Shown: piece by piece, positions 1 through 64,000 of the stretch
Layout: each line of letters begins with the position of its first letter
How positions within the stretch are numbered: the first letter of the stretch is position 1
Source of the DNA: an uncultured delta proteobacterium
GTDB taxonomy: Bacteria; Desulfobacterota; Binatia; UBA9968
DNA: 64,000 nt
Assembly: GCA_963804165.1 (NCBI GenBank)
Contig: CAWDPO010000012.1
Span: 1 to 64,000, forward strand
Direction of reading: 5' to 3'
The notes under the pieces: model-generated
The model's database searches: none
What the model saw: only the letters and a program-made list of their open reading frames with translations
Told to the model about the DNA's origin: nothing
Position numbers and translations under genes: made by a program

Positions 1-107
1 GGGACATTGTGCGCCAGGTTCAGGTCTCGCGTAAATCATCGTGACTTCGTGAATGGGAGTTGGAGACACACTTCTAATTCCAACACCCAAAGAGCGAGCA
101 CACTGCA

Positions 108-826
108 ATGCCGAATAAAAAACGTGAGCGCTTCTATTTAGAGCGACTGCGAGCCTGCTCTGTAGGTCTGCCCGACGAGGGGCCGCGTGACTCAGAATCG
201 CCTGACTTTCTGATCGGTACAGGCCCAACTTTAGGCGTGGAGTTTACGGAGTTTACCTGCCGCCTGGACCTGATGAGCGGCCTTATCAGGAAGTCCAGAG
301 CTTGCAAAAACAAGTTATGGCTATCGCCGAGACGGTCCATGCTTCGGCGGGCGGCCCCGCGCTGTACGTTCACGTCATATTCGGTCGACATGATCGATTG
401 ACTAAGCGCACAGTTCAGAGAATCGGAGAGGCCCTGGCTGAAACGATCCTTGCTTATCCCGTGCCGCGATTGATGGACAATGCAGGGGTCCTGATTCCCA
501 GCGTGCTTCTGCCAGAAGAGATCGCGCACGTTCGTGTGCACAGCAGCCTCGATGGCGTGGACCGCTTGTGGCAAGGTGGCAACGCGAGTTGGGTCGCTCC
601 GGTTACAGCCGCGCATATTCAGGCTGAGATCAACCGAAAGACGCCAAAGGTATTTATCGCTCGCCAAAAATGCGAGCAATTCTGGCTGGTCATCGTGCAG
701 GACCTTGGCACTGAGGCTCATGCATGCGAGCTGACAGAGGCGGCGCGGCATGCTTCATATCAGCACCCATTCGACAGGCTGCTCTGGCTTCAGCCTCACG
801 ATCCCTTGGCTATAGACCTCGCGTGA
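108..826 (+). pseudogene. Frameshifted PD-(D/E)xK-like (restriction-endonuclease-fold) protein
   Basis: ORF 108-401 has ESPDFLI...LGVEFTE. The reading continues in another frame (YLPPGPDERPYQEVQSLQKQ...) into ORF 302-826 if one T is added at gagttt|ac, ~250-255. Confidence 0.55.
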
Positions 827-865
827 TGCGCCGAGGGCGCAAGCGCGTCAATGGCGTCACCCCAC

Positions 866-955
866 GATTTTGTCTTTTTGTTTCGTATGCGAAAAACGCG
901 GCTCCTGCTGTAGACCCCTGACGGTCCATCCCCCTGGGCGGGCAGGTAGGCCGCC
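866..955 (+). repeat. ~90-bp direct repeat, copy 1
   Basis: Aligns with 1651-1741 (TTTTTGTTT..GTAYGCGAAAAAYGCGGCTC..TAGACCCCT..CCCCCTGGGC..GGTAGGCCGCC). Confidence 0.8.
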
Positions 956-977
956 ATCCGGCGTTCACCTTGGCGGA

Positions 978-1010
978 ATCGAACTGAAGCGTCGTTCAGT
1001 TCAATGCTAG
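978..1010 (+). repeat. Cassette-boundary site, right half (collapsed hairpin)
   Basis: ATCGAACTGAAGCGTCGTTCAGTTCAATGCTAG. Confidence 0.75.
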
Positions 1011-1030
1011 GTGATGAAATGAGCTTGTCT

Positions 1031-1354
1031 TTATTTTACCGGGATGAATACAAAGCGGCGCGGCTGGGCGCCTACGTCTCGCGACATATGACCCTGACCC
1101 GAAGTGTCCTCTGCCAGTAGAATATCGCCAGGACCGAAACGCCGCTTGGTACCATCGCCGATCTCGATCTCAGTTTCACCTGACAGGTTGATCACATACT
1201 GCCGTCTAGGTGCCCGATGCCATTGATTAACAGTGTCGGGGGTACCCTCGCGGAACACAATACCATCGCCGGGCTGGAGCTTGCCTGTCTCCACCTCGGC
1301 GTCATCGAAATGCGACTGGCCGTCCGCTCCGGTGTAGAGTCGCGTGACTTTCAT
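1031..1354 (-). CDS. Small cupin-fold protein
   Basis: MKVTRLYTGADGQSHF...WHRAPRRQYVINLSG...GDILLAEDTSGQGH; start moved to the ATG at 1354. Confidence 0.85.
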   Translation of the reverse strand: MKVTRLYTGADGQSHFDDAEVETGKLQPGDGIVFREGTPDTVNQWHRAPRRQYVINLSGETEIEIGDGTKRRFGPGDILLAEDTSGQGHMSRDVGAQPRRFVFIPVK

Positions 1355-1547
1355 GGTTCGGCTCTTATAGTAAACCCGACGCTTAATAACAAGGCATTTT
1401 TCAAACACTAATGTCCCGTTACAATTGAAAAGCGAATTGGGTAGATTTTCCTAGCCACTGAGCCGAAAAAGAAACGATTAAAGAACCGTGATCGCGAAAT
1501 TGAAAAATGACCGACCAGTTGATGGAGGAAAATCACGCGGCGATGCC

Positions 1548-1580
1548 AGGATTGAACTGAATTCTCCATCAACTTAATCC
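1548..1580 (+). repeat. Cassette-boundary site, left half
   Basis: AGGATTGAACTGAATTCTCCATCAACTTAATCC. Confidence 0.75.
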
Positions 1581-1650
1581 CAAGCGAGCTTCTTGCTATT
1601 CGCCTTTTGCCCATGAGCTGCAGCGGCTGTGATTACGACTACCGCAATAC

Positions 1651-1741
1651 GATCTCGCCTTTTTGTTTTTGTACGCGAAAAATGCGGCTCTAGGTATAGA
1701 CCCCTCACCCCCGTCCCCCCTGGGCCGGTGGGTAGGCCGCC
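1651..1741 (+). repeat. ~90-bp direct repeat, copy 2
   Basis: Aligns with 866-955. Confidence 0.8.
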
Positions 1742-1856
1742 TCTTGTTTTCGTCTCAGTGAGCGTAATCTCAAATTGTCATTCGTGACGGTCGCGCTTTG
1801 TCACTTTCGCCTTGAGTGACATGCGGATGACTCCCAGCAATTACTTCTAATTCTAT

Positions 1857-1939
1857 TGTATCATTCTGATACATGTGGCATCGGGCTTGCTCTCAGTTCG
1901 GTTAGAGCATTGCGCAGAGCAATGTATCACTTTGACACA
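1857..1939. promoter_or_regulatory. Two palindromic operators upstream of ardC
   Basis: TGTATCA-TTC-TGATACA (1857-1873) and TGTATCA-CTT-TGACACA (1923-1939, abutting the AAGGAG RBS). Confidence 0.7.
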
Positions 1940-1950
1940 AGGAGAAACTG

Positions 1951-2835
1951 ATGAGCAATCAAGTTTACGGTTACATCACAGACAGAATAATGGAGGAGTT
2001 AGAACGCGGCTGCGTCCCGTGGCACAAGCCGTGGAAAACGAGCGCGGATGGTGTCCGTGTGCCCACAAGTTTCGTAAGCAAGAGGCCATATCGGGGCGTC
2101 AATACGTTTCTGCTCGCGCTTGCTCGTTTCAAGGCAGGCTACGATTCAAACTACTGGCTCACCTTCAAGCAGATCGAAGCCTTAGGCGGAAGCATCAAAG
2201 GGCAGCGTAGCGAAATGGTTGTCTTCTGGAAGCTATTGGAGAAGCCAGCCGCGAAGCCTACGGCAGAAAACGATACCGACTATATCCCGATGCTTCGGTA
2301 TTACCGAGTATTTAACCTGGACCAAGTGACTGGAATTGCTAAGCAGGCAGCCGGTGAGTTGCCGGCCTTCCAGCCCATCGCCGAAGCTGAAGCTATCGAG
2401 ACGAAATACCAAGCGCAAGTTGCAGTCACACACGGCGGCACACGTGCCTATTATCAGCCATCCACCGACTCCATCAATATGCCCGAGCGTCAGACATTCG
2501 ATGGCGCGGCGGAATACTATTCGACACTGTTTCACGAGTTTACCCACAGCACCGGGCATGAGTCACGATTGAATCGCTCTGGCATTACCGAGACTCATTA
2601 CTTTGGGGATGAAATCTACAGCAAAGAGGAACTTGTTGCCGAAATGGGCGCAGCAATGCTTTGCGGTGTTGTAGGTATTGAAAACAAAACGATCAAGAAC
2701 AGCGCCAGCTACATTCAATCGTGGCTTTCAAAGCTCCGCGATGACAAGAAGCTCGTTGTCCACGCGGCAGCAGCAGCACAGAAAGCTGCTGATTTCATTC
2801 TCGGCAGTCAAGCGCAGGCCACGGAAGCGGATTAG
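1951..2835 (+). CDS. ardC: ArdC-like antirestriction ssDNA-binding protein with zincin-like metallopeptidase domain
   Basis: VPWHKPW, YRGVN, WLTFKQ, VFNLDQ, HEFTHSTGH (HExxH), YSKEELVAE. Confidence 0.9.
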   Translation: MSNQVYGYITDRIMEELERGCVPWHKPWKTSADGVRVPTSFVSKRPYRGVNTFLLALARFKAGYDSNYWLTFKQIEALGGSIKGQRSEMVVFWKLLEKPAAKPTAENDTDYIPMLRYYRVFNLDQVTGIAKQAAGELPAFQPIAEAEAIETKYQAQVAVTHGGTRAYYQPSTDSINMPERQTFDGAAEYYSTLFHEFTHSTGHESRLNRSGITETHYFGDEIYSKEELVAEMGAAMLCGVVGIENKTIKNSASYIQSWLSKLRDDKKLVVHAAAAAQKAADFILGSQAQATEAD

Positions 2836-2836
2836 C

Positions 2837-2866
2837 TTGCCCGAAGACGTATCAAACTGATACAAT
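2837..2866 (+). promoter_or_regulatory. Putative sigma70 promoter overlapped by a third operator
   Basis: TTGCCC-N18-TACAAT; GTATCA-AAC-TGATAC at 2849-2863. Confidence 0.55.
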
Positions 2867-2874
2867 CGGGCACT

Positions 2875-3051
2875 ATGGACAAAGATACCTTCCGCCGAAA
2901 GCGCGAGCGCCTTGGATTGACTCAAGAGCAACTCGCAAAACGACTAGGAAAGAGCCGGCCAAGTATCGCGAGATATGAGGCCGGCACAATACCGATACCA
3001 GCCGCTATTGAGAAACTTTTAAGGTTTGTTGAAGCCGAGGAAAGGAAATGA
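2875..3051 (+). CDS. XRE-family HTH regulator (58 aa, absent from the ORF track)
   Basis: Manual translation MDKDTFRRKRERLGLTQEQLAKRLGKSRPSIARYEAGTIPIPAAIEKLLRFVEAEERK*. Confidence 0.85.
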   Translation: MDKDTFRRKRERLGLTQEQLAKRLGKSRPSIARYEAGTIPIPAAIEKLLRFVEAEERK

Positions 3052-3233
3052 TCGAGCCCTCAAAAAGACACGCTTGCCGACACCCCTGAAAAACTGCTCT
3101 CTGAAACAGACAAATCACGGAGTGAAATGCAGGTATGAGAAACCTACAATGACAGTCACAACTCAGTCACAGGGTCTGAGATTAGACCGTGAGCACTGAC
3201 AGTTACAGGGCGGACGCTAGATTTGCAATGTAA

Positions 3234-3250
3234 CGTCGATCAGTTCAATC
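3234..3250 (+). repeat. Cassette-boundary site, right half
   Basis: CGTCGATCAGTTCAATC, identical to the 3' part of 58046-58119. Confidence 0.7.
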
Positions 3251-3339
3251 ACCAAAACTCGGACATTTCACAGACAGCTATTGTGCCTCGTAAATAGCGC
3301 TTTCTTTGCTTCCGTCCGCGTGATAAATAACGCCCCGAA

Positions 3340-4329
3340 ATGAGGCGACCATTGAGGAAAACTGCGCTGGTATCAATCCTGTTTGCAGGAGCATTTCTCG
3401 CCGCTGCAGTCACCGTCGAGGCGCAGCAGCCGAAGGTCCACCGAGTCGGTGTCATTACGGCAGGCGGCTCATGGTTCGAGACAATTGACGGGCTTCGGGT
3501 CGGACTCAAGAAGTTGGGGCTTGAAGAGACGAAACATTTTACTCTGGTAATCCGAGATACCAAGGGCAACGCAAAGGCGGCCGAGGAGGCGGCGAAGAAT
3601 CTCGAACAAGAGAAAGTCAACCTGATCTATACAACTCAAACCTCCATCACCGTCCTAGCAAAGCGGGCGACGGCAGACATTCCCATCGTTTTCTGTGCTG
3701 GAGCCGACCCGGTTGATCTCGGGCTAGTGGAGAGCTTCGCAAGACCGGGGGGAAGACTTACAGGCGTCTTCAACCGGGTCACCGATCTGACTGGGAAGCG
3801 TCTGGAAATTCTGAAAGAGATTGTCCCAAAGCTCCGCCGCGTAGTGACATTCTATAACCCCAGTAGTCCTGTTTCTGCCGAGTCCGCCAAGTTGGTTCGA
3901 GAGACTGCGGGACAGATGGGAATCCAGTTTGTCGAGCGCCATGTCGCTTCCGTCGAGGAACTTCAGGCGAGTCTGCGAGCGCTCAGGGCCGGGGAAGTCG
4001 ATGCCGTCTTTGAAGTGTCAGACGCCCTGGTGAATATCCAGGATCAATTGATCATCGACATGGCAAGGGGCAAGAGGTTGGCGACGATGTTTATCAGCCA
4101 CAGTTCTGTCGTCAACGGAGGTCTCGCCAGCTACAGCGTGAGCCGCCACGAAATCGGCCGTCTGTCGGCGAAGTACGTCCAGCGCATTCTTACTGGAGTT
4201 AAGCCTAAGGACTTGCCGGTAGAGGGGGTCGATAAGATCGATCTGATCATCAATCTGAAAACCGCGAAGCAGATCGGTCTGACGATTCCGCAGAAGGTGC
4301 TGGGGCGGGCGGATAAGGTGATCAAATAA
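3340..4329 (+). CDS. ABC transporter substrate-binding protein (ABC_sub_bind type)
   Basis: Signal peptide, DPVDLGLVESFARPGGRLTG, GKRLEILKE, INLKTAKQIGLTIP..VL.RADKVIK. Confidence 0.9.
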   Translation: MRRPLRKTALVSILFAGAFLAAAVTVEAQQPKVHRVGVITAGGSWFETIDGLRVGLKKLGLEETKHFTLVIRDTKGNAKAAEEAAKNLEQEKVNLIYTTQTSITVLAKRATADIPIVFCAGADPVDLGLVESFARPGGRLTGVFNRVTDLTGKRLEILKEIVPKLRRVVTFYNPSSPVSAESAKLVRETAGQMGIQFVERHVASVEELQASLRALRAGEVDAVFEVSDALVNIQDQLIIDMARGKRLATMFISHSSVVNGGLASYSVSRHEIGRLSAKYVQRILTGVKPKDLPVEGVDKIDLIINLKTAKQIGLTIPQKVLGRADKVIK

Positions 4330-4497
4330 ACGCCCATTGGCCGCCTGGTCCCAGTATTGCTCTACCTAAGGATCAAGGGTACGTAAGCGGTTGTGACCAA
4401 GTTGCGACCATTATTTACATTCTTTGGTGCTGATGTTATAGAACAGGCGAAAAACAAAACCCGGTAGATCACGGACATAACGCAGTTTTCCTCTCGT

Positions 4498-4545
<48 letters not shown>

Positions 4546-4607
4546 CGCTTATCTTCTGTCTTAAAGTGATTATCCTTACACTCTCCTCGTCGAATTCAGC
4601 GTTGCGC

Positions 4608-4630
4608 CAGGATTGAACGATTTCTCCGTC
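4608..4630 (+). repeat. Cassette-boundary site, left half (degenerate)
   Basis: CAGGATTGAACGATTTCTCCGTC. Confidence 0.55.
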
Positions 4631-5098
4631 TGTTCTTTTCTAACGCTTTTCACATTCTCGTTCTAACGCATCGCGCATCGGCTAGCTACCTAGTTCGCTC
4701 AACGTTGATTCTGTCACTTGTCGCGCGAGTGGAAGCATATACTGCCGAAACCACATTTCGGGTAGCATAAGCTTGCCTAAAATAACTCGTTAAATAACAT
4801 TCGGGCTCAACGCGGTGTTATCACAATTGAACGGTTCCCTAAGACGAAATGATTTCAAGCACTTCCAGAGTTGAGTGCGAAATGGCAAGACTATGGGTAA
4901 AGTTACAAATCTGAATTTACCTTTTGCCCAAGCTCATCGAGGATCTCGATTCTCACGGTAGTCTTGCGGATCTCCGCCTTTGGCGACCGTGTGTCAATCT
5001 GTCAAGCCAGACACGACGCCCCACGCACGGCGCTCACGGCGCTTTCGGCCTGCATGCGCCAGGCGCTGAGCTTGGCGAGAAGCAAGTGAGGTGAGTTT

Positions 5099-5260
5099 CT
5101 AGCTTATGAACCAAACCAGCAGTTCGAGAAGAAGACCGGCGATCAGGAATGCCAGCCCGAGCACCGAAACACTTCCACGGACAAGACTCCAAATCAAAAA
5201 CAGTACGCCCGCCACAAGGGCGCCATAGGCGACCAAATTAATCCACTCCAACCATGCCAC
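5099..5260 (-). CDS. Small two-TM membrane protein (53 aa), paralog of 47755-47961
   Basis: Manual translation from GTG: VAWLEWINLVAYGALVAGVLFLIWSLVRGSVSVLGLAFLIAGLLLELLVWFIS*. Confidence 0.55.
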   Translation of the reverse strand: MAWLEWINLVAYGALVAGVLFLIWSLVRGSVSVLGLAFLIAGLLLELLVWFIS

Positions 5261-5454
5261 GGTTAGGCAATTTATCGCAGGTCACTTGCTTAGAGCAACA
5301 AAAATTTCAGAGGCAAAGTGAGGTGATTAAGGGACCATCCCTTAACGGGAGGGTCATGGTCAATCCTGTCTCAGTCGCCCCCCTCTTCGTGCTCGTAACG
5401 CGCAATGATAGCGTAAAGCACCCCCGATCTCTTAACTTTTTCAGTCCTGATTTC

Positions 5455-5510
5455 CTAAACGATTTGAACCAGGCGAAGCGGTTGAACGTTTGGAACCATT
5501 GGAACGGGCT
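5455..5510 (+). repeat. TTGAAC/TGGAAC repeat tract
   Basis: 9-mer periodic GAAC units. Confidence 0.75.
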
Positions 5511-5870
5511 TCGGCTTGCGTGAGAGCGTACATTCCACCGCAAAAAATGCACCTAAGCCCTCAAAATCATGCCTTTCTACAACCTCTTACCGCTGAATCA
5601 ATAGGTTGTGCTAGTCCGAACCAGAGGCTTGAAGGACGATTTCGTATGCTGGACTAAACTTTTTTCAGCAGGGTCTACCGGCACCCGTTTGACCATGGAA
5701 CATGACCGTTTGCTGCTTCGAGGAGCCTACTGCTGGATACGGTCAACGTATTTCCAAATCCGAGAGAGAAAAGATGGTGCGAAAAACTTAATTGTGTGGT
5801 TTACGACACAAAATGGCGACATGAACTAAAATTTAATTTTGTTGACACTCAATAGGAAGCAGCGTCCAAT

Positions 5871-6188
5871 GTGTCTGTGACCCTTCGCGACCATCCACTG
5901 ATGAAGCGAAAGAGCGGTTATTGCAGTTGGCCGCCAGAATGGACAACGACGCGCTTAGATCCTAACGATAAACCCATTGGTGAAATTGGCATCCTTCAGC
6001 AAGTATTAACGAACTATCTCCTCACGGCCAGGATATTTTTGTTCATTGATTATCAAGGCCATCGATACATGGGTGCAATGCATTTTGACGATCCCAAATT
6101 TTGCGACGCGATTTATAGCGTCCTAAAATCCCACATAGGATACTCTCTAAAACAAATAGGCGATCTAGATTTAGCGCACACGCTCTAG
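5871..6188 (+). CDS. Hypothetical protein (LRDHPLM...WPPxW family)
   Basis: Paralogous to the N-terminal part of 38786-39295. Confidence 0.7.
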   Translation: MSVTLRDHPLMKRKSGYCSWPPEWTTTRLDPNDKPIGEIGILQQVLTNYLLTARIFLFIDYQGHRYMGAMHFDDPKFCDAIYSVLKSHIGYSLKQIGDLDLAHTL

Positions 6189-6894
6189 CCGTTATCGTGG
6201 AGAGCTTTCGCAGGCGGCGTAAAGATCAAACCTAGCTTGGACTACCGTTTGATGCGGAATCTCAAGAAAGGACGTTCACGGTTAATTATGCTCGCTTTTT
6301 TGTGGAGAGAATTTAGGCAATTCGCTGAGACACGCGTCTATTGCCACTTTGCCACGCCACTGAGGGGAGTTTTCAAGAACTTATCAACAGATATTGTGGA
6401 CAAATCTTATTTCTGCGTTCTACCAGACTGAGATGACGGTCAACCACTGCGCGTTAATTCCGTTTCACGACGACAGTTTCTTTTGAATTTATTTAATACT
6501 AGACATCGTGATCGCCAGGTATATCGTAATTTCTCGACTCTGATACCCACGATTGAAACCGAAGGCGAAATCATGAAACCGCTCAGATCAGCACGACTGG
6601 CAATTAGATTGCCCTCCTGTTTGGCCAAGCGATGATGATCAGGTCCTGCAATGCGACAACGCCTACTTGTGGAACGCCCAAGTACGCCGCGATCTGATTA
6701 AGCCGATCGCCCTGTTCATTAGGCCACGGCAATCGCTTTTTCTCCCCTTCTCCCAAAGATTTGCTCCAGCGACGGCTTCGCAAGTTGATCTGATCCTTGA
6801 GATCATCCCACGGGCGACTCGCCATTGCCTCCCTGACAAACTCCCGGTACTGCTGCTGCGCTCGTAACCGGCCCCTCCCAACTGCTCGAGAGTT

Positions 6895-7005
6895 TGGAAA
6901 TTATCCCGCTCATGGTGAGCCTTGTCTGTCCTGAGGCCCTCGAAGGATCGAACCATTGAACCTTGAACCGCCGTCATGCCCGAACCTTGAGCATTGAACG
7001 GCGCA
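6895..7005 (+). repeat. TTGAAC mosaic tract
   Basis: CATGGTGAGC...TCGAACCATTGAACCTTGAACC modules. Confidence 0.7.
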
Positions 7006-7066
7006 GCCGTAGCGTAGCGATTTGCACGTCGCAAACTCGGGCCGAACATGAAACAATCTCCAGCTC

Positions 7067-8152
7067 ATGCGCATCATCGTGCACGTCGATATGGACGCGT
7101 TTTATGCCGCGGTCGAGGAGCGTCTCAATCCCGCGCTGCGAGATCTTCCCGTTGTCGTCGGTGCCGACCCAAAGGAAGGCAAAGGCCGGGGCGTCGTCAC
7201 AACCGCCAATTACAGGGCACGAAAATTCGGCATCCGCTCGGCTCTGCCGATTTCACGAGCGTGGCGCTTTGCCGAAACGGCGCACGGACGCGGTGAACCA
7301 GCGACCGTCTTTATTCAGCCTAATATGCCTCTCTATCGCGAAGTCTCCGGTCGCATCATGCAGATCATGCAGCGCCACGCTGACGCGTTCGAGGAAGCGA
7401 GCATCGACGAAGCCTATCTCGACGTCTCCTCGCTGGAAAATTTCGCCGCCGCGCGGCAACAAATGACGCGGCTCAAGGGTGAGATCCGCGACCTCGAAGG
7501 ACTCGGCTGTTCGGTCGGCATCGCTCCCAACAAGCTGATCGCAAAGATCGCTTCGGACCGACAAAAGCCGGATGGGTTGACCGTCATCGAGCCCGAGCAG
7601 GTCACCGATTTTCTCAGTCCACTACCCCTTCGGGTCATTCCCGGGATCGGGCCCAAGAGCGAACACTTTCTTCACGAAAAAAATCTGCGGACCGTCGAGG
7701 ACCTGCGCCGAGTTCCGGAGTCCGCACTCGTGGAGTGGTTTGGTAAATGGGGCAAGCGCCTGTTCGAAAAAGTCCGCGGCATCGATGACTCCGAAGTGTC
7801 CAACGAATGGACGCGAAAATCCCTCGGCGAGCAGGAAACTTTCGACGAAGATACGCGCGATCAGGCCCTCGTCACCGACCGTCTCGATCGTATGGCGGAA
7901 CGGATTATTGCCAAGCTGAAGGCAAAGGAGTTCAAGGGCTTTCGCACGGTGACAGTGACCGTTCGGTTCAGCGATTTTCAAACCAGTAATCGCTCCCGCA
8001 GCCTGAAGGACGGTATCCGCATCGACGACGACGCCTTGCGCCGGCTCCAAGATGCCGCGTTGTCGCTGATCCTGCCTTTTTTCGACGCCCGCGAGAACCC
8101 GCGCGCAAAGCCATTCCGTCTGATCGGCCTGCGCGCGGAGAAACTTCTTTGA
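7067..8152 (+). CDS. dinB: DNA polymerase IV
   Basis: HVDMDAFYAAVE, NYRARKFGI, SIDEAYLD, KIASDRQKPDG, IPGIG. Confidence 0.95.
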   Translation: MRIIVHVDMDAFYAAVEERLNPALRDLPVVVGADPKEGKGRGVVTTANYRARKFGIRSALPISRAWRFAETAHGRGEPATVFIQPNMPLYREVSGRIMQIMQRHADAFEEASIDEAYLDVSSLENFAAARQQMTRLKGEIRDLEGLGCSVGIAPNKLIAKIASDRQKPDGLTVIEPEQVTDFLSPLPLRVIPGIGPKSEHFLHEKNLRTVEDLRRVPESALVEWFGKWGKRLFEKVRGIDDSEVSNEWTRKSLGEQETFDEDTRDQALVTDRLDRMAERIIAKLKAKEFKGFRTVTVTVRFSDFQTSNRSRSLKDGIRIDDDALRRLQDAALSLILPFFDARENPRAKPFRLIGLRAEKLL

Positions 8153-8262
8153 ACGCTCGAATCACGCGACCAATTCCAGAAACGTGGAAGCTCCCTTCCG
8201 ATTCTGACCTTGAACTTTTGAACGATTGAACCTTGAACCGCCGTCAAGCCGAACCTTGAACC
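8153..8262 (+). repeat. TTGAAC mosaic tract with degenerate boundary palindrome
   Basis: AATTCCAGAAACGTGGAAG followed by TTGAAC heptamers. Confidence 0.7.
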
Positions 8263-8287
8263 TGTCGGCATGCGCGAATGCCGGCGA

Positions 8288-9142
8288 CTAAACGAAAATG
8301 ATGGCGAGGCTCACCCAAACACCGGCGCTGAAATAGAGACTCATCCAAAGCACCTCTTTTCGCCAGTCCTCACGTGCCTGAGTCACCCGACGGCGCACGA
8401 CAGCGTCTTTCAAGCCCTCGACAACCCGGAGATAACGCAAGCCGTCGCGTTTACCGCTCCGCCAGCGCGTAATATAAAGCGGGATATCCACCGTCAGTAT
8501 CAGGACCGCTGCCCCGGCACAGGCGATCAAACCGATCGTCACCCACATCGGCACAGCCTCAGCCGTGTGTCTCCAATAGAGCAGCAAACCGGCCGCAACC
8601 AGACCGACCATTATCGACCACAACAGTTCCTCGACTGCATGCCAGATGTGATTGAGCGTGGCAACGGCGAACCAGCACGCCAGTTCCGCCACGACGATGA
8701 TCGGCAGCACGGCTAGGCCGATCGCGCCAATAACCGCAGAGCCGGTCAGCGCCGACAGCTTAAACAGCAAGAGCGCGCACTGCCACGCGAAACACAGCTC
8801 GGCAACCGTGGCAACGGTCCTACCCACAATAACCGAGGAGAGCGGAACGTCCCAAAAACACATCCGCTCCAAATCTACCCTCGGAAGAAGCGATCGAAAC
8901 GCGCAGGCTGCAACGAAGAGACCGGACAGGGCGAGCTGTTTGGATCGATAGCCATCGGACTCCCACAGTAGCCCCTGGGCAGCGAGGCTCCACAAGACGA
9001 TATTCCCAACCGAAACGGCGCAGAATAGTTGCCAGCAGCGAAACGTCAGCCTGTCCGGAATTATTGCTGTCGTCTCTTTAAGGGCGCCGAGTCGATCGTG
9101 GCCTTGTGGATTTTTTCGGCGCAGGTCGTTCACGTATTCCAT
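8288..9142 (-). CDS. Hypothetical integral membrane protein
   Basis: About seven hydrophobic segments; CAFRS, GRTVATVAE, EE.LW motifs. Confidence 0.75.
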   Translation of the reverse strand: MEYVNDLRRKNPQGHDRLGALKETTAIIPDRLTFRCWQLFCAVSVGNIVLWSLAAQGLLWESDGYRSKQLALSGLFVAACAFRSLLPRVDLERMCFWDVPLSSVIVGRTVATVAELCFAWQCALLLFKLSALTGSAVIGAIGLAVLPIIVVAELACWFAVATLNHIWHAVEELLWSIMVGLVAAGLLLYWRHTAEAVPMWVTIGLIACAGAAVLILTVDIPLYITRWRSGKRDGLRYLRVVEGLKDAVVRRRVTQAREDWRKEVLWMSLYFSAGVWVSLAIIFV

Positions 9143-9344
9143 AAAGTTAATAGCTCCGTCTCGAAATCAGCAAAATACACCAGTAATTGATATTTAACAC
9201 TATCGTAACTAAAAATAATCGCGATTTAACACTATCTTAACCAAGGTCAATCACCCGGTTCGAAGCACTTTATCGTGATCTCAGCGGGGATTTGCCAAAC
9301 AAGCGCAAAAACGCCCCCTAGAAACGACCGTTGGCGGAGCGCCC

Positions 9345-9640
9345 TGGAACGTTTGGAACCGGCGTTAACCTGTTTAACGGCTTGAACAGTGTGAACGAGC
9401 TCAGAAGTTTTGAACCTTGAACCGTTGAACAACCATGTGTCTGCAACGTTTGGAACGTAGCGAAGCGGTGAAACGACTGGAACGATTGGAACCATTGGAA
9501 CGGATGGAACGCCTGAGAATCTGCCCTTGAACTTTTGAACCTTGAACTTTGAACGAGGTTAATCCACTTAATGGATTGAACGGCTTGAACGATTTGAACG
9601 AGCTCAGAAGTTATTGAACGACTTGAACGTTTGGAACGGG
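9345..9640 (+). repeat. TTGAAC mosaic tract
   Basis: Dense 7- and 9-mer GAAC units; shares modules with 11150-11250 and 31973-32080. Confidence 0.85.
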
Positions 9641-9670
9641 CCGCAGTATTCGTTAGCGTCGCGGCTATTT

Positions 9671-10651
9671 CTACTTTCGCTCCGGCGTAAAAAAACTATC
9701 CAGCAGTCTCTTGCGCAGCCCTTCTTCGCCGCCCGGCAGACGGTCGAACTTGGTGGTCTGGTCGATTTTCTTCAAGATTCGCCTGCCCTCTTCGTCTTCA
9801 TGCATCGATAGCAGCACTTCTTCCAACTTGCCCACCATGAGCGGCGCCAAGCCCGGGCGGACCGAAACGAGATGACGCGGCAGCTTTTCGGTTTGGCTCA
9901 GCACGGTGACCTCGGCCTTTCGTTTTTCATCGAGACTGGCGTAGTCGTCGTCGCTGATGGTTCCGGCGGCGGCCTGCTTGGTCAAGACCGCCTCCATCAA
10001 CCTGCGTCCCGAATAGGCGAAAAAGTAAGTGGTCTCGTTCGGCGACGCGTAAGGATCGAAGCCACGCTTTTCCACCAGCTTGAAACCGTTGCGCGAAAGA
10101 AACAATTTGGCCAAGAGGTAGCCCGAGGTCGAACCCGGATCTTCGAAGACGATGGTCTTGCCGCGGAGATCGGAGAGCTGTTTTATACCGCCGTCCCGTT
10201 TGGTAATGATCAGGCTTTGATATTCGGCCCGGCCTCCCTTCCAACGGCGCAAGAGGGTTTTTCCCGCGCCATGGACGTAGTTGATGCGGTAAGTCGGATA
10301 GGGGCTTTCCATATAGAAGTCGACCCGACGCTGCTCGAGCAGCTTGGCCATCTCGAAGGTCGTCGGCGCGATCACCACCTTGGACCCGTTTTCCGAGCCG
10401 CGCGACATCCAGTGCGCCACGTACTGGGTAAACTCACGAAAATGCTCTTCGATGGCCGACTTGTTGATTTCCGAGATCACTCCCAAGTTGATCGATTTGG
10501 CCTCGGCGCTCTTCGCCGTCTGCGCGGCGGCGTCTTGCGGCAACGCCGCGACGGCCAAGAACAAGATGAAAATTAAAATGATTCCTGTCCGCGATCTCCC
10601 TCTAGGAAAGATCGTCCGGACGGTCTCTGGGTGATCTTGATAGATCAGCAT
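9671..10651 (-). CDS. PhnD/SsuA-like phosphate/phosphonate ABC substrate-binding protein
   Basis: YQSLII, DLRGKTIVFEDPGSTSGYL. Confidence 0.85.
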   Translation of the reverse strand: MLIYQDHPETVRTIFPRGRSRTGIILIFILFLAVAALPQDAAAQTAKSAEAKSINLGVISEINKSAIEEHFREFTQYVAHWMSRGSENGSKVVIAPTTFEMAKLLEQRRVDFYMESPYPTYRINYVHGAGKTLLRRWKGGRAEYQSLIITKRDGGIKQLSDLRGKTIVFEDPGSTSGYLLAKLFLSRNGFKLVEKRGFDPYASPNETTYFFAYSGRRLMEAVLTKQAAAGTISDDDYASLDEKRKAEVTVLSQTEKLPRHLVSVRPGLAPLMVGKLEEVLLSMHEDEEGRRILKKIDQTTKFDRLPGGEEGLRKRLLDSFFTPERK

Positions 10652-10874
10652 CGGCGCACGTTTTCAAATGCTTTGATTGCCAGCAAACATAACAATGGCA
10701 CATCGGCATATAAAAAAGGACAGGTCGAGATGCCATAATATTTTGAGTCGATTGCTCGATCTGCGCGCTTTTCTTTTCTCCGTGCTTTTCTCCGCCGTTT
10801 TCCCTATAGTCTGCGGAAAGGATCTAATCTGGGAGCGAGACCTGAACATTTTGGACGAGCCTCAGTCCGTCGAT

Positions 10875-11250
10875 TGGAACGACTGGAACGTGTGAAACGG
10901 TTGGAATACGCTTCGCTCTGACTTTGAACATTGAACCTTGAACCTTGAACGAATTGATCAGTTAACGTTTTGAACGGACCACGGACTCGATCCGGAGGGA
11001 TGAACGTTTTGAACGGCTGGAACGGAACGATTCCCATCGAGCCGGTCATGCGTGAGGCTAGCCGAACCATTTGAACGGTCTTACGCATTACCTTGAACAT
11101 TGAACCTGGAACATTGAACCACCATGCGTTGGAACGATTGGAACGTAGCGAAGCGGTGAAACGTTTGGAACCGGCGTTAGCCTGTTTAACGGCTTGAACG
11201 ATTTGAACGTGTCTCAGAAGTTATTGAACCTTGAACTTTGAACCGGCGTT
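10875..11250 (+). repeat. TTGAAC mosaic tract
   Basis: Contains the GGAACGTGTGAAACGGTTGGAAYACGCTTCGCTCTGACTTTGAAC module also found at 29216 and 45863. Confidence 0.85.
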
Positions 11251-11269
11251 AGCCCTATGGAGGAAAGCT

Positions 11270-12412
11270 ATGAAGCGCAGCACTAATCACATCCTCACCA
11301 CCCACACCGGGAGTCTGCCCCGTCCGACGGACCTAGTGGACATGGTGCTGCGCAAGGAACAAAAGCAGTCAGTCGATGAAGACGTCCTTGCCATGCGCGT
11401 CCGCGCTGCGGTCGCGGCGGTGGTGCGCAGGCAGGCCGAGGTCGGGGTCACCGTCCTCAATGACGGCGAGCAAGGCAAACCCGGTTACTCGACTTACATG
11501 AAAGACCGCCTGACCGGGTTTGCGGGTGAAAGTCCCGTTGCCGCCGTGTCAGGCGAAGCCAATGACTTCCCGGAGTACACCGCCCGCCGCGCGGGAAGAG
11601 CGGCCCCCAAGCGCCCCGCGTGCATCGGCCCCATCGCTTGGAAGGATCGAGAAGCCATGCTGAAGGACATTGAAAACCTGCAGGCCGCGGTCAAAGAGGT
11701 CGAAGCCGAAGAGGTATTCATGACCGCCGCCTCGCCCGGCGTGGTGCCGCACTTCATGAAAGACCAATACTACGGGAGCGAGGAGAAGTATCTATACGCC
11801 CTGGCGGAAGCGTTGAAAGAAGAATACGACGCCATCCATCGCGCCGGCTTCGTGCTCCAGGTGGACTGCCCCGATTTGTGCATGAGCCGCCACAACCGCT
11901 TTTCCGACCTGAGCACAAAAGAGTTCAAAAAGATCGCCGAGCTTCACGTGGCGGCCCTCAATCACGCCTTGCGGGACATTCCCGCTGATCGGGTGCGCCT
12001 GCACATGTGCTGGGGCAACTACGAAGGTCCGCACCACCTGGATATCCCGCTCACGGAAATCATCGACGTAGCGCTAAAGGCCAAAGTCGGCGCGCTCTCC
12101 TTCGAGGGCGCCAACCCCAGACACGAGCATGAGTGGGTCGTCTTCAAAGAGTTTCATCTCCCTGATGGCCTGGTCATCATTCCAGGTGTCATTGATTCCA
12201 CGACCAATTTCATAGAGCACCCGGAGCTTGTCGCGCAGCGCATTGTCCGCTACGCAGAGGTCGCGGGCCGCGAGAACGTTATCGCGGGCACGGACTGCGG
12301 CTTCGGCACCTTCGTGCGCGCAGAGCCGACGATCGATCCGCGCATCGCGTGGGCCAAGCTCAAGTCGCTAGCCGAGGGCGCCGCTATCGCCTCAAACCGA
12401 CTTTGGAACTAG
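11270..12412 (+). CDS. Cobalamin-independent methionine synthase II family protein
   Basis: TTHTGSLPRP, NDGEQGK, LHMCWGNYEGPH, GTDCGFGT; RBS GGAGG. Confidence 0.9.
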   Translation: MKRSTNHILTTHTGSLPRPTDLVDMVLRKEQKQSVDEDVLAMRVRAAVAAVVRRQAEVGVTVLNDGEQGKPGYSTYMKDRLTGFAGESPVAAVSGEANDFPEYTARRAGRAAPKRPACIGPIAWKDREAMLKDIENLQAAVKEVEAEEVFMTAASPGVVPHFMKDQYYGSEEKYLYALAEALKEEYDAIHRAGFVLQVDCPDLCMSRHNRFSDLSTKEFKKIAELHVAALNHALRDIPADRVRLHMCWGNYEGPHHLDIPLTEIIDVALKAKVGALSFEGANPRHEHEWVVFKEFHLPDGLVIIPGVIDSTTNFIEHPELVAQRIVRYAEVAGRENVIAGTDCGFGTFVRAEPTIDPRIAWAKLKSLAEGAAIASNRLWN

Positions 12413-12429
12413 CAGGCATCACAGGGGCC

Positions 12430-12565
12430 GGTTCAAAGTTCAAGGTTCAAAGCCTTGCGGCGGTTCAAGGTTCAACCGTTCAAACGTGCAAGGACATACT
12501 CTCAGGTGTTCCAGCCGTTCCAATGGTTCAAATGGGGATCGTTCCGTTCAAAACGTTCAAGCCGT
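12430..12565 (-). repeat. Inverted-orientation tract (GTTCAA on +)
   Basis: GTTCAAAGTTCAAGGTTCAA..., the only tract in this polarity. Confidence 0.8.
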
Positions 12566-12576
12566 CAGTCCGAAAA

Positions 12577-12785
12577 ACGTTTTGAACGGAGCGAAGCGAT
12601 TGAACGGTAGATTCCGGTCATGGTGAGCTTGTCGAACCATTTTAACGCTCCGCGTCTTCCTTGAACTTTGAACCTGGAACCTTGAACCACCATGCGAAGC
12701 GGTGAAACGACTGGAACCGGCGTTAGCCTGTTTAACGTCGTGAACGGAGCAAAGCGGTTGAACGACTTGAACGTTTTGAACGGGC
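12577..12785 (+). repeat. TTGAAC mosaic tract
   Basis: Opposite polarity to the adjacent tract 12430-12565. Confidence 0.8.
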
Positions 12786-12799
12786 TTCAGTATTCCTGC

Positions 12800-13843
12800 T
12801 TACCTGCGTGGTGGCAGGGGATCCATTCCAGCGATGGTTTTAAAAACTCTGACGACCTCGGTATCCCGCGGCAGCTCCGCGACAAGGTTCTGCTGGTCTT
12901 CCGGCATGAGTGGCGTCGGAAGAACTCCAAGAAGTTTTTTGTATTGTTCGTGAAATTGGCGATCTTCGTAAGACCTGCGAAAGGCTTGCCTGAGGATCTC
13001 GACGAGTTTCTCCGGTGTGCTTGGTGGCAGATAAACTAGCGTTCCGACTCCCCAAAAAATCCGCGACATGAGCAGAACTTGGCTCTCTATTTCAGACCGC
13101 ACGAAAGCCTCGATTTCAGGCAAATCGGCAAATTGACGGGGACGATGTCCTTTGGGAATCTCTAGAATCGCATGGAAATCGACGAGCTTTTTGTATCCCT
13201 CTGACATCGATACCGTGTCGACCGCGACCGCTCTAGCATCGATTTCACCTCGCTCCAAGCCGGGATCCAACTCAGTTCCTGCATAGCCCACCACAAATTT
13301 CGAATCTTTGAGACCTAAAAGCCAAGCGAACAACCGGCCGCGAATGTACTGCACGTGGCCCACCGATTGGGCGCCGATTCTGAGCCCCGAAGCAGCGCGC
13401 AGCTTTTCCAGGTTGTTTATGCCGAGAACTTTTCGGGTGGCAAAAATATTATTGTTCTCGCTGAAAGGGGACCCGAGATAGATAAACTTGTAAGGATTAT
13501 ATTCCACACCCGGCTCGCCGAGTATGGCGCTTGCGAGCACGCCCGGAGAGCTGGCGCCGATCGTCAGTCCCTCCGCCTTTGCCCTATACACGTAATTGGC
13601 CGCCTGTCGGCCCCCTCCTCCAGGCATATATTCTGGAAGGACAGTTGGATTCCCAGGAATATACTTTTGCAGAAAGGGCAGGATAGCTTTAGTTCTTAAG
13701 TCTCCTAGACCTCCAGGACTGCGCCCTTCGATAACGGTAATTGTCTTCCCCTTGTAATAAAGCGGTTGGGTGCTGCTGTCCTTTGGGAACAAGAGAATAA
13801 ATGCCCAAAAACCGAATCCGAGCCAACGGCTAAGGCGTCTCAT
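12800..13843 (-). CDS. Bug/TctC-like tripartite tricarboxylate transporter substrate-binding protein
   Basis: YYKGKTITVI..SPGG..D, IPGNP...MPGGGGRQAAN, LERGEID; GGAGG before ATG 13843. Confidence 0.8.
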   Translation of the reverse strand: MRRLSRWLGFGFWAFILLFPKDSSTQPLYYKGKTITVIEGRSPGGLGDLRTKAILPFLQKYIPGNPTVLPEYMPGGGGRQAANYVYRAKAEGLTIGASSPGVLASAILGEPGVEYNPYKFIYLGSPFSENNNIFATRKVLGINNLEKLRAASGLRIGAQSVGHVQYIRGRLFAWLLGLKDSKFVVGYAGTELDPGLERGEIDARAVAVDTVSMSEGYKKLVDFHAILEIPKGHRPRQFADLPEIEAFVRSEIESQVLLMSRIFWGVGTLVYLPPSTPEKLVEILRQAFRRSYEDRQFHEQYKKLLGVLPTPLMPEDQQNLVAELPRDTEVVRVFKTIAGMDPLPPRR

Positions 13844-14259
13844 TTCTACCCTCCGCGCCTTCATTTGTATCGACCGATTGTTCGACCGCGGTGCGTAAGC
13901 AGGGCAAGCCGGACTTGTCAAAAAGTTGCCCGCCTCCACAAGTTTAGCTAGGGACTTATTCCGGTTCTGAAAGTCGTGTCAAGAGGTGTGAAAACAACCC
14001 TTGAACCACCACGTGTCTGGAACGTTTGGAACCGGCGTTAGTCTGTCTAACGTCTTGAACGGAGTGAATCCTTCGACGGCTGTGCACCTCCCTCCCTTGG
14101 CGCCGCAATAATTCTATTCGAGACCGTCCTGTATTGAACGGTAATCGTTCCCGGCTCGGTGCACGATGTACATCGAATAGCGTTTATCTATACGAGCGCC
14201 ATTTCAAACGAAGTTAAAACATCATTAGAGGCCCGCATAAACCCAGGAAAGGGGCGAAC

Positions 14260-14664
14260 ATGAAAACTATGATTCGTGGACTAACGTTAGTTTCGGTTAT
14301 TTTAATTGCGGCCTGCGTGGCTAGCGCCACTCAATCGCCGGGTCGTTGGGAGCTTTTGGGTCACCGCGGAGGTGGATTTCAAAAATGATCACGACCGGAT
14401 CGATGTGGGCCGAAGCGAGGGCCGATTCAAACAGATTCAGGTCAGGGTTAAAAATGCGCCGATCGAAGTCTCTCTGATATGGTCGTGACATTTGCCAACG
14501 ATGAAACCTTCAAGCCCAAATTGCGTCATAAATTCACGGAAAAATCCGCCCGCCGTCTCATCGACCTCCCCGGCGAACGGCGAACCATCAAGCGAATCGA
14601 TTTCAATTACAAAAGCATCAACCGCCGCGAAGGCCAAGGAACCGTTGAGGTGCTCGGGCGTTAG
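14260..14664 (+). pseudogene. DUF2541-like exported protein with two frameshifts
   Basis: MKTMIRG...WELLGHR / EVDFKNDHDRIDVG...IEVS / DMVVTFANDE...IDLPGERRTIKRIDF, spread over shifted frames. Confidence 0.6.
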
Positions 14665-14686
14665 TAAATCACAAGAGGATTCCTAA

Positions 14687-14899
14687 ATGAAATCCACGAA
14701 ATTAATCGGTTCACTCGTCATTTTATTCGCCTCGTTCATTGGCTGCACCGCAGCCCCCGACCGCATCCTATTGAAGGAACGAGGAGATGATAATCGCTGT
14801 CACATGAAAATCGAGACTTACGGCGATCCCAAGATGCCAACGGAACGAGAAGTTGTCGATTATTACGGGCCGTGTGATGAACGGCCATCGAAAAGATGA
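14687..14899 (+). CDS. Small lipoprotein (70 aa)
   Basis: Lipobox FIGC; conserved CHMK and YYGPCD; degenerate copy at 53879. Confidence 0.7.
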   Translation: MKSTKLIGSLVILFASFIGCTAAPDRILLKERGDDNRCHMKIETYGDPKMPTEREVVDYYGPCDERPSKR

Positions 14900-15204
14900 G
14901 ACCACCCGCCCCCGTAGTCACCCTGTAAGATCAGGCTTTTCACGCATTTTCACCGGGTCGGACCGCGAACCGGCGTTAGCCTGTAACATCTTGAACGGAA
15001 TGAAACGATTGAACGTTTTGAACTACTTGAACGGTGCGCTTCTGTCGGTTGTCCGTTGCCACGGTTAATGACGTGGTAGGCGTAACCACCCTGTTGTCCT
15101 CTAGGAATTCTCGGCACGAAGCGCTTCTAACACACGCGCGATGGGCCTTTCAATGAAAAAGTAGCCTGGTCCCCTTTTCTTATTTTGAGCTTCATCTGTT
15201 CCAG

Positions 15205-15795
15205 CTAACGGTGTGCGGGAAGGTTCAATGACGGCTGCCATTGGCCTCCGCGCCTGCTTGCACCTTCCTCGTCGTGCGGAAATGATGACCGCACTCGTGT
15301 TGCGCTTTCTCTTAAGTCTCCGATGGACCGGTCATGCGGTTCCTCAAAAACTCGCGGGTGCGTTTGGTGAAAAATCCAATATGCGCCGGAAACTATAAAT
15401 GCAATAATGCCGAAAGAAATCCAGAATCCCCAAAGCCAAATGGGCTGCCAGGCCAACTGCGATTCTGCAGTAGCGATTTTTTTCTCCAAATCACTGCTTT
15501 TGCTTTCAAGCTTTCCAATCCGCGCATCTTTTTTGGCCAGTTCTTCTTCCAGCGTCTTACTCTCTACATATGAGCGAAGCGGCAGTTTCAGCTTCTGGCC
15601 TATTTGGAGATTGCTCTCCAAAACCCCGGGATTGTGTTTTTTAATTTCTTCCTTGGGAATTTCGAGAGTCGTCGCAATGATATCAAGATTGTCGCCGGCT
15701 CGCACCTTCCATGGTTGACTCTCGGCAGCCGCTGGCATAGGCGAAGCAACAAAAAGAGAATAGAGAATGAAAAGAAGAAAAAGAATTCTCTCCAT
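15205..15795 (-). CDS. LysM-domain protein with coiled coil and TM helix
   Basis: KVRAGDNLDIIA...IKKHNPG...LQIGQKLKLP. Confidence 0.8.
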   Translation of the reverse strand: MERILFLLFILYSLFVASPMPAAAESQPWKVRAGDNLDIIATTLEIPKEEIKKHNPGVLESNLQIGQKLKLPLRSYVESKTLEEELAKKDARIGKLESKSSDLEKKIATAESQLAWQPIWLWGFWISFGIIAFIVSGAYWIFHQTHPRVFEEPHDRSIGDLRESATRVRSSFPHDEEGASRRGGQWQPSLNLPAHR

Positions 15796-16188
15796 ATAGT
15801 TTCCTTTCTCGCACCTAAAGACTCTCGCGCGATCACCACATTGATTAAAAGACTAACAGGCGCGCCTAGTGCTCCGCTAGACCCGTTCGAGAACGAGAGT
15901 TGATACCCTGAAAGTATTTTCAGGTACCGGTGACTACTGCTAATGCTGCGATGGTGATAACAACAAGACCGATGTTTGCCCTGTCGGGATCGTCAAATGA
16001 AGATCGCATTCTGCCGTCGCCACGAGCAACACCGCTATGCAGTGGTCGAGGGTCAGTATCTGAGAAATTTTCTGGTCAAACTAACCGAGCAGAAACACAC
16101 TTCGCGAAGTGGTCACCTACGGCATGCGAGTTTTAGCAAGGCCCAGTGAGGCCATCGCACTCCCTCTACTCCGCTTCTTCCGTAAGGG

Positions 16189-18227
16189 GTAGGGTCGAGG
16201 ACTGGCGCGGTGTCTCGAAGGTGAAGCCTATCCGTTCGCCGTCTCTTTCGTTTGACGGTGCCTCACTAGCCCCACCGTAAATCCGTTTCCAGCCCCCGCC
16301 GCATCAAACCGGACGTGACCCTTTCGGTCATCCGGCTTTCCTGAGCCTGTTCATCTTAAGGCGTCATCTGCCTAGTGTGCCGGAGAAACTTTCACGGGAG
16401 ACCGGTAGAAGTACTGGACACGATAATCGTTGACCAATCCCCACTCTTTGTAGATCGCCTCGTTACTCCATCTCTTCCAGCCACAGCCACGGCGGCCTTT
16501 CTGCTTCATCGCAAATCGGCGTATCTTCCTCATCATTTCAAAGCGTATCCAGCCAAACGCTCGGCGCGCGTTGCCCACTCGAAAGTAATTGATCCAGCCC
16601 ACAATCACAGGCCGGATCTGATCCAGCACATCCCTGAGCTTCCGATGCCGGGAAAATTTCAAAATTCTCCCGACACGCTTAACCAGGTCGCTCTGCTTCT
16701 TTCTCATCGGCGTACGCAGAACGAATTGCTTACCGAAGCGATTGCGGCCCTCTCTGAGATCAAATCCCAAAAACCCAAAACTCCCGCCACTTGCGTAATC
16801 CACGACCCGCGTCTTCTCGTCGTTGACTTCAACGTCGACCTTCTTCAGCTCTTCTTCCAGCCGCCTCTTGATAACTGCTACGTGCGGCTGCCACTGCGGA
16901 TACCCGTCCACCAAGACGATCATGTCGTCGGCATAACGAGTGTAAATCACCCGCTCCCACTTCCCTTCTCTCCTGCGCTTAACCATCTCCTCTTCCATCG
17001 CCTTGTCCAAGTCATTCAGATACAGATTAGCCAGTAGCGGTGAGAGCACTCCCCCTTGAGGTACTCCTCGCTTGCCGTTGGCCTTCAGAATCTGCTTGAC
17101 CAAGTGCAGGATCGCTGGGTCCTCTATTCTCAGGGCCAGCTTCCGAAGTAAAAGATGATGTCGGATATTGTCGAAGTAACCCTTCAGATCTACATCGATG
17201 ACTTGAGTCAGTCCTTGCACCAGCCCATGTACAACTCGGTCCAATGCCTGATGCGCCGTACGCCGAGGCCGGTAGGCAAATGAACTTATGTGAAAGTCGG
17301 CTTCAAAGATCGGTTCCAGGATAAGCTTTACAGCCCCCTGAATGACGCGATCCTTGATGGTGGGAATTCCAAGCTTGCGGGTCTTGCCGTTCCCCTTGGG
17401 AATCTCTACCCGTCGGTTCTTGCTAGGTTGGTAGGTCCCAGTGAGAAGCTCCTGTCGAATCGCGGCTAGAAACTTCTCCACTCCTTGAGCTTCGATGTCT
17501 TCAAAGCTCATTCCATCGAGACCAGGTGCTCCGTCATTGGCCTTGGCCTCTTGATACGCCACTCTTAGGGTCTCTGCCCTTGTGACCTGGACATAGAGAC
17601 CCCAAAACCGCCACGTCTTCTCGGCTTTCGCCTTACGGTATATCCTTCGCCTCAGTTCTTGCAGATCAACGAAAGGTTTTATCATCCCTTCCCTGCCTCA
17701 CCTTGCGGTCGAAAGAATCAAACTCAGCATGGCCCCTTCGCTCCATCCGCATTACCGGACTTCCTCACTACTACGGGCCAATCCGCCATCCTGTTTGCCT
17801 TCGGTCCTTTTCCTGTGTCCGCAGTTATAGGGCCGATCCTTCTCCAGGAATTTCTCCTGAGGCAAGCAGGACTTCTCCAGTTTCCATCGTGTCCCTGTTA
17901 CCGTGTCGCCGCCAATACCCCGCCGGTGTGATCCATCCCATAAGCCACTTTGAGATGGCTCATACTGTCTTCGCCAAGTATTGATTGGCTCGACCCCCCG
18001 GTTCTTGGCCTTGACGAGGCTTGCTCAGCGTTCACTCACGTTGCAACCCGGTCACTCGCTCATCAGCCTTGCGCTGACTTTGTCGGTAGGCTTCAGCATC
18101 TCGATTGCTCTTAATGCTGCTACTTAAGCTAGGCGGCTTGTGGCTTTTACCGCCGCGGGACTTCCCTCACCTCTCACTTCGATGAGAGTCACCCTATGGA
18201 TCACGACAGCATTTCATCTGGACACAC
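16189..18227 (-). mobile_element. Complete group II intron (IIB-like, no endonuclease domain)
   Basis: 5' GTGTG at 18227; DV AAGCCGGATGACCGAAAGGGTCACGTCCGGTTT; DVI ending CCTCGACCCTAC at 16189; EBS1/IBS1 match. Confidence 0.9.
16372..17685 (-). CDS. ltrA: Group II intron reverse transcriptase/maturase
   Basis: APGLDG, RKLGIPTIKDR, GVPQGGVLSPLLANLYL, RYADD, FLGF, GWINYF. Confidence 0.95.
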   Translation of the reverse strand: MIKPFVDLQELRRRIYRKAKAEKTWRFWGLYVQVTRAETLRVAYQEAKANDGAPGLDGMSFEDIEAQGVEKFLAAIRQELLTGTYQPSKNRRVEIPKGNGKTRKLGIPTIKDRVIQGAVKLILEPIFEADFHISSFAYRPRRTAHQALDRVVHGLVQGLTQVIDVDLKGYFDNIRHHLLLRKLALRIEDPAILHLVKQILKANGKRGVPQGGVLSPLLANLYLNDLDKAMEEEMVKRRREGKWERVIYTRYADDMIVLVDGYPQWQPHVAVIKRRLEEELKKVDVEVNDEKTRVVDYASGGSFGFLGFDLREGRNRFGKQFVLRTPMRKKQSDLVKRVGRILKFSRHRKLRDVLDQIRPVIVGWINYFRVGNARRAFGWIRFEMMRKIRRFAMKQKGRRGCGWKRWSNEAIYKEWGLVNDYRVQYFYRSPVKVSPAH

Positions 18228-18385
18228 CAATACGAAAGCCTGATCCCGGATATGTTCTTGACCTTTGAACATTGATCCGGCGTAAGCCTTTGGATGCTTG
18301 AACGCTTTGAACATTCTCAACGGATCGATCCCCGGATCCTTCAGTAATTGACTATTTTCTCGGGCGTGGTATAGGACTCCCAGCC

Positions 18386-18709
18386 GTGAAGCAAATCATT
18401 ATCGGCGTAATTCTCCTGCTCTTCTTTGCGTCCTCTTCCCTGGGGGGCTTAGAAGAACTTTGTGCCACTGTTGAAGCGGATTCACCAACATCTCTTTGGA
18501 CTCTTGACCACGATTTTTCCTCGGAAAACGCCGCTGGCCGTCGTGCTCTGAAACGGTCACAAAGAGGCAAATCTTCGTTCAAAAACTTTTCCACCGCGGA
18601 CAAACCCGCTCGGGCGATTTCTCTTGTCGTCTGGATAAGAGATAGATCGTTTGTTTCTCATTGCTCCAAGTCGAGCGTTTATCAGCAGACAAGCGTCTAC
18701 AGAATTTAA
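18386..18709 (+). CDS. Hypothetical exported protein
   Basis: Signal-peptide-like N-terminus, GTG start; no motif recognised. Confidence 0.4.
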   Translation: MKQIIIGVILLLFFASSSLGGLEELCATVEADSPTSLWTLDHDFSSENAAGRRALKRSQRGKSSFKNFSTADKPARAISLVVWIRDRSFVSHCSKSSVYQQTSVYRI

Positions 18710-18896
18710 CCCTCTCAAAAGTTCGGCCGTTTGGGGCTACACGCGTCCTCGCTGAACCTGGACGATCTACTCCCCAAAGGTCGCCAACTCACCCGTTCCT
18801 TCTACCGGATCGAGTCTTGCCTGGGCGCGGAAAGCGGAAGCGCCAAGTAAGACCGTCGGAACCCAACCGACGCTACTCTAATGAAAGGATCGAGCC

Positions 18897-19253
18897 ATGC
18901 AGACGCTGGCGCCATTCAAGTTATGGATCTACGTGGCCGTGATTGCCTCGCTGGGCATTGTGAGCGCTTTTTCCATCCCAGCAGCGGCCCCTTCAGCAAG
19001 CCATGCGATCACAGCAATCCGCGTCGCCCACCTGGAACTGTTTTTGGCGAAAATCGCGTTTCGTGATCCCGCTGTCCAGGAAGCCGAGTTTCATCTCAAC
19101 GAGGCTTGGTCGAACCTGACAGATCGGCAGTATGAGCAGTCCGTCTTGGCGGCTTACAAAGCACTTCATCGAGTCACGAACATAGTGGGCGGGGCTTCCC
19201 TGCTCCAGACCGGGCACTGGGATAACCAGAAAGGCGACTCGCCGGAATCCTGA
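18897..19253 (+). CDS. Hypothetical protein with N-terminal TM/signal
   Basis: ORF with RBS-like AAGGA, directly upstream of the ATPase. Confidence 0.5.
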   Translation: MQTLAPFKLWIYVAVIASLGIVSAFSIPAAAPSASHAITAIRVAHLELFLAKIAFRDPAVQEAEFHLNEAWSNLTDRQYEQSVLAAYKALHRVTNIVGGASLLQTGHWDNQKGDSPES

Positions 19254-19308
19254 TACCGGTGATCAAACGATTGTGTGATCTCTAAGAATCTAATTACCGG
19301 GGGGATCT

Positions 19309-22026
19309 ATGGAAAACATACAATGGCATGCCGCGCAGATTGATTCCATTCTCGGCCAACTGGGTACGGATCCCCAGCAAGGGTTGACCGTGGAGGAATC
19401 CCGACGGCGCCTCGAAGCACACGGTTACAACGAACTGAAAAAAGAAGAGAAGAGGTCTCCTTTCCTGCTTTTCATCAATCAGTTCAAGAACACTCTAATT
19501 ATTATTTTGGCGGTTGCCACGATCCTATCAGCGATCATCGGGGACCTGCTTGACGCCGGCATCATCCTGGCGATCATCGTCTTCTGCGCTGGATTGGGTT
19601 TTGTGCAAGAGTATCGCGCTGAGCGCGCGCTGGACGCCTTGAAGAAAATGTTGACTCCAACGATTACGGCGCTGAGAGGAGGGCGGGAAGAGGAAATTCC
19701 GTCAAAGGAACTGGTCCCCGGCGATATCATCCTCCTCGAGGCCGGAGACAAGCTACCCGCCGACGGGCGCTTGATCGAAGTTCACTCACTGCAGTGCGAC
19801 GAGGCTCCGCTGACCGGGGAGTCCTTTCCCGTAGAGAAAGATCTCAAAATTCTACCCGAAGCGGTACCGGTAGGCGATAGAAAAAACATGGTGTTCACGG
19901 GGACCGCCGTCAGCTACGGCAGGGGTAAAGCGGTGGTGACGGATACCGGAGTCAAAACCGAGTTCGGCAAGATCGCCACTGAACTGGCTACCGTTTCGCA
20001 GGAGAAAACACCCCTGGAAAAACGCACGGAAGAGATCGGCAAATGGCTTGGAATCATTGCCGTGAGCGTGTGCGTTTTGGTTGTCATAACAAGCATTGTC
20101 AGAGAAGCCATCGATGGAACTTTGGATCTGCAATTCACTTTAACGATGCTGCTGTTCGCAATCGCTCTTGCAGTAGCCGCAGTTCCCGAAGCGCTCGCCG
20201 CCATCGTGACGGGTGCCTTGGCCATAGGCATGCACGAAATGGCAAAGCGCAATGCGCTCGTGAGAAAAATGCCGGCGGTGGAAACTCTGGGTTGCACGAC
20301 GGTTATCTGTTCCGATAAGACCGGAACCTTAACCAAGGGAGAGATGACAGTGCGCCGGGTATTTGGGGGAGGCCAGTCCGTAGAGGTGAGCGGCGTCGGT
20401 TATGCTCCCGAAGGCGGCTTGAGTCCCGCTTCTAACAATCCATCTCTGAACATGCTTTTTAGGGGCGGAATCCTGTGCAACGACTCGACGCTTCTGGAAG
20501 AGGGAGGTAAGTGGTCCATCAAAGGTGATCCGACTGAGGGTGCCCTCCTGGTTCTTGGAGCCAAGGCTGGGCTGGCAAGGAACGAAATCAGAGAACAATC
20601 TCCCAGGATTGAGGAATTTCCTTTCAGCTCGGACAGAAAAAGAATGACCACGATCCACGGGATCGAGGACGGCAAGCGCAGGGCCTTCATGAAGGGAGCC
20701 CCGGAAGTGATCCTCGATCGATGTTCCTCCCTCTTAAACGGAGATGAGATAACGGCGTTGGACGACGGCGAACGTCAAAAGATCCTTTCAGCAAACGAGG
20801 AAATGGCCAGCGACGCCTTGAGGGTTCTCGCCATAGCCTACCGCGACCTTCCCGAGGCGGATAAATATAACGAAGAGCTTATTGAAAAAGATCTCGTGTT
20901 TCTGGGCCTGATCGGCATGATGGATCCGCCCAGAGAGGAGGCCGTCGAGGCGGTGCGGGTCTGTCGCCAGGTGGCAATCAAGCCCATCATGATTACCGGT
21001 GACCACAAACTCACCGCCGTCGCCGTCGCCAAGGAACTTGGAATTCACCGCGAAGGCGATCTCGTATTTACGGGAGAAGACCTAAGTAAAATTGACGATA
21101 ACGAATTCGACCGCGTTGTCGATAAGATTAGCGTCTACGCCAGGGTCTCACCCCTCGATAAGCTCAAGATCGTCAAGGCATGGAAGAACCGCGGCGAAGT
21201 CGTTGCCATGACGGGCGACGGTGTCAACGATGCCCCAGCTCTGAAACACGCCGACATCGGGATAGCGATGGGCATCACCGGCACCGAGGTCGCTAAAGAG
21301 GCAGCGGATATCGTTTTGAGCGACGATAATTTTGCCACCATCGTCCGTGCCATCGAGCGGGGCAGATGGATCTATGACAATATCAAAAAATATTTGACCT
21401 ATCTCCTGCGAGCGAATATTACCGAAGTCGTGGTGTTGGGCGGCGTTGTCATGGTCATGGGCCCCGCGTACTTGCCGCTGCTTCCGGCGGCGATCCTGTA
21501 TATCAACCTGGCCACAGACGGGCTTCCAGCGCTCGCGTTGGGTGTCGCGCCTCCGGATCCGGACATCATGCAGAGACCTCCGCGCGATCCTCGCGAGAGC
21601 GTGTTTTCAAAGGATATAAGAACGCTGATCCTGATGGCGGTCATCATCGAGTGCCCGATATTCCTATGGATGTTCTTTCGCGCTCAACCGGATATGGAAC
21701 TTGCGAGGACTCAAATATTTTTCATGTTCGTTTTCATTGAGCTCATCATCGCCATTAACTTTCGCTCGTTAAGGTACAGCCTGATCCAAGCCCCGCCGCA
21801 CAAATGGCTCCTGATCGCCATCGCCTGGGAACTGGCTTTGATCGTCGTGTTGGTCCAATTTTCAACGGTTCGGAATGCCTTCGGGATCACCATGCCATCG
21901 GCCTCCGACCTTGGGTTGATCTTTGTCCTGGGCGTCGGCATCGTCGTGGTGATCGAGTTGGCTAAACTGGTGTTCAGAACAAATAGGAACACGAAGAATA
22001 TCGCTGTCTATGCAGAACGGGCGTAA
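19309..22026 (+). CDS. P-type IIA cation (Ca2+-type) transporting ATPase
   Basis: TGES, VPEAL, DKTGTLT, KGAPE, DPPR, TGD, MTGDGVNDAPAL. Confidence 0.95.
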   Translation: MENIQWHAAQIDSILGQLGTDPQQGLTVEESRRRLEAHGYNELKKEEKRSPFLLFINQFKNTLIIILAVATILSAIIGDLLDAGIILAIIVFCAGLGFVQEYRAERALDALKKMLTPTITALRGGREEEIPSKELVPGDIILLEAGDKLPADGRLIEVHSLQCDEAPLTGESFPVEKDLKILPEAVPVGDRKNMVFTGTAVSYGRGKAVVTDTGVKTEFGKIATELATVSQEKTPLEKRTEEIGKWLGIIAVSVCVLVVITSIVREAIDGTLDLQFTLTMLLFAIALAVAAVPEALAAIVTGALAIGMHEMAKRNALVRKMPAVETLGCTTVICSDKTGTLTKGEMTVRRVFGGGQSVEVSGVGYAPEGGLSPASNNPSLNMLFRGGILCNDSTLLEEGGKWSIKGDPTEGALLVLGAKAGLARNEIREQSPRIEEFPFSSDRKRMTTIHGIEDGKRRAFMKGAPEVILDRCSSLLNGDEITALDDGERQKILSANEEMASDALRVLAIAYRDLPEADKYNEELIEKDLVFLGLIGMMDPPREEAVEAVRVCRQVAIKPIMITGDHKLTAVAVAKELGIHREGDLVFTGEDLSKIDDNEFDRVVDKISVYARVSPLDKLKIVKAWKNRGEVVAMTGDGVNDAPALKHADIGIAMGITGTEVAKEAADIVLSDDNFATIVRAIERGRWIYDNIKKYLTYLLRANITEVVVLGGVVMVMGPAYLPLLPAAILYINLATDGLPALALGVAPPDPDIMQRPPRDPRESVFSKDIRTLILMAVIIECPIFLWMFFRAQPDMELARTQIFFMFVFIELIIAINFRSLRYSLIQAPPHKWLLIAIAWELALIVVLVQFSTVRNAFGITMPSASDLGLIFVLGVGIVVVIELAKLVFRTNRNTKNIAVYAERA

Positions 22027-22382
22027 CGAAATGCATGATGGTCGATAGATCGCCCAGAACCAGAATGACTTGCCGTCGCTTGTAGATTTTGAGCGGCCGC
22101 CGGGCAAACGGTACTCGGCAACGAGTGCTTGCTCCGAGTTATCTCGAGCGCTTCGTAGTGCCGAGGCCCGTCCGTGTTCACCTCCACGGGAAGCGGCAGG
22201 AATTCACCATAGGGACCACCCGCTCATCAGCAAAACCCAAGTTGGAGCGGGAACGCCTCGGCCCTGACCCAAATCCACTCGCAACCGAGGCACTCATACC
22301 CGTAGCGCGGAAACTGTAACGACCAAAGTGTGGAGCAGATACATACTGTCTGGAGTGTACAAGGAGGGTACGCTCGTCTAGG

Positions 22383-23366
22383 ATGAAGGCTATGCTAGAC
22401 AACTTCCTGCAGATTCTTCCAGAGATCATTTTCGACGCCGCTGAGAAATTGGGCGGGCGTTGCACGGGCCGCTTCTACGCGCTCCATGCGCTGGAAAACC
22501 GCGTGTACGACATCGAGATGGAAGAAGGCCCCCACGTCGTCATCAAATTTTACCGCCCCGGCCGCTGGTGCCGCGCCACCATTCAGGCCGAGCACGATTT
22601 TCTGAAGGCCCTCGAAGCCAGCGAAATTCCCGTCGTCTGCCCGCTCACCGACGACAAGGGACAAAGTATTTTCGAAATTAACGAAGTGATGTTCACCGTC
22701 TTCCCGAAGCGTCCGGGGCGACTCGAGCCGGAACTGACGACGGAACAGCTCACGCGCCTGGGAAGGTTCATGGCTCGCCTTCATAACGTCGGGGCGACGG
22801 AAAAAGCCGCGCCACGGTTACGGCTTGATCCGCAAACTTATGGGCGAGACCCTTTGAAGTTTTTAAAAGACGGAAACTTCGTTCCGATGGAACTCGCAAG
22901 TCGCTTCGAAACGATCGTCACGCAAATTTGCGACGCCATTACTCCTCGTTTCGAGGACGTCCAGTACGTTCTGCTCCACGGGGATTGCCACTCCGGAAAT
23001 ATTTTGTGGAATAGAGACGATCCGTACTTCATCGATTTCGACGACATGCTCTACGCGCCTCCCGTTCAAGACATCTGGATGCTCACGGGCGGAGACGACG
23101 ACTACGGGAAAGAGCAAAGGCGTATCTTACTCGAGGCCTACGAACAGATCAGAACTTTCGACATGGCGACGATGCAGCTGATCGAGCCGTTGCGGGCGCT
23201 GCGCATGATTCACTTTTCCGCGTGGATCGCGCGCCGCTGGGAAGACAGCGCTTTCAAAGCGTCGTTTCCTGACTTCGGTACCGAGCGCTATTGGCAGGAG
23301 CAAATCGAAGCGCTCGCGCTGCAATTAGAAAAAGTGCGATACCAAACGACCGATTCCTACCGCTGA
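22383..23366 (+). CDS. srkA: Stress response kinase SrkA/YihE/RdoA family
   Basis: ENRVY, KFYRPGRW, HGDCHSGNIL, IDFDD, LIEPLRALRMIHFSAWIARRWED.AF...FP. Confidence 0.9.
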   Translation: MKAMLDNFLQILPEIIFDAAEKLGGRCTGRFYALHALENRVYDIEMEEGPHVVIKFYRPGRWCRATIQAEHDFLKALEASEIPVVCPLTDDKGQSIFEINEVMFTVFPKRPGRLEPELTTEQLTRLGRFMARLHNVGATEKAAPRLRLDPQTYGRDPLKFLKDGNFVPMELASRFETIVTQICDAITPRFEDVQYVLLHGDCHSGNILWNRDDPYFIDFDDMLYAPPVQDIWMLTGGDDDYGKEQRRILLEAYEQIRTFDMATMQLIEPLRALRMIHFSAWIARRWEDSAFKASFPDFGTERYWQEQIEALALQLEKVRYQTTDSYR

Positions 23367-23413
23367 ACAGTGGCTGATTCTCGGTGTTTTCGCCGAAAGT
23401 GCTTAGTTTCCTT

Positions 23414-23500
23414 TTTCGACGTTTCGAGAATTCCCGAAACGTCGAAGTTTCCCTCTCAATCAGCCCTTGAACCCTTTGAACGTTGAACCTTGAACCGGCG
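23414..23500 (+). repeat. Boundary palindrome plus TTGAAC tract
   Basis: TTTCGACGTTTCGAGAATTCCCGAAACGTCGAAG followed by heptamers. Confidence 0.8.
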
Positions 23501-23527
23501 TAAGCCTTTAAACCGCGCTTGAAGCGC

Positions 23528-24124
23528 TCATGCCTCCGTGTACCAGGTGGTATGGCGCTCCACGGGCAGGCGCTTGGCCATCGTCTGCTGCTCGGAGTAC
23601 CCCAGAAAAATGCATGCCACCGGCCGCTCTTTCTCCGTGAGTCCGAGAACCGGGCCAACAAAGTTTTGGTCGATCCAGTCGCCCGTGCTGGGATAGCTGC
23701 CCAGGCCTCGCGCCGTCGCGGCGACCAGCAGGTTTTCGATCGCGCACCAGCAGGCCGCGTAGTTCTCCTGGTCAGTAATTTTTTTCTCATCGCCCACCAT
23801 GGAAACGATGATGAGAACCGGGGATGAAAAACACTTCGCCCGAGCGAAGTTGAGAGCCTCTTCGCTCGCCTGCTCCCCCTTTTTCTCCGCGGCCCAACGT
23901 GTTGCGGCCTGTCGGGCTCCGACCAAGCGCTCGCGCCCCTCTCCGGAGAACACGTGGAAACGCCAGGGATGGGTCAATTTGTGGTTGGGCGCCCAGTGGG
24001 CGGCGTCGAGCAGCTCCTCGATCCACTCCCGAGGAACCTCGGTGGGAAGGTACTCCTTCACCGAGCGGCGCGTCTTGATTGCGGTGAGCGCATCATCGAG
24101 AGGGCGCTCCGTTGTGATTGCCAT
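23528..24124 (-). CDS. Nitroreductase (YdjA-like)
   Basis: IKTRRSVK, AAHWAPNHKLTHPWRF, ENLLVAATARGLGS. Confidence 0.9.
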   Translation of the reverse strand: MAITTERPLDDALTAIKTRRSVKEYLPTEVPREWIEELLDAAHWAPNHKLTHPWRFHVFSGEGRERLVGARQAATRWAAEKKGEQASEEALNFARAKCFSSPVLIIVSMVGDEKKITDQENYAACWCAIENLLVAATARGLGSYPSTGDWIDQNFVGPVLGLTEKERPVACIFLGYSEQQTMAKRLPVERHTTWYTEA

Positions 24125-24212
24125 GATCCTACCTCCTAAATTTGTACCGATTGTATCTATAGATATCTATAGAAAATTTAAACTACGAGCAACCTCGCCG
24201 GACCCGTAGGGG

Positions 24213-24379
24213 GTAGTGACTCAGTTTGGGCGGCCGACATAAGTTTTTAGCAGGAACCAGAGCAAAACAGATTCTTCGCTGTGCTCAGAATGACACCTGC
24301 GTAGAATTGTCATCCTGAATCCTTCGGTCGGACTCAGGATAAACTCCGTGAAGGATCTGCTTTCAAAATGAGTCACTAC
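24213..24379. mobile_element. MITE-like element carrying a REP-like palindrome
   Basis: TIR GTAGTGACTCAGTTTG / CAAAATGAGTCACTAC (15/16); internal AGATTCTTCGCTGTGCTCAGAATGAC...GTCATCCTGA. Confidence 0.65.
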
Positions 24380-24487
24380 GGACCGGGGAGCTGTCAATTC
24401 CCTTGCTGTTTGATGAAAATCCCAGTGTTATTTCGGCTGGCTTGGGCGGCGCAGCGGTCGGTGGAGCGCAAAGTGTTCCAGATCGCA

Positions 24488-24546
24488 GCGCTCGCTCAAA
24501 CTCAGGCCGAGCGGCTCCGTCGGCTTGCGTTGGCAACCGGTTTCGG
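24488..24546 (+). repeat. ~60-bp direct repeat, copy 1
   Basis: GCGCTCGCTCA...CGTCGGCTTGCGTTGGCAACCGGTTT; copy 2 at 25744-25803. Confidence 0.75.
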
Positions 24547-24570
24547 CACTCAACAAAGGCAAAACAGCAG

Positions 24571-24885
24571 TCAGTTCTGCTTCAGCCCGTCGCGCCAGGC
24601 AATAGCTTCGAGTTCGACCCGGACAGCGTCCTCGACTTTAATCACGGGCCGCGCCTCGAACTCAAAAGCAGGGAGGGTCGAACAAAATTTGTGAACGGTC
24701 AGCGGATCGTCGCAGTCCACCAACATATGCCCGCCCCACTCGCCCACTCGCACCACGAACACCTCGATCTTGAAATTGGCCGGCGCCTTCCATTGGCCGA
24801 ACACATCAAGGATCCGCTTCTGGGCATTCTCGTAATCCGCAGGGGAGCCTTGCGGACGTTCGAACCAGCTGATCATGTACTTCAT
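24571..24885 (-). CDS. DUF3303 family protein
   Basis: MKYMISWFER...F..WKAP...RVGEWGG...FEFEARPV. Confidence 0.75.
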   Translation of the reverse strand: MKYMISWFERPQGSPADYENAQKRILDVFGQWKAPANFKIEVFVVRVGEWGGHMLVDCDDPLTVHKFCSTLPAFEFEARPVIKVEDAVRVELEAIAWRDGLKQN

Positions 24886-24983
24886 CGGCATCCTCCCCAT
24901 CGATTGCGTTGAAATATTCGGAACGATTGCTGTGTAGACCGTTCGTCGGATTTGGCGCTGCCCCTGGAGCGCCAACGCGTTTT

Positions 24984-25529
24984 CTATGCCTTAAGGCGGT
25001 CGGGTGCGTCATCGGGCGGCGTGATATCAAACGCGTTGGCGGTGCAACAGGTCATCGAGAACGAGCCGACGCGGGCAACCAGAGCGACCAGCTCTTCAGT
25101 GCTAAAGGTTGCTGCGGCGGCTGCATAGGTGGCATCGCTGAGTCCCTTGTCGGCGAGCAGTTCGTTGGCCAGCTGATGCGCGAGCAATTCGCGCTTGTCA
25201 TCGGTCGGCAGCGCGCCACGGGCGTTGATGGCGTCGATCTCTTTCTGCGTGAGTCCGACTTTAAGACCGTTGCGGCACTGAGCCGCCCACGGGTATTTCG
25301 CGCCCCAGAAACGCGCCACGGTCAAAGTGACGATCTGCTGTTCGCGGGCGGACAGGGTGCAGTCGGCGATACAGGCTCCCGTGTTCTGGACGCTCTGCAT
25401 CAGTTTGGGATTGCGGATATAGGCCCAGAATGGCCCGCCATGCGGCTTGCCGTTGGCCTTGGACGCGTCGATCACGGCGCGCTGTTCATCATTCATTTCG
25501 TCGGGCGTCAGAATGGCAATGCGTGTCAT
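24984..25529 (-). CDS. Carboxymuconolactone decarboxylase family protein
   Basis: GGPF...RNP, REQQIVTL.VAR.W...YPW. Confidence 0.85.
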   Translation of the reverse strand: MTRIAILTPDEMNDEQRAVIDASKANGKPHGGPFWAYIRNPKLMQSVQNTGACIADCTLSAREQQIVTLTVARFWGAKYPWAAQCRNGLKVGLTQKEIDAINARGALPTDDKRELLAHQLANELLADKGLSDATYAAAAATFSTEELVALVARVGSFSMTCCTANAFDITPPDDAPDRLKA

Positions 25530-25743
25530 TGGATATCTCCCTGTTTCTATCCTGCCTAGCAGCGCTATTTACGGCAGCTCGATCATGACTGCGATTGCTG
25601 CCGTGGCAATCACGGCGCGAAAGTCGATCGCCCGAATCGCGCACGACGGCAGCTATATCGCCGGACCGACGAGTCGTCAAGCGAGCGTGCGTTTGGTGAA
25701 AGTTGCGGTTTTGCTTCGCTTGGCTCGGGGCGATGCTGTCCGA

Positions 25744-25803
25744 GCGCTCGCTCATACGCGAGACTGAGCAGCTTCGTCGGCTTGCGTTGGCAACCGGTTT
25801 TGG
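25744..25803 (+). repeat. ~60-bp direct repeat, copy 2
   Basis: Aligns with 24488-24546. Confidence 0.75.
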
Positions 25804-25891
25804 GGCCTCGGGGGGTCACCCTGAGTTAGCCCTGCTCTAATCTTCTGGCGCGTTTCCGGTTGTAGCAACTTTGTACCAAGGATCCATGTCT

Positions 25892-26251
25892 TCAGCCTCT
25901 TGGATTTCGGCCCGTCCTAACGCGTCCCGGCTGGACGACTGTAAAAGTTCCGACAAGCCGTTCTCCTCGTTGTCTCACGAGATCGAGTACGGCTACCGCA
26001 AGATAACGCCGCGCACGCGCCGGAAACCGAATGAAAATTACCCCGCCCGTTCTCCTCATACTCGCATAAACCAACTGACCGAAGTCCTTATCCTCCGTAA
26101 TCAAGATCCGCTTATCGCTAACCGCTCGTTCTCTAACGTCGTCGTCCTCCGCACGAGGCGACACTTCAGCGATTGCGACAACATCATGCTTCGCGGAACG
26201 AAGCGCTCGCACCACCGAGAAGTCGCAACTTTCATCGGCCAGAAAGCGCAT
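25892..26251 (-). CDS. DUF5615 PIN-like toxin
   Basis: MRFLADE, LR...HDV, RILITEDKDFG. Confidence 0.9.
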   Translation of the reverse strand: MRFLADESCDFSVVRALRSAKHDVVAIAEVSPRAEDDDVRERAVSDKRILITEDKDFGQLVYASMRRTGGVIFIRFPARARRYLAVAVLDLVRQRGERLVGTFTVVQPGRVRTGRNPRG

Positions 26252-26254
26252 CGA

Positions 26255-26506
26255 TCATCGTTTCGCGCGCTTTTTCGGCGGCGTCACAATAATGGTCTCT
26301 TCGTGCGCCAAAGTGTCGGCAGCATAGCCGATGGCTGCGTGAATATCCTCTGCCTTGAGACGAGGATAGGCGTCTAGCAAATCGTCGCTGGTAGCACCTT
26401 CACTGAGCTTCCGCAGAATCAATTCAATGGGGATGCGAGTCCCCTTGATCACGGGCTTTCCCATCATTACTTTTGGATTGATTTCTATACGGTCCGTAAT
26501 TGTCAT
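26255..26506 (-). CDS. DUF433 antitoxin
   Basis: RIEINPKVMMGKPVIKGTRIP...YPRL..EDI.AA..YA. Confidence 0.9.
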   Translation of the reverse strand: MTITDRIEINPKVMMGKPVIKGTRIPIELILRKLSEGATSDDLLDAYPRLKAEDIHAAIGYAADTLAHEETIIVTPPKKRAKR

Positions 26507-26571
26507 ACTGTCAATCTCCTGCTTTTTTGACGACATTTTCTTTTCGCTAGAGTCATTTTCGAGTAACTCTC

Positions 26572-26739
26572 CTAGTAGCATTGCGTCAGCAGCCGCTTCT
26601 CTTCACTCTCCTTAGGGTACAATGCCGACAGCGCGTTTGCCAAACGAAGGAAATCCCGCCCGCGACCCTGGTCAGCGTTGAGCAAAGCTCTCAATCCATT
26701 CGTCCTACCACTAGCATGCAGGAGCATCGCAGCGTTCAC
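26572..26739 (-). pseudogene. C-terminal remnant resembling a DUF1156 DNA adenine methyltransferase
   Basis: AAMLL.ASGRTN.LRALL...DFLRLANALSALYP..SEEKRLL; family recognised from memory, not searched. Confidence 0.5.
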
Positions 26740-26763
26740 GTTAAAATCTTTAATCTTGAAGCT

Positions 26764-26853
26764 TCGAACTGAGCTCCGCTTTGAACGATTTGAACGGACC
26801 CCGGACCAAATCCGGGGCATTGAACGGCTTGATCGGAGTGAAACGGTTGAACG
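26764..26853 (+). repeat. TTGAAC tract
   Basis: 9-mer GAAC units between IS110 and the methylase remnant. Confidence 0.7.
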
Positions 26854-27036
26854 TGTTTTATTTTACTATTGTCTCATGCCTTATGAGTATTGGGTCGAGC
26901 GCTTCCCGGTAAACGGAAAACCGTCGTTAATTCATTTCCGTCTCGAGATTGTCAGAAATGAAAGTCTGAACATCCCGCTGAAAATTTCAAGCGGATGGAG
27001 CCGATTTTTCGGTATTCTGCTCGTAGACTTTCGACT

Positions 27037-28320
27037 TTAAGACTTCGCCGAGAGTTTCGGCCTCCGTATTTGCGTTTTAACGAACGCTCTCGATTTGACC
27101 TTGGCCTTGGTATTCCCTTTTTCGGGGCGTATCTGGTACTCGCGTTCTTCGGTGAGCATTTTGTAAATGATCCGGGACAAGTGCCGACCTAGAGCTCGAA
27201 TCGCCTGGTTGTGTTTCTTTCCCTCGCTGCGCTTCTTTTCATAGTATCTTTGCGACTCCGGCACGTACTTTCGATGCCGATCCAAGGCGATCATCATCGC
27301 TGCCTTGGCGCGAGTGTTCACGTGCTTGGGTGCTTTAGTTCCCTGATACTTCCCCGAGCTGTTGTCCAACGTGGACATGCCGAGATACAACGAAATACTT
27401 CCTTCGGAGGCAAACCGCTCAATGGTTCCAATCTCTCCGGCCAACTCTGAAGTACACACGGCACCAAACCCTGGAATCGATCGTAAAATCTTGGCGATCT
27501 TGGAGTTCTTAGCAACCTCGGCGATCTTGGTTTCCAACCGTTTGATCTTTTCATCGAGTTCGAGACACCGCTTGGCATCTTCTTGGATCATCTCGCCGAC
27601 CCACTTAACCTCTTGGCTAAAATGGGCACGCTTCTGCCAGGCCTCGATAGTGGCAGCACACTTCACTCCCACCGAGGGGATCTTCAGCACTGTGCTGCGC
27701 CGTAACCGGGCCAGCTGAGGCAGGGTGTCCGCGCTGAGAAGAAAATTTAAAAACCACTGATTGCTCGCTTCTCCAGTGATCTCTAACAAACCAGGACACA
27801 CCGCTTGCAGATCGGCCTGTAGACTGTTCACCACTCGCACCCGCTCGTTGACTAATCGTCGCCGGCGCCGCGTTAATCGTTTGAGGACTTCATTCTCGGG
27901 CGGTGTCCCAGTGACTTCCTGAAGCACTTCTTTGGCCAACGGCAGATGATCGCTCAACTGAAACAGCTCCAATCCCTTGCGCGCATCGATACGGTCACTT
28001 TTGGCGGCTGCGGGAAAGATCTCCTTGAACCGGGCAAACTTTAAGTTATTGAGATTATAAAGCCGGTAGCCCCGTTGACGGACCATGCTATCCAGTGGCC
28101 GCGCGTAGCCGTTGTAACCTTCCATGGCTACGGCTACCGGACAGTTCCTTGTCTTACGTTGCCTCTCGATACGAGAAAAGAACTCTTGAAAACCCTCGAT
28201 CCGGTGATCGACTTCGAACTCTTCGAGCACCTCGCCGCTGGATAACCCCATCGCTACACTGTGACGACGGTATCCCACGTCCACACTGACTCTCAGTTCT
28301 AAAGGCTTTTCTTCTGACAC
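27037..28320 (-). mobile_element. IS110 family recombinase/transposase
   Basis: VSVDVG, AMEG, KSDRIDA (DEDD RuvC), SIPGFG, NSSG (catalytic Ser). Confidence 0.92.
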
Positions 28321-28329
28321 GTAGCTCCT

Positions 28330-28550
28330 CCTTCGTAGATCGAGTTTTCATCATCCTTCGGTCTCGTCTACTTACAGAGCCACGTATTCTGGTAAGAGAA
28401 TATGGCACCATCCCGGTCGACCCTCGGATGATGCAGGTGACGAGGGCGGCATTTCAGACTGGGTGAGCCTGAATGAACAGGCCACTGACCCCAAGAGCCA
28501 CACCCTCGTCAAGAATTTCTTTACAGGATTCTTTTAGATCCTGCTACCTG
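28330..28550 (-). ncRNA. Candidate IS110 bridge RNA
   Basis: Structured non-coding end: hairpin 28524-28543; stem 28438-28450/28497-28511 with internal loop and inner hairpin; further hairpins at 28379-28432. Confidence 0.5.
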
Positions 28551-28668
28551 CTAAATTCCGATGGTAGACCTCGCTTTTCCGTGTCCGATGGGTTTTGTGC
28601 TAGGTTGTTTGTCGAACAAGAAGTTATTTTTCCACGGTCAGCATTGACGTAATGCAAAGGAGGTTTTC

Positions 28669-29103
28669 ATGGCAACATTCAAAATCGAAGGTGTTACTCA
28701 CTGGTCGATTCCCGTCAACAACTTAAAGGCTTCCGAAGATTTCTACGGCGGGCTGCTCGGGCTCAAACCGGTCGGGCGCCTCAGCAATAACGTGATGTCC
28801 TGCTTTAATGTCGGCGATCATAACATCCTTTTGTGCGAGCGGGAGAAACCGCAGGATAGAACCATCGTCGAAGATCGCGTGCATCATTCCTTCACGGTAA
28901 GCTCCGAAGGGTTCGTGCAGGCTTGCAAGACGCTTCACGAAAAGAAGATTCCCATCGTCGAGCTGGAATACCGCGGCAAGGGCTATTTCACCGGACGAGA
29001 GCTCTACTTTTACGATCCCAGCGGGAACCGTCTCGAGATCCGCGACCCAAGCTGGAAGAAGGGAATGCCGGAACCGCCCTATGAAGAGATCGTAAAGTCG
29101 TAG
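28669..29103 (+). CDS. VOC/glyoxalase family protein
   Basis: HWSIPV..L..SEDFY..LLGL, HHSF, YFYDPSGNRLEI. Confidence 0.9.
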   Translation: MATFKIEGVTHWSIPVNNLKASEDFYGGLLGLKPVGRLSNNVMSCFNVGDHNILLCEREKPQDRTIVEDRVHHSFTVSSEGFVQACKTLHEKKIPIVELEYRGKGYFTGRELYFYDPSGNRLEIRDPSWKKGMPEPPYEEIVKS

Positions 29104-29214
29104 GTCTACGACGACACGGCTTGCTTGGACGAAGCCCGCTGAATGGAGAGCGTCTTAAGCTGACCGGTAGCGTGATAATGTTTTCCAGAAACCGCGGTTT
29201 ACCCGGAAAACGAT

Positions 29215-29326
29215 CGGAACGTGTGAAACGGTTGGAACACGCTTCGCTCTGACTTTGAACATTGAACCTTGAACTTTGAACGAGGTTGATCAGTTAACGT
29301 CTTGAACCGAGTGAAACGGTCGAACG
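29215..29326 (+). repeat. TTGAAC mosaic tract
   Basis: Module shared with 10885 and 45863. Confidence 0.85.
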
Positions 29327-29330
29327 AGTT

Positions 29331-30572
29331 CTATTTTACTGGGGTGACGGTTTCTTTTACGGAAAAAGCCAATAGCATTGCGGTGGCGAGCGAGCACAAA
29401 CCGATCATCGCGAATGAAACCGTGTAGCCCATATGCTCGGCGACAAAGCCGAATAGCGCCGGGCTGACCATGCCACCGATCTCGCCGATCAAGCGCCAGA
29501 AACCGAAGAACCGCCCGCGCGCATGGGCCGGCGCCATGTCCGAGCCGAGCACCTGCATGCTTCCCGCTGTAACCGCTTGGCTGGCATGCATCCAGAGAAA
29601 AGCGCCGACAAAAATCGCCAGGCCCCAATGCCACTGAGCGTTCGCCGCGAGAAAAAATAATCCCAACGCCATGGACACAAAGCCGGGCACCATCGTGGTC
29701 TTGCGTCCGAAGCGGTCCATTAGATAGCCGCACGATAGGGTGATCGGGATGCCGACGACCGTGCTCATGGTCGCCAAGCCGCCCAACCCGCGCGCCCCGA
29801 CATCGTAAGTAAAGGTTGCGTACAACAGCAGTGTGCCGCCCCAGAGCACGCCGCGAGTCATCGATGCGAAGAACTGGGCGCAGAGAAAACCGCGGTACCT
29901 GTCGTCGAGCATCAAGGCTACCAAGGCTTTGGTGTCGAGCTGATCTTCGGTTTTTTTGCCGGCGCTCTTCGCTCCGGCCGGTGCCGATTCGCGGACGAGA
30001 AAAAAACTTGGCACGATGGCCAACAGCGCGAGAACGCCGTGGGCGACGAACGGCAGCCGGATACTCCACGCGGCCAGCAATCCGCCGAGCGCGGGGCCGA
30101 TCAGCCGGCCGGCTCCCTCGGTGCCGATCATGCCGCTCATCTGCCGGCCGCGCTGCCGGCGCTTGCCGACATCGGCGATGATCGCGAGCCTGGACTGACG
30201 CCACATTTCCATGGCCGCGCCGCCGATCAAGCGATAGATCAAAAGCTCGCCGAACGAGTGCGCCACGGCGATGAGACAAGACGACACCGCCACGAGCACC
30301 GGCCCGGCGATGAGAATCGGGCGGCGGCCCATGCGATCGACGAGAAAGCCGGTCGGCACGGCGGCGAGCAACGCGCCCAGGGCATGCACGACGATCACCA
30401 GGGAAGCGACGCCGAAGCCGGTGTCGAAGGATTTCGCAAATACCGGTATCGCCGGTGTTGCGATGCTGTAGCCCAGCGCAAAGACGAACGCCGGGAAATA
30501 CAGAGTTAAAAGCTGGTAGGAAGAAAAAAAGCCGTCGTTCTCGTGCGGCTGTGAATCTTTCTGTAAAGCCAT
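29331..30572 (-). CDS. MFS transporter
   Basis: About 12 TM segments; G.LVDRMGRR and GYLMDRFGRK motif A. Confidence 0.92.
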   Translation of the reverse strand: MALQKDSQPHENDGFFSSYQLLTLYFPAFVFALGYSIATPAIPVFAKSFDTGFGVASLVIVVHALGALLAAVPTGFLVDRMGRRPILIAGPVLVAVSSCLIAVAHSFGELLIYRLIGGAAMEMWRQSRLAIIADVGKRRQRGRQMSGMIGTEGAGRLIGPALGGLLAAWSIRLPFVAHGVLALLAIVPSFFLVRESAPAGAKSAGKKTEDQLDTKALVALMLDDRYRGFLCAQFFASMTRGVLWGGTLLLYATFTYDVGARGLGGLATMSTVVGIPITLSCGYLMDRFGRKTTMVPGFVSMALGLFFLAANAQWHWGLAIFVGAFLWMHASQAVTAGSMQVLGSDMAPAHARGRFFGFWRLIGEIGGMVSPALFGFVAEHMGYTVSFAMIGLCSLATAMLLAFSVKETVTPVK

Positions 30573-30719
30573 ACTGGTACGCGACGCTGTTCCCAGTATG
30601 AAGCGGTCAGCGGGAAAGCCTCGTTGATTCCCCTCGTCGATTTAGCTGTGCGACTCGAGAATCAAGCATATAATTCGATCTTCGCGCCGGGTCAATCCGC
30701 CGCACGCCACGTTTGCCGA

Positions 30720-31100
30720 GCTGATTCCTGACATTCTCAACAAATGCCAAAACTCCCAAACCACAATAGCTTCCGACCAGCGATCATCGCGGACCGCCGG
30801 CCGTTCTCCAGCCCTTGCTCAACCCACTATCGATCTGCTCTTTGAAAATCTTCAAAAAATGGAACGATTGGAACCTCTGGAACTATTGGAACGGGCGATA
30901 GCCTTTGGTTTGAACGAAGTGCTTCCTTCGAGCAGCTCAGAGCCTGTCCTGAGTTTTATCGAAGGAACGAGCGGATGATCGAGCCGGTCATGGTGATTCC
31001 TCGACGGGCTCGGAACTGAAGGCCGTCGAGGAAGCCTGCCGTGAGGCCTCTCGAACGGCCGAACCATTGAACGGCTTGAACTGAGTGAAACGGTTGAACG
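30720..31100 (+). repeat. Degraded RAYT 3' fragment (minus strand) plus TTGAAC mosaic
   Basis: Minus strand reads ~WVEQGLENG..RDDRWSEAI..AFVENVRNQLG with indels; then CTTCGA..GCTCAG..CTGAG..TCGAAG and GAGCCGGTCATGGTGATTCCTCGACGG modules. Confidence 0.7.
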
Positions 31101-31106
31101 ATGTGT

Positions 31107-31529
31107 TTAGCCATTCTCCAGCAAATAAGTGCGCCGATCGATCTTTACGGTACCGTTGGTAAAGCTGATCGAAATGTTGATATCCCCTTCCCCCCGGGTC
31201 CAGGGAACCACCCTCATGGTTCGAAGACCCGCTTTGGTATTGGGCTCCTGAAAGGCGATCGCTTCCGCCTCCGCCCTGGTCTCCGCGCGCAGGATGAACA
31301 TGCCGTAACCGAGATCGCAGGTTGTTTCATTGTCCTTGTCGTTCTTGAGCAGGCCCGCGGCGAACAGGCGCCCCTCGCTTTCGAGTTTCGCCATGTATTC
31401 CTTGTGCGGCCGGCGCACCGCCTCACGGGATGGAGCGTTTGCCGGAGGGGGCTCAACGAGCGTCGTGAAACAAAGATAACATTGCTCGTGTTTCAACGGA
31501 TGCATCGGGTCTTGCTTCAGCTCTGCCAT
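31107..31529 (-). CDS. YCII family protein
   Basis: R.PHKEYM..LE..G.LFAAG, GMFILRA, EP....G.R. Confidence 0.8.
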   Translation of the reverse strand: MAELKQDPMHPLKHEQCYLCFTTLVEPPPANAPSREAVRRPHKEYMAKLESEGRLFAAGLLKNDKDNETTCDLGYGMFILRAETRAEAEAIAFQEPNTKAGLRTMRVVPWTRGEGDINISISFTNGTVKIDRRTYLLENG

Positions 31530-31679
31530 GGTCTTTCCTCCTCGAAATGAATTCTGCTACGTGCATGCATTCCTTTCTGATGGATCAACCGACGGTTCTA
31601 CAATTTTAAACCGGACAATCAACCGCCTAATGGGTCATGCTTACGCGGCAGCTTTACACGTTAGCGCCAATCTCCCCGG

Positions 31680-32080
31680 TTTTCGAACGTTTCGACGTTT
31701 CGAGAATTCCCGAAACGTGGAAGTTCCCCCTCCGGGTTGTATTTGCCGTTAACGCTTTGAACGGAGCAAAGCGGTTGAACGGCTTGAACCATTTGAACGG
31801 ACCGATCCCCATGATGAACGGAGCGAATCCTTCGACGACGCTCAGAGCCCGTCCTGAGCTTTATCGAAGGAATGAGCGGAAGATCGGGCCGGTCATGGTG
31901 ATTCCTCGACGGGCTCGGAACTGAAGGCCGTCGAGGAAGCCTGCCGTGAAGCTTCTCGAACGGCCAAACCATTGGAACGGATGGAACGCCTGAGAATCTG
32001 CCGTTGAACTTTTGAACCTTGAACTTTGAACGAGGTTAATCCAGTTAATGGCTTGAACGGTTTGAACGAGCTCAGAAGTT
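31680..32080 (+). repeat. Boundary palindrome plus large TTGAAC mosaic
   Basis: Modules shared with 9496-9610, 30924-31080, 35612-35765 and 46730-46840. Confidence 0.85.
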
Positions 32081-33100
32081 TTAGACCTTCGCACCTTCGA
32101 CTACGCCCATAGCACGGGAGGAAGGAAACCAGGTCCCACGATATTTCCAGCCGGCCCTCTCCAGCAAAGACGCGTACTCGTCCTCGGTTCGTTCCCGTCC
32201 CGTACCCCAGCACATCATGTGTATGTCGAACAACTTGGAAAAGTGGGCTGTCCTTGGCTCGGGGATAACATGCTCGACGATGAAAACCCGGCCACCGGGC
32301 TTAACTTCCCGGTACTGGTTCTGAAGAATCTGAACGCATTCATCATCGTTCCAATCATGCAGGATGAGCTTCATGATGTAAGCGTCGGCGTTCGGTACGG
32401 CATCGAACATATCGCCGGCCACATACTCACAGCGGTGACTCATGCCCATTGCTCGTGCCCACAACCGGGTGGGATTCGAGATGACTTCCGCCCGCTCCAA
32501 TACTGTTCCCCTGAGATGGGGATGCTTCTCGAGGAACCTGCATAACAGGTAGCCGTGGCCGCCGCCGACGTCGCACAAATGAGTTATCTTTCCGAAGTCG
32601 TATGACTCAAGCGCCTCGAGTATCCAATCCGTCTGGGCGCGGGAGTAACTGCTCATCGCGCCATCGAATACCTCGGCATAGCTTGGATCGTGCATCGCGT
32701 GATCGAAGGCCATTCGTCCGAACTCGCGCACAAACGCATTCTGCTTTCCGTCACGAATCATCGCCGGCAGATGCGTCCAGAGCGCATAGTGCTCGGGACC
32801 TTCTTCCAGCAACGTGACCCCGCGCAACGTTTGCGGATGATCCGATCGGAGCAGCTCTCCCGCCTCGGTGAGCGAGAATGTTCGCTCCGCGGCCTCCGCA
32901 AGCAGATCGAGCGAGCCGAGGGCTCGCAGGAGCCGATAGGCGAGATGGGGGGCGAGCCCGAGCTCATGGGCGATTGCCGTCGCTTTCCTCGGGCCGTTGC
33001 GCAGGGCGTCGAAGACTCCCAATTTGACGCCGGCGTACAGAATCTGGCTACGCCATCTGCCGAAGATGAGGTCGAGCACCTTTGGTTGCGGGTCGGACAT
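32081..33100 (-). CDS. O-methyltransferase (Methyltransf_2 with dimerisation domain)
   Basis: DVGGGHG, GDMF, KLILHDWNDD, GRERT. Confidence 0.93.
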   Translation of the reverse strand: MSDPQPKVLDLIFGRWRSQILYAGVKLGVFDALRNGPRKATAIAHELGLAPHLAYRLLRALGSLDLLAEAAERTFSLTEAGELLRSDHPQTLRGVTLLEEGPEHYALWTHLPAMIRDGKQNAFVREFGRMAFDHAMHDPSYAEVFDGAMSSYSRAQTDWILEALESYDFGKITHLCDVGGGHGYLLCRFLEKHPHLRGTVLERAEVISNPTRLWARAMGMSHRCEYVAGDMFDAVPNADAYIMKLILHDWNDDECVQILQNQYREVKPGGRVFIVEHVIPEPRTAHFSKLFDIHMMCWGTGRERTEDEYASLLERAGWKYRGTWFPSSRAMGVVEGAKV

Positions 33101-33237
33101 GTTTATCCCCCTCTCATGCTTTTAACTTCTAGTTCCCTTGGAGCGATTGAAACACGCTAAGGCACCACCGAGTCCCTGCCGAGTGCGCTTTTCTGTTCGA
33201 TCGTTTAGTCACGCTCGGGTTCTGACTTTCTATTCTT

Positions 33238-33330
33238 GACTGAACGCTTTGGATGGTTCCGAGCTACGTTGAACTTTGAACCTTGAACTTTGAACGAGTT
33301 CTTTTTGACTGTTGCCTGTTGCCTATGCAC
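33238..33330 (+). repeat. TTGAAC mosaic plus TTGCCTR heptamers
   Basis: Near-identical to 34724-34810. Confidence 0.8.
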
Positions 33331-33400
33331 GTTGCATAGTGCCTGTTTGCCTGCTTGTTGTGCTTCACCTTGAGCATCAAAAGTCGTTTCCTGCAGAAGC

Positions 33401-34189
33401 TCACGAAACCTTAGTACCAAGGCTAACCCGATATCGGAAGGGGGAGTCCCGAGTGCCTAACACAAGAAGCCCTTCTGTCCCAGTAAAAAACACGGGGCCA
33501 GACAGGCCAGACGGCCCGCCTACCGGTCGACCATCTACCCATGAACCCAGGGTGCTACCTCGGTCCTGAACCCCTACCCGGCCTTCGTGTTTGATAAAGG
33601 CAAGATGATGCCGAGAGATTTGTAGTGGCACAGAGTCGGGAAGCATCAGATCATTATAGACAAGCGGATCTGCACTCTCTCTGCCAATACGAAAGGGGAA
33701 TTGTGTGATCGGAAAAGGAGTTACCGGTAGAGCGTCGGCAGCTCGCGGGGTTATCCCTTCCAGCGCAACAGTGGGCTGATCCCTAGCTAGAACTACGGGC
33801 AGGACTTCAGGGACCAGCGCCTGCTGGCGGTCAGCTTTTTGGAGCTCCAAGATCCTGGCATCCGCCTCACGTAAACGCTCAAAGAGAACTTTCAAGAGTT
33901 GGAGCACCACTTTGGGGTCTGTCTGAAAGCTGTTGAAAAAGTCGTCCCGCCGGATCTCACACACCAGAGTCTCGGTAACGGCTGTCACGGTTGCGCTGCG
34001 TGGCTTCTCGTCGATCATGCTCATTTCGCCAAAGGTTTCTCCATCCCCGAGGTAAGCCAGGTGAACCTTTTGCCCCTGTAGTTCCTTGCTTACTTCAACC
34101 TGCCCTTGGTTGATGACATAGGCCGTTTCGCCAAGGTCGTTTTCTTGAATAATAACTTCTCCAGCCTCATACCGGCTCAGCGGAATCAT
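33401..34189 (-). CDS. cNMP-binding plus FHA domain protein
   Basis: FGEMS...PRSATV; FRIGR, ISRHH, D.GSTLGSWV. Confidence 0.88.
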   Translation of the reverse strand: MIPLSRYEAGEVIIQENDLGETAYVINQGQVEVSKELQGQKVHLAYLGDGETFGEMSMIDEKPRSATVTAVTETLVCEIRRDDFFNSFQTDPKVVLQLLKVLFERLREADARILELQKADRQQALVPEVLPVVLARDQPTVALEGITPRAADALPVTPFPITQFPFRIGRESADPLVYNDLMLPDSVPLQISRHHLAFIKHEGRVGVQDRGSTLGSWVDGRPVGGPSGLSGPVFFTGTEGLLVLGTRDSPFRYRVSLGTKVS

Positions 34190-34489
34190 AATTGATCCTC
34201 CCTATGAACTCTCAGCACGCGTTTGCTGCGATGAGTCTAATTGTTTCCACAGCAGCTTGTCCACTGCAATGCGCGGCAATCTCCGAGCCGAAAAAGCCAT
34301 GGAGGCCACCGGAATGTTGGCAGCTCTTGAAGAAGCGCCACAGCTTGTTTTTGCCATCTTCGGCGAACGGCTATTCCAAAGGAGGATGCCGAGTTTCTAA
34401 CCGCCGCAGGCTTCACGCAGGCCGAGGTTGACGTTCTGCTCGCGATAGCCCTGGACATCGCGCCCCGACTGGCCAAAGAGACGCCGCCA

Positions 34490-34810
34490 ACCTGATTCTT
34501 TACGTTCTCAACCAATGCCAAACTTCCAACCGCAATCGCTTCCGACCCGCGCATCATCTTGAGTATCGAACGTCGTTCCACGCGTTTCGCCGGATCTCGC
34601 GCTCCATGCCGCGATTTGAACAGCTGGAACCTTTGAAACAATTGGAACTACTGGAACCGCTCTTCAATGGTTAACGACTGGAACGATTGAAACGGGCCGC
34701 AGCAGTAAGCGCAGCAGCTAAACGACTGAACGCTTTGGATGGTTCCGAGCTACGTTGAACTTTGAACCTTGAACTTTGAACGAGTTCTTCTTGACTGTTG
34801 CCTATTGCTC
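34490..34810 (+). repeat. RAYT 3' fragment (minus strand) plus TTGAAC mosaic
   Basis: SEAIAVGSLALVENVKNQVG on minus strand; near-duplicate at 35420-35585. Confidence 0.7.
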
Positions 34811-34954
34811 TTTACGATATCGTACACAGCTAAATCAAGAAGCTGTGTTGGACCGACCCGAAGTCGGCCTTCCGAAATCCCAGCCAAGCACTTGACGAAT
34901 TTTGCTCCCTGGGGATACATACGTGCATAGGAACAACTCAATGGAGGAACTCAC

Positions 34955-35362
34955 ATGGAGACCAAGGCGAAGCCCGTTCCGAAAAGTGCGGTGCAGGTGG
35001 TCAACACCAAGTGGCAGCCCGGTGAGCGCAATGTCAAGCGGCTCGCACGCAGCGAGCTGCTCAATATCCTGCTGCACCACTGGGATACGGGCGGTGAGGT
35101 GGCGCTACACCATCACACCGACGGGGATGCTACGTGGGTCGTCGTCGGGGGCGAAGTGACGTTCTATGGCGAAAACGACCAGGTCATCGCCAAGGCAGGG
35201 CCGCGAGAAGCTGTCCTGATTCCGCGCAATACGATGTACTGGTTCACCAATTCGGGAACCGCACCTCTCGAGATGTTCCGCATCTCGGCAAAAGTCGGCG
35301 GCATCAGCGAAGGGGACGACCGCATCTACCACCAGCGAGTAACTGACATGACCCAGACATAG
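34955..35362 (+). CDS. Cupin domain protein
   Basis: GGE.ALHHH..GD.TWVV.GG, LIPR...YWF. Confidence 0.85.
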   Translation: METKAKPVPKSAVQVVNTKWQPGERNVKRLARSELLNILLHHWDTGGEVALHHHTDGDATWVVVGGEVTFYGENDQVIAKAGPREAVLIPRNTMYWFTNSGTAPLEMFRISAKVGGISEGDDRIYHQRVTDMTQT

Positions 35363-35419
35363 TCTCGAGCCGGAGCGGCGGTTGTTTCAAAACCCGGCTT
35401 CGCCACTGCCGCGCGACCC

Positions 35420-35845
35420 TAACGTTCTCAACAAATGTCAAACTTCCAAACGCAATCGCTTCAAACCCGCGCATCATCTTGAGCATCGAACGTCGTTCCA
35501 CGCGTTTCGACGGATCTCGCGCTCCATGTCGCGATTTGACCGGCTGGAACCACTGAAACAATTGGAACTACTGGAACCGCTCCTCAGTACTTAACGACTT
35601 GAACGAAGCGCATCCTTCGACAGAGCCCGTCCTGAGTTTTACCGAAGGAACGAGCGGATGATCGAGCCGGTCATGGTGATTCCTCGACAGGGCTCGGAAC
35701 TGAAGGCCGTCGAGGAAGTCTGCCGTGAGGCTTCTCGAACGGCCGAACCATTGATCGGCTTGAACGATTTGAATGCTCCGCGCCTTCCTCAAATTATGCC
35801 GCTCATGGTGAGACTGTCGAACCATTGAACCTTGAACCTTTGACC
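35420..35845 (+). repeat. RAYT 3' fragment (minus strand) plus TTGAAC mosaic
   Basis: EAIAFGSLTFVENV on minus strand; shared modules. Confidence 0.75.
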
Positions 35846-36020
35846 GGTCCGTTCTTAGTTCTACCAAAAATATCTCTAAGTTCTTTCAATTCAACAAGAC
35901 CAGACGCGTTTTGACTACCAGCCTTGTTCTCAACCTAACAGAAGCGTATAAAGCCCCGGTGCGAGATGGTTGCATGCATGGAGTGGCAAAGATGTGGGTG
36001 ATGACTCTAGGAGACGCAGT

Positions 36021-37979
36021 ATGAATTTGCCGCCGGAACAAGAAGCGATACGGGCCCGATGTTTTCACCCTTCGGGGAGCTTTGTTGAATTCCCTCAAGA
36101 GGACGTCGAAACTTCTATCCCGGAGCGCTTCGAGAAGATTGCGCGAACTTACCCTAACCGAATCGCGGTAAAAATAAATGACAGGTTCGTAACCTACGAT
36201 GAGTTGAACAAATCGGCGAACCGGGTGGCGCGGGCGCTCCTCGAAAAACTCGGTCGAGGAAACCGGCCCGTCGTTGTCTTTTCTGAGCATAATTTAACAG
36301 CAGTCATTTGTTGTTTTGCGATCTGGAAAGCTGGGAAAATCGTGATAGCGATAGAGCCGTCCTTTCCCATAGAACGGGTCATTTCGACTATCAACGATTC
36401 CCAAGCAGAAGCTATATTAACCAGTGACGAGTATCTCGAACCCGCCTCAACTGTCGCGAAGGGATTGATTCCCGTTGTAAGTTTTGACTCATTGGCAGCC
36501 GACGCACCGGATGACAATTTGGAACTTATGATTCCAAGCGCGGTGACGGCCGAAATTCGCTATAGCTCGGGCTCCACTGGAAAGCCGAAAGGCATTGTTC
36601 GCAGTCATCGCAGGCTTCTCAGTAGCGCTCGGTCGACGATCAACTTGGCGCACATTTGTCCCGACGACCGTCTGCTCGCCTTGATCAGGCTCAGTTATGG
36701 CACCCGAGACCTGCTTACAAGCTTGCTCAGCGGCGCTGCTCTTTTCCCATTTGATATCGAGAAAGAAAGCATCGGGAACCTGGCCCGATTGCTCAGTCGA
36801 GAGGGAATAACCTGTTACAAATCGGTGCCAACGGTTTTTCGCTATCTGGTCGGAGAATTAGCCGAATTGGCAGCATTTCCATCCATCCGTATCATCCAGC
36901 TTGGAGGCGACGTTTTATTCAGGAATGATCTCCTCTCCTATAAAAAGTATTTTTCGAACGAATGTATTTTGATGAACAGACTCAGCGCAGGCGAAACGGG
37001 AAACCTGTGCGTATTCTTCATCGACAAGAATACGGAGATCGACACTGCGATTGTTCCCGTTGGCTATCCGATTGAAGATAAACGAATACTACTGCTGGAT
37101 GACGCGCAAAATGAAGTTGGCGTGAATCAGATTGGCAAAATCGCGGTGGCGAGCCGCTATTTGTCGTCCGGCTATTGGAATAATTCCGAACTCACTAACG
37201 AGAAGTTCTCGGATAGCGAAGAGAGCGCGGACGTACGGCTGTATGTTTCGGGTGATCTGGGGCGGACGCTGCCCGATGGTTGTTTGGTTTATATGGGGCG
37301 GAAAGATGATCAGGTCAAGATCAGAGGCGCAAAAGTGGAGATAGGCGAGCTTGAAGCCGTACTATCGGAGCACCCGGAAATAAGGCAATCGGCGGTGGTC
37401 GCGTTTGACCGATCGAATGGTGACAAGTACTTGACCGCCTATGTCGTTTGTCGCTCTCATCCGGCGCCCAGGGTGACCGACATCCGTGACTATTTAGGAA
37501 GGAAAATGCCCGACTACATGATTCCATCTGCGTTCATGTTTATGGAGTCGCTGCCTTTGACCAATGGGAAGGTGGACCGCAAGGCGTTACCTAGACCGGA
37601 TGATAAGCGGCCGGATCTCACTACGCCCTTTGCTTTGCCGGTAAGCGAGATCGAAAAGAGTCTGGCGCGGATTTGGGAGGAAGTCCTTGATGTTCGTCCT
37701 ATAGGAAAGCATGACAGGTTTTTCGACCTTGGCGGGCACTCGCTGTCGGCGAGCCGGGTTGTGTCGCGGGTGATCCAGCAGTTTCAGCTAGATATTCCAC
37801 TACAATCACTATTTGAATCACCGACCATTGCGGATATGGCAACCATGATTACGACACATCAGGGAAAGACTTTAGACGAGCAAGGCATAACGAAACTAAT
37901 CGACGAATTGGATGCGTTGTCGGAAGAAGAAGCCAGGCGGCTTTTAGACGAACAGCGTAATGAAAACTCCGATAAGTAA
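36021..37979 (+). CDS. Stand-alone NRPS-like adenylation-PCP didomain
   Basis: YSSGSTGKPKG, YVSGDLG, GRKDDQVKIRG, PDYMIP, NGKVDR, FFDLGGHSL. Confidence 0.92.
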   Translation: MNLPPEQEAIRARCFHPSGSFVEFPQEDVETSIPERFEKIARTYPNRIAVKINDRFVTYDELNKSANRVARALLEKLGRGNRPVVVFSEHNLTAVICCFAIWKAGKIVIAIEPSFPIERVISTINDSQAEAILTSDEYLEPASTVAKGLIPVVSFDSLAADAPDDNLELMIPSAVTAEIRYSSGSTGKPKGIVRSHRRLLSSARSTINLAHICPDDRLLALIRLSYGTRDLLTSLLSGAALFPFDIEKESIGNLARLLSREGITCYKSVPTVFRYLVGELAELAAFPSIRIIQLGGDVLFRNDLLSYKKYFSNECILMNRLSAGETGNLCVFFIDKNTEIDTAIVPVGYPIEDKRILLLDDAQNEVGVNQIGKIAVASRYLSSGYWNNSELTNEKFSDSEESADVRLYVSGDLGRTLPDGCLVYMGRKDDQVKIRGAKVEIGELEAVLSEHPEIRQSAVVAFDRSNGDKYLTAYVVCRSHPAPRVTDIRDYLGRKMPDYMIPSAFMFMESLPLTNGKVDRKALPRPDDKRPDLTTPFALPVSEIEKSLARIWEEVLDVRPIGKHDRFFDLGGHSLSASRVVSRVIQQFQLDIPLQSLFESPTIADMATMITTHQGKTLDEQGITKLIDELDALSEEEARRLLDEQRNENSDK

Positions 37980-38122
37980 TGCCGCTTCGCTGCGAGCGTA
38001 ATTGCCACCATCCTCAAAAGGCGAAGCAATAGCCGAGGGCGAGCGCGCAGCTTCCCTTGGTCCGACCCGCGCCTAGCGAGATCCCTTGCTAGACTTAAGC
38101 CCTTTATTTTCTATCATTTTGA

Positions 38123-38368
38123 TTGATGAACACTCTGATACTGAAAACGTTTAAACAGGCGAAAAGAGTCATTGTGATCGTAGTCGGTTCTACAATTCTC
38201 GTTATGGGAGTCGCAATGATCGCGCTGCCGGGTCCCGCTGTTGTTGTAATACCAGTCGGACTAAGTATCCTTGCAACTGAATTAGTCTGGGCAAGAATAC
38301 TGTTGAACAAACTCAAAAGTACATTTCAAAAAGGAAAGGGAAAGGACCAGGCTTGCGAAACCAAGTGA
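38123..38368 (+). CDS. PGPGW-family small membrane protein
   Basis: LPGPA..VIPVGLSILATE..WA. Confidence 0.8.
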   Translation: MMNTLILKTFKQAKRVIVIVVGSTILVMGVAMIALPGPAVVVIPVGLSILATELVWARILLNKLKSTFQKGKGKDQACETK

Positions 38369-38524
38369 GAGGGGGCCATTGCTACTTTTCTTCTCACTGC
38401 GGCCAACCGCATGCTCGCCATGTGCTTCCGTGTCCGAACGTCGCCGCCCTTTCAGCTGCGTAATCTGTTTTTACGAAGGGCCGTTACTGATTCGGATATC
38501 ACGAACGATGTGATTCGGCGGCAA

Positions 38525-38760
38525 AACGTCTTGAACGGAGCGCATCCTTCGACAAAGCTCAGAGCCCGTCCTGAGTTTTATCGAAGGAACGAGCGGATGG
38601 TTGAGCCGGTCATGGTGAGCCTGCCGAACCATTAAACGACTGAACGCTTTGGATGGTTCCGAGCTACGTTGAACTTTGAACGACCGTTAATCTGACGTCT
38701 TGAACGGACCCCGAACTCCGATCCACGGGATTGAAACGTTTTGAACGATTTGAACGGGCC
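38525..38760 (+). repeat. TTGAAC mosaic tract
   Basis: CCTTCGACAAAGCTCAG..CTGAG..TCGAAGG plus the module shared with 33238. Confidence 0.8.
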
Positions 38761-38785
38761 TCGGTATTTGTTGGCAAGCGACGGA

Positions 38786-39295
38786 TCACGGGCATTCTGA
38801 GCCACCTTTTCCTCGCAATAATTCTATTTGTTTTTCAGAAGTAAACACCTCGAAACAATTAAGACACACCCTTTCGTCTCGGTATCCGACTGGAACCGCT
38901 GCTCTCCACACATCCTCCAACACTGTGAAATCACAATTTTGTGAAGAACCGCACACTTTGCACACCCTTCTTCCAGTTGCCGTTGGCGCTGACTCTGGAA
39001 CATCAATTTCACCAATTTTGTGAATGAGTTTGCCACGATGACGTAGGAGAAGTTTGTAGGTTCTCCGGCACGCGAATTGATCATCAAATAATAGTGCGCC
39101 TAAATATTCTTCGCCCTCATGTTCGATCGTTAGATAAAGCCGATTAACTGGTTTCATCTTGGACTGAATCACATTCTTGAGAATGCCTATCTCACCGCCT
39201 AGCTGTTGAGATTGTTTGGCGTCCCTTCCAACCCAGGCGGGTGGCCAGTTAGAGACTCCCCGGTAACACATCAATGAGTGATCTCGAAGCTTCAT
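38786..39295 (-). CDS. Hypothetical protein (LRDH..WPPxW family) with C-terminal CxxC...CxxC
   Basis: Paralog of 5871-6188; CKVC and CLNC. Confidence 0.7.
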   Translation of the reverse strand: MKLRDHSLMCYRGVSNWPPAWVGRDAKQSQQLGGEIGILKNVIQSKMKPVNRLYLTIEHEGEEYLGALLFDDQFACRRTYKLLLRHRGKLIHKIGEIDVPESAPTATGRRVCKVCGSSQNCDFTVLEDVWRAAVPVGYRDERVCLNCFEVFTSEKQIELLRGKGGSECP

Positions 39296-39504
39296 GTAAC
39301 CTCTGAATCGAGGTGAAAGTTGGCCTAGCGTCCACATGTCATCAGGAGATCAGATTCACTAGATCGTAGTGACTCTGTGGGTGCGAGGTTTCGTCATCAA
39401 AAATGCTCCACCGTCCACATACATCACCTAATCTCATGATCCAGCGGGGCCTTTTCCGAAGCAGAAGAGCACAACTACTTTCCTGAGCCTCCAAACGTGG
39501 CAGC

Positions 39505-39560
39505 CAGGGTCATTGTCCTTGGAGCTTGGTGTCTGCTGCCGCGCCATGACAATGACCCTG
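39505..39560. terminator. Long inverted repeat downstream of the 39607 gene
   Basis: CAGGGTCATTGTC...GACAATGACCCTG. Confidence 0.4.
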
Positions 39561-39606
39561 ACGGTAATTCGCCAAACTCTGCCTCGGTTCTACTCAGCGA
39601 GGGTTC

Positions 39607-40575
39607 CTATTGAAAAAGGGGCTGTGGCTCGCCGTAGATAAAGTCATCCATCATGACGATGTCTCGCTTTTCATCATCATCCGGCCCCGGCGCGATGTCG
39701 CCGGTTCTGATCCGCACCCGCGCGATGCGCGCGTCGTCAAACACGATGCCGAAGAAGGAAAGACTCGCATCGCCCGGAGAGGCCGGAACGAAACTGCTGA
39801 AGATCAGCCTGTCATCCACGTCGAAGTACTCCATTAACGTGCTGGCCCCACGAGGGTCGCCACGCCTCCCCCTACGCCCGATCCCATTCGGCTCATCAAC
39901 GTCGGTGAACACCGCGCCAAAGCCACGGACCGTTGCCGGCTCCGCCGGATTGGTGCCGGGCTGCAGATTGGGATTGGCGCCAGGTACGAAAAACAAAGCT
40001 TCGGTGATGTTGCTGTCTACCGGAGTGAACAGGCGCAAAGGACTGAAGGTGCTGAAGGTGGTGCCGTAGGTCGGATTGTTAAAGAGCGCCTCAAGGCCGC
40101 CTTGGGGTCCACCCGATGGGGGAGCCTGAGAAAGGCCGACTCCCGGTGTGGTGAACTGGCCCCCGCGTGTGTTTAAGAACACGTTGAACGGCGTTACGGG
40201 GGCTGTAGTGATATCCACCGGGGGGTTGCCGCCATCCCAGTTGATCTCTCGGCGACCGCTTCTGTCGAGCGGCGGTGGGTTATTGCCGTTGTTGGGATCG
40301 CCCAGAGCGGCGCGGAACGCATCGACTGTGCTCTGAATCGATTCGGCGATTGGCCCAGCCGCCTGGAATATGATCGGTGGAACCAGATCCTTGGATTTGT
40401 TCCCTTGCGCCTGTGCAGTCTGGCCAACGGGGACGATGACGGCGAGCAAGCCAAACGCGAGTACGCGATTTAAAAGTACATGCCTCTTCATGATTGCATG
40501 CTCTATCGAGCGCCATAGGCGGGGATTGTTATCATTTTCGACTTTCTCAATTTTCGTTGTAGCTATTGTTTTCAC
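39607..40575 (-). CDS. Secreted hypothetical protein (RREINWDG family); start may be 40491
   Basis: Signal-like segment, GFGAVFTDVD, VMMDDFIYGEP. Confidence 0.75.
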   Translation of the reverse strand: MKTIATTKIEKVENDNNPRLWRSIEHAIMKRHVLLNRVLAFGLLAVIVPVGQTAQAQGNKSKDLVPPIIFQAAGPIAESIQSTVDAFRAALGDPNNGNNPPPLDRSGRREINWDGGNPPVDITTAPVTPFNVFLNTRGGQFTTPGVGLSQAPPSGGPQGGLEALFNNPTYGTTFSTFSPLRLFTPVDSNITEALFFVPGANPNLQPGTNPAEPATVRGFGAVFTDVDEPNGIGRRGRRGDPRGASTLMEYFDVDDRLIFSSFVPASPGDASLSFFGIVFDDARIARVRIRTGDIAPGPDDDEKRDIVMMDDFIYGEPQPLFQ

Positions 40576-40893
40576 TTCTTCTTCCTTTTTTATTTATTTC
40601 TTATTTGTTATTTGGACATGAACGGTTGTTCTCCACGCTTCATTCGATCCTCCGCTTCGCGATGAAGTAATTTTTCTTTGGCTTACTGTAGAGGGGGTGG
40701 ATAGCTGGATGAATGATAACTATCACAATCAGCAAAAACTCATTCATAAAATTCCTCTATCTCCTAACGTAAGTCTATTTTGCGAAATCTATTTCCGTGA
40801 TTAGCAATCGCCGATTTCTCAGGGTTTCCATCCAACCCAACGACCGCTTATTCCGAGCCCACGTGAACATTGTTTTCGCCAACTGTTTCTCGT

Positions 40894-41526
40894 TTACTTG
40901 TCCCAACAGCCGGGCGAAACGATATCAGTCGAGTCGTTGGTTTCTTCGACCCAGTCCTTGCCGACGAGCGACAGGACCATGGAAGCGACTTTGTCCTCCC
41001 CAAGCGCTGCAAAGGCTTTTGCTACCGCAACCAGCCCAGATTGACTTTGCCTTTTCTCGGCGGCGACCCTAGCGCGAAGAAAAAGCGCATTAGCAGAGGA
41101 ATAAGGACCCCTTTCCCTTTCCAGCTGTTTAATCCCACAGGCGGCGGCGAGTAACCCCGCCCAATCGTCGCGCCAGACTGCGAACTTCCCCGCCTGCAAA
41201 TACAAATGCTTCGCGTAATCGAGATCGCCCTTTCCCCACGCCGCATCCGCGAGTGCAAGAATGGGCTTCCAGTCTGGAATCTCCCGCCCGCTGAAGTCGC
41301 ACTGCGTCCATGTCAAAGCCGCCAGAACCGGAAAGACCACAAGGCTTGCCCGAGAGGTGATCGACCACCACGACTTTCTGCGAAGATTCTGCCTCGAGTG
41401 AGGTTGCGCTATAGGGAGAGTTCCGCTTTCGACGGGACGGTTTTGATCGCTTAAACTCTGATCACCGGGTTCAATTTCACCAGAAGGTGAGTAAGTTGAG
41501 TGCATGGATACGTTATTCTCGTTCAA
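40894..41526 (-). CDS. Hypothetical membrane-anchored helical protein
   Basis: 210-aa ORF with one TM and an Ala-rich TPR-like region. Confidence 0.55.
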   Translation of the reverse strand: MNENNVSMHSTYSPSGEIEPGDQSLSDQNRPVESGTLPIAQPHSRQNLRRKSWWSITSRASLVVFPVLAALTWTQCDFSGREIPDWKPILALADAAWGKGDLDYAKHLYLQAGKFAVWRDDWAGLLAAACGIKQLERERGPYSSANALFLRARVAAEKRQSQSGLVAVAKAFAALGEDKVASMVLSLVGKDWVEETNDSTDIVSPGCWDK

Positions 41527-41771
41527 TGTATATCCCCCTGCGTAAGCAAACGGTTCTAACGCGTCCTGGCTATATAGGCTTGCAAATCAGATCAATGAAC
41601 AAATGGGGACGCAGCCTAGCTATCGCAGGCAGAGATATGAGTAGGGCACTTGACCTTATGAGCTGCGTCTAAAGCCAAGTATTAGGACGTGACTGTGAAG
41701 ACAGTGAAATGAGTTGCAAGAAGTCCAATTTTTGGCAAGAGTTTGGATGTAGCGTCTTGCGAATCATCAAG

Positions 41772-41977
41772 CTAGTGTCCTGTCCAGAAGGTCGCGACAT
41801 AATTCTCGCGTCATTCCGTCGGAAAATCTCCCCTTCCCTTCTTTGGCAAAGAGGGGTGAGAATCGCACGGAGAAAATTCCCCCTTTGAAAAAAGGGGGAT
41901 AAAGGGGGATTTGAGTTCAACTTCAGTGGCTGCCATCGTTTGGACTTTTTAAACGAACTTCTGAGACGCCACACTAG
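41772..41977 (+). mobile_element. ~200-bp MITE, copy 1, flanked by CTAG
   Basis: CTAG-TGTCCTGTCCAGAAG...CTTCTGAGACGCCACA-CTAG; internal CCCCCTTT..AAAGGGGG palindromes; inverted copy at 48667-48872. Confidence 0.85.
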
Positions 41978-41994
41978 ATCGCGGTAAAAAATAT

Positions 41995-43239
41995 CTACCA
42001 ACATGACCCACGCACAACTCGCCGCAGCGCCTCACAAGCATCCACTTGACGGAGTGACACCGTTTCTGGATCGTTGCCATTGACGGGGTGGCCACTGTCG
42101 ACGAGTAGGTCCCTCACCTCCCGCGGCGACAATTGTGGATTTCCTTCGAGCAGTAAAGCCACAATTCCGGAAACATGAGCTGTGGCAAAGGAACTGCCGG
42201 AGAGAAAATCGTAGGCTCCATTGGGCACTGTGGTCAGTACCTCGACGCCTGGCGCAGCCAGTGGCGTTGGATGTTTGCCCACGCGCGCACGCACGCGACC
42301 CTGTGCGTCACTGGCGATCACAGCGATGACTGTCGATAAGCTGGCGGGAAAGCTAAGCGCTGGATCTCCACGTTCCATCACGGCAGCGACTACTGTGATG
42401 CTTTGTTCGCTTACGGCTTTTACGATCAGCCGCCTAAGAAGAGGATCAGGAGGTCCGGATAAGCTGAGGTTTAGAACCCGAACCCGCTCAACAATAGCAA
42501 AGTCGATCGCCTTGGCGAGGGTCCAGCTACTACACCACGCCTCCGAGGTTCCGGGCCGACGATGCCAGCACGCTTTTACAGCTAAAAGGTCAGCATCAGG
42601 AGCGATTCCGTAGATTCCCATCCCATTGTCGGCCCGCGCCCCGATCACGCCAGCAACAGCAGTGCCGTGATGATCGGACGTAAACGTCTTTTCGCCCCCC
42701 TCCACAAAGTTAATCGTCTTGACAACTCGATCCCTGAGGTCGGGATGGTTGGTATCCACCCCAGTATCCACAACGGCTACGCGCACACCTCGACCGGTTA
42801 CCCAGGCGTGAGCTCGGTCAGCGCCGACCGCGCGCGGCCCATATTGAAGAGACGCGTAGGGATCTCCAGTGAGCGCTCCGAGACCTTGGAAAAATTGGTT
42901 CTGCTGAACTGATTCCACGCGAGAGTCAACCGTTAACTGCGCCAGCACATCATCTAGCGGACGATTTTCGCTTACCTGAAAAACAACGCATTGCACGCCG
43001 AGCGAGGTAAGCGGAAAAGCGCCGACCTGATCCAGGCCATACTCACCTGAAAGGTCTTTGGCGAGGGTTGCCCAGACGTCTGGTGTGGCTGGAGCAAGGG
43101 TGACAATCAGCTGCCGAGCCTGTAGTTGCCTGGGAAGTGCCTCAGCCTCTTCACCCATTCCTTCCTGTAAAGCGAGACCGCTACACCCGGCAGTCAACAG
43201 CGCTAGTCCAGCGAGAATAGACAATATTCGTATCATCAC
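41995..43239 (-). CDS. S8 subtilisin-like serine peptidase (lipoprotein)
   Basis: VDTG, HGTAVAG, SGSSFA; lipobox TAGC. Confidence 0.92.
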   Translation of the reverse strand: MMIRILSILAGLALLTAGCSGLALQEGMGEEAEALPRQLQARQLIVTLAPATPDVWATLAKDLSGEYGLDQVGAFPLTSLGVQCVVFQVSENRPLDDVLAQLTVDSRVESVQQNQFFQGLGALTGDPYASLQYGPRAVGADRAHAWVTGRGVRVAVVDTGVDTNHPDLRDRVVKTINFVEGGEKTFTSDHHGTAVAGVIGARADNGMGIYGIAPDADLLAVKACWHRRPGTSEAWCSSWTLAKAIDFAIVERVRVLNLSLSGPPDPLLRRLIVKAVSEQSITVVAAVMERGDPALSFPASLSTVIAVIASDAQGRVRARVGKHPTPLAAPGVEVLTTVPNGAYDFLSGSSFATAHVSGIVALLLEGNPQLSPREVRDLLVDSGHPVNGNDPETVSLRQVDACEALRRVVRGSCW

Positions 43240-43938
43240 GGCTGTTTCGCTTCCGCTAAACGCACTTTCGGATGTGACCGCAACAACGCAAGTCTCTCCT
43301 CAGTTTGCCCAGGTGCTGCGCGATCATCAGCGGCTAAAGCTACAGTGTAGACGGCCATCGGCGACGGGCCCGCCACAATCGTGGCTCCAATGCTGCTGAG
43401 CAATGTCCTGATTTCCCGCTCAGTGATATCGTCGGCAAAAACCACTTGAAGGGTCACTCCACCCGGCTCCGGGCCGCTCCCCGCGTCCGACAGTGTCTGA
43501 TAGCGTAATGAAGGAGCGACCGAAGCCTGCCATAGAGTAGCCGCGGCGAGCAGGACGATCGCCACAGTCTGCGCGGCCAGTGCCCAACGAAATAAAGACG
43601 GTGTCTCCTGAAAACCAAGCCGGATTTTTTCGATCCACTCGCGCACAAGAATCCGCCAGCGCTCCGGGGCGGCCGACGCGCTGGCACGGTCGATGCGCTC
43701 CATTAAGCGCGCAAGATGCTCCGGTGATAGCGTCCTCGCAGCCTCTTCGGAGCTGCGCACTGCGGTGGCGATGGACTGGCATCGCACGACCTCGTCCGCG
43801 CAGCTCTGACAGCTCAGAATGTGGCGAGCCACAAATTCGTGTTCGTGACCTTCCAAAGTACCGTTTACGTACCAGGGCAGGATCTCCCACACTTTTTGGT
43901 GGTCGTTCCCATCGGATGGATCACTCGGGTCTCGCATA
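43236..43938 (-). CDS. zf-HC2 anti-sigma factor
   Basis: LPWYVNGTL...HILSCQSC, TM helix; start uncertain. Confidence 0.85.
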
Positions 43939-43941
43939 TGT

Positions 43942-44520
43942 TCAGGTTCCTTCTTCTGATCCTGATCCTTTCGACTCAGCGGCGAACAGTGCAGCCAGCC
44001 GTCGGCGGGCATGGAACATTCGGGTCTTGACGGTGTTCACAGGGCACCCAACAATCTTCGCGATCTCCGCGTAGGACAGGTCGTGATAGAAGGTTAGCTC
44101 CACAACCGCTCCTTGCTCAGGAGGCAGGCTGTCAATTGCCCGCGCCACAGCGCTAGCTAACTCACGGTGGGCCCAGGCATCCTCAGGGCCACTGGACTCG
44201 ACTCCGTATGGCTCCGCCTGCGGGAGCTCGGTATCGAACTTAGCAGACCGTGCCCGCGCCTTCAGCGCCTTGTAGTGAGCAATGCCCAGGATCCAGGTTG
44301 AGAGGCGCGAGGTTCCATTAAAGCGCGACGCGGTCTGCCACACCACCATCATCACGTCGTTGAGCGCTTCCTCAACGATTTCTCGCTGGCGGATTAATTT
44401 CCACAAGTAACGGTAGACCACGGGTGAATAGCGGTGATAGAGAGTCTCGAACGCTTGGCGGTCTCGTCCGACCACGCGCCGCATAAGGTTCAGGTCGTCC
44501 TCTAAGCCGGAGGGTTGCAT
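43942..44520 (-). CDS. ECF RNA polymerase sigma factor
   Basis: AFETLY.RY, STWILGIA, SYAEIA.IVGCPVNTVKTRMFHAR; start uncertain. Confidence 0.92.
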   Translation of the reverse strand: MQPSGLEDDLNLMRRVVGRDRQAFETLYHRYSPVVYRYLWKLIRQREIVEEALNDVMMVVWQTASRFNGTSRLSTWILGIAHYKALKARARSAKFDTELPQAEPYGVESSGPEDAWAHRELASAVARAIDSLPPEQGAVVELTFYHDLSYAEIAKIVGCPVNTVKTRMFHARRRLAALFAAESKGSGSEEGT

Positions 44521-45000
44521 GGGAGCCTTTCCATGCATGAGTTGGCCCACGGTCGGGCCATTCGCTCCCGCATGCACAGCGCCCCTCAATGTAGGGTAAA
44601 CGTATTGTTCCAGCAAGTAAAAATCGTAGATGGGGCGTTATCTCATCCCATGCGATGGATATACTCTGCCCTCCTACTCACCCTCCGTCAGTTTCGATGT
44701 CTACACGTATATCCCTGGAACCGACGCCGAGGTTCTCTATCGACAGTGTTTTAATGAAACAGCTGTCCACTAATTTGTGGAGCACTTAAAAAACTCGGGG
44801 ACTAGCGCCGCTCGTGCCGGGTCGGACCAGGCTATGTTGCTGCGTTTTCAACGCTTTCATTCCAAAGGACCGTGTTTTCGGAGCTTAGAGCCTCAGTTTG
44901 ACCTGTAAAATTGGCCGCGTAAGCTTCAGCAGGCTCGCGCAGTGCGTAGGTTTCGTCTGCTTCTAGCACTTCCCGATGCATCGCTTTGATTCCAAGCTCA

Positions 45001-45175
45001 TTTCGACGTTTCGAGAATTCCCGAAACGTGGAAGTTCCATGTTATTGAATCCGGCAAACGATTGGAACAGAGCGAAGCTGTGGTACGGCTGGAACCATTG
45101 GAACGGTCTTCGTAAGCAGTGAAACGTTTGGAACGACTGGAACGCCTGGAACGGACCGCTCCCCGTGATGAACCA
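45001..45175 (+). repeat. Boundary palindrome plus TGGAAC 9-mer tract
   Basis: TTTCGACGTTTCGAGAATTCCCGAAACGTGGAAGTTCC. Confidence 0.8.
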
Positions 45176-45184
45176 AGTTAGATT

Positions 45185-45493
45185 TTAACTTCGCTTTCTT
45201 GTCCAAAGCGCTTCTAAATCTCTGGCTCCGTGGGCTAGCGCAAGAATGGCCACTCGCGAGCGGTTTGCTTTATATATCAGTCGATAACTTTGGACGAGCA
45301 GTTCGCGAATCTGGCGATCGCCGATCTCGGGAACAACACGACCGCGCGCCGACATTCGGCTCAGGCTGCGCGCATGACTGCGGATTTCACGGACAAAAGA
45401 AGCGGCGTAATACGGCGAGTCTCGGGCGATGAAGTCGGCGATGGTTTCCAGGTCTATCCAGGCACTCTCAGTCCAGACTACCTTTTTAGCCAC
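45185..45493 (-). CDS. RelE/ParE family toxin
   Basis: VVWT..A..DL..I..FIA.DSP, GRVVPE, RELLV.SYRLIY, HGAR. Confidence 0.9.
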   Translation of the reverse strand: MAKKVVWTESAWIDLETIADFIARDSPYYAASFVREIRSHARSLSRMSARGRVVPEIGDRQIRELLVQSYRLIYKANRSRVAILALAHGARDLEALWTRKRS

Positions 45494-45666
45494 TTTTGCA
45501 TCCGCTCTTCCACTTGTCGTTGGCTAACGGTTCGTCTACTTTTGACCTCAGTCAACCCTCGCTCTACCTTTTCACGTACGTAGAGATGGTATTGAATATC
45601 TTCGAGTGTGGAGTCATCGGGAAGATTCTGAATAAGCGTGAGAGCTTGCCGCTTTGCTGTTTCCAT
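45478..45666 (-). CDS. Cognate antitoxin
   Basis: LPDD.TLEDIQYHLYV.EKVERGL; overlaps the toxin start. Confidence 0.85.
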   Translation of the reverse strand: METAKRQALTLIQNLPDDSTLEDIQYHLYVREKVERGLTEVKSRRTVSQRQVEERMQKWLKR

Positions 45667-45817
45667 CGGTCACTCCTTGGACGTCATTTTGCCACTATAC
45701 CGTCACCCTCGCTGGTTTCCAACGACTCCTCACATCTTCAAACGGGTATACTGCCCACGCTGAAATCATTTCACGCGCAATTCCCAAAAATAGACTGGAA
45801 GATACGGCTACAATCGA

Positions 45818-45930
45818 CTGAACCCTGGAACGTTTGGAACAAAGCGAACCATTGGAACGACTGGAACGTGTGAAACGGTTGGAACACGCTTCGCTCTGAC
45901 TTTGAACATTGAACCTTGAACTTTGAACGA
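45818..45930 (+). repeat. TTGAAC mosaic tract
   Basis: Module identical to 29216-29283. Confidence 0.85.
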
Positions 45931-45941
45931 CCGTTTATCTG

Positions 45942-46481
45942 TCAGCGACCCACGATGTGTTTATCGGTGAGCAGCACTTGAGGCGGCCCGCCATTCGGCA
46001 GGGTCATTTCTGTGATCAATATACCGCCGTGCTTGGCATTCACTTGCGTCAATACAAACCACGTACCGTCTGGAATTTCCGAAAACGAAAACTTTCCTTG
46101 GGCGTCGCACTCAGTCCGCCTGATCATGCTTTTCAAACTGGGATAGGGTGTCTCCGGGGGTTTAGGTTCGCTTCCAGCGACGATCATGTGCCAAAACATT
46201 TCACGAAAGTAAGATGTCGCCGGCAGCAACAAAACGCGGTTCCCCGCACATGTGACGACGCTATCTCCCTGCCGCGTGAGAAAGGCTTGTCCGCTTATGC
46301 CGTTTTCGCCTGATTTCGCGTAGGGTTCATGTTCGGAGTAATCGAACTTGGTCTGCATTTGCACAAACGATGGCGCAAACTGTCGCACAGGCTCTCGACG
46401 AGCAGAGCATCCGGCATATGCGAGCGGCAAGGCGAGCACTACCGCACCCACCCTGACGATGTTTTCCCTAAAGGTTTTCAT
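45942..46481 (-). CDS. Lipoprotein with carboxypeptidase-regulatory-like beta domain
   Basis: YAGC lipobox, ISGQAFL..VTCAG..V.LLP, CDAQGKFSF..IPDG.W. Confidence 0.75.
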   Translation of the reverse strand: MKTFRENIVRVGAVVLALPLAYAGCSARREPVRQFAPSFVQMQTKFDYSEHEPYAKSGENGISGQAFLTRQGDSVVTCAGNRVLLLPATSYFREMFWHMIVAGSEPKPPETPYPSLKSMIRRTECDAQGKFSFSEIPDGTWFVLTQVNAKHGGILITEMTLPNGGPPQVLLTDKHIVGR

Positions 46482-46729
46482 TTGACCTATAGCGATGGCG
46501 CGTCAGGTCCTTTGGCCCTCAAGTGAATTACTTTTCATCACTGGGGGTGCCGGTGCCACCCTCCTAGAAGAACTATATCACCGGTGTTCTATGGCTCTAG
46601 ACGGGTAGCCGAATTTGAGTGGTTTATTACAGGATGTGTGACCGATTCAGCGCAACGAAAGGATTGAACTCAGTTTGAGGAACTTTGCGCTTGATTAGAA
46701 CCCCAAGAGACTTTTACTGGTAAGGCTCA

Positions 46730-46925
46730 TTTCGATGTTTCGAGAATTCCCGAAACGTGGAAGTCCCCCCTCCGAGTCTTAATTGTATTAAACGGTTTGA
46801 ACGGAGCGTAGCGGTTGAACGGCTTGAACCATTTGAACGGACCGGTCCGCTGATGAACGGAACGTAGTGATTGAACGTTTTGAACGACTTGAACCGGCTG
46901 CAGTATTAGATAGCGGTTGAACGGC
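46730..46925 (+). repeat. Boundary palindrome plus TTGAAC tract
   Basis: Matches 31690-31820. Confidence 0.8.
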
Positions 46926-46985
46926 TTAAGTTGATAAATCAAGAAGTTCGCTTGGTCCGACCGCGTGGACTCCCCCCTTTTATTT

Positions 46986-47609
46986 TCACCCACCCCGCTC
47001 CCTATTTCCCCGCAAGATGCCGCCTCCCATGAGCGTGCGCTCAATCTTTGCCTGATACAGCTTCATCAGTTGCGCCCCCACCCCGTCACCTTCAATAATC
47101 GCAAGGGCATGAGCTATGGCCTGTAAGGTGGCCATGCCTTCCGGTCTACTTTGAGCGCGCAGCTGAAATGTCGAGTGATTCGGCGTGCTGATCTTCACCC
47201 TCGGTAAGTCTTTTAACTCAGGATGACGGGAGTGAATTTTTCTCGCCTGTCGCCACGTGCCATCGGGAACGATGAGTTGAATAGGCGTGCGTTCCTGCAT
47301 CACCAGTGCCTGATCCAATTCCACCGCATCGTTGGTGGGATAAAACAAAAACGTCCGATACTGAGAGGATAAGAGATCTTTAAGATCGAGAGCTGCTCTT
47401 CCTTCACTTCGTATCCGCACTTCGCTATTGACCAATGCTCTTACCGCGAGCAGACCGGTGTTGCTGCTGCGCGACAGTTCTCTGTGATGAATGACCAGAC
47501 AAATCCTAGTCCTTAATTCAATTCGCGGCACCGCGTCGCACAGGCACAGAGTCCGCGACGCTGCACACATCGGACATCGCTCTATTCTTCGCTGATCAGT
47601 CAACTTCAC
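46986..47609 (-). CDS. DTW-domain tRNA-uridine aminocarboxypropyltransferase-like protein
   Basis: RC..C....LCLC, H..E....SNTG, PDGTWRQA. Confidence 0.88.
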   Translation of the reverse strand: MKLTDQRRIERCPMCAASRTLCLCDAVPRIELRTRICLVIHHRELSRSSNTGLLAVRALVNSEVRIRSEGRAALDLKDLLSSQYRTFLFYPTNDAVELDQALVMQERTPIQLIVPDGTWRQARKIHSRHPELKDLPRVKISTPNHSTFQLRAQSRPEGMATLQAIAHALAIIEGDGVGAQLMKLYQAKIERTLMGGGILRGNRERGG

Positions 47610-47754
47610 GGCTCACACAAGGGACAGCCTATTTCTCTTCCTGTTTCACCGTCGCCCACGCGCTGATTTGCGGTATTCGTACTTCGCTCATTTGGCATGC
47701 GGCTTTGACTCCTGCGCTGGCACCCTGCCCTGTTAACCGAGTCATTCCAGCTAG

Positions 47755-47961
47755 TCAACAAACGTCTCCGCGTGCGCCAGGGCGCTGAGCTTGGCGAGAA
47801 GAAAGTGAGGTGAGTTCGAGAAGAAGACCGGCGATCAGGAATGCCAGCCCAAGCACCGAAACGTTTCCACGAACAAGACTCCAAATCAAAAACAGTACGC
47901 CCGCTGCAAGGGCGCCATACGCGAGCAAATGATTCCACTCCGACCATGCCACAGTTGGCAA
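47755..47961 (-). pseudogene. Second copy of the small membrane protein, with a C-terminal deletion
   Basis: Lacks ~27 bp that include the stop codon of copy 5099-5260. Confidence 0.5.
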
Positions 47962-48157
47962 TTTATCGCAGGTCCAGTTGCTTAGAGCAACAAAAACTTC
48001 ACGAGTAATTGGTGAGTCGGGGAGATTGTCAGGCTCCTTTAACGAAAAGTCGAATAGACTTGTGAGCTCAAATGAGAGAAGTAATCACCACCTGATATAC
48101 CTCCAAGAAGGCAATCGAGGGATTTTGAAACTCGCCATCGGCATGCCTAATTTTGGA

Positions 48158-48418
48158 TTAAGCTTGGTTTATTAATTTTCCTTCAAAAAAGAGATCTATC
48201 CTGGCTGTAAATAACCCCTTTTCGCGCAAGACGGCAGGTTTGCCTCCTACCTCGAAAGCGATTTCTTTCGGGACGTCCAGCCACTGAGAATTCATCCACC
48301 TCTGTACTTCGTCTCCGTCGACCATGAGTTTGCCGGTCCAGCTGTTATTCCTGCCATAGTCAACTTCAATTCGGTGTTTCTTCCCTTCGATTTCTACTGA
48401 CCAGGTCCTATCCATCAT
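48158..48418 (-). CDS. Hypothetical small beta-rich protein
   Basis: RBS GGAG; W.VEIEGKKH.IEV...GKL.VDG. Confidence 0.65.
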   Translation of the reverse strand: MMDRTWSVEIEGKKHRIEVDYGRNNSWTGKLMVDGDEVQRWMNSQWLDVPKEIAFEVGGKPAVLREKGLFTARIDLFFEGKLINQA

Positions 48419-48592
48419 GTTTCTCCAAAATGGCTGAGCCTTCCAAAGCTGGTAGGCCGCCGTCCAAAGGTTTCATCACGCAATTCAATTCGTGAGCTTA
48501 ACGTATGCCAATGGGTAGGGATTACTGTCCAATAGTAGACAGTTGTCGAAAAATTATCGTGGGCTTTGAGCGACACGAGAAAGCAGAAACCA

Positions 48593-48670
48593 CTAGGATT
48601 GAACTGTATTCTCCTTCAAAGCACAGTCCTACGTGAGAAAAAACTGACGCGTCGTTCAGTTCAATCCTAG
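48593..48670 (+). repeat. Complete cassette-boundary site (78 bp)
   Basis: CTAGGATTGAACTG...CAGTTCAATCCTAG, perfect 14-bp inverted repeat. Confidence 0.85.
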
Positions 48671-48872
48671 TGTGGCGTCTCAGAAGTTCGTTTAAAAAGT
48701 CCAAACGATGGCAGCCTCTGAAGTTGAACTCAAATCCCCCTTTGTCCCCCTTTTTCAAAGGGGGGATTTTCTCCGTGCGATTCTCACCCCTCTTTGCCAA
48801 AGAGGGGAAGGGGAGATTTTCCGACGGAATGACGCGAGAATTATGTCGCGAACTTCTGGGACAGGACACTAG
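48667..48872 (-). mobile_element. ~200-bp MITE, copy 2
   Basis: Reverse complement of 41772-41977; CTAG on both sides. Confidence 0.85.
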
Positions 48873-50331
48873 TACTACTGTGTTAATAAAATCATGCTAT
48901 TATGCATGGAAATTCGTGTAGGAGGTGAAGATCCATGCCAAAGCTTGCTGAATTCGAACGCTACATCGATCAATTGTGCGAAGTACTGGGTCATCAGGAC
49001 CGTCACGCCGGATTCGCTGATTACAGCCGGGGGTTGATGCTGCCCATCGAACGCAAGAGTGTGGAACCGTTGGCGGCGCACACTGATCCGTTGCATGTGA
49101 GTTCCCAGCACCAATCGCTGCACCACTTGGTGGCAATGTCGGAATGGTCGGATACGGCGGTTCTGGAGCGTGTGCGCAATTGGGTGATGGCGCGGCTTGG
49201 ACACAAGAGCCAGTTTTATTGGATCATCGATGATACCGGTTTTCCGAAAAAAGGGGAGCACTCTGTAGGAGTAGCGCGCCAGTACTGTGGACAATTGGGC
49301 AAACAGGATAATTGTCAGGTGGCGGTTAGTTTGTCGTTGGCCACTGAGCAGGGCAGTGTGCCGATAGAGTTTCAGCTGTACTTGCCGGAAAAGTGGGCTA
49401 AGGATCAGCGGCGTCGGAAAAAAGCCGGCGTACCCAAGGAAGTGAAATTTCTTACCAAGCCCGAGATCGCACTGGAGCAGATCCGAGCGGCGAAAGCCGC
49501 GGGAGTTGCGGTTGGCATCGTGCTGGCAGATGCGGCCTATGGCAATGAAACGGCATGGCGCCAGGGGCTGAGCGAGATAGAGTTGGAGTACTGCGTGGGA
49601 GTGCAATCGAGCACGACGGTGTGGTTGGCGGGCACGGGGCCACTGCCTCCCAAGCCACGAAAGAAAATGGGACGCCCGCCGACGCGGTGGCGGCGCGGTG
49701 TGGGTGCTTCGCCAGGGAGTGTTAAAGCAGTGGCCGAATCCTTGAAAGCGCGCCGCTGGTACACGGTGCGCTGGCGCGAGGGGAGCCATGCGGTGCTGTC
49801 CTCGCGTTTCGCAGCGCTGCGCGTGCGTGCGGCGCATCGTGATGAAAAGCGTAAGACCCTGCGTGAAGAAGAATGGTTGCTGATCGAATGGCCACGCGCT
49901 GAGGCTGAACCGACGAAGTACTGGCTTTCGACGTTGCCCGCTGACACGCCCCTTATAGAATTGGTCAGAGTCGCCAAGATGCGCTGGCGCATTGAGAGGG
50001 ACTACCAGGAATTGAAACAGGAGTTCGGCCTGAGCCATTATGAGGGACGAAACTGGCGTGGCTTTCATCATCACGCCACATTGTGTATTGCGGCGTACGG
50101 GTTCTTGCTGGCAGACCGTCTTAAACATGGCGGCTCTAAAAAAAACTCCACTCAATCAAAAACGCCTTCCCTACCCGCAAATTACACACCTCGCGGGAGC
50201 CCAACGCGCGCAACGTCACCTGCCCGATTCCATCGCCACGCTGCGCTACCGTCTGGCGTGGGCGATCATAAGAAAACTCCCTCGATGTCCCTGCTGCAAC
50301 ATGGTGAATCGGTATTAGTGACACAGTAGTA
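48873..50331 (+). mobile_element. IS701 family element
   Basis: TIR TACTACTGTGTTAATAA / TTAGTGACACAGTAGTA; CTAG duplication at 48869-48872 and 50332-50335. Confidence 0.9.
48935..50329 (+). CDS. IS701 family transposase
   Basis: IIDDTGFPKKG.HSVGVARQYCGQLGKQDNCQ, LADAAYG, RWRIERDYQELK. Confidence 0.95.
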   Translation: MPKLAEFERYIDQLCEVLGHQDRHAGFADYSRGLMLPIERKSVEPLAAHTDPLHVSSQHQSLHHLVAMSEWSDTAVLERVRNWVMARLGHKSQFYWIIDDTGFPKKGEHSVGVARQYCGQLGKQDNCQVAVSLSLATEQGSVPIEFQLYLPEKWAKDQRRRKKAGVPKEVKFLTKPEIALEQIRAAKAAGVAVGIVLADAAYGNETAWRQGLSEIELEYCVGVQSSTTVWLAGTGPLPPKPRKKMGRPPTRWRRGVGASPGSVKAVAESLKARRWYTVRWREGSHAVLSSRFAALRVRAAHRDEKRKTLREEEWLLIEWPRAEAEPTKYWLSTLPADTPLIELVRVAKMRWRIERDYQELKQEFGLSHYEGRNWRGFHHHATLCIAAYGFLLADRLKHGGSKKNSTQSKTPSLPANYTPRGSPTRATSPARFHRHAALPSGVGDHKKTPSMSLLQHGESVLVTQ

Positions 50332-50447
50332 CTAGGTGAAAAGTGACAAAGGTAGTAAGATAGTAACGCTTTTGTTGTCCACGATGTAAGTTCACCCGCA
50401 TGCTTCTCCGATTTAGAAAAGCATCGACGAAGCCTTAGCTGGATGCC

Positions 50448-51752
50448 ATGAATCTCCTTGTCACCAACACCCGCAACTCCCAAGCTTACTCCATCATCCG
50501 AGCGTTGCGCCCCCACTGTGAGAAGCTCGTGGTGACGATGGAGGGAAAAAACCGGCTGATCGCAAGACTTTCCCACGCGGCTAATTCCCGCGTGGTGGAC
50601 AAGCGCTATTACGTCCCTTCGCCTGTAGAAGATTGGCGAGCGGGAATAATCCAGAAACAGAACACGGAGCGGGAAGAGGCTTATATCCAGGCGATTGTGA
50701 AGATCTGTGAACAGGAGAAAATCGATACCATTTTTCCCTCTTTCGATGCCCACGTCTATGTCTTTTCCAAGAACAAGGAGAGGTTCGAAAAGATGGGCGT
50801 GATGATCACGGTTCCAGACTACGAGGCGGTGATAACGCCGCTAGACAAGTATCGGACGATCCAAGCAGCGCAAGAGGTAGGGTTTCCTTGTCCAAGGACC
50901 TTCTTGCCGGAAAATGAGGAGGATCTCAGACGCATCGCTCATGAACTGAGTTTTCCCTTAATCATTAAGCGCCGATTTACCGCAGCGGGCCGAGGCATGC
51001 ACCTAGTCAAAGATCTCGCGGAACTCTCAGACAGGGTAAAACTAAACGAAGGAAACCAAGGCACCCTCCTAATACAGGAATACATCCCAGGCAGGGTTAC
51101 CGAAAGCATTGCTATTACACTGGACAAAAAGGGCGAGCTGAAGATGGTCTTCTGCAGGAAAGCTCTGTGTCGTTTAAGTCGGTTTCGCCGAATTAGGATG
51201 CTGGATTCGCCGCTATCACATCCCTACGCCGCGGATGCCGCGAGACTGATACAGACGCTGGGATGGTGGGGTGGGGTCACGGTTCAAACTGTGATTGACT
51301 CCCGCGACCACACCCCTAAGCTCATGGAGATCAACCCCAGAATTGGAGAGATACTTTGGCAAAGAATACAGGCGGGCATCAACGAGCCTTTGATGATTTT
51401 GAAAATCGCTCGCGGCGAAGAGGTCGAACCGATACGGGAATATCCCGTGGGGATAATATTTGCCGACCCAGTAGAGGACGCGGTGAGCGTTGCTATGGCC
51501 CTTATGGATATCCTGATCTATCGGCTCCGCATTGGGATTCTGGGCAAAGAGCCTATCGACCGGAGCATTCCGGCGATGTCCCTGCGGGAACTCATTCAAT
51601 CTCTAAGGCAGACCTATTTCTCTGACCGTCATAGGGTTTCCAGTCTGTATACGAAGTATTTTTTTCAGGACCCCTTCGTATCGATCATTTGGTGGTTTCA
51701 AATCATGGCCAATCGATGGATACAGAACCGCCCAAGAGACCTTGGGCAGTAA
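50448..51752 (+). CDS. ATP-grasp domain protein
   Basis: DKY.T, FPLIIK, LIQEYIPG, LMEINPR. Confidence 0.88.
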   Translation: MNLLVTNTRNSQAYSIIRALRPHCEKLVVTMEGKNRLIARLSHAANSRVVDKRYYVPSPVEDWRAGIIQKQNTEREEAYIQAIVKICEQEKIDTIFPSFDAHVYVFSKNKERFEKMGVMITVPDYEAVITPLDKYRTIQAAQEVGFPCPRTFLPENEEDLRRIAHELSFPLIIKRRFTAAGRGMHLVKDLAELSDRVKLNEGNQGTLLIQEYIPGRVTESIAITLDKKGELKMVFCRKALCRLSRFRRIRMLDSPLSHPYAADAARLIQTLGWWGGVTVQTVIDSRDHTPKLMEINPRIGEILWQRIQAGINEPLMILKIARGEEVEPIREYPVGIIFADPVEDAVSVAMALMDILIYRLRIGILGKEPIDRSIPAMSLRELIQSLRQTYFSDRHRVSSLYTKYFFQDPFVSIIWWFQIMANRWIQNRPRDLGQ

Positions 51753-51873
51753 CAATTCGGCGCAGAGATAGCTGAGTTTGGGGATTGAAATGAGACAGAC
51801 ACGACTGGCTCGGTCCAGTGATGGTTAACGCCGCTTAGGCTTCAGCACTAGTCTTCTTTGCGATTTTCAAGTG

Positions 51874-51928
51874 TAGGATCGAACTGTATTCTCCTTCTAA
51901 CGGCAGGTCTTCGATAACTGCATGAAGC
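51874..51928 (+). repeat. Cassette-boundary site, left half
   Basis: TAGGATCGAACTGTATTCTCCTTC...CATGAAGC. Confidence 0.7.
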
Positions 51929-52242
51929 CTTAGGCGATACTATAAGGGTTCGAAGCAGAAAAGCGCGGAAACAATTTATCCGGGTCGGACCAAGCTATCT
52001 CCTTGCCACACATGCAGAGGATGAGCTTTTGAAGCATCGGCTACATGCCCAAATATTTTTCTGAAATTCTTTGATGCAAAATTGCACTGCCTTTTGAATT
52101 TCCGCCTTTAGCTGAATGCCGCCATTCTCAAGCAGCTTCTCATAAGGAAAATTTGGAATCTGGAGTGTCTGGCATACTCCGGCACGCACTTTCGGCCAAT
52201 ATCTTACCGCTTTCGGTAGCGGGTGCCGCTTACCTACCTCAC

Positions 52243-52271
52243 TTGACACTGTGACACGCCGTGATTAAGTT
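52243..52271 (+). promoter_or_regulatory. Putative sigma70 promoter of hsp20
   Basis: TTGACA-N17-TAAGTT. Confidence 0.55.
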
Positions 52272-52312
52272 CCCGCTATGTTAAAGAAAAGGTTTAAAAA
52301 GGAGAGCTAATT

Positions 52313-52759
52313 ATGGAACTAGTAAGATGGGATCAAGTGGAGGGGGTAAACAGAATTCAGTCCCGAATCAATGAGCTATTCGAAGACACGTTGGGGCGGA
52401 CACGGGCGCAACAGGGTGCTACCACTGGAGTCTGGTATCCTCCCGTAGACATTCTTGAAAGTAAGGATTCGTATATTATTCGCGCCGAGCTGCCCGGGAT
52501 GAGAAACGAGGACCTCAAAACGGAAGTCAACGAAGGGATGTTGACCCTCAGTGGCGAGAGAAAGTTTGAAGAGCCGGCCAATGGGGTCGAGTACCACCGG
52601 GTCGAGCGCGTTGCAGGTAAATTTTCTCGATCCTTTTATCTGCCGCAAACGGTGAAGCAAGATAGTATCAAAGCGACCTATCGCGATGGAATACTTGAGG
52701 TACAAGTTCCCAAGGCCGAAGAGGCCAAGCCAAGACAGATCGCTATAAGCCTGAACTGA
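52313..52759 (+). CDS. Hsp20/alpha-crystallin small heat shock protein
   Basis: W.PPVDI.E, AELPG, LTLSGER, F.RSF.LP, A.Y.DGILEV.VPK. Confidence 0.95.
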   Translation: MELVRWDQVEGVNRIQSRINELFEDTLGRTRAQQGATTGVWYPPVDILESKDSYIIRAELPGMRNEDLKTEVNEGMLTLSGERKFEEPANGVEYHRVERVAGKFSRSFYLPQTVKQDSIKATYRDGILEVQVPKAEEAKPRQIAISLN

Positions 52760-52788
52760 TTCATCACAAGCCGGCAAACAGCAACGCA

Positions 52789-52821
52789 AAGGGGAAAGCG
52801 CCAGCTTTCCCCCTTGGGTTT
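52789..52821 (+). terminator. Intrinsic terminator
   Basis: GGGGAAAGC-GCCA-GCTTTCCCC followed by a T-rich tail. Confidence 0.6.
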
Positions 52822-53189
52822 CTCATTACACCGTCAAACAACACGTAGCCTGAGTGACGAAGATTAGCAAAAAACATCTCGGATCGACTTCATTCTTTTT
52901 CATGACCGTGGTGAGCAGCGCCAAGGAATTGGCTACCCCTGACCGAGGGCCATGAGCATGTCGAGCAAGAAGTTTAGCGCGGGCCAGGCCCCGGTAACTC
53001 CCTCTTTGGAGGATTCAGGGACGTAGTTGACTAGCTGGAATGACTTCTTCCGAGGCTCTTTGAGGTCGCCGATGTGGAGACCCCAAGCTGCCGCGCTACC
53101 TCGGCTAGAGTCGTTCCGTAGTTCTCAACCAATTTGCGTGAAACCGCTGCTCTCACCGCCGGAATCCTGATTTCCCCCCGACTCATGGG

Positions 53190-53336
53190 TGAGTTAGCCC
53201 CGGTTTGACGGACACCTTAGATAAGGGACAAATAACCTGAAGGGGGTGTTCGATGACCAAGCGGAAGAAATACACATCAGAGTTCAAGCGAGAAGCAGTG
53301 CGGCTGATGGAAAGTTCGGAGAAGCCATCGTCTGAA
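53190..53336 (+). mobile_element. IS3-family left-end remnant
   Basis: IRL TGAGTTAGCCCCGGTTTGACGGACACC; truncated orfA MTKRKKYTSEFKREAVRLM from 53253. Confidence 0.75.
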
Positions 53337-53546
53337 GGCGGCCGCCTGTTTCATCGCATTCGAACCGTGGAAGCAACTTGAGCGGTATCGATTCAAGGGG
53401 GACCTAAAGAAGCTAAAACTGTCGTTGAATGAATCGGTTCTGCTGCAGAGCGCCGGTGGACTGTAAGGCGACTCAAGTGTCATCAAAGGACTTGATTCCC
53501 AATATTCTATCAGCGCATGGAATAGAAAAAAGCAGGAGAAAACAAA

Positions 53547-53804
53547 ATGGATTTCGAAAAAGCAAAGCTGAATCCCGCAGCCGTTTTTAAGACCCCTGAA
53601 GAGATCGTTTCGAGCCAAGAATTGTCGCGCAAACAAAAACTTGAAATCCTTCGGCGATGGGAACAGGACGCGATGTCGATGGAAGTCGCCGAGGAAGAAG
53701 GCATGCCCGGCCCGCAACCCAAATTGCTCCAGCCGATTCGCGCCGCTCTGCACGGCCTCGACTATTGGCCGGATACCGAGCACTCGAGTCCCAGCAAAGC
53801 CTGA
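53547..53804 (+). CDS. Hypothetical protein
   Basis: RBS GGAG; P..VF..PEE....LS..QK.EILRRWE.DA...VAEEEGM. Confidence 0.75.
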   Translation: MDFEKAKLNPAAVFKTPEEIVSSQELSRKQKLEILRRWEQDAMSMEVAEEEGMPGPQPKLLQPIRAALHGLDYWPDTEHSSPSKA

Positions 53805-53878
53805 TGAGTCGCGATGAACTAACCCACTCGGTTCAACGCTGAGGACCGGGACACGGTAAATTAGAAAAGGATTCCTCG

Positions 53879-54088
53879 ATGAGATCTACGAAATCAATCG
53901 GCGCACTCGTCATTTTATTCGCCTCGTTTATTGGATGCACCGCAGCTCCCGACCGTATTCTAAGGAACAAGGCGACGATAATCGCTGTCACATGAAAATC
54001 GAGACTTACGGCGATCCCAAAATGCCAACCGAACGAGAAGTTGTTGATTATTACGGGCCGTGTGATGAACGGCCTGCGAAAAGATGAG
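53879..54088 (+). pseudogene. Frameshifted copy of small lipoprotein 14687-14899
   Basis: Alignable over its full length; small deletion after PDRIL. Confidence 0.75.
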
Positions 54089-54143
54089 ACCAAACCTGAG
54101 ACGCGTCGGCCTTTCAACGAAAAAGTAGCCTGTTCCCTTTTCA

Positions 54144-54400
54144 CCTAGTCCTTAATTCAATTCGCGCCACCGCGTCGCACAGGCACAGAGTCCGCGATCT
54201 GCACACATCGGACATGGCTCTATTATTCTTCGGTGATCAGTCAACTTCAGGGCTTACACAAGGGACACACCATTTCTCTTCGTGTTCACGGTGGCCCACG
54301 CGCTGATTTGCGGTATTCCACTCCGCTCATTTGGCACGCAGCTTTGACTCCTGCGCTGGCGCCCTGCCCTGTCAACCGAGCTATTCCGGCTAGTTAACAA
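54144..54400 (-). repeat. Diverged duplicate of 47505-47762 (5' end and upstream region of the DTW gene)
   Basis: Direct alignment by eye, several indels. Confidence 0.8.
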
Positions 54401-54775
54401 CGCCCTCAACTGGGCAACTAGGTCCGCTGGGTATCTGCGCGAGCAGCGCGATATTTCTTTTCAAGACTGTCCCGTATTGGACAGCAAGCCCTACCGAGTC
54501 AGCGTAGCATAAGACAGTTTAAATGTCCGCGCGGTCAAGGACGATCTCCGGCTCGCGACACCTCAGGGCTGTATAAATGCCGGGCAATATTGAAAAGGAC
54601 AAGACAGACGGTTTCACAAAGACATGACCTTATTAACAACGCGGCACGATGCCGACATGAGACAATCGCTTGGCGGTTCGTCTCGGTGAAGGAAAGGAGC
54701 ACGGTAATAAGTGGAAAAATCGATCAGATCAAAGAGGCAGCGGTTGCGCCATCCATTGTGACAGGAGGACGGACA

Positions 54776-55372
54776 ACGAAACCACGACTACTGGCGCTGC
54801 TCCCGCTCTGCGCGGGGCTGTTGGTGGCGGTGGCGTGCACGGGGCCAGCGGGTCCGGCGGGTCCGACGGGGATGACGGGGCGCCAGGGCTCCACCGGGAT
54901 GACGGGCGTACAGGGCTCTACCGGCATGACCGGCGTGCAGGGCTCGGCTGGGGTAACGGGCGTACAGGGCCCGGCAGGAATCACAGGGGCCCAGGGCGCG
55001 CCGGCGTCGTCGCCGCAGCCGAGGGTTCACTGGACGTTGGTGAAGGAGTTCATGTTCGACTTTGACAGGTCGGACATCCGGTATTCGGAGTCGAGAAAGC
55101 CCGCCGAGGTCGCGGCCTACATGAGCCAGAACCCGTCCGTGCGGCTCGGGCTCGCCGGCTACACGGATAGGCAGAGCACCGATCAGTACAATCAGCCGCT
55201 GAGCCAGCGCCGGGTCGCGACCGTTCGTGACGCGCTGATTCAGGCGGGGGTGGCGGCGGACCGGATCGAGACCGGCACGTTCGGTACGGATCGGTTCATG
55301 TGTAATTCGTCCACCGAGCAGTGTTCGCAGCGCGAGGGGCGAGTCGAAGTGCTGGTCCGCGCCAGCAGCTAG
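54776..55372 (+). CDS. OmpA-family lipoprotein with collagen-like Gly-X-Y repeats
   Basis: Lipobox AVAC, 27-bp repeats (GSTGMTGVQ), FDFD.S, G.TD....YN..LSQRR; start uncertain (ACG after AGGAGG, or 54590/54758). Confidence 0.8.
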
Positions 55373-55553
55373 CACCCGCGGTCGGGGATCTCCTTCGCGT
55401 CCTGTACGCGGAGGAGATCTCAGGTGCCGGGCTTCATCGGCCAAGGTCCACCAAGCGTCATTGCTGCCGTGCTCATAGACATAGGAAAGATGATTGGTGC
55501 TGGCCTGCATATTTGACTGTTGAGTGTGTCGGGAAGTGTGGGAGTAACAGACT

Positions 55554-56084
55554 ATGGGAACTATTGCTAAGCGACTTCTTATAGCCTTTGTAATACCACT
55601 TGTCCTTGCCGGATGCGTGTCTGGTGAGGACGAGAACCAAGAGACTAAGAAGATCGCCGAGAAAGTAAAACGACAGGCCGAACTTTCCGAAAAAGCTGAG
55701 GGCAGTCAGGATATGGTGAAGGACGAGGTTACCGTCCGAAAGGGCGAGAAGGGTCAACCGATTATCGAACAGGTCGGAGAAGCCTCATCTTACGGCCCAG
55801 GTTTCCACGGAAAGAAGACTGCCACCGGCGAAAAATTTAACCAAAATGATCGAACTGCGGCCCATCCGACCCTACCTATGGGAACGCAGGCAACTGTAAC
55901 AAACCTCAAGACTGGAAACTCCGTCGATGTCAAGATTAACGACCGGGGTCCCTACGTCAAAGGGCGTGACATAGATCTTTCAAAACGTGCAGCTAAAGAA
56001 TTGGGTATTACTAAGGAAGGTGTCGCTGCTGTGAAAATTGAGGCAGAAATGGCCCCCGCTGACAAAAGCAAGGAGAAGAAATAG
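55554..56084 (+). CDS. rlpA: RlpA-family lytic transglycosylase lipoprotein
   Basis: LAGC, G.AS.YG..FHGKKTA.GE, TAAHPTLP, INDRGP...GR.IDLS. Confidence 0.88.
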   Translation: MGTIAKRLLIAFVIPLVLAGCVSGEDENQETKKIAEKVKRQAELSEKAEGSQDMVKDEVTVRKGEKGQPIIEQVGEASSYGPGFHGKKTATGEKFNQNDRTAAHPTLPMGTQATVTNLKTGNSVDVKINDRGPYVKGRDIDLSKRAAKELGITKEGVAAVKIEAEMAPADKSKEKK

Positions 56085-56697
56085 CCGGGACAGGCCGAAG
56101 CATGCCTCCGCACGTTTTCCCAAGCGAATACCTTTTCAGCGGTTGCTTTGGTGCCCGTTTCAAGCACTCGCGTATAGTCGCCACCTGCCGTCCATCTAGC
56201 CGACTTTCCAACTGCTCTGACCACCGAATCTCTTCATCCACAGGTGAACGATCCACAAGCTGCCTTCTACGCGCACTCGACCATGGCCACTCGTGCACCG
56301 TCTCCGACAAGCCGGCACGGACCGGATTCTGTAAAACGTAACGTAAGGCAGTGATCAAGTGTTCATCACGCTGAACTGCAAAGCTCTTAAAGCGCCCCTG
56401 CCAAACATGTCCGCTGCTTCCATAATGTTTGTGATAACGACGCACGTGGCTCGTCAGCAGCCACTGCATGAACTGACTCAACGCGGTTTGGTGAGCAGGT
56501 TCGACAACGAGGTGAAAGTGATTCGGCATCAGGCAGTAGGCATAGATGCTTATGGAAAATTTAGCGCAATACTTCTCCAAGTGCTCGAGGTAGGCTTTAT
56601 AGTCGGCCTCGGCACGGAACGTCTGGCGTTGCTGATTGCCCCGAACTATGACGTGATAGAGACGGCCTGGCGCAAATACTCTTGGACGGCGTGCCAT
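56011..56697 (-). mobile_element. REP-associated tyrosine transposase (RAYT, Y1 HUH); native C-terminus probably lost near 56160
   Basis: MARRPR, YHVIVRGN, YCLMPNHFHL, GHVWQGRFKS, YVLQNPVRAG, WPWSS. Confidence 0.88.
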
Positions 56698-57014
56698 GGA
56701 CAGCGCAGTATCGGAAACCGCGCATCGCTGTCACCCTGGTTATCCGGGTATTGGACTAAGGTCCAATATAAAGCTTCTTTTTGTTCCAATAGATTTGTCC
56801 GTAAAGAAGATCCTTGTGGATTAATCAGGCCGACCAGTAATTGTCGCTGCCTAACGGCGGCTCACTTAATAGGTAGCTCTCAGAAATCGTAAAAAACGCA
56901 TACGCCAAACAAAGGAGACCAAGAACCTGTACCCGCCCCTGTTGTTACTGACATCTTCAAAATGGGCGCTGGCGTTTCAAACCGGTTGGAGTCATAAATT
57001 CTAGAGCGCTGCTC

Positions 57015-57974
57015 ATGGCTTCGACCAAGGCAATTAACCCCGGTGGAGGGGTCGAAATGGAAGCGAAGAAAACAGTTCATATCACTTGGGAGGACGCCCA
57101 TCGGGCAGAGACGGAGCGAGACAAGGCGAGACAGACATGCTGCCGATCCATACCGCCAAATCGATTGAAACTTACCACCGTTTACGATTCTAGAGACCTC
57201 CGTAGACTAAAAGCTTCGGCGTTGCGTCTCTGGGACGTGACGTTTAACCACAGGGTTGGGGCATCGGGCTATAAGGGGAAAACCCTTTTTAGTCCTGCAG
57301 GGGTCGAGAGAATCACAGAGTGTTCAAAAGGGTTACCCCGGCTCGTCAACGCAATTTGCGACAACGCGGCGTCGACGGAAACAAACGTGGCAGGGACAAA
57401 TTCTCAACCGTTGGAGAACCGACATAAAGCCGAGGCGGAGGAAGCCCAACGAACGCAATTCGGAGAGGATGAGCTTCGAGAGATTTGTTTTAAGCGTGGC
57501 TTGACGAAATCGGCAGTCGGGATATTCCTGGGGGTCATTTTACTGGCCGGTGTCGGGACGGTGTCCTATTCGCAACAGAGCAAAAGCTATTTGTCCCATC
57601 TAGCTGTGAAGTGGGGAGCTATCGCTCAGCGCGCCGTACGCCATACTTCTGACCTAGAGGTGATGGTTGAGAGCTCGAAGGCGCAACCCGTCGAGCCGCG
57701 ACTCTCTTCAACAAATCAGGAACCTGTTCAACCTGACGATCGAGAAAGCACGGCGACAAGACCGCGGGACTATTTGGGTAACTTTGAAGTCGTCGACGAT
57801 TCCTTCGTTCGCGATAACCCTCAACCGAATGCCACCGTCATCGCGACTCTCCCGCCCGGTACGCAGGTTAGGGTAGAAAGCAAAACAGGAGAGTATTTCC
57901 GTATCCGCTCATTGCACGATCCGGAGGTTATCGGTTATGTGCATAAAGAAGACGCCTTCTTTCAACCGCATTAA
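57015..57974 (+). CDS. Chimeric or degenerate protein: ExeA-like AAA lid fragment, TM helix and SH3-like domain
   Basis: FSP.GVERI...SKGLPRLVNAICDNA; VRDNP..NA.VIATLPPGTQV...GYV. Confidence 0.6.
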   Translation: MASTKAINPGGGVEMEAKKTVHITWEDAHRAETERDKARQTCCRSIPPNRLKLTTVYDSRDLRRLKASALRLWDVTFNHRVGASGYKGKTLFSPAGVERITECSKGLPRLVNAICDNAASTETNVAGTNSQPLENRHKAEAEEAQRTQFGEDELREICFKRGLTKSAVGIFLGVILLAGVGTVSYSQQSKSYLSHLAVKWGAIAQRAVRHTSDLEVMVESSKAQPVEPRLSSTNQEPVQPDDRESTATRPRDYLGNFEVVDDSFVRDNPQPNATVIATLPPGTQVRVESKTGEYFRIRSLHDPEVIGYVHKEDAFFQPH

Positions 57975-58045
57975 ATGAGGATACATTTCCGTCGAGTTGA
58001 CGGTTAAAAGGGAGAAATGTTTTTGTTGGTTAATTTTGCGCTTAT

Positions 58046-58119
58046 TGAGATTGAACTGAATTCTCCTTCTGCTTAATCCCCCGCCAGATTTCATTGACGC
58101 GTCGATCAGTTCAATCTCA
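58046..58119 (+). repeat. Complete cassette-boundary site (74 bp)
   Basis: TGAGATTGAACTGA...TCAGTTCAATCTCA, perfect 14-bp inverted repeat. Confidence 0.85.
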
Positions 58120-58603
58120 GGCTGAATCTGGTCGAATGCCTTCCATCGTAAATCTGACCTTTCTCCACCTGTGCTCTACGATCCGGGTGACCCAGCAAAG
58201 ATAGCCGAGTTTAAGGAGACACAGGCCGCAGCTCAAGGGTTACTTTGGGAGTCCAGCGGTCAGTGCCGTGAGCGCGCAGAGCGCAAACCCACGATGTGAT
58301 AGTCTTGATGAAATTCACCAAGCATGGCAGTACCTCCTTTCCAAAAATTGCCAACGCCTGACGAATATCTGTTGTCTAAATGCTCCGAGTCTATCCGTAA
58401 TCATGGCTTTCTAGTTGGTCAAGACCTGAAAGCCTAGAAGTGGCAACATGTTGAACGTTGCCGGTCTCCATGAAACCTTCCGACATACCGTATCCGCAAG
58501 CTCGCCACATTTGACAGTTTAATATAGGCGGGGTTATACCTGCGCCATTCACCGCAACAGAGACTCGCCGCGACTTTACGTGAGATTAGCCAAGGAGAGC
58601 CAA

Positions 58604-59121
58604 ATGCCTTACGCCGAATCTTTGAGAGCAATCGGTCAGTCCCTGGAAATGGTGCATATTGAGAGCTTTAGGCTGGAAAAAGAAGGCGATTCTTATGTAG
58701 TGCGGAGCGAGTCTCTAACACCGGCCCGGCTATGGATCTTGAGCAATAGTCTCGCCGAGGACGTTAGGGACTCTCCACCCCTGACCCGAAAACCACCCAG
58801 CTCACTGTGGGTGAGGGATGGTTCTGTTACCGTCCTCCTGATATTGCAAGGCTTGACGCCCAGGAACGGAGAAAAAGACAAAATCACGGTGTCACACAAA
58901 TGCCTCAGAAGACGCTAGCTCAGCTTTTACGTACTCTAGGTGAGTACCTGGATACAAAGGAGGCGACCACTTTTCACATCTCGTGTGCTCCTGATTCGAT
59001 GTCGGTTGATTATCAAATGCCGGCCGGCATCTCTGAGCGCAAAGATTTTACCGTCGAGCGACTCCACAAACTCGCTTTGTACTCGAGATTCCGGCGGGTG
59101 CAGCCAACCGATTCTCACTGA
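58604..59121 (+). pseudogene. Frameshifted hypothetical protein with an internal repeat (LRAIGQ.LE / LRTLGE.LD)
   Basis: RBS AAGGAG; two overlapping ORFs joined by a shift near the C run at ~58775-58782. Confidence 0.55.
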
Positions 59122-59190
59122 AGAAATTTGTGTCCGCGAAGAAACTCAAACTTAGCGCGTAATCGATCGCGGTAAGCGTGCGGCCTAACG

Positions 59191-59216
59191 CTGAAATCGA
59201 ACTGAATTTTCCATCA
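59191..59216 (+). repeat. Cassette-boundary site, left half
   Basis: CTGAAATCGAACTGAATTTTCCATCA. Confidence 0.6.
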
Positions 59217-59429
59217 AACCAATTGTCCTTGCTTTCACGCAACTCTGTGACTGCTGGCGCCGCTCTTTGTTTCCCACTTTGAACTTACGTGGAGGGAAAA
59301 ACCATTGTGCATCGATCATTGCGACCAGTAACTGGCGACCGGTTTGATTCCGAAAGGCAGCAACTGGCTCATCGTGAGTCTTGCTCCGCAATTTTCCAAG
59401 TCGACACTACGCTGACGCAAATTTCGGAA

Positions 59430-60059
59430 CTATTTCTTAGGATGAAGCTGTTCTCCAGGCTTCTGGTCGACTTCCGTCTCATCCCAGGCGGTTTTTCCCT
59501 CCAAACTTTCCACGTTGAACTGGTAGTCGTAGACTAGCGAACCGCCATAAATAGCTCCATAGGAAACAAGCAGGCCGGCAACGATGGACAAGATCATTGT
59601 GAAAAGCCGCGCATATCCATCACTGAATTGGAGGAGACGAATAATAATGTTGATGATCACGATTACAGTGACAGTGAGCATCACCGTCATATGCCAGTTT
59701 GCAGTGCGCCACACCTGTGTGTGTTTCGCCGTGCCAAGAATGCCGGTCGAGTGATCCCTGTCCATGCCCTTCCACCAATCCCAGAAGCCGGTGAGGGCCG
59801 TCCCTACGGAAACGATTGCACCCGCGACGATGATGTAGGTGGCGGCGACAAAGAAATTACGGGCTGCGCTGGGGTACTCTACTGGCTCGTCATAAGCTTT
59901 ATAATACGAGATGATGTCGAACAATGCTGTGAGAACATAACAGACGATAGGAAAATCAGTGAGAGGCGGGTGCAGGGGCTTACCTGCCCAACCGCGCAAT
60001 CCCCTGGACTCCCGCCCTTTAAGGGTCATTGACGGCTTAATTGAAAAAAGCCTGGTCAT
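59430..60059 (-). CDS. DUF2231 membrane protein
   Basis: PLHPPLTDFPI, TG.WDW, GG.LVY. Confidence 0.85.
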   Translation of the reverse strand: MTRLFSIKPSMTLKGRESRGLRGWAGKPLHPPLTDFPIVCYVLTALFDIISYYKAYDEPVEYPSAARNFFVAATYIIVAGAIVSVGTALTGFWDWWKGMDRDHSTGILGTAKHTQVWRTANWHMTVMLTVTVIVIINIIIRLLQFSDGYARLFTMILSIVAGLLVSYGAIYGGSLVYDYQFNVESLEGKTAWDETEVDQKPGEQLHPKK

Positions 60060-60119
60060 GTGTTTCTCCCCGGGCCACCGGATCATCCGGCCGGACGCCC
60101 GGATGAACCCACAACTCGA

Positions 60120-61688
60120 TTAGGTGTCGCTTCCCATCACGCGGGTTAGCAACGCATCGGGAACCCTGGTGAGATTTGCGGCTGCATCCTTTAAGTCGCG
60201 ATGCTCGACAGCGCGCGATAGCAACTCGTTTTTAGTCGGGCCTTGCTTTTTGCCGAGGAACGGCTTGGCGATCAGGTGAAAGACATCACGTAGTGGCATG
60301 TAACGCATGAAGCGGAAAAGCAGCCGGAAGGTCTGGATCGGATAGTGGGTCAGCTTGTACAAAAAAAGTCGCCTCAACCCAGAATTTCGCTCAGCATTGA
60401 TTAGCGGACCGGGTAGACAGGTCGGATCAATCTCTGAGCACTTGAAGTACTTGTACCAATCAGCTGCATCGTTGACCAGACCCCGCGCCACGTACTCTTT
60501 CCACAGAGGAGTTCCCCGGTACACACACAGCCGGTTGAAACCGAACGTGTCCAGCCGCAGCTTCGCTGCGAAGTCAAACGTGGCACGTATATCGTGAACC
60601 GTCTCGTCCGGAGATCCAACAACAAAGAAGCCGTGCACGATGTCGATACCAGCCTGCTTAGCGGTATCCACCGCATTCTTAGTCTGCTCTAGGGTTTGCT
60701 CCTTCTTCAGCCGGTCGAGGACTTTCTGGCTACCGCTCTCAACTCCAAACATCACAGTGCGGCAGTGGGCCTTGGCCATTGCCGGGAACAGGTGTTGCGC
60801 CGTCGAATCAACCCGTCCCTCACAGCCCCATTGGATAGTGACCCCGCTCTCATTAATACCTTTGCAGATCGCCTCAATACGCTTAGGTTGCAAGAGGAAG
60901 TGGTCATCGACAAAGTAAACGGCACCGTATCCCAAGGCCTGTAGCTGTTTTAATTCGCCAACAACATGCTGCGGGGTGCGGGCGCGCCACTTGCCCTCGT
61001 TAAATATAGGAATATCGCAAAAAACACAGGGCCAAGGACAACCGCGCGATGTCTGCATCGTCGTGAAGCGCTCCATAGATAAGACGGCCGGCACATCGAG
61101 CGGCATCGATTCAATGTAATCCAACGGCAAGCTCTCGCGGTCAGGAAAGGGCCACTGGTCGAGATCTCGGTCCAACACCCGATTTGGGTTGCTGACAGGG
61201 CGGCCATCCTGGGTCCATGTGAGACCTGCCACATCGGCAGGATCTTCCAAGCGTTCGACAAGATCGAGAATGAGTTGCTCACCATCCCCTCGACAAACGA
61301 AGTCCACTTCGGGGCACTGGAGCTTGACGAGTTCGGCGTTCAGTGTGGCGAAAACACCACCGAAGGCAAGCGGCACACGGGAGTCAGCCGCCCGTATCTG
61401 ACGCGCAAGGAGCTTGGCATACGGATAACTCGTCGTGCTTAAAAAACTTAAGCCAACGAGGTCGGGTTTTTGCCTGCGGATTTCTTCGATAATGACATCA
61501 TTGGGCGTCTCAGGATTGGCTTGATCGAACATGATGCTATCGTGGCCTTCGCGTTTGAGCACAGCCGAGAGCGACATGATACCAATCGGTGGAAACCCCA
61601 TAACGCGAATCCTGCCGTTCTTGGCGCGAGTTGCTGCAGGCAACGCGTAAAACTGAGGGTCGCGAATATGAATCAAAACGATTCGCAT
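60120..61688 (-). CDS. B12-binding radical SAM protein
   Basis: N-terminal B12 domain; TSRGCPWPCVFC (CxxxCxxC), GVESGSQ. Confidence 0.93.
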   Translation of the reverse strand: MRIVLIHIRDPQFYALPAATRAKNGRIRVMGFPPIGIMSLSAVLKREGHDSIMFDQANPETPNDVIIEEIRRQKPDLVGLSFLSTTSYPYAKLLARQIRAADSRVPLAFGGVFATLNAELVKLQCPEVDFVCRGDGEQLILDLVERLEDPADVAGLTWTQDGRPVSNPNRVLDRDLDQWPFPDRESLPLDYIESMPLDVPAVLSMERFTTMQTSRGCPWPCVFCDIPIFNEGKWRARTPQHVVGELKQLQALGYGAVYFVDDHFLLQPKRIEAICKGINESGVTIQWGCEGRVDSTAQHLFPAMAKAHCRTVMFGVESGSQKVLDRLKKEQTLEQTKNAVDTAKQAGIDIVHGFFVVGSPDETVHDIRATFDFAAKLRLDTFGFNRLCVYRGTPLWKEYVARGLVNDAADWYKYFKCSEIDPTCLPGPLINAERNSGLRRLFLYKLTHYPIQTFRLLFRFMRYMPLRDVFHLIAKPFLGKKQGPTKNELLSRAVEHRDLKDAAANLTRVPDALLTRVMGSDT

Positions 61689-61876
61689 ATCGTATACACT
61701 CTTTCATTGTGATCGCCTCCGCGCAAGACCGACCAAGGGCGCATCTCTCGGGCATTGTGGCCAAGCAGCGGGAATCTTTTTACAACCCCTTCGACGCCAT
61801 CATAGTCGGCTACAGATAGACCGGTTTTGGTTTTGAGGGTTTCGGTCGGTCATGATAGTCGGAGTCAAAGGGAGAA

Positions 61877-61908
61877 TTTGAATTGAAGCGTCGTTCAGTT
61901 CAATCCTA
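61877..61908 (+). repeat. Cassette-boundary site, right half (collapsed hairpin)
   Basis: TTGAATTGAAGCGTCGTTCAGTTCAATCCTA. Confidence 0.75.
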
Positions 61909-62005
61909 CGCTGAAATTAGCCTTTTCTCGCTCGATGAATCTGGTTCTCTCTACTGCCGTAAATTGCACTTTTCATCGCTTGGCTCCGCGTGGTATGTAG
62001 CGGCC

Positions 62006-62989
62006 ATGAAAAAAGCGGGCTGGGCGTCGGCGTTGGTTGCCGTGATACTGCTTGCTGTTGCAGTTATAGCCGAGGCGCAGCAGGCGAAGGTCCACCGCAT
62101 AGGAGTTCTCACGCCACGCTCTCCGTCGGATAGCGCGCCCTGGCATCGGGCATTTCGAGAAGGTCTCCAGGGCCTCGGATGGGTAGACGGAAAGAACATC
62201 GCGATCGAATACCGATACGCCCAAGGCAATCGCGACCGCCTCCCTGACCTCGCAGCCGAGATCCTCCATCTGAAGGTTGAAGTCGTTGTTGTCGTGAGTG
62301 TCCACGCGGCCCGTGCTATTCAGCAGATCAACAAGGCAATCCCTATCGTAATGGCGTCCGCCGCTGATCCTGTCCAGTTGGGCTTGGTTGCCAGTCTTGC
62401 TCGGCCTGGCACCAACATCACGGGCTTATCGGAAATTACCCCAGAGATGGCCGGAAAGCGGCTGGAGCTGCTCAAGGAAATGGTCCCCAAGCTTTCCCGT
62501 GTGGCCACGCTTTGGGATCCAGGAAACGACGCCTCGGCGCTCAGTTGGAAAGAGGTCCAGTCCCCTGCTCGGCAGCTCGGTCTGTATCTGCATTCGCTGG
62601 AGGCACGGAGCCCCAAGGATTTTGACAAAGCGTTCGAAGACGCTACCAGGGCACGCGCTGGCGCCATTGCCGTCATGCCGGCTCAGTTGTTCGGCGCGAA
62701 TTTAAAACGGATCGCGGATCTTGCGGCAAAGAGCCGCTTGCCGTCAATATGGCATCTCTCGGAATTTGTGGACTCAGGCGGTCTCGCTGCATATGGGCCA
62801 GACCGTGCCGACCAGTTCCGTCGCGCGGCGATCTACGTGGACAAGATATTGAAAGGCGCCAAGCCCGGGGACCTACCAGTGGAGCAGCCGAAGAAGTTCG
62901 AGTTCATCGTCAACCTGAAAACGGCAAAACAGATCGGCTTAACTATTCCGTCCAATGTATTGGCTAGAGCCGACAAAGTTATCCGATGA
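62006..62989 (+). CDS. ABC transporter substrate-binding protein, paralog of 3340-4329
   Basis: AEAQQ, IEYRYA, DPV..GLVASLARPG.NITG, LPVEQP.KFE...NLKTAKQIGL. Confidence 0.92.
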   Translation: MKKAGWASALVAVILLAVAVIAEAQQAKVHRIGVLTPRSPSDSAPWHRAFREGLQGLGWVDGKNIAIEYRYAQGNRDRLPDLAAEILHLKVEVVVVVSVHAARAIQQINKAIPIVMASAADPVQLGLVASLARPGTNITGLSEITPEMAGKRLELLKEMVPKLSRVATLWDPGNDASALSWKEVQSPARQLGLYLHSLEARSPKDFDKAFEDATRARAGAIAVMPAQLFGANLKRIADLAAKSRLPSIWHLSEFVDSGGLAAYGPDRADQFRRAAIYVDKILKGAKPGDLPVEQPKKFEFIVNLKTAKQIGLTIPSNVLARADKVIR

Positions 62990-62995
62990 CCGAAC

Positions 62996-63080
62996 AATCG
63001 AAAATCCAAAATCGAAAATCTAAAATGGTAGGGCGATTCCGCCGAATGTGCTGGCGAGGGCGGATAGAGTGATCAAATAA
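62996..63080 (+). pseudogene. Collapsed remnant of another SBP paralog
   Basis: AATCSAA heptamers followed by IPPNVLARADRVIK* (63036-63080). Confidence 0.65.
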
Positions 63081-63094
63081 CGACGCGGCAATCG

Positions 63095-63148
63095 CAGGAT
63101 TGGATTGAATTCTCCTTCAACGCAATCTCGCTGAAACACATTGACGTT
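63095..63148 (+). repeat. Cassette-boundary site, left half
   Basis: CAGGATTGGATTGAATTCTCCTTC...CATTGACG. Confidence 0.65.
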
Positions 63149-63186
63149 CGCATGTGTCCTAAGTGTATTCGCGGTATGTGCGCGTA

Positions 63187-63588
63187 TTAATGTTTGTCAT
63201 CGTCGCGGATAGGCAAGTGGCGCAGTAACACGGTCTGGAGTTGATTAACAGAAACGGGTTTGAAGATGACTGCACGGGCGCCGCATCTCAAGGCGCCCTC
63301 GCAATGTTGCTCGGCCATCCAGGCAGTACAAATGATGATTGGAGTATTCCTAGTTACCGAGCTCTCTCGCAGACAGGTTGTTGCCTCAATACCGCCCATA
63401 CTCGGCATATTGAGGTCCATTAGAATTAGATCGGGTCTTTCTCTCAAAGCCTTTTGCACGCCGGTTTCGCCGTCGTCTGCCTGGAGAACCTGAAAGCCCA
63501 AATGACGAATAATCATGGCGAAGAGTTCGCGGCAGTCTGTATTATCGTCGATCAATAAGACTTTGTAGGCCATAAACCCGTCCTTCAA
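63187..63588 (-). CDS. Single-domain response regulator (CheY/DivK-like)
   Basis: VLLIDD, PDLILMDL.MP, TA, KP. Confidence 0.9.
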   Translation of the reverse strand: MKDGFMAYKVLLIDDNTDCRELFAMIIRHLGFQVLQADDGETGVQKALRERPDLILMDLNMPSMGGIEATTCLRESSVTRNTPIIICTAWMAEQHCEGALRCGARAVIFKPVSVNQLQTVLLRHLPIRDDDKH

Positions 63589-63721
63589 AGCAGACTATGT
63601 GCCAAGACAAAAATCCTATTTGACCATCGTTTCTTTCTTCAACTAAGCTTAAAATCGCGGGTTGACGGCCAGCGTTGCCAAATTTGGCAGTGCGTAATGA
63701 CAAGGCGATGGGCCTTATAGA

Positions 63722-63986
<265 letters not shown>

Positions 63987-64000
63987 ATCCATTTCTTTGC

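Follow-up and report, generated by a model that had tools for sequence, protein, structure and literature searches.

A repeated site flanks unrelated genes in the window

The window analysed here comprises 64,000 nt (+ strand) of contig CAWDPO010000012.1, part of a 7.5-Mb Binatia assembly (GCA_963804165.1, 81% complete) from an uncultured soil bacterium. Unrelated genes are set in it among copies of one short repeat (Table 1), whose left (L) and right (R) halves had been predicted to bracket five single-gene cargos. The L motif gave five matches with at most three mismatches (1549, 48596, 51876, 58048 and 63097), against 0.00 expected in the window, and the R motif also gave five (985, 3229, 48645, 58095 and 61884), against 0.01 expected, all on the + strand. 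The matches are thus not due to chance and share one orientation, as predicted. The count of ten copies in the original prediction is too low, since the L copies at 48596 and 58048 had been overlooked; with them, the half-sites of the window number 12. Each of the two lies ~27 nt ahead of an R copy, at 48645 and 58095, respectively, with which it forms an intact L+R site. Two of the predicted L copies, at 4608 and 59191, are degenerate and fail at three mismatches; the latter was recovered by the profile, the former by eye only.

The five predicted cargos were confirmed by Pfam searches or by the lack of a Pfam family (two PF04392 binding proteins, the ATP-grasp enzyme, a family-less ORF and, on a weak match, the cupin-like ORF). 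The ATP-grasp interval is not single-gene, since it also encloses a DDE_5 transposase, and the end of this insertion sequence is repeated on many contigs. A "tRNA stub" beside the first binding-protein gene could not be confirmed, as a scan of the window with ARAGORN gave no tRNA. Searches for tyrosine recombinases gave no match on the window's contig, and the only Rfam match in the window at the gathering threshold was a group II intron at 18036-18173, the site itself having none.

Table 1. Site copies and genes located in the window.
Feature	Position	Strand	Evidence
B-only core: degenerate left arm, GCGTCG, right arm	970..1012	+	nhmmer profile positions 44-86; folds as 8-bp stem with 6-nt loop
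Cupin-like ORF, strand opposite to sites	1031..1408	-	Pfam Cupin_2, weak, 24.6 bits (cut-off 27.2)
A-only core: left arm, TTCTCC, degenerate right arm	1539..1588	+	nhmmer positions 2-51; exact L match 1549-1570
Degenerate B-type half-site, upstream of binding-protein gene	3229..3250	+	Motif search, 2 mismatches; missed by nhmmer at E 0.01
PF04392 ABC substrate-binding protein, cargo	3340..4329	+	Pfam, 183.5 bits
Degenerate A-type half-site	4608..4632	+	By eye only; missed by motif search at 3 mismatches and by nhmmer
Intact AB site; A spacer TTCTCC 48609-48614, B spacer GCGTCG 48649-48654	48590..48673	+	nhmmer positions 6-87, 67 bits
DDE_5 transposase of insertion sequence directly after AB site; not cassette cargo	48935..50329	+	Pfam DDE_5, 298.7 bits
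ATP-grasp enzyme, cargo	50448..51752	+	Pfam CPSase_L_D2 and ATP-grasp_3
A core and inner region	51870..51930	+	nhmmer positions 6-36; family similarity stops at TGAAGC, within B spacer
Intact AB site; A spacer 58061-58066, B spacer 58099-58104	58045..58127	+	nhmmer positions 9-91, 72 bits
Cargo ORF without Pfam family	58580..58918	+	Pfam search, no family
A-only core; spacer variant TTTTCC 59207-59212	59186..59226	+	nhmmer positions 4-44; fails at 3 mismatches
DUF2231 membrane protein and B12-binding radical SAM enzyme, between A-only and B-only core	59430..61688	-	Pfam
B-only core; spacer GCGTCG 61888-61893	61878..61916	+	nhmmer positions 53-91
PF04392 ABC substrate-binding protein, cargo	61883..62989	+	Pfam, 179.7 bits; true start probably after 61883
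A core, inner region and decayed B core without right arm	63089..63146	+	nhmmer positions 4-63

The site is a palindrome built from two cores

The repeat is one imperfect palindrome of ~75 bp; its outer arms correspond to L and R, whose outer ends are mutually reverse-complementary (GGATTGAACTG / CAGTTCAATCC). When distinct full copies were aligned, in sets of 31 and 77, a full copy resolved into two adjoining lox/dif-like cores, A and B, each made of two 13-bp arms around a 6-bp spacer. In core A a 13-bp arm is followed by the spacer TTCTCC and a degenerate arm; in core B a degenerate arm is followed by the spacer GCGTCG and a 13-bp arm. The outer arms, mutual inverted repeats, form conserved and matched left and right families, pairing also joins the two inner arms, and the ~30 nt between the A and B spacers act as a small module of their own. 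The 13-6-13 layout is present in short forms (window 970-1012; C8:28302) as well as in both cores of full copies. Two inverted recombinase-type arms around a centre of 6-8 bp are thus found, as in a simple Xer/dif-type site, and the spacer length fits that of Xer-type dif sites, which is 6 bp.

Folded as a single strand or into a cruciform, the site consists of a stem, a 6x6 internal loop, a second stem and a loop. DNA folds of its copies gave z values from -2.5 to -5.4 (-17.2 kcal/mol and z -5.4 for the intact site at 48590-48673), and in-register pairing reached 72.8% of cells, compared to 20-43% when the pairing was slid. Covariation in the inner stem was modestly above shuffles (0.146 vs 0.129, a value reached by 3 of 500 shuffles), with 40% of the inner-stem cells unpaired. 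Neither intact site of the window (48590-48673 and 58045-58127) has a T-run after the stem.

Arrays, cargo and breakpoints

The genome carries 84 copies of the site, of which 44 are intact (AB), 22 A-only and 18 B-only, so that the description of a "split" site did not stand. Most copies (73/84) lie less than 10 kb from another one, in 16 arrays that span 126 kb, and every neighbouring pair is co-oriented (56/56). ORFs of at least 95 aa between sites (n=112) run with the sites in 80 cases and opposite to them in 32; 26 of the 112 are copies or fragments of the PF04392 binding protein and 60 are singletons. Cargo ranges over methyltransferases, GNAT, a TIR-methyltransferase fusion, TENA, acyl-CoA dehydrogenase, GDSL, asparagine synthase, ATP-grasp and GAF proteins. 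In an order-wide survey, 61 of 123 genomes carried the site.

Cassettes 96-99% identical to each other were found in differing neighbourhoods. The cassette of the ORF at 58580..58918, for instance, is repeated with 97% identity at positions 70969-71793 of the same contig and on contig C20, and a 94% copy in the relative G085 ends at a site. Synteny of a 12-kb stretch was detected in none of 30 congeners; individual cassettes from it have counterparts of 85-95% identity on unrelated congener contigs. In the duplicated pairs examined, similarity starts or ends in one of two places, the A spacer and the junction of the B spacer with the right arm, and in one pair a variant right arm accompanies the downstream cassette. 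Cargo moves with GCGTCG plus arm at its left and arm plus TTCTCC at its right, which is the R-cargo-L order of the original prediction. The crossover core proposed near TGA(A/C)GC corresponds to the left edge of the B spacer and is indeed one breakpoint, but there are two such breakpoints and not a single core. Soil contigs from three runs lose the match at 58066 and 59212, in each case the final base of an A spacer. In others the match begins at 58107, after the first of these breaks and within the 58045-58127 site, or, in one soil contig, at 61888, where a B spacer starts.

As similarity breaks at the spacers and single cassettes recur on unrelated contigs, the sites are, judging from these sequence comparisons, recombination sites bounding mobile cassettes, in agreement with the prediction of co-oriented sites around unrelated cargo that moves as units. 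The circle junctions and empty-site alleles proposed as checks were not seen in this analysis. Go-back joints in the soil-contig comparison are equally explicable as tandem paralogues.

A Xer-like recombinase gene is nested in the site in relatives

Relatives and soil metagenomes have, exactly between core A and core B, a conserved gene that encodes a Xer-like recombinase of ~301 aa, answering the proposed check for a recombinase flanked by the site. In the relative G064, an A and a B core flank each of two ORFs, 307 codons long, that have Phage_integrase and SAM_1 domains, and in the relative G021 the gene again occupies this position, within a 15-copy array. Of 34 metagenome loci of the recombinase, 30 have a B core after the stop codon (by pattern) and 21 have an A core before the start, while in 13 the A core is not at the expected place. 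The protein forms more than 100 clusters at 62-100% identity, mostly from contigs of 1-5 kb. Its nearest solved structure is XerD, it scores ~200 bits on the XerC, XerD and XerA models, below their cut-offs, and it lacks the IntI-specific domain.

At 66% identity or more the recombinase was found in only 7 of the 123 genomes of the order, whose assemblies are fragmented, and no copy was found in this genome despite 44 exact motif matches, in an assembly that is 81% complete. The lack of a tyrosine recombinase that the original prediction gave for the window extends to a cognate enzyme in the whole assembly. The enzyme had been given as unknown; the nested Xer-like recombinase is now the favoured candidate, as we infer from the loci in relatives.

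Two recombinase systems resemble this arrangement in part. The pdif sites of Acinetobacter plasmids alternate in orientation, have two different arms and are served by the host XerC/XerD. Shared features are a Xer-family recombinase (a candidate here), the arm, 6-bp spacer, arm layout and the discrete gene modules between sites. Unlike pdif, one inverted repeat supplies both arms here, all sites are co-oriented, two spacer types alternate and a dedicated candidate recombinase gene lies inside the site. Cre/loxP has 13-bp inverted arms and an 8-bp spacer, and cassette exchange through differing spacers is an engineered use of it. Our site likewise has inverted arms of 13 bp and, between them, a short asymmetric spacer, and two spacer types flank each module, a layout permitting module exchange by double crossover; in contrast to loxP, its spacer is 6 bp, it is natural and many-copy, its candidate recombinase is Xer-like, and incompatibility between A and B is only presumed.

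Relation to integrons

The sites could instead be unusual attC sites in CALIN arrays, a possible explanation to which we give limited credence. IntI, which relatives have and which may also be encoded in the 19% of this genome missing from the assembly, would act on the folded single strand, recombining it at the G|TT of GCGTCG|TTCAG, and the nested Xer-like gene would be one more cassette or a loop passenger. As in integrons, co-oriented imperfect palindromes of 60-140 bp follow each promoterless-looking gene, the cargo is diverse, cassettes are common to arrays and genomes, and the right-side breakpoint is at G|TT; ordinary attCs also stand in the same arrays. The attC right-box consensus is GTTRRRY. 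When the site is read as 7-nt boxes, their spacing is 7-5-...-5-7, and GTTCAGT fits six and ACTGAAT five of the seven consensus positions, a partial fit. The geometry also agrees with the attC structure described in part of PMC2727003, in which the outer boxes pair, two non-complementary spacers leave the centre unpaired, and an inner stem and a variable tip follow. In that description, strand choice depends on extrahelical bases, two or three in number, of the R''-L'' arm. Conserved extrahelical bases were evident neither in 77 aligned copies of our site nor in its folds.

IntI, called by TIGR02249 with a cut-off of 265 bits, exceeds this cut-off in 33 of the 123 genomes of the order, and 10 of the 13 genomes with at least nine motif matches have an IntI match at E <= 1e-60. 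Given this prevalence and the attC-like geometry, IntI could be the enzyme, and the presence of bona fide integron integrases in the same order makes a tie to integrons possible. In G064, downstream of an IntI gene and on its strand, come one ordinary cassette and, after it, the two-core sites. Furthermore, an R' box of an ordinary attC stands 11-12 nt upstream of ~20 of 58 A-bearing copies by eye (9/58 with a crude finder), a fixed offset that links the sites with integron arrays and that we can explain only in part.

Against this reading, only 1 of 15 IntI loci fetched from relatives has a site within ~10 kb, and the attCs at those loci are ordinary ones (GCCTAAC...GTTAGGC type) that bear no likeness to the site, in line with the prediction that it is not a canonical attC. 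This genome has no IntI above the cut-off (best match, 104.9 bits), and no match lies on the window's contig. The arms measure at least 13 bp, compared to the 7-bp boxes of attC, and pairing extends past the crossover. Normal integrons cross over only at G|TT in R', but breaks here occur at the A spacer as well as at the B spacer/right-arm junction. A-only and B-only half-sites are frequent, and the gene nested in the site is Xer-like.

The attC-targeting IS1111-attC group and group IIC-attC introns carry their own DDE transposase or reverse transcriptase and bound no cassettes themselves. They share with our site an orientation-specific, fixed-offset association with cassette junctions; those elements, however, are insertion sequences or introns, whereas the site bounds cassettes.

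Other explanations

RAYTs are HUH enzymes, and REPINs neither bound mobile cassettes nor form co-oriented arrays with internal breakpoints. It is improbable, in our view, that the repeat is a selfish, REPIN-like miniature palindrome, with the Xer-like gene in the role of the RAYT, that spreads to intergenic spots, preferably by attC, among genes that are ordinary neighbours. Short palindromic doublets in many copies, rarer copies with an enzyme gene between the same ends and matched outer-arm families would suit such an element, and the attC offset would suit target-specific insertion. However, the candidate enzyme is a tyrosine recombinase and not HUH, and the duplicated segments and pairs examined gave no whole-element presence/absence at identical loci, no filled-versus-empty pair and no target-site duplication. 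Moreover, array copies are strictly co-oriented, mostly also with the ORFs, similarity breaks inside the element at the spacers and not at its ends, and single cassettes pass between genomes with half-sites attached.

An RNA-level or transcription signal (terminator or leader) copied with tandem PF04392 duplications is very hard to credit: the strong hairpin is co-oriented with genes, ~23 of 58 copies stand directly 3' of a binding-protein stop codon (by eye) and many are followed by a conserved binding-protein leader, but 68 of 91 genomic binding-protein loci have no site nearby, many sites flank unrelated genes, T-run and Rfam match are absent, and the spacer breakpoints and nested recombinase gene would be left unexplained.

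A model for cassette movement

On balance, we lean towards the repeat being a composite site-specific recombination site that marks the borders of mobile cassettes and is moved by the nested Xer-like enzyme. A tyrosine recombinase would bind the arms and exchange strands in the 6-bp spacers, A recombining with A and B with B. Two co-oriented sites, on recombining, would release the DNA that separates them as a circle with one site, which could re-enter at any other copy or look-alike core, yielding arrays, AB...A-only islands and B-only...AB islands. The inter-spacer module of relatives, the ~301-aa recombinase gene, would encode the cognate enzyme; as this assembly lacks it, the copies here would be moved in trans or may now be at rest. 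Such a two-core cassette system does not seem to have been described so far, and the recombinase gene inside the same site in relatives points to an integron-like gene-shuffling system in these bacteria.

A palindromic site composed of two cores

The two repeat motifs behind the original prediction, L and R, were recovered on the + strand of the window far above expectation (five matches against 0.00 expected for L, five against 0.01 for R). The reading of them as one split site did not hold: L copies at 48596 and 58048, which had been overlooked, lie about 27 nt upstream of the R copies at 48645 and 58095, so the window contains two intact sites. At their outer ends, L and R are mutually reverse complementary; they constitute the arms of one palindrome, whose half-sites are liable to be misread as attL and attR.

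Alignments of 31 copies from the genome of the window (G000, with contigs denoted C) and of 77 distinct copies from many genomes revealed the same plan. From left to right, the site is made up of an outer left arm (consensus GGATTGAACTGAA, often with about 10 further paired bases), a TTCTCC spacer, a degenerate right-arm copy, a short variable stretch, a degenerate left-arm copy, a GCGTCG spacer and an outer right arm (consensus TTCAGTTCAATCC). From this order, the site consists of two adjacent cores, A and B, each formed by an arm, a 6-bp spacer and an arm. Copies that look like halves are complete single cores, such as the B core at window positions 970-1012 and the A core at C8:28302. Two matched left/right families can be distinguished among the outer arms.

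When single-stranded, a full copy folds into an outer stem, an internal loop of the two unlike spacers, an inner stem and a tip, with z-scores of -2.5 to -5.4. In the 77-copy alignment, in-register pairing accounted for 72.8% of cells, compared with 20-43% for a slid pairing, and was higher in the outer helix (82%) than in the inner one (60%). Several inner pairs are altered on both sides (for example UA 31 / AU 13, or AU 25 / GC 17 / GU 16), and overall covariation was only modestly above that of shuffled alignments (0.146 versus 0.129, a value reached by 3 of 500 shuffles).

Copies and arrays in the genome

The assembly, in which the window makes up the first 64 kb of contig C12, comprises 7.5 Mb in 46 contigs and is rated 81% complete. 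A profile search of it identified 84 non-overlapping copies: 44 with both cores (AB), 22 with A only and 18 with B only. Another copy lies within 10 kb of 73 of them, and the 16 arrays amount to 126 kb, about 1.7% of the assembly. The co-orientation noticed in the window recurs across the genome, where all 56 neighbouring pairs of copies less than 7 kb apart are co-oriented; co-oriented matches in multiple copies were also detected in other genomes. A regex scan at 4 mismatches gave mostly noise and served only for inspecting flanks. Strict A, B, A, B alternation was considered and discarded, as it is broken in several arrays. Islands of the types AB...A-only and B-only...AB are present, and these are the leftovers expected if a circle had integrated via its A or B core into a look-alike core. 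Array-bearing contigs have a lower G+C content (0.53-0.54) than the genome (about 0.56).

Cargo of the arrays

Between the sites we found 112 ORFs of at least 95 aa, some of them surely spurious, with 80 co-oriented with the sites and 32 opposite; the stop codons of many lie within tens of bases of the next site. Diversity of cargo was borne out, as 60 of the 112 are singletons, and 26 encode ABC substrate-binding proteins of family PF04392, fragments included. Further cargo encodes methyltransferases, a GNAT enzyme, TENA, an acyl-CoA dehydrogenase, a GDSL hydrolase, asparagine synthase, an ATP-grasp enzyme, a GAF protein, an AurF-like protein and a TIR-methyltransferase fusion (table). The cargo in the window comprises a weak cupin, two binding proteins, the ATP-grasp enzyme and one ORF without a family, plus two opposite-strand genes, for a DUF2231 protein and a B12 radical SAM enzyme.

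A generic association of the site with PF04392 genes was considered and ruled out. The genome holds about 91 tblastn loci of this family, and 68 of these 91 have no nearby site, which argues that the site is not simply part of those genes. PF04392 genes are also hugely expanded in site-free tandem rows (C6:2-33463, C16:154849-173037, C37:120405-151644, C38:1338-30092 and other contigs).

Other features were detected in and near the arrays (table). The end sequence of the insertion sequence that follows an intact site in the window recurs on many contigs of the genome. The window also encodes an ArdC-like protein; such anti-restriction proteins are typical of conjugative elements. Downstream of some sites there are direct repeats of the type GAGATAGGCYGC, followed by TTGACA-like boxes, and these repeats may be operators of the next cassette.

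Features in and near the arrays of G000 and at a locus (L158) of the related genome G064
Feature	Location	Strand	Details
ArdC-like anti-restriction / zincin protein	window 1951-2835	+	
Group II intron domain match	window 18036-18173	-	Rfam RF02003; score 108.8 bits (cut-off 49)
Insertion sequence	window 48674-50400		DDE_5 transposase at 48935-50329; immediately after the intact site 48590-48673
Cassette with TIR domain + SAM-dependent methyltransferase fusion	G000 C5:13199-14872	-	
Tyrosine recombinase + IS91-family Y2 transposase pairs	G000 C5:2903-4929, C23:251854-254230, C23:259745-262121, C41, C37, C10		In or beside arrays
Direct repeats of the type GAGATAGGCYGC	G000 C21:5560-5700, C15:25816-25900, C24:175700-175880; L158:18985-19050		

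Cassette mobility and breakpoints

Segments 96-99% identical to each other occur in different arrays next to unlike neighbours. Breakpoints were located base by base in four duplicated pairs, to which another 17 informative pairs, drawn from this genome and from others, were added. Similarity starts or ends at the A spacer or at the junction between the B spacer and the right arm, apart from a few cases where it does so at the left arm's left edge or within the inner region, whose approximately 30 nt vary independently. In the second duplicated pair, a rare variant of the right arm moves with the downstream cassette, which places the B breakpoint to the left of that arm, between GCGTCG and TT. 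Several left-identical pairs agree over more than 100 bases before they first differ, at a position inside the right arm.

As an independent check, contigs from four soil-metagenome runs were compared with window 57800-63400, those parts of it without soil-contig cover being counted as proof of nothing. Pieces from three of the four runs cease to match at 58066 and another set of three at 59212, in each case on the final base of an A spacer. The match of one piece begins at 61888, where a B spacer starts, and that of others at 58107, inside the right arm. The breakpoint positions thus indicate that the upstream cassette keeps the left arm and TTCTCC, and the downstream one keeps GCGTCG and the right arm. 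Joints in the soil contigs that skip forward or go back were rejected as excision products, because their sides are 20-40 letters long and other copies or tandem paralogues fit them equally well. Public sequencing runs contained at most 0.17 of the words of window 57800-63400 in any one run.

Across 30 congeneric genomes, no synteny with the 12 kb of window 52000-64000 was found. Single cassettes from this region nevertheless match at 85-95% identity on unrelated contigs, and one copy, in the related genome G085, ends at a site.

A tyrosine recombinase gene nested between the cores in relatives

The proposed check for copies flanking a recombinase gene gave a positive result in relatives, where a tyrosine recombinase gene was found between the A and B cores. 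At locus L158 one strand carries, in this order, intI, encoding an integron integrase (IntI), a rhodanese cassette that ends in an ordinary attC, a first A core, a TPR/FecR gene and then the recombinase units: A core, 307-codon ORF and B core; an O-methyltransferase gene; and again A core, 307-codon ORF and B core. Both ORFs encode tyrosine recombinases in which Phage_integrase and SAM_1 domains are present. The interval from one spacer to the other is filled by the gene, with the degenerate inner arms retained and the stop codon located in the inner left arm of B. A 15-copy array of the related genome G021 has the same arrangement, its gene being interrupted by one internal TGA, and so do metagenome loci. 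Among 34 of the latter with both gene ends, a B core follows the stop codon in 30 by pattern and, in degenerate form, in the other four by eye; an A core precedes the start in 21, and a different insert lies upstream in the other 13. Just before the start at L158:15832-15873 and at another locus, L146:3910-3955, there is a short hairpin that includes the ribosome-binding region (CTCTCC...GGAGAG), which may limit translation of the recombinase.

For the nested recombinase, databases contain over 100 clusters (62-100% identity). Most come from contigs of 1-5 kb and are labelled XerC or XerD at source; one homologue is labelled Candidatus Binatia. Against the XerC, XerD and XerA models the protein reaches about 200 bits, which is under the cut-off of each, and against the IntI model 65 bits. 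Among solved structures, E. coli XerD is the nearest. The gene is rarer than the site, with matches of at least 66% identity in 7 of the 123 genomes of the order, and a search of the window's genome found it absent.

A tyrosine recombinase sought on the contig of the window gave no match. The recombinases inside the arrays of this genome were discarded as the enzyme of the site, being paired with IS91-family Y2 transposases (table) and about 30% identical to the nested recombinase. The two C23 pairs begin within a truncated site; the site contains GTTC, the target of IS91.

A recombinase gene exactly framed by a repeated site usually encodes the enzyme of that site. Because the nested gene is framed in this way, and because the cores have the 13-6-13 structure of simple Xer/Cre type, we favour the Xer-like recombinase as the probable enzyme.

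Relation to integrons

The site motif was detected in 61 of the 123 genomes of the order (58 of 89, 2 of 5 and 0 of 28 by family), with a single match overall for a reversed control pattern, and IntI above its cut-off in 33 of the 123; both tallies take in the unpublished genomes G005, G069 and G098. The genome of the window has no integron integrase above the cut-off (best score 104.9 bits versus 265). When 15 IntI loci were inspected with flanks of about 10 kb, the site was nearby in only one (L158). The remaining loci have clear ordinary attC sites 3' of intI, in the same orientation, with no likeness to the site. Around a lexA-imuA-imuB-intI row of the related genome G023, tandem 9-bp GTTCAAnnn repeats, considered as candidate binding repeats for IntI, occupy intergenic spaces upstream of intI (L145:14688-18106); similar runs occur on C17, C24 and C30.

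By eye, the 3' end of an ordinary attC lies ahead of about 20 of 58 A-bearing copies in the window's genome, with its R' box (GTTARNN) beginning 11 or 12 nt upstream of the left arm; one such attC was checked by folding. About 23 of the 58, also by eye, directly follow the stop codon of a binding-protein gene, with the outer arm conserved. A crude attC finder, which recovers clear attCs near IntI and is insensitive, flagged 9 of the 58 upstream regions compared with the 20 or so seen by eye, so the counts of ordinary attCs are rough. As the outer arms form two matched families, the GTTAGC-like tip may be part of the palindrome. Speculatively, this tip could offer a GTT to IntI, at which ordinary cassettes were inserted.

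Discussion

These observations are best fitted by a two-core recombination site that bounds mobile cassettes, with a tyrosine recombinase exchanging strands in both spacers. Cargo and the recombinase gene itself would be excised, inserted or swapped by recombination of A with A and of B with B, the two cores presumably being incompatible with each other; intermediates would be circular, and the substrates may be double-stranded or folded. If so, recombinase-mediated cassette exchange would have a counterpart in nature.

The main rival explanation is that IntI acts on the folded site as an unusual attC. The paired stems and the ordinary attC ends next to many copies are in line with it. Compared with integrons, however, the site stands without an adjacent IntI, has no extrahelical bases and shows breakpoints on both sides. 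As several defining properties of integrons were therefore not found, we place the site outside the integron family, among site-specific recombination cassette platforms. The palindrome might also belong to a REPIN-like selfish element, or its fold act as an RNA signal, both of which we consider less likely readings of cassettes that end in the spacers. Among known systems, integron attC/CALIN arrays, Xer/dif sites and pdif modules, lox-type sites, and REPIN-RAYT systems come closest, and we found no description of such a system in the literature searched on Binatia/Binatota, on attC and Xer sites and on cassette arrays.

With confidence somewhat short of even, we propose that soil Binatia carry a second cassette system parallel to integrons, composed of two-spacer modules with their own Xer-like recombinase between the cores and exchanging A with A and B with B, in which the GTT-bearing outer arm may dock ordinary integron cassettes. 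Integrons are, to our knowledge, the only natural platform for storing up and shuffling single-gene cassettes that is well understood. If the proposal is true, integron-like logic would have been built with new parts, namely a two-core site, a Xer-family enzyme and an enzyme gene inside the site, and cassette platforms would have arisen more than once or diversified far past IntI/attC. In that case, genome engineering would also gain a recombinase together with a compact, naturally occurring site pair that differs in its spacers, and the system would account for varying gene content within a soil phylum that is abundant and uncultured.
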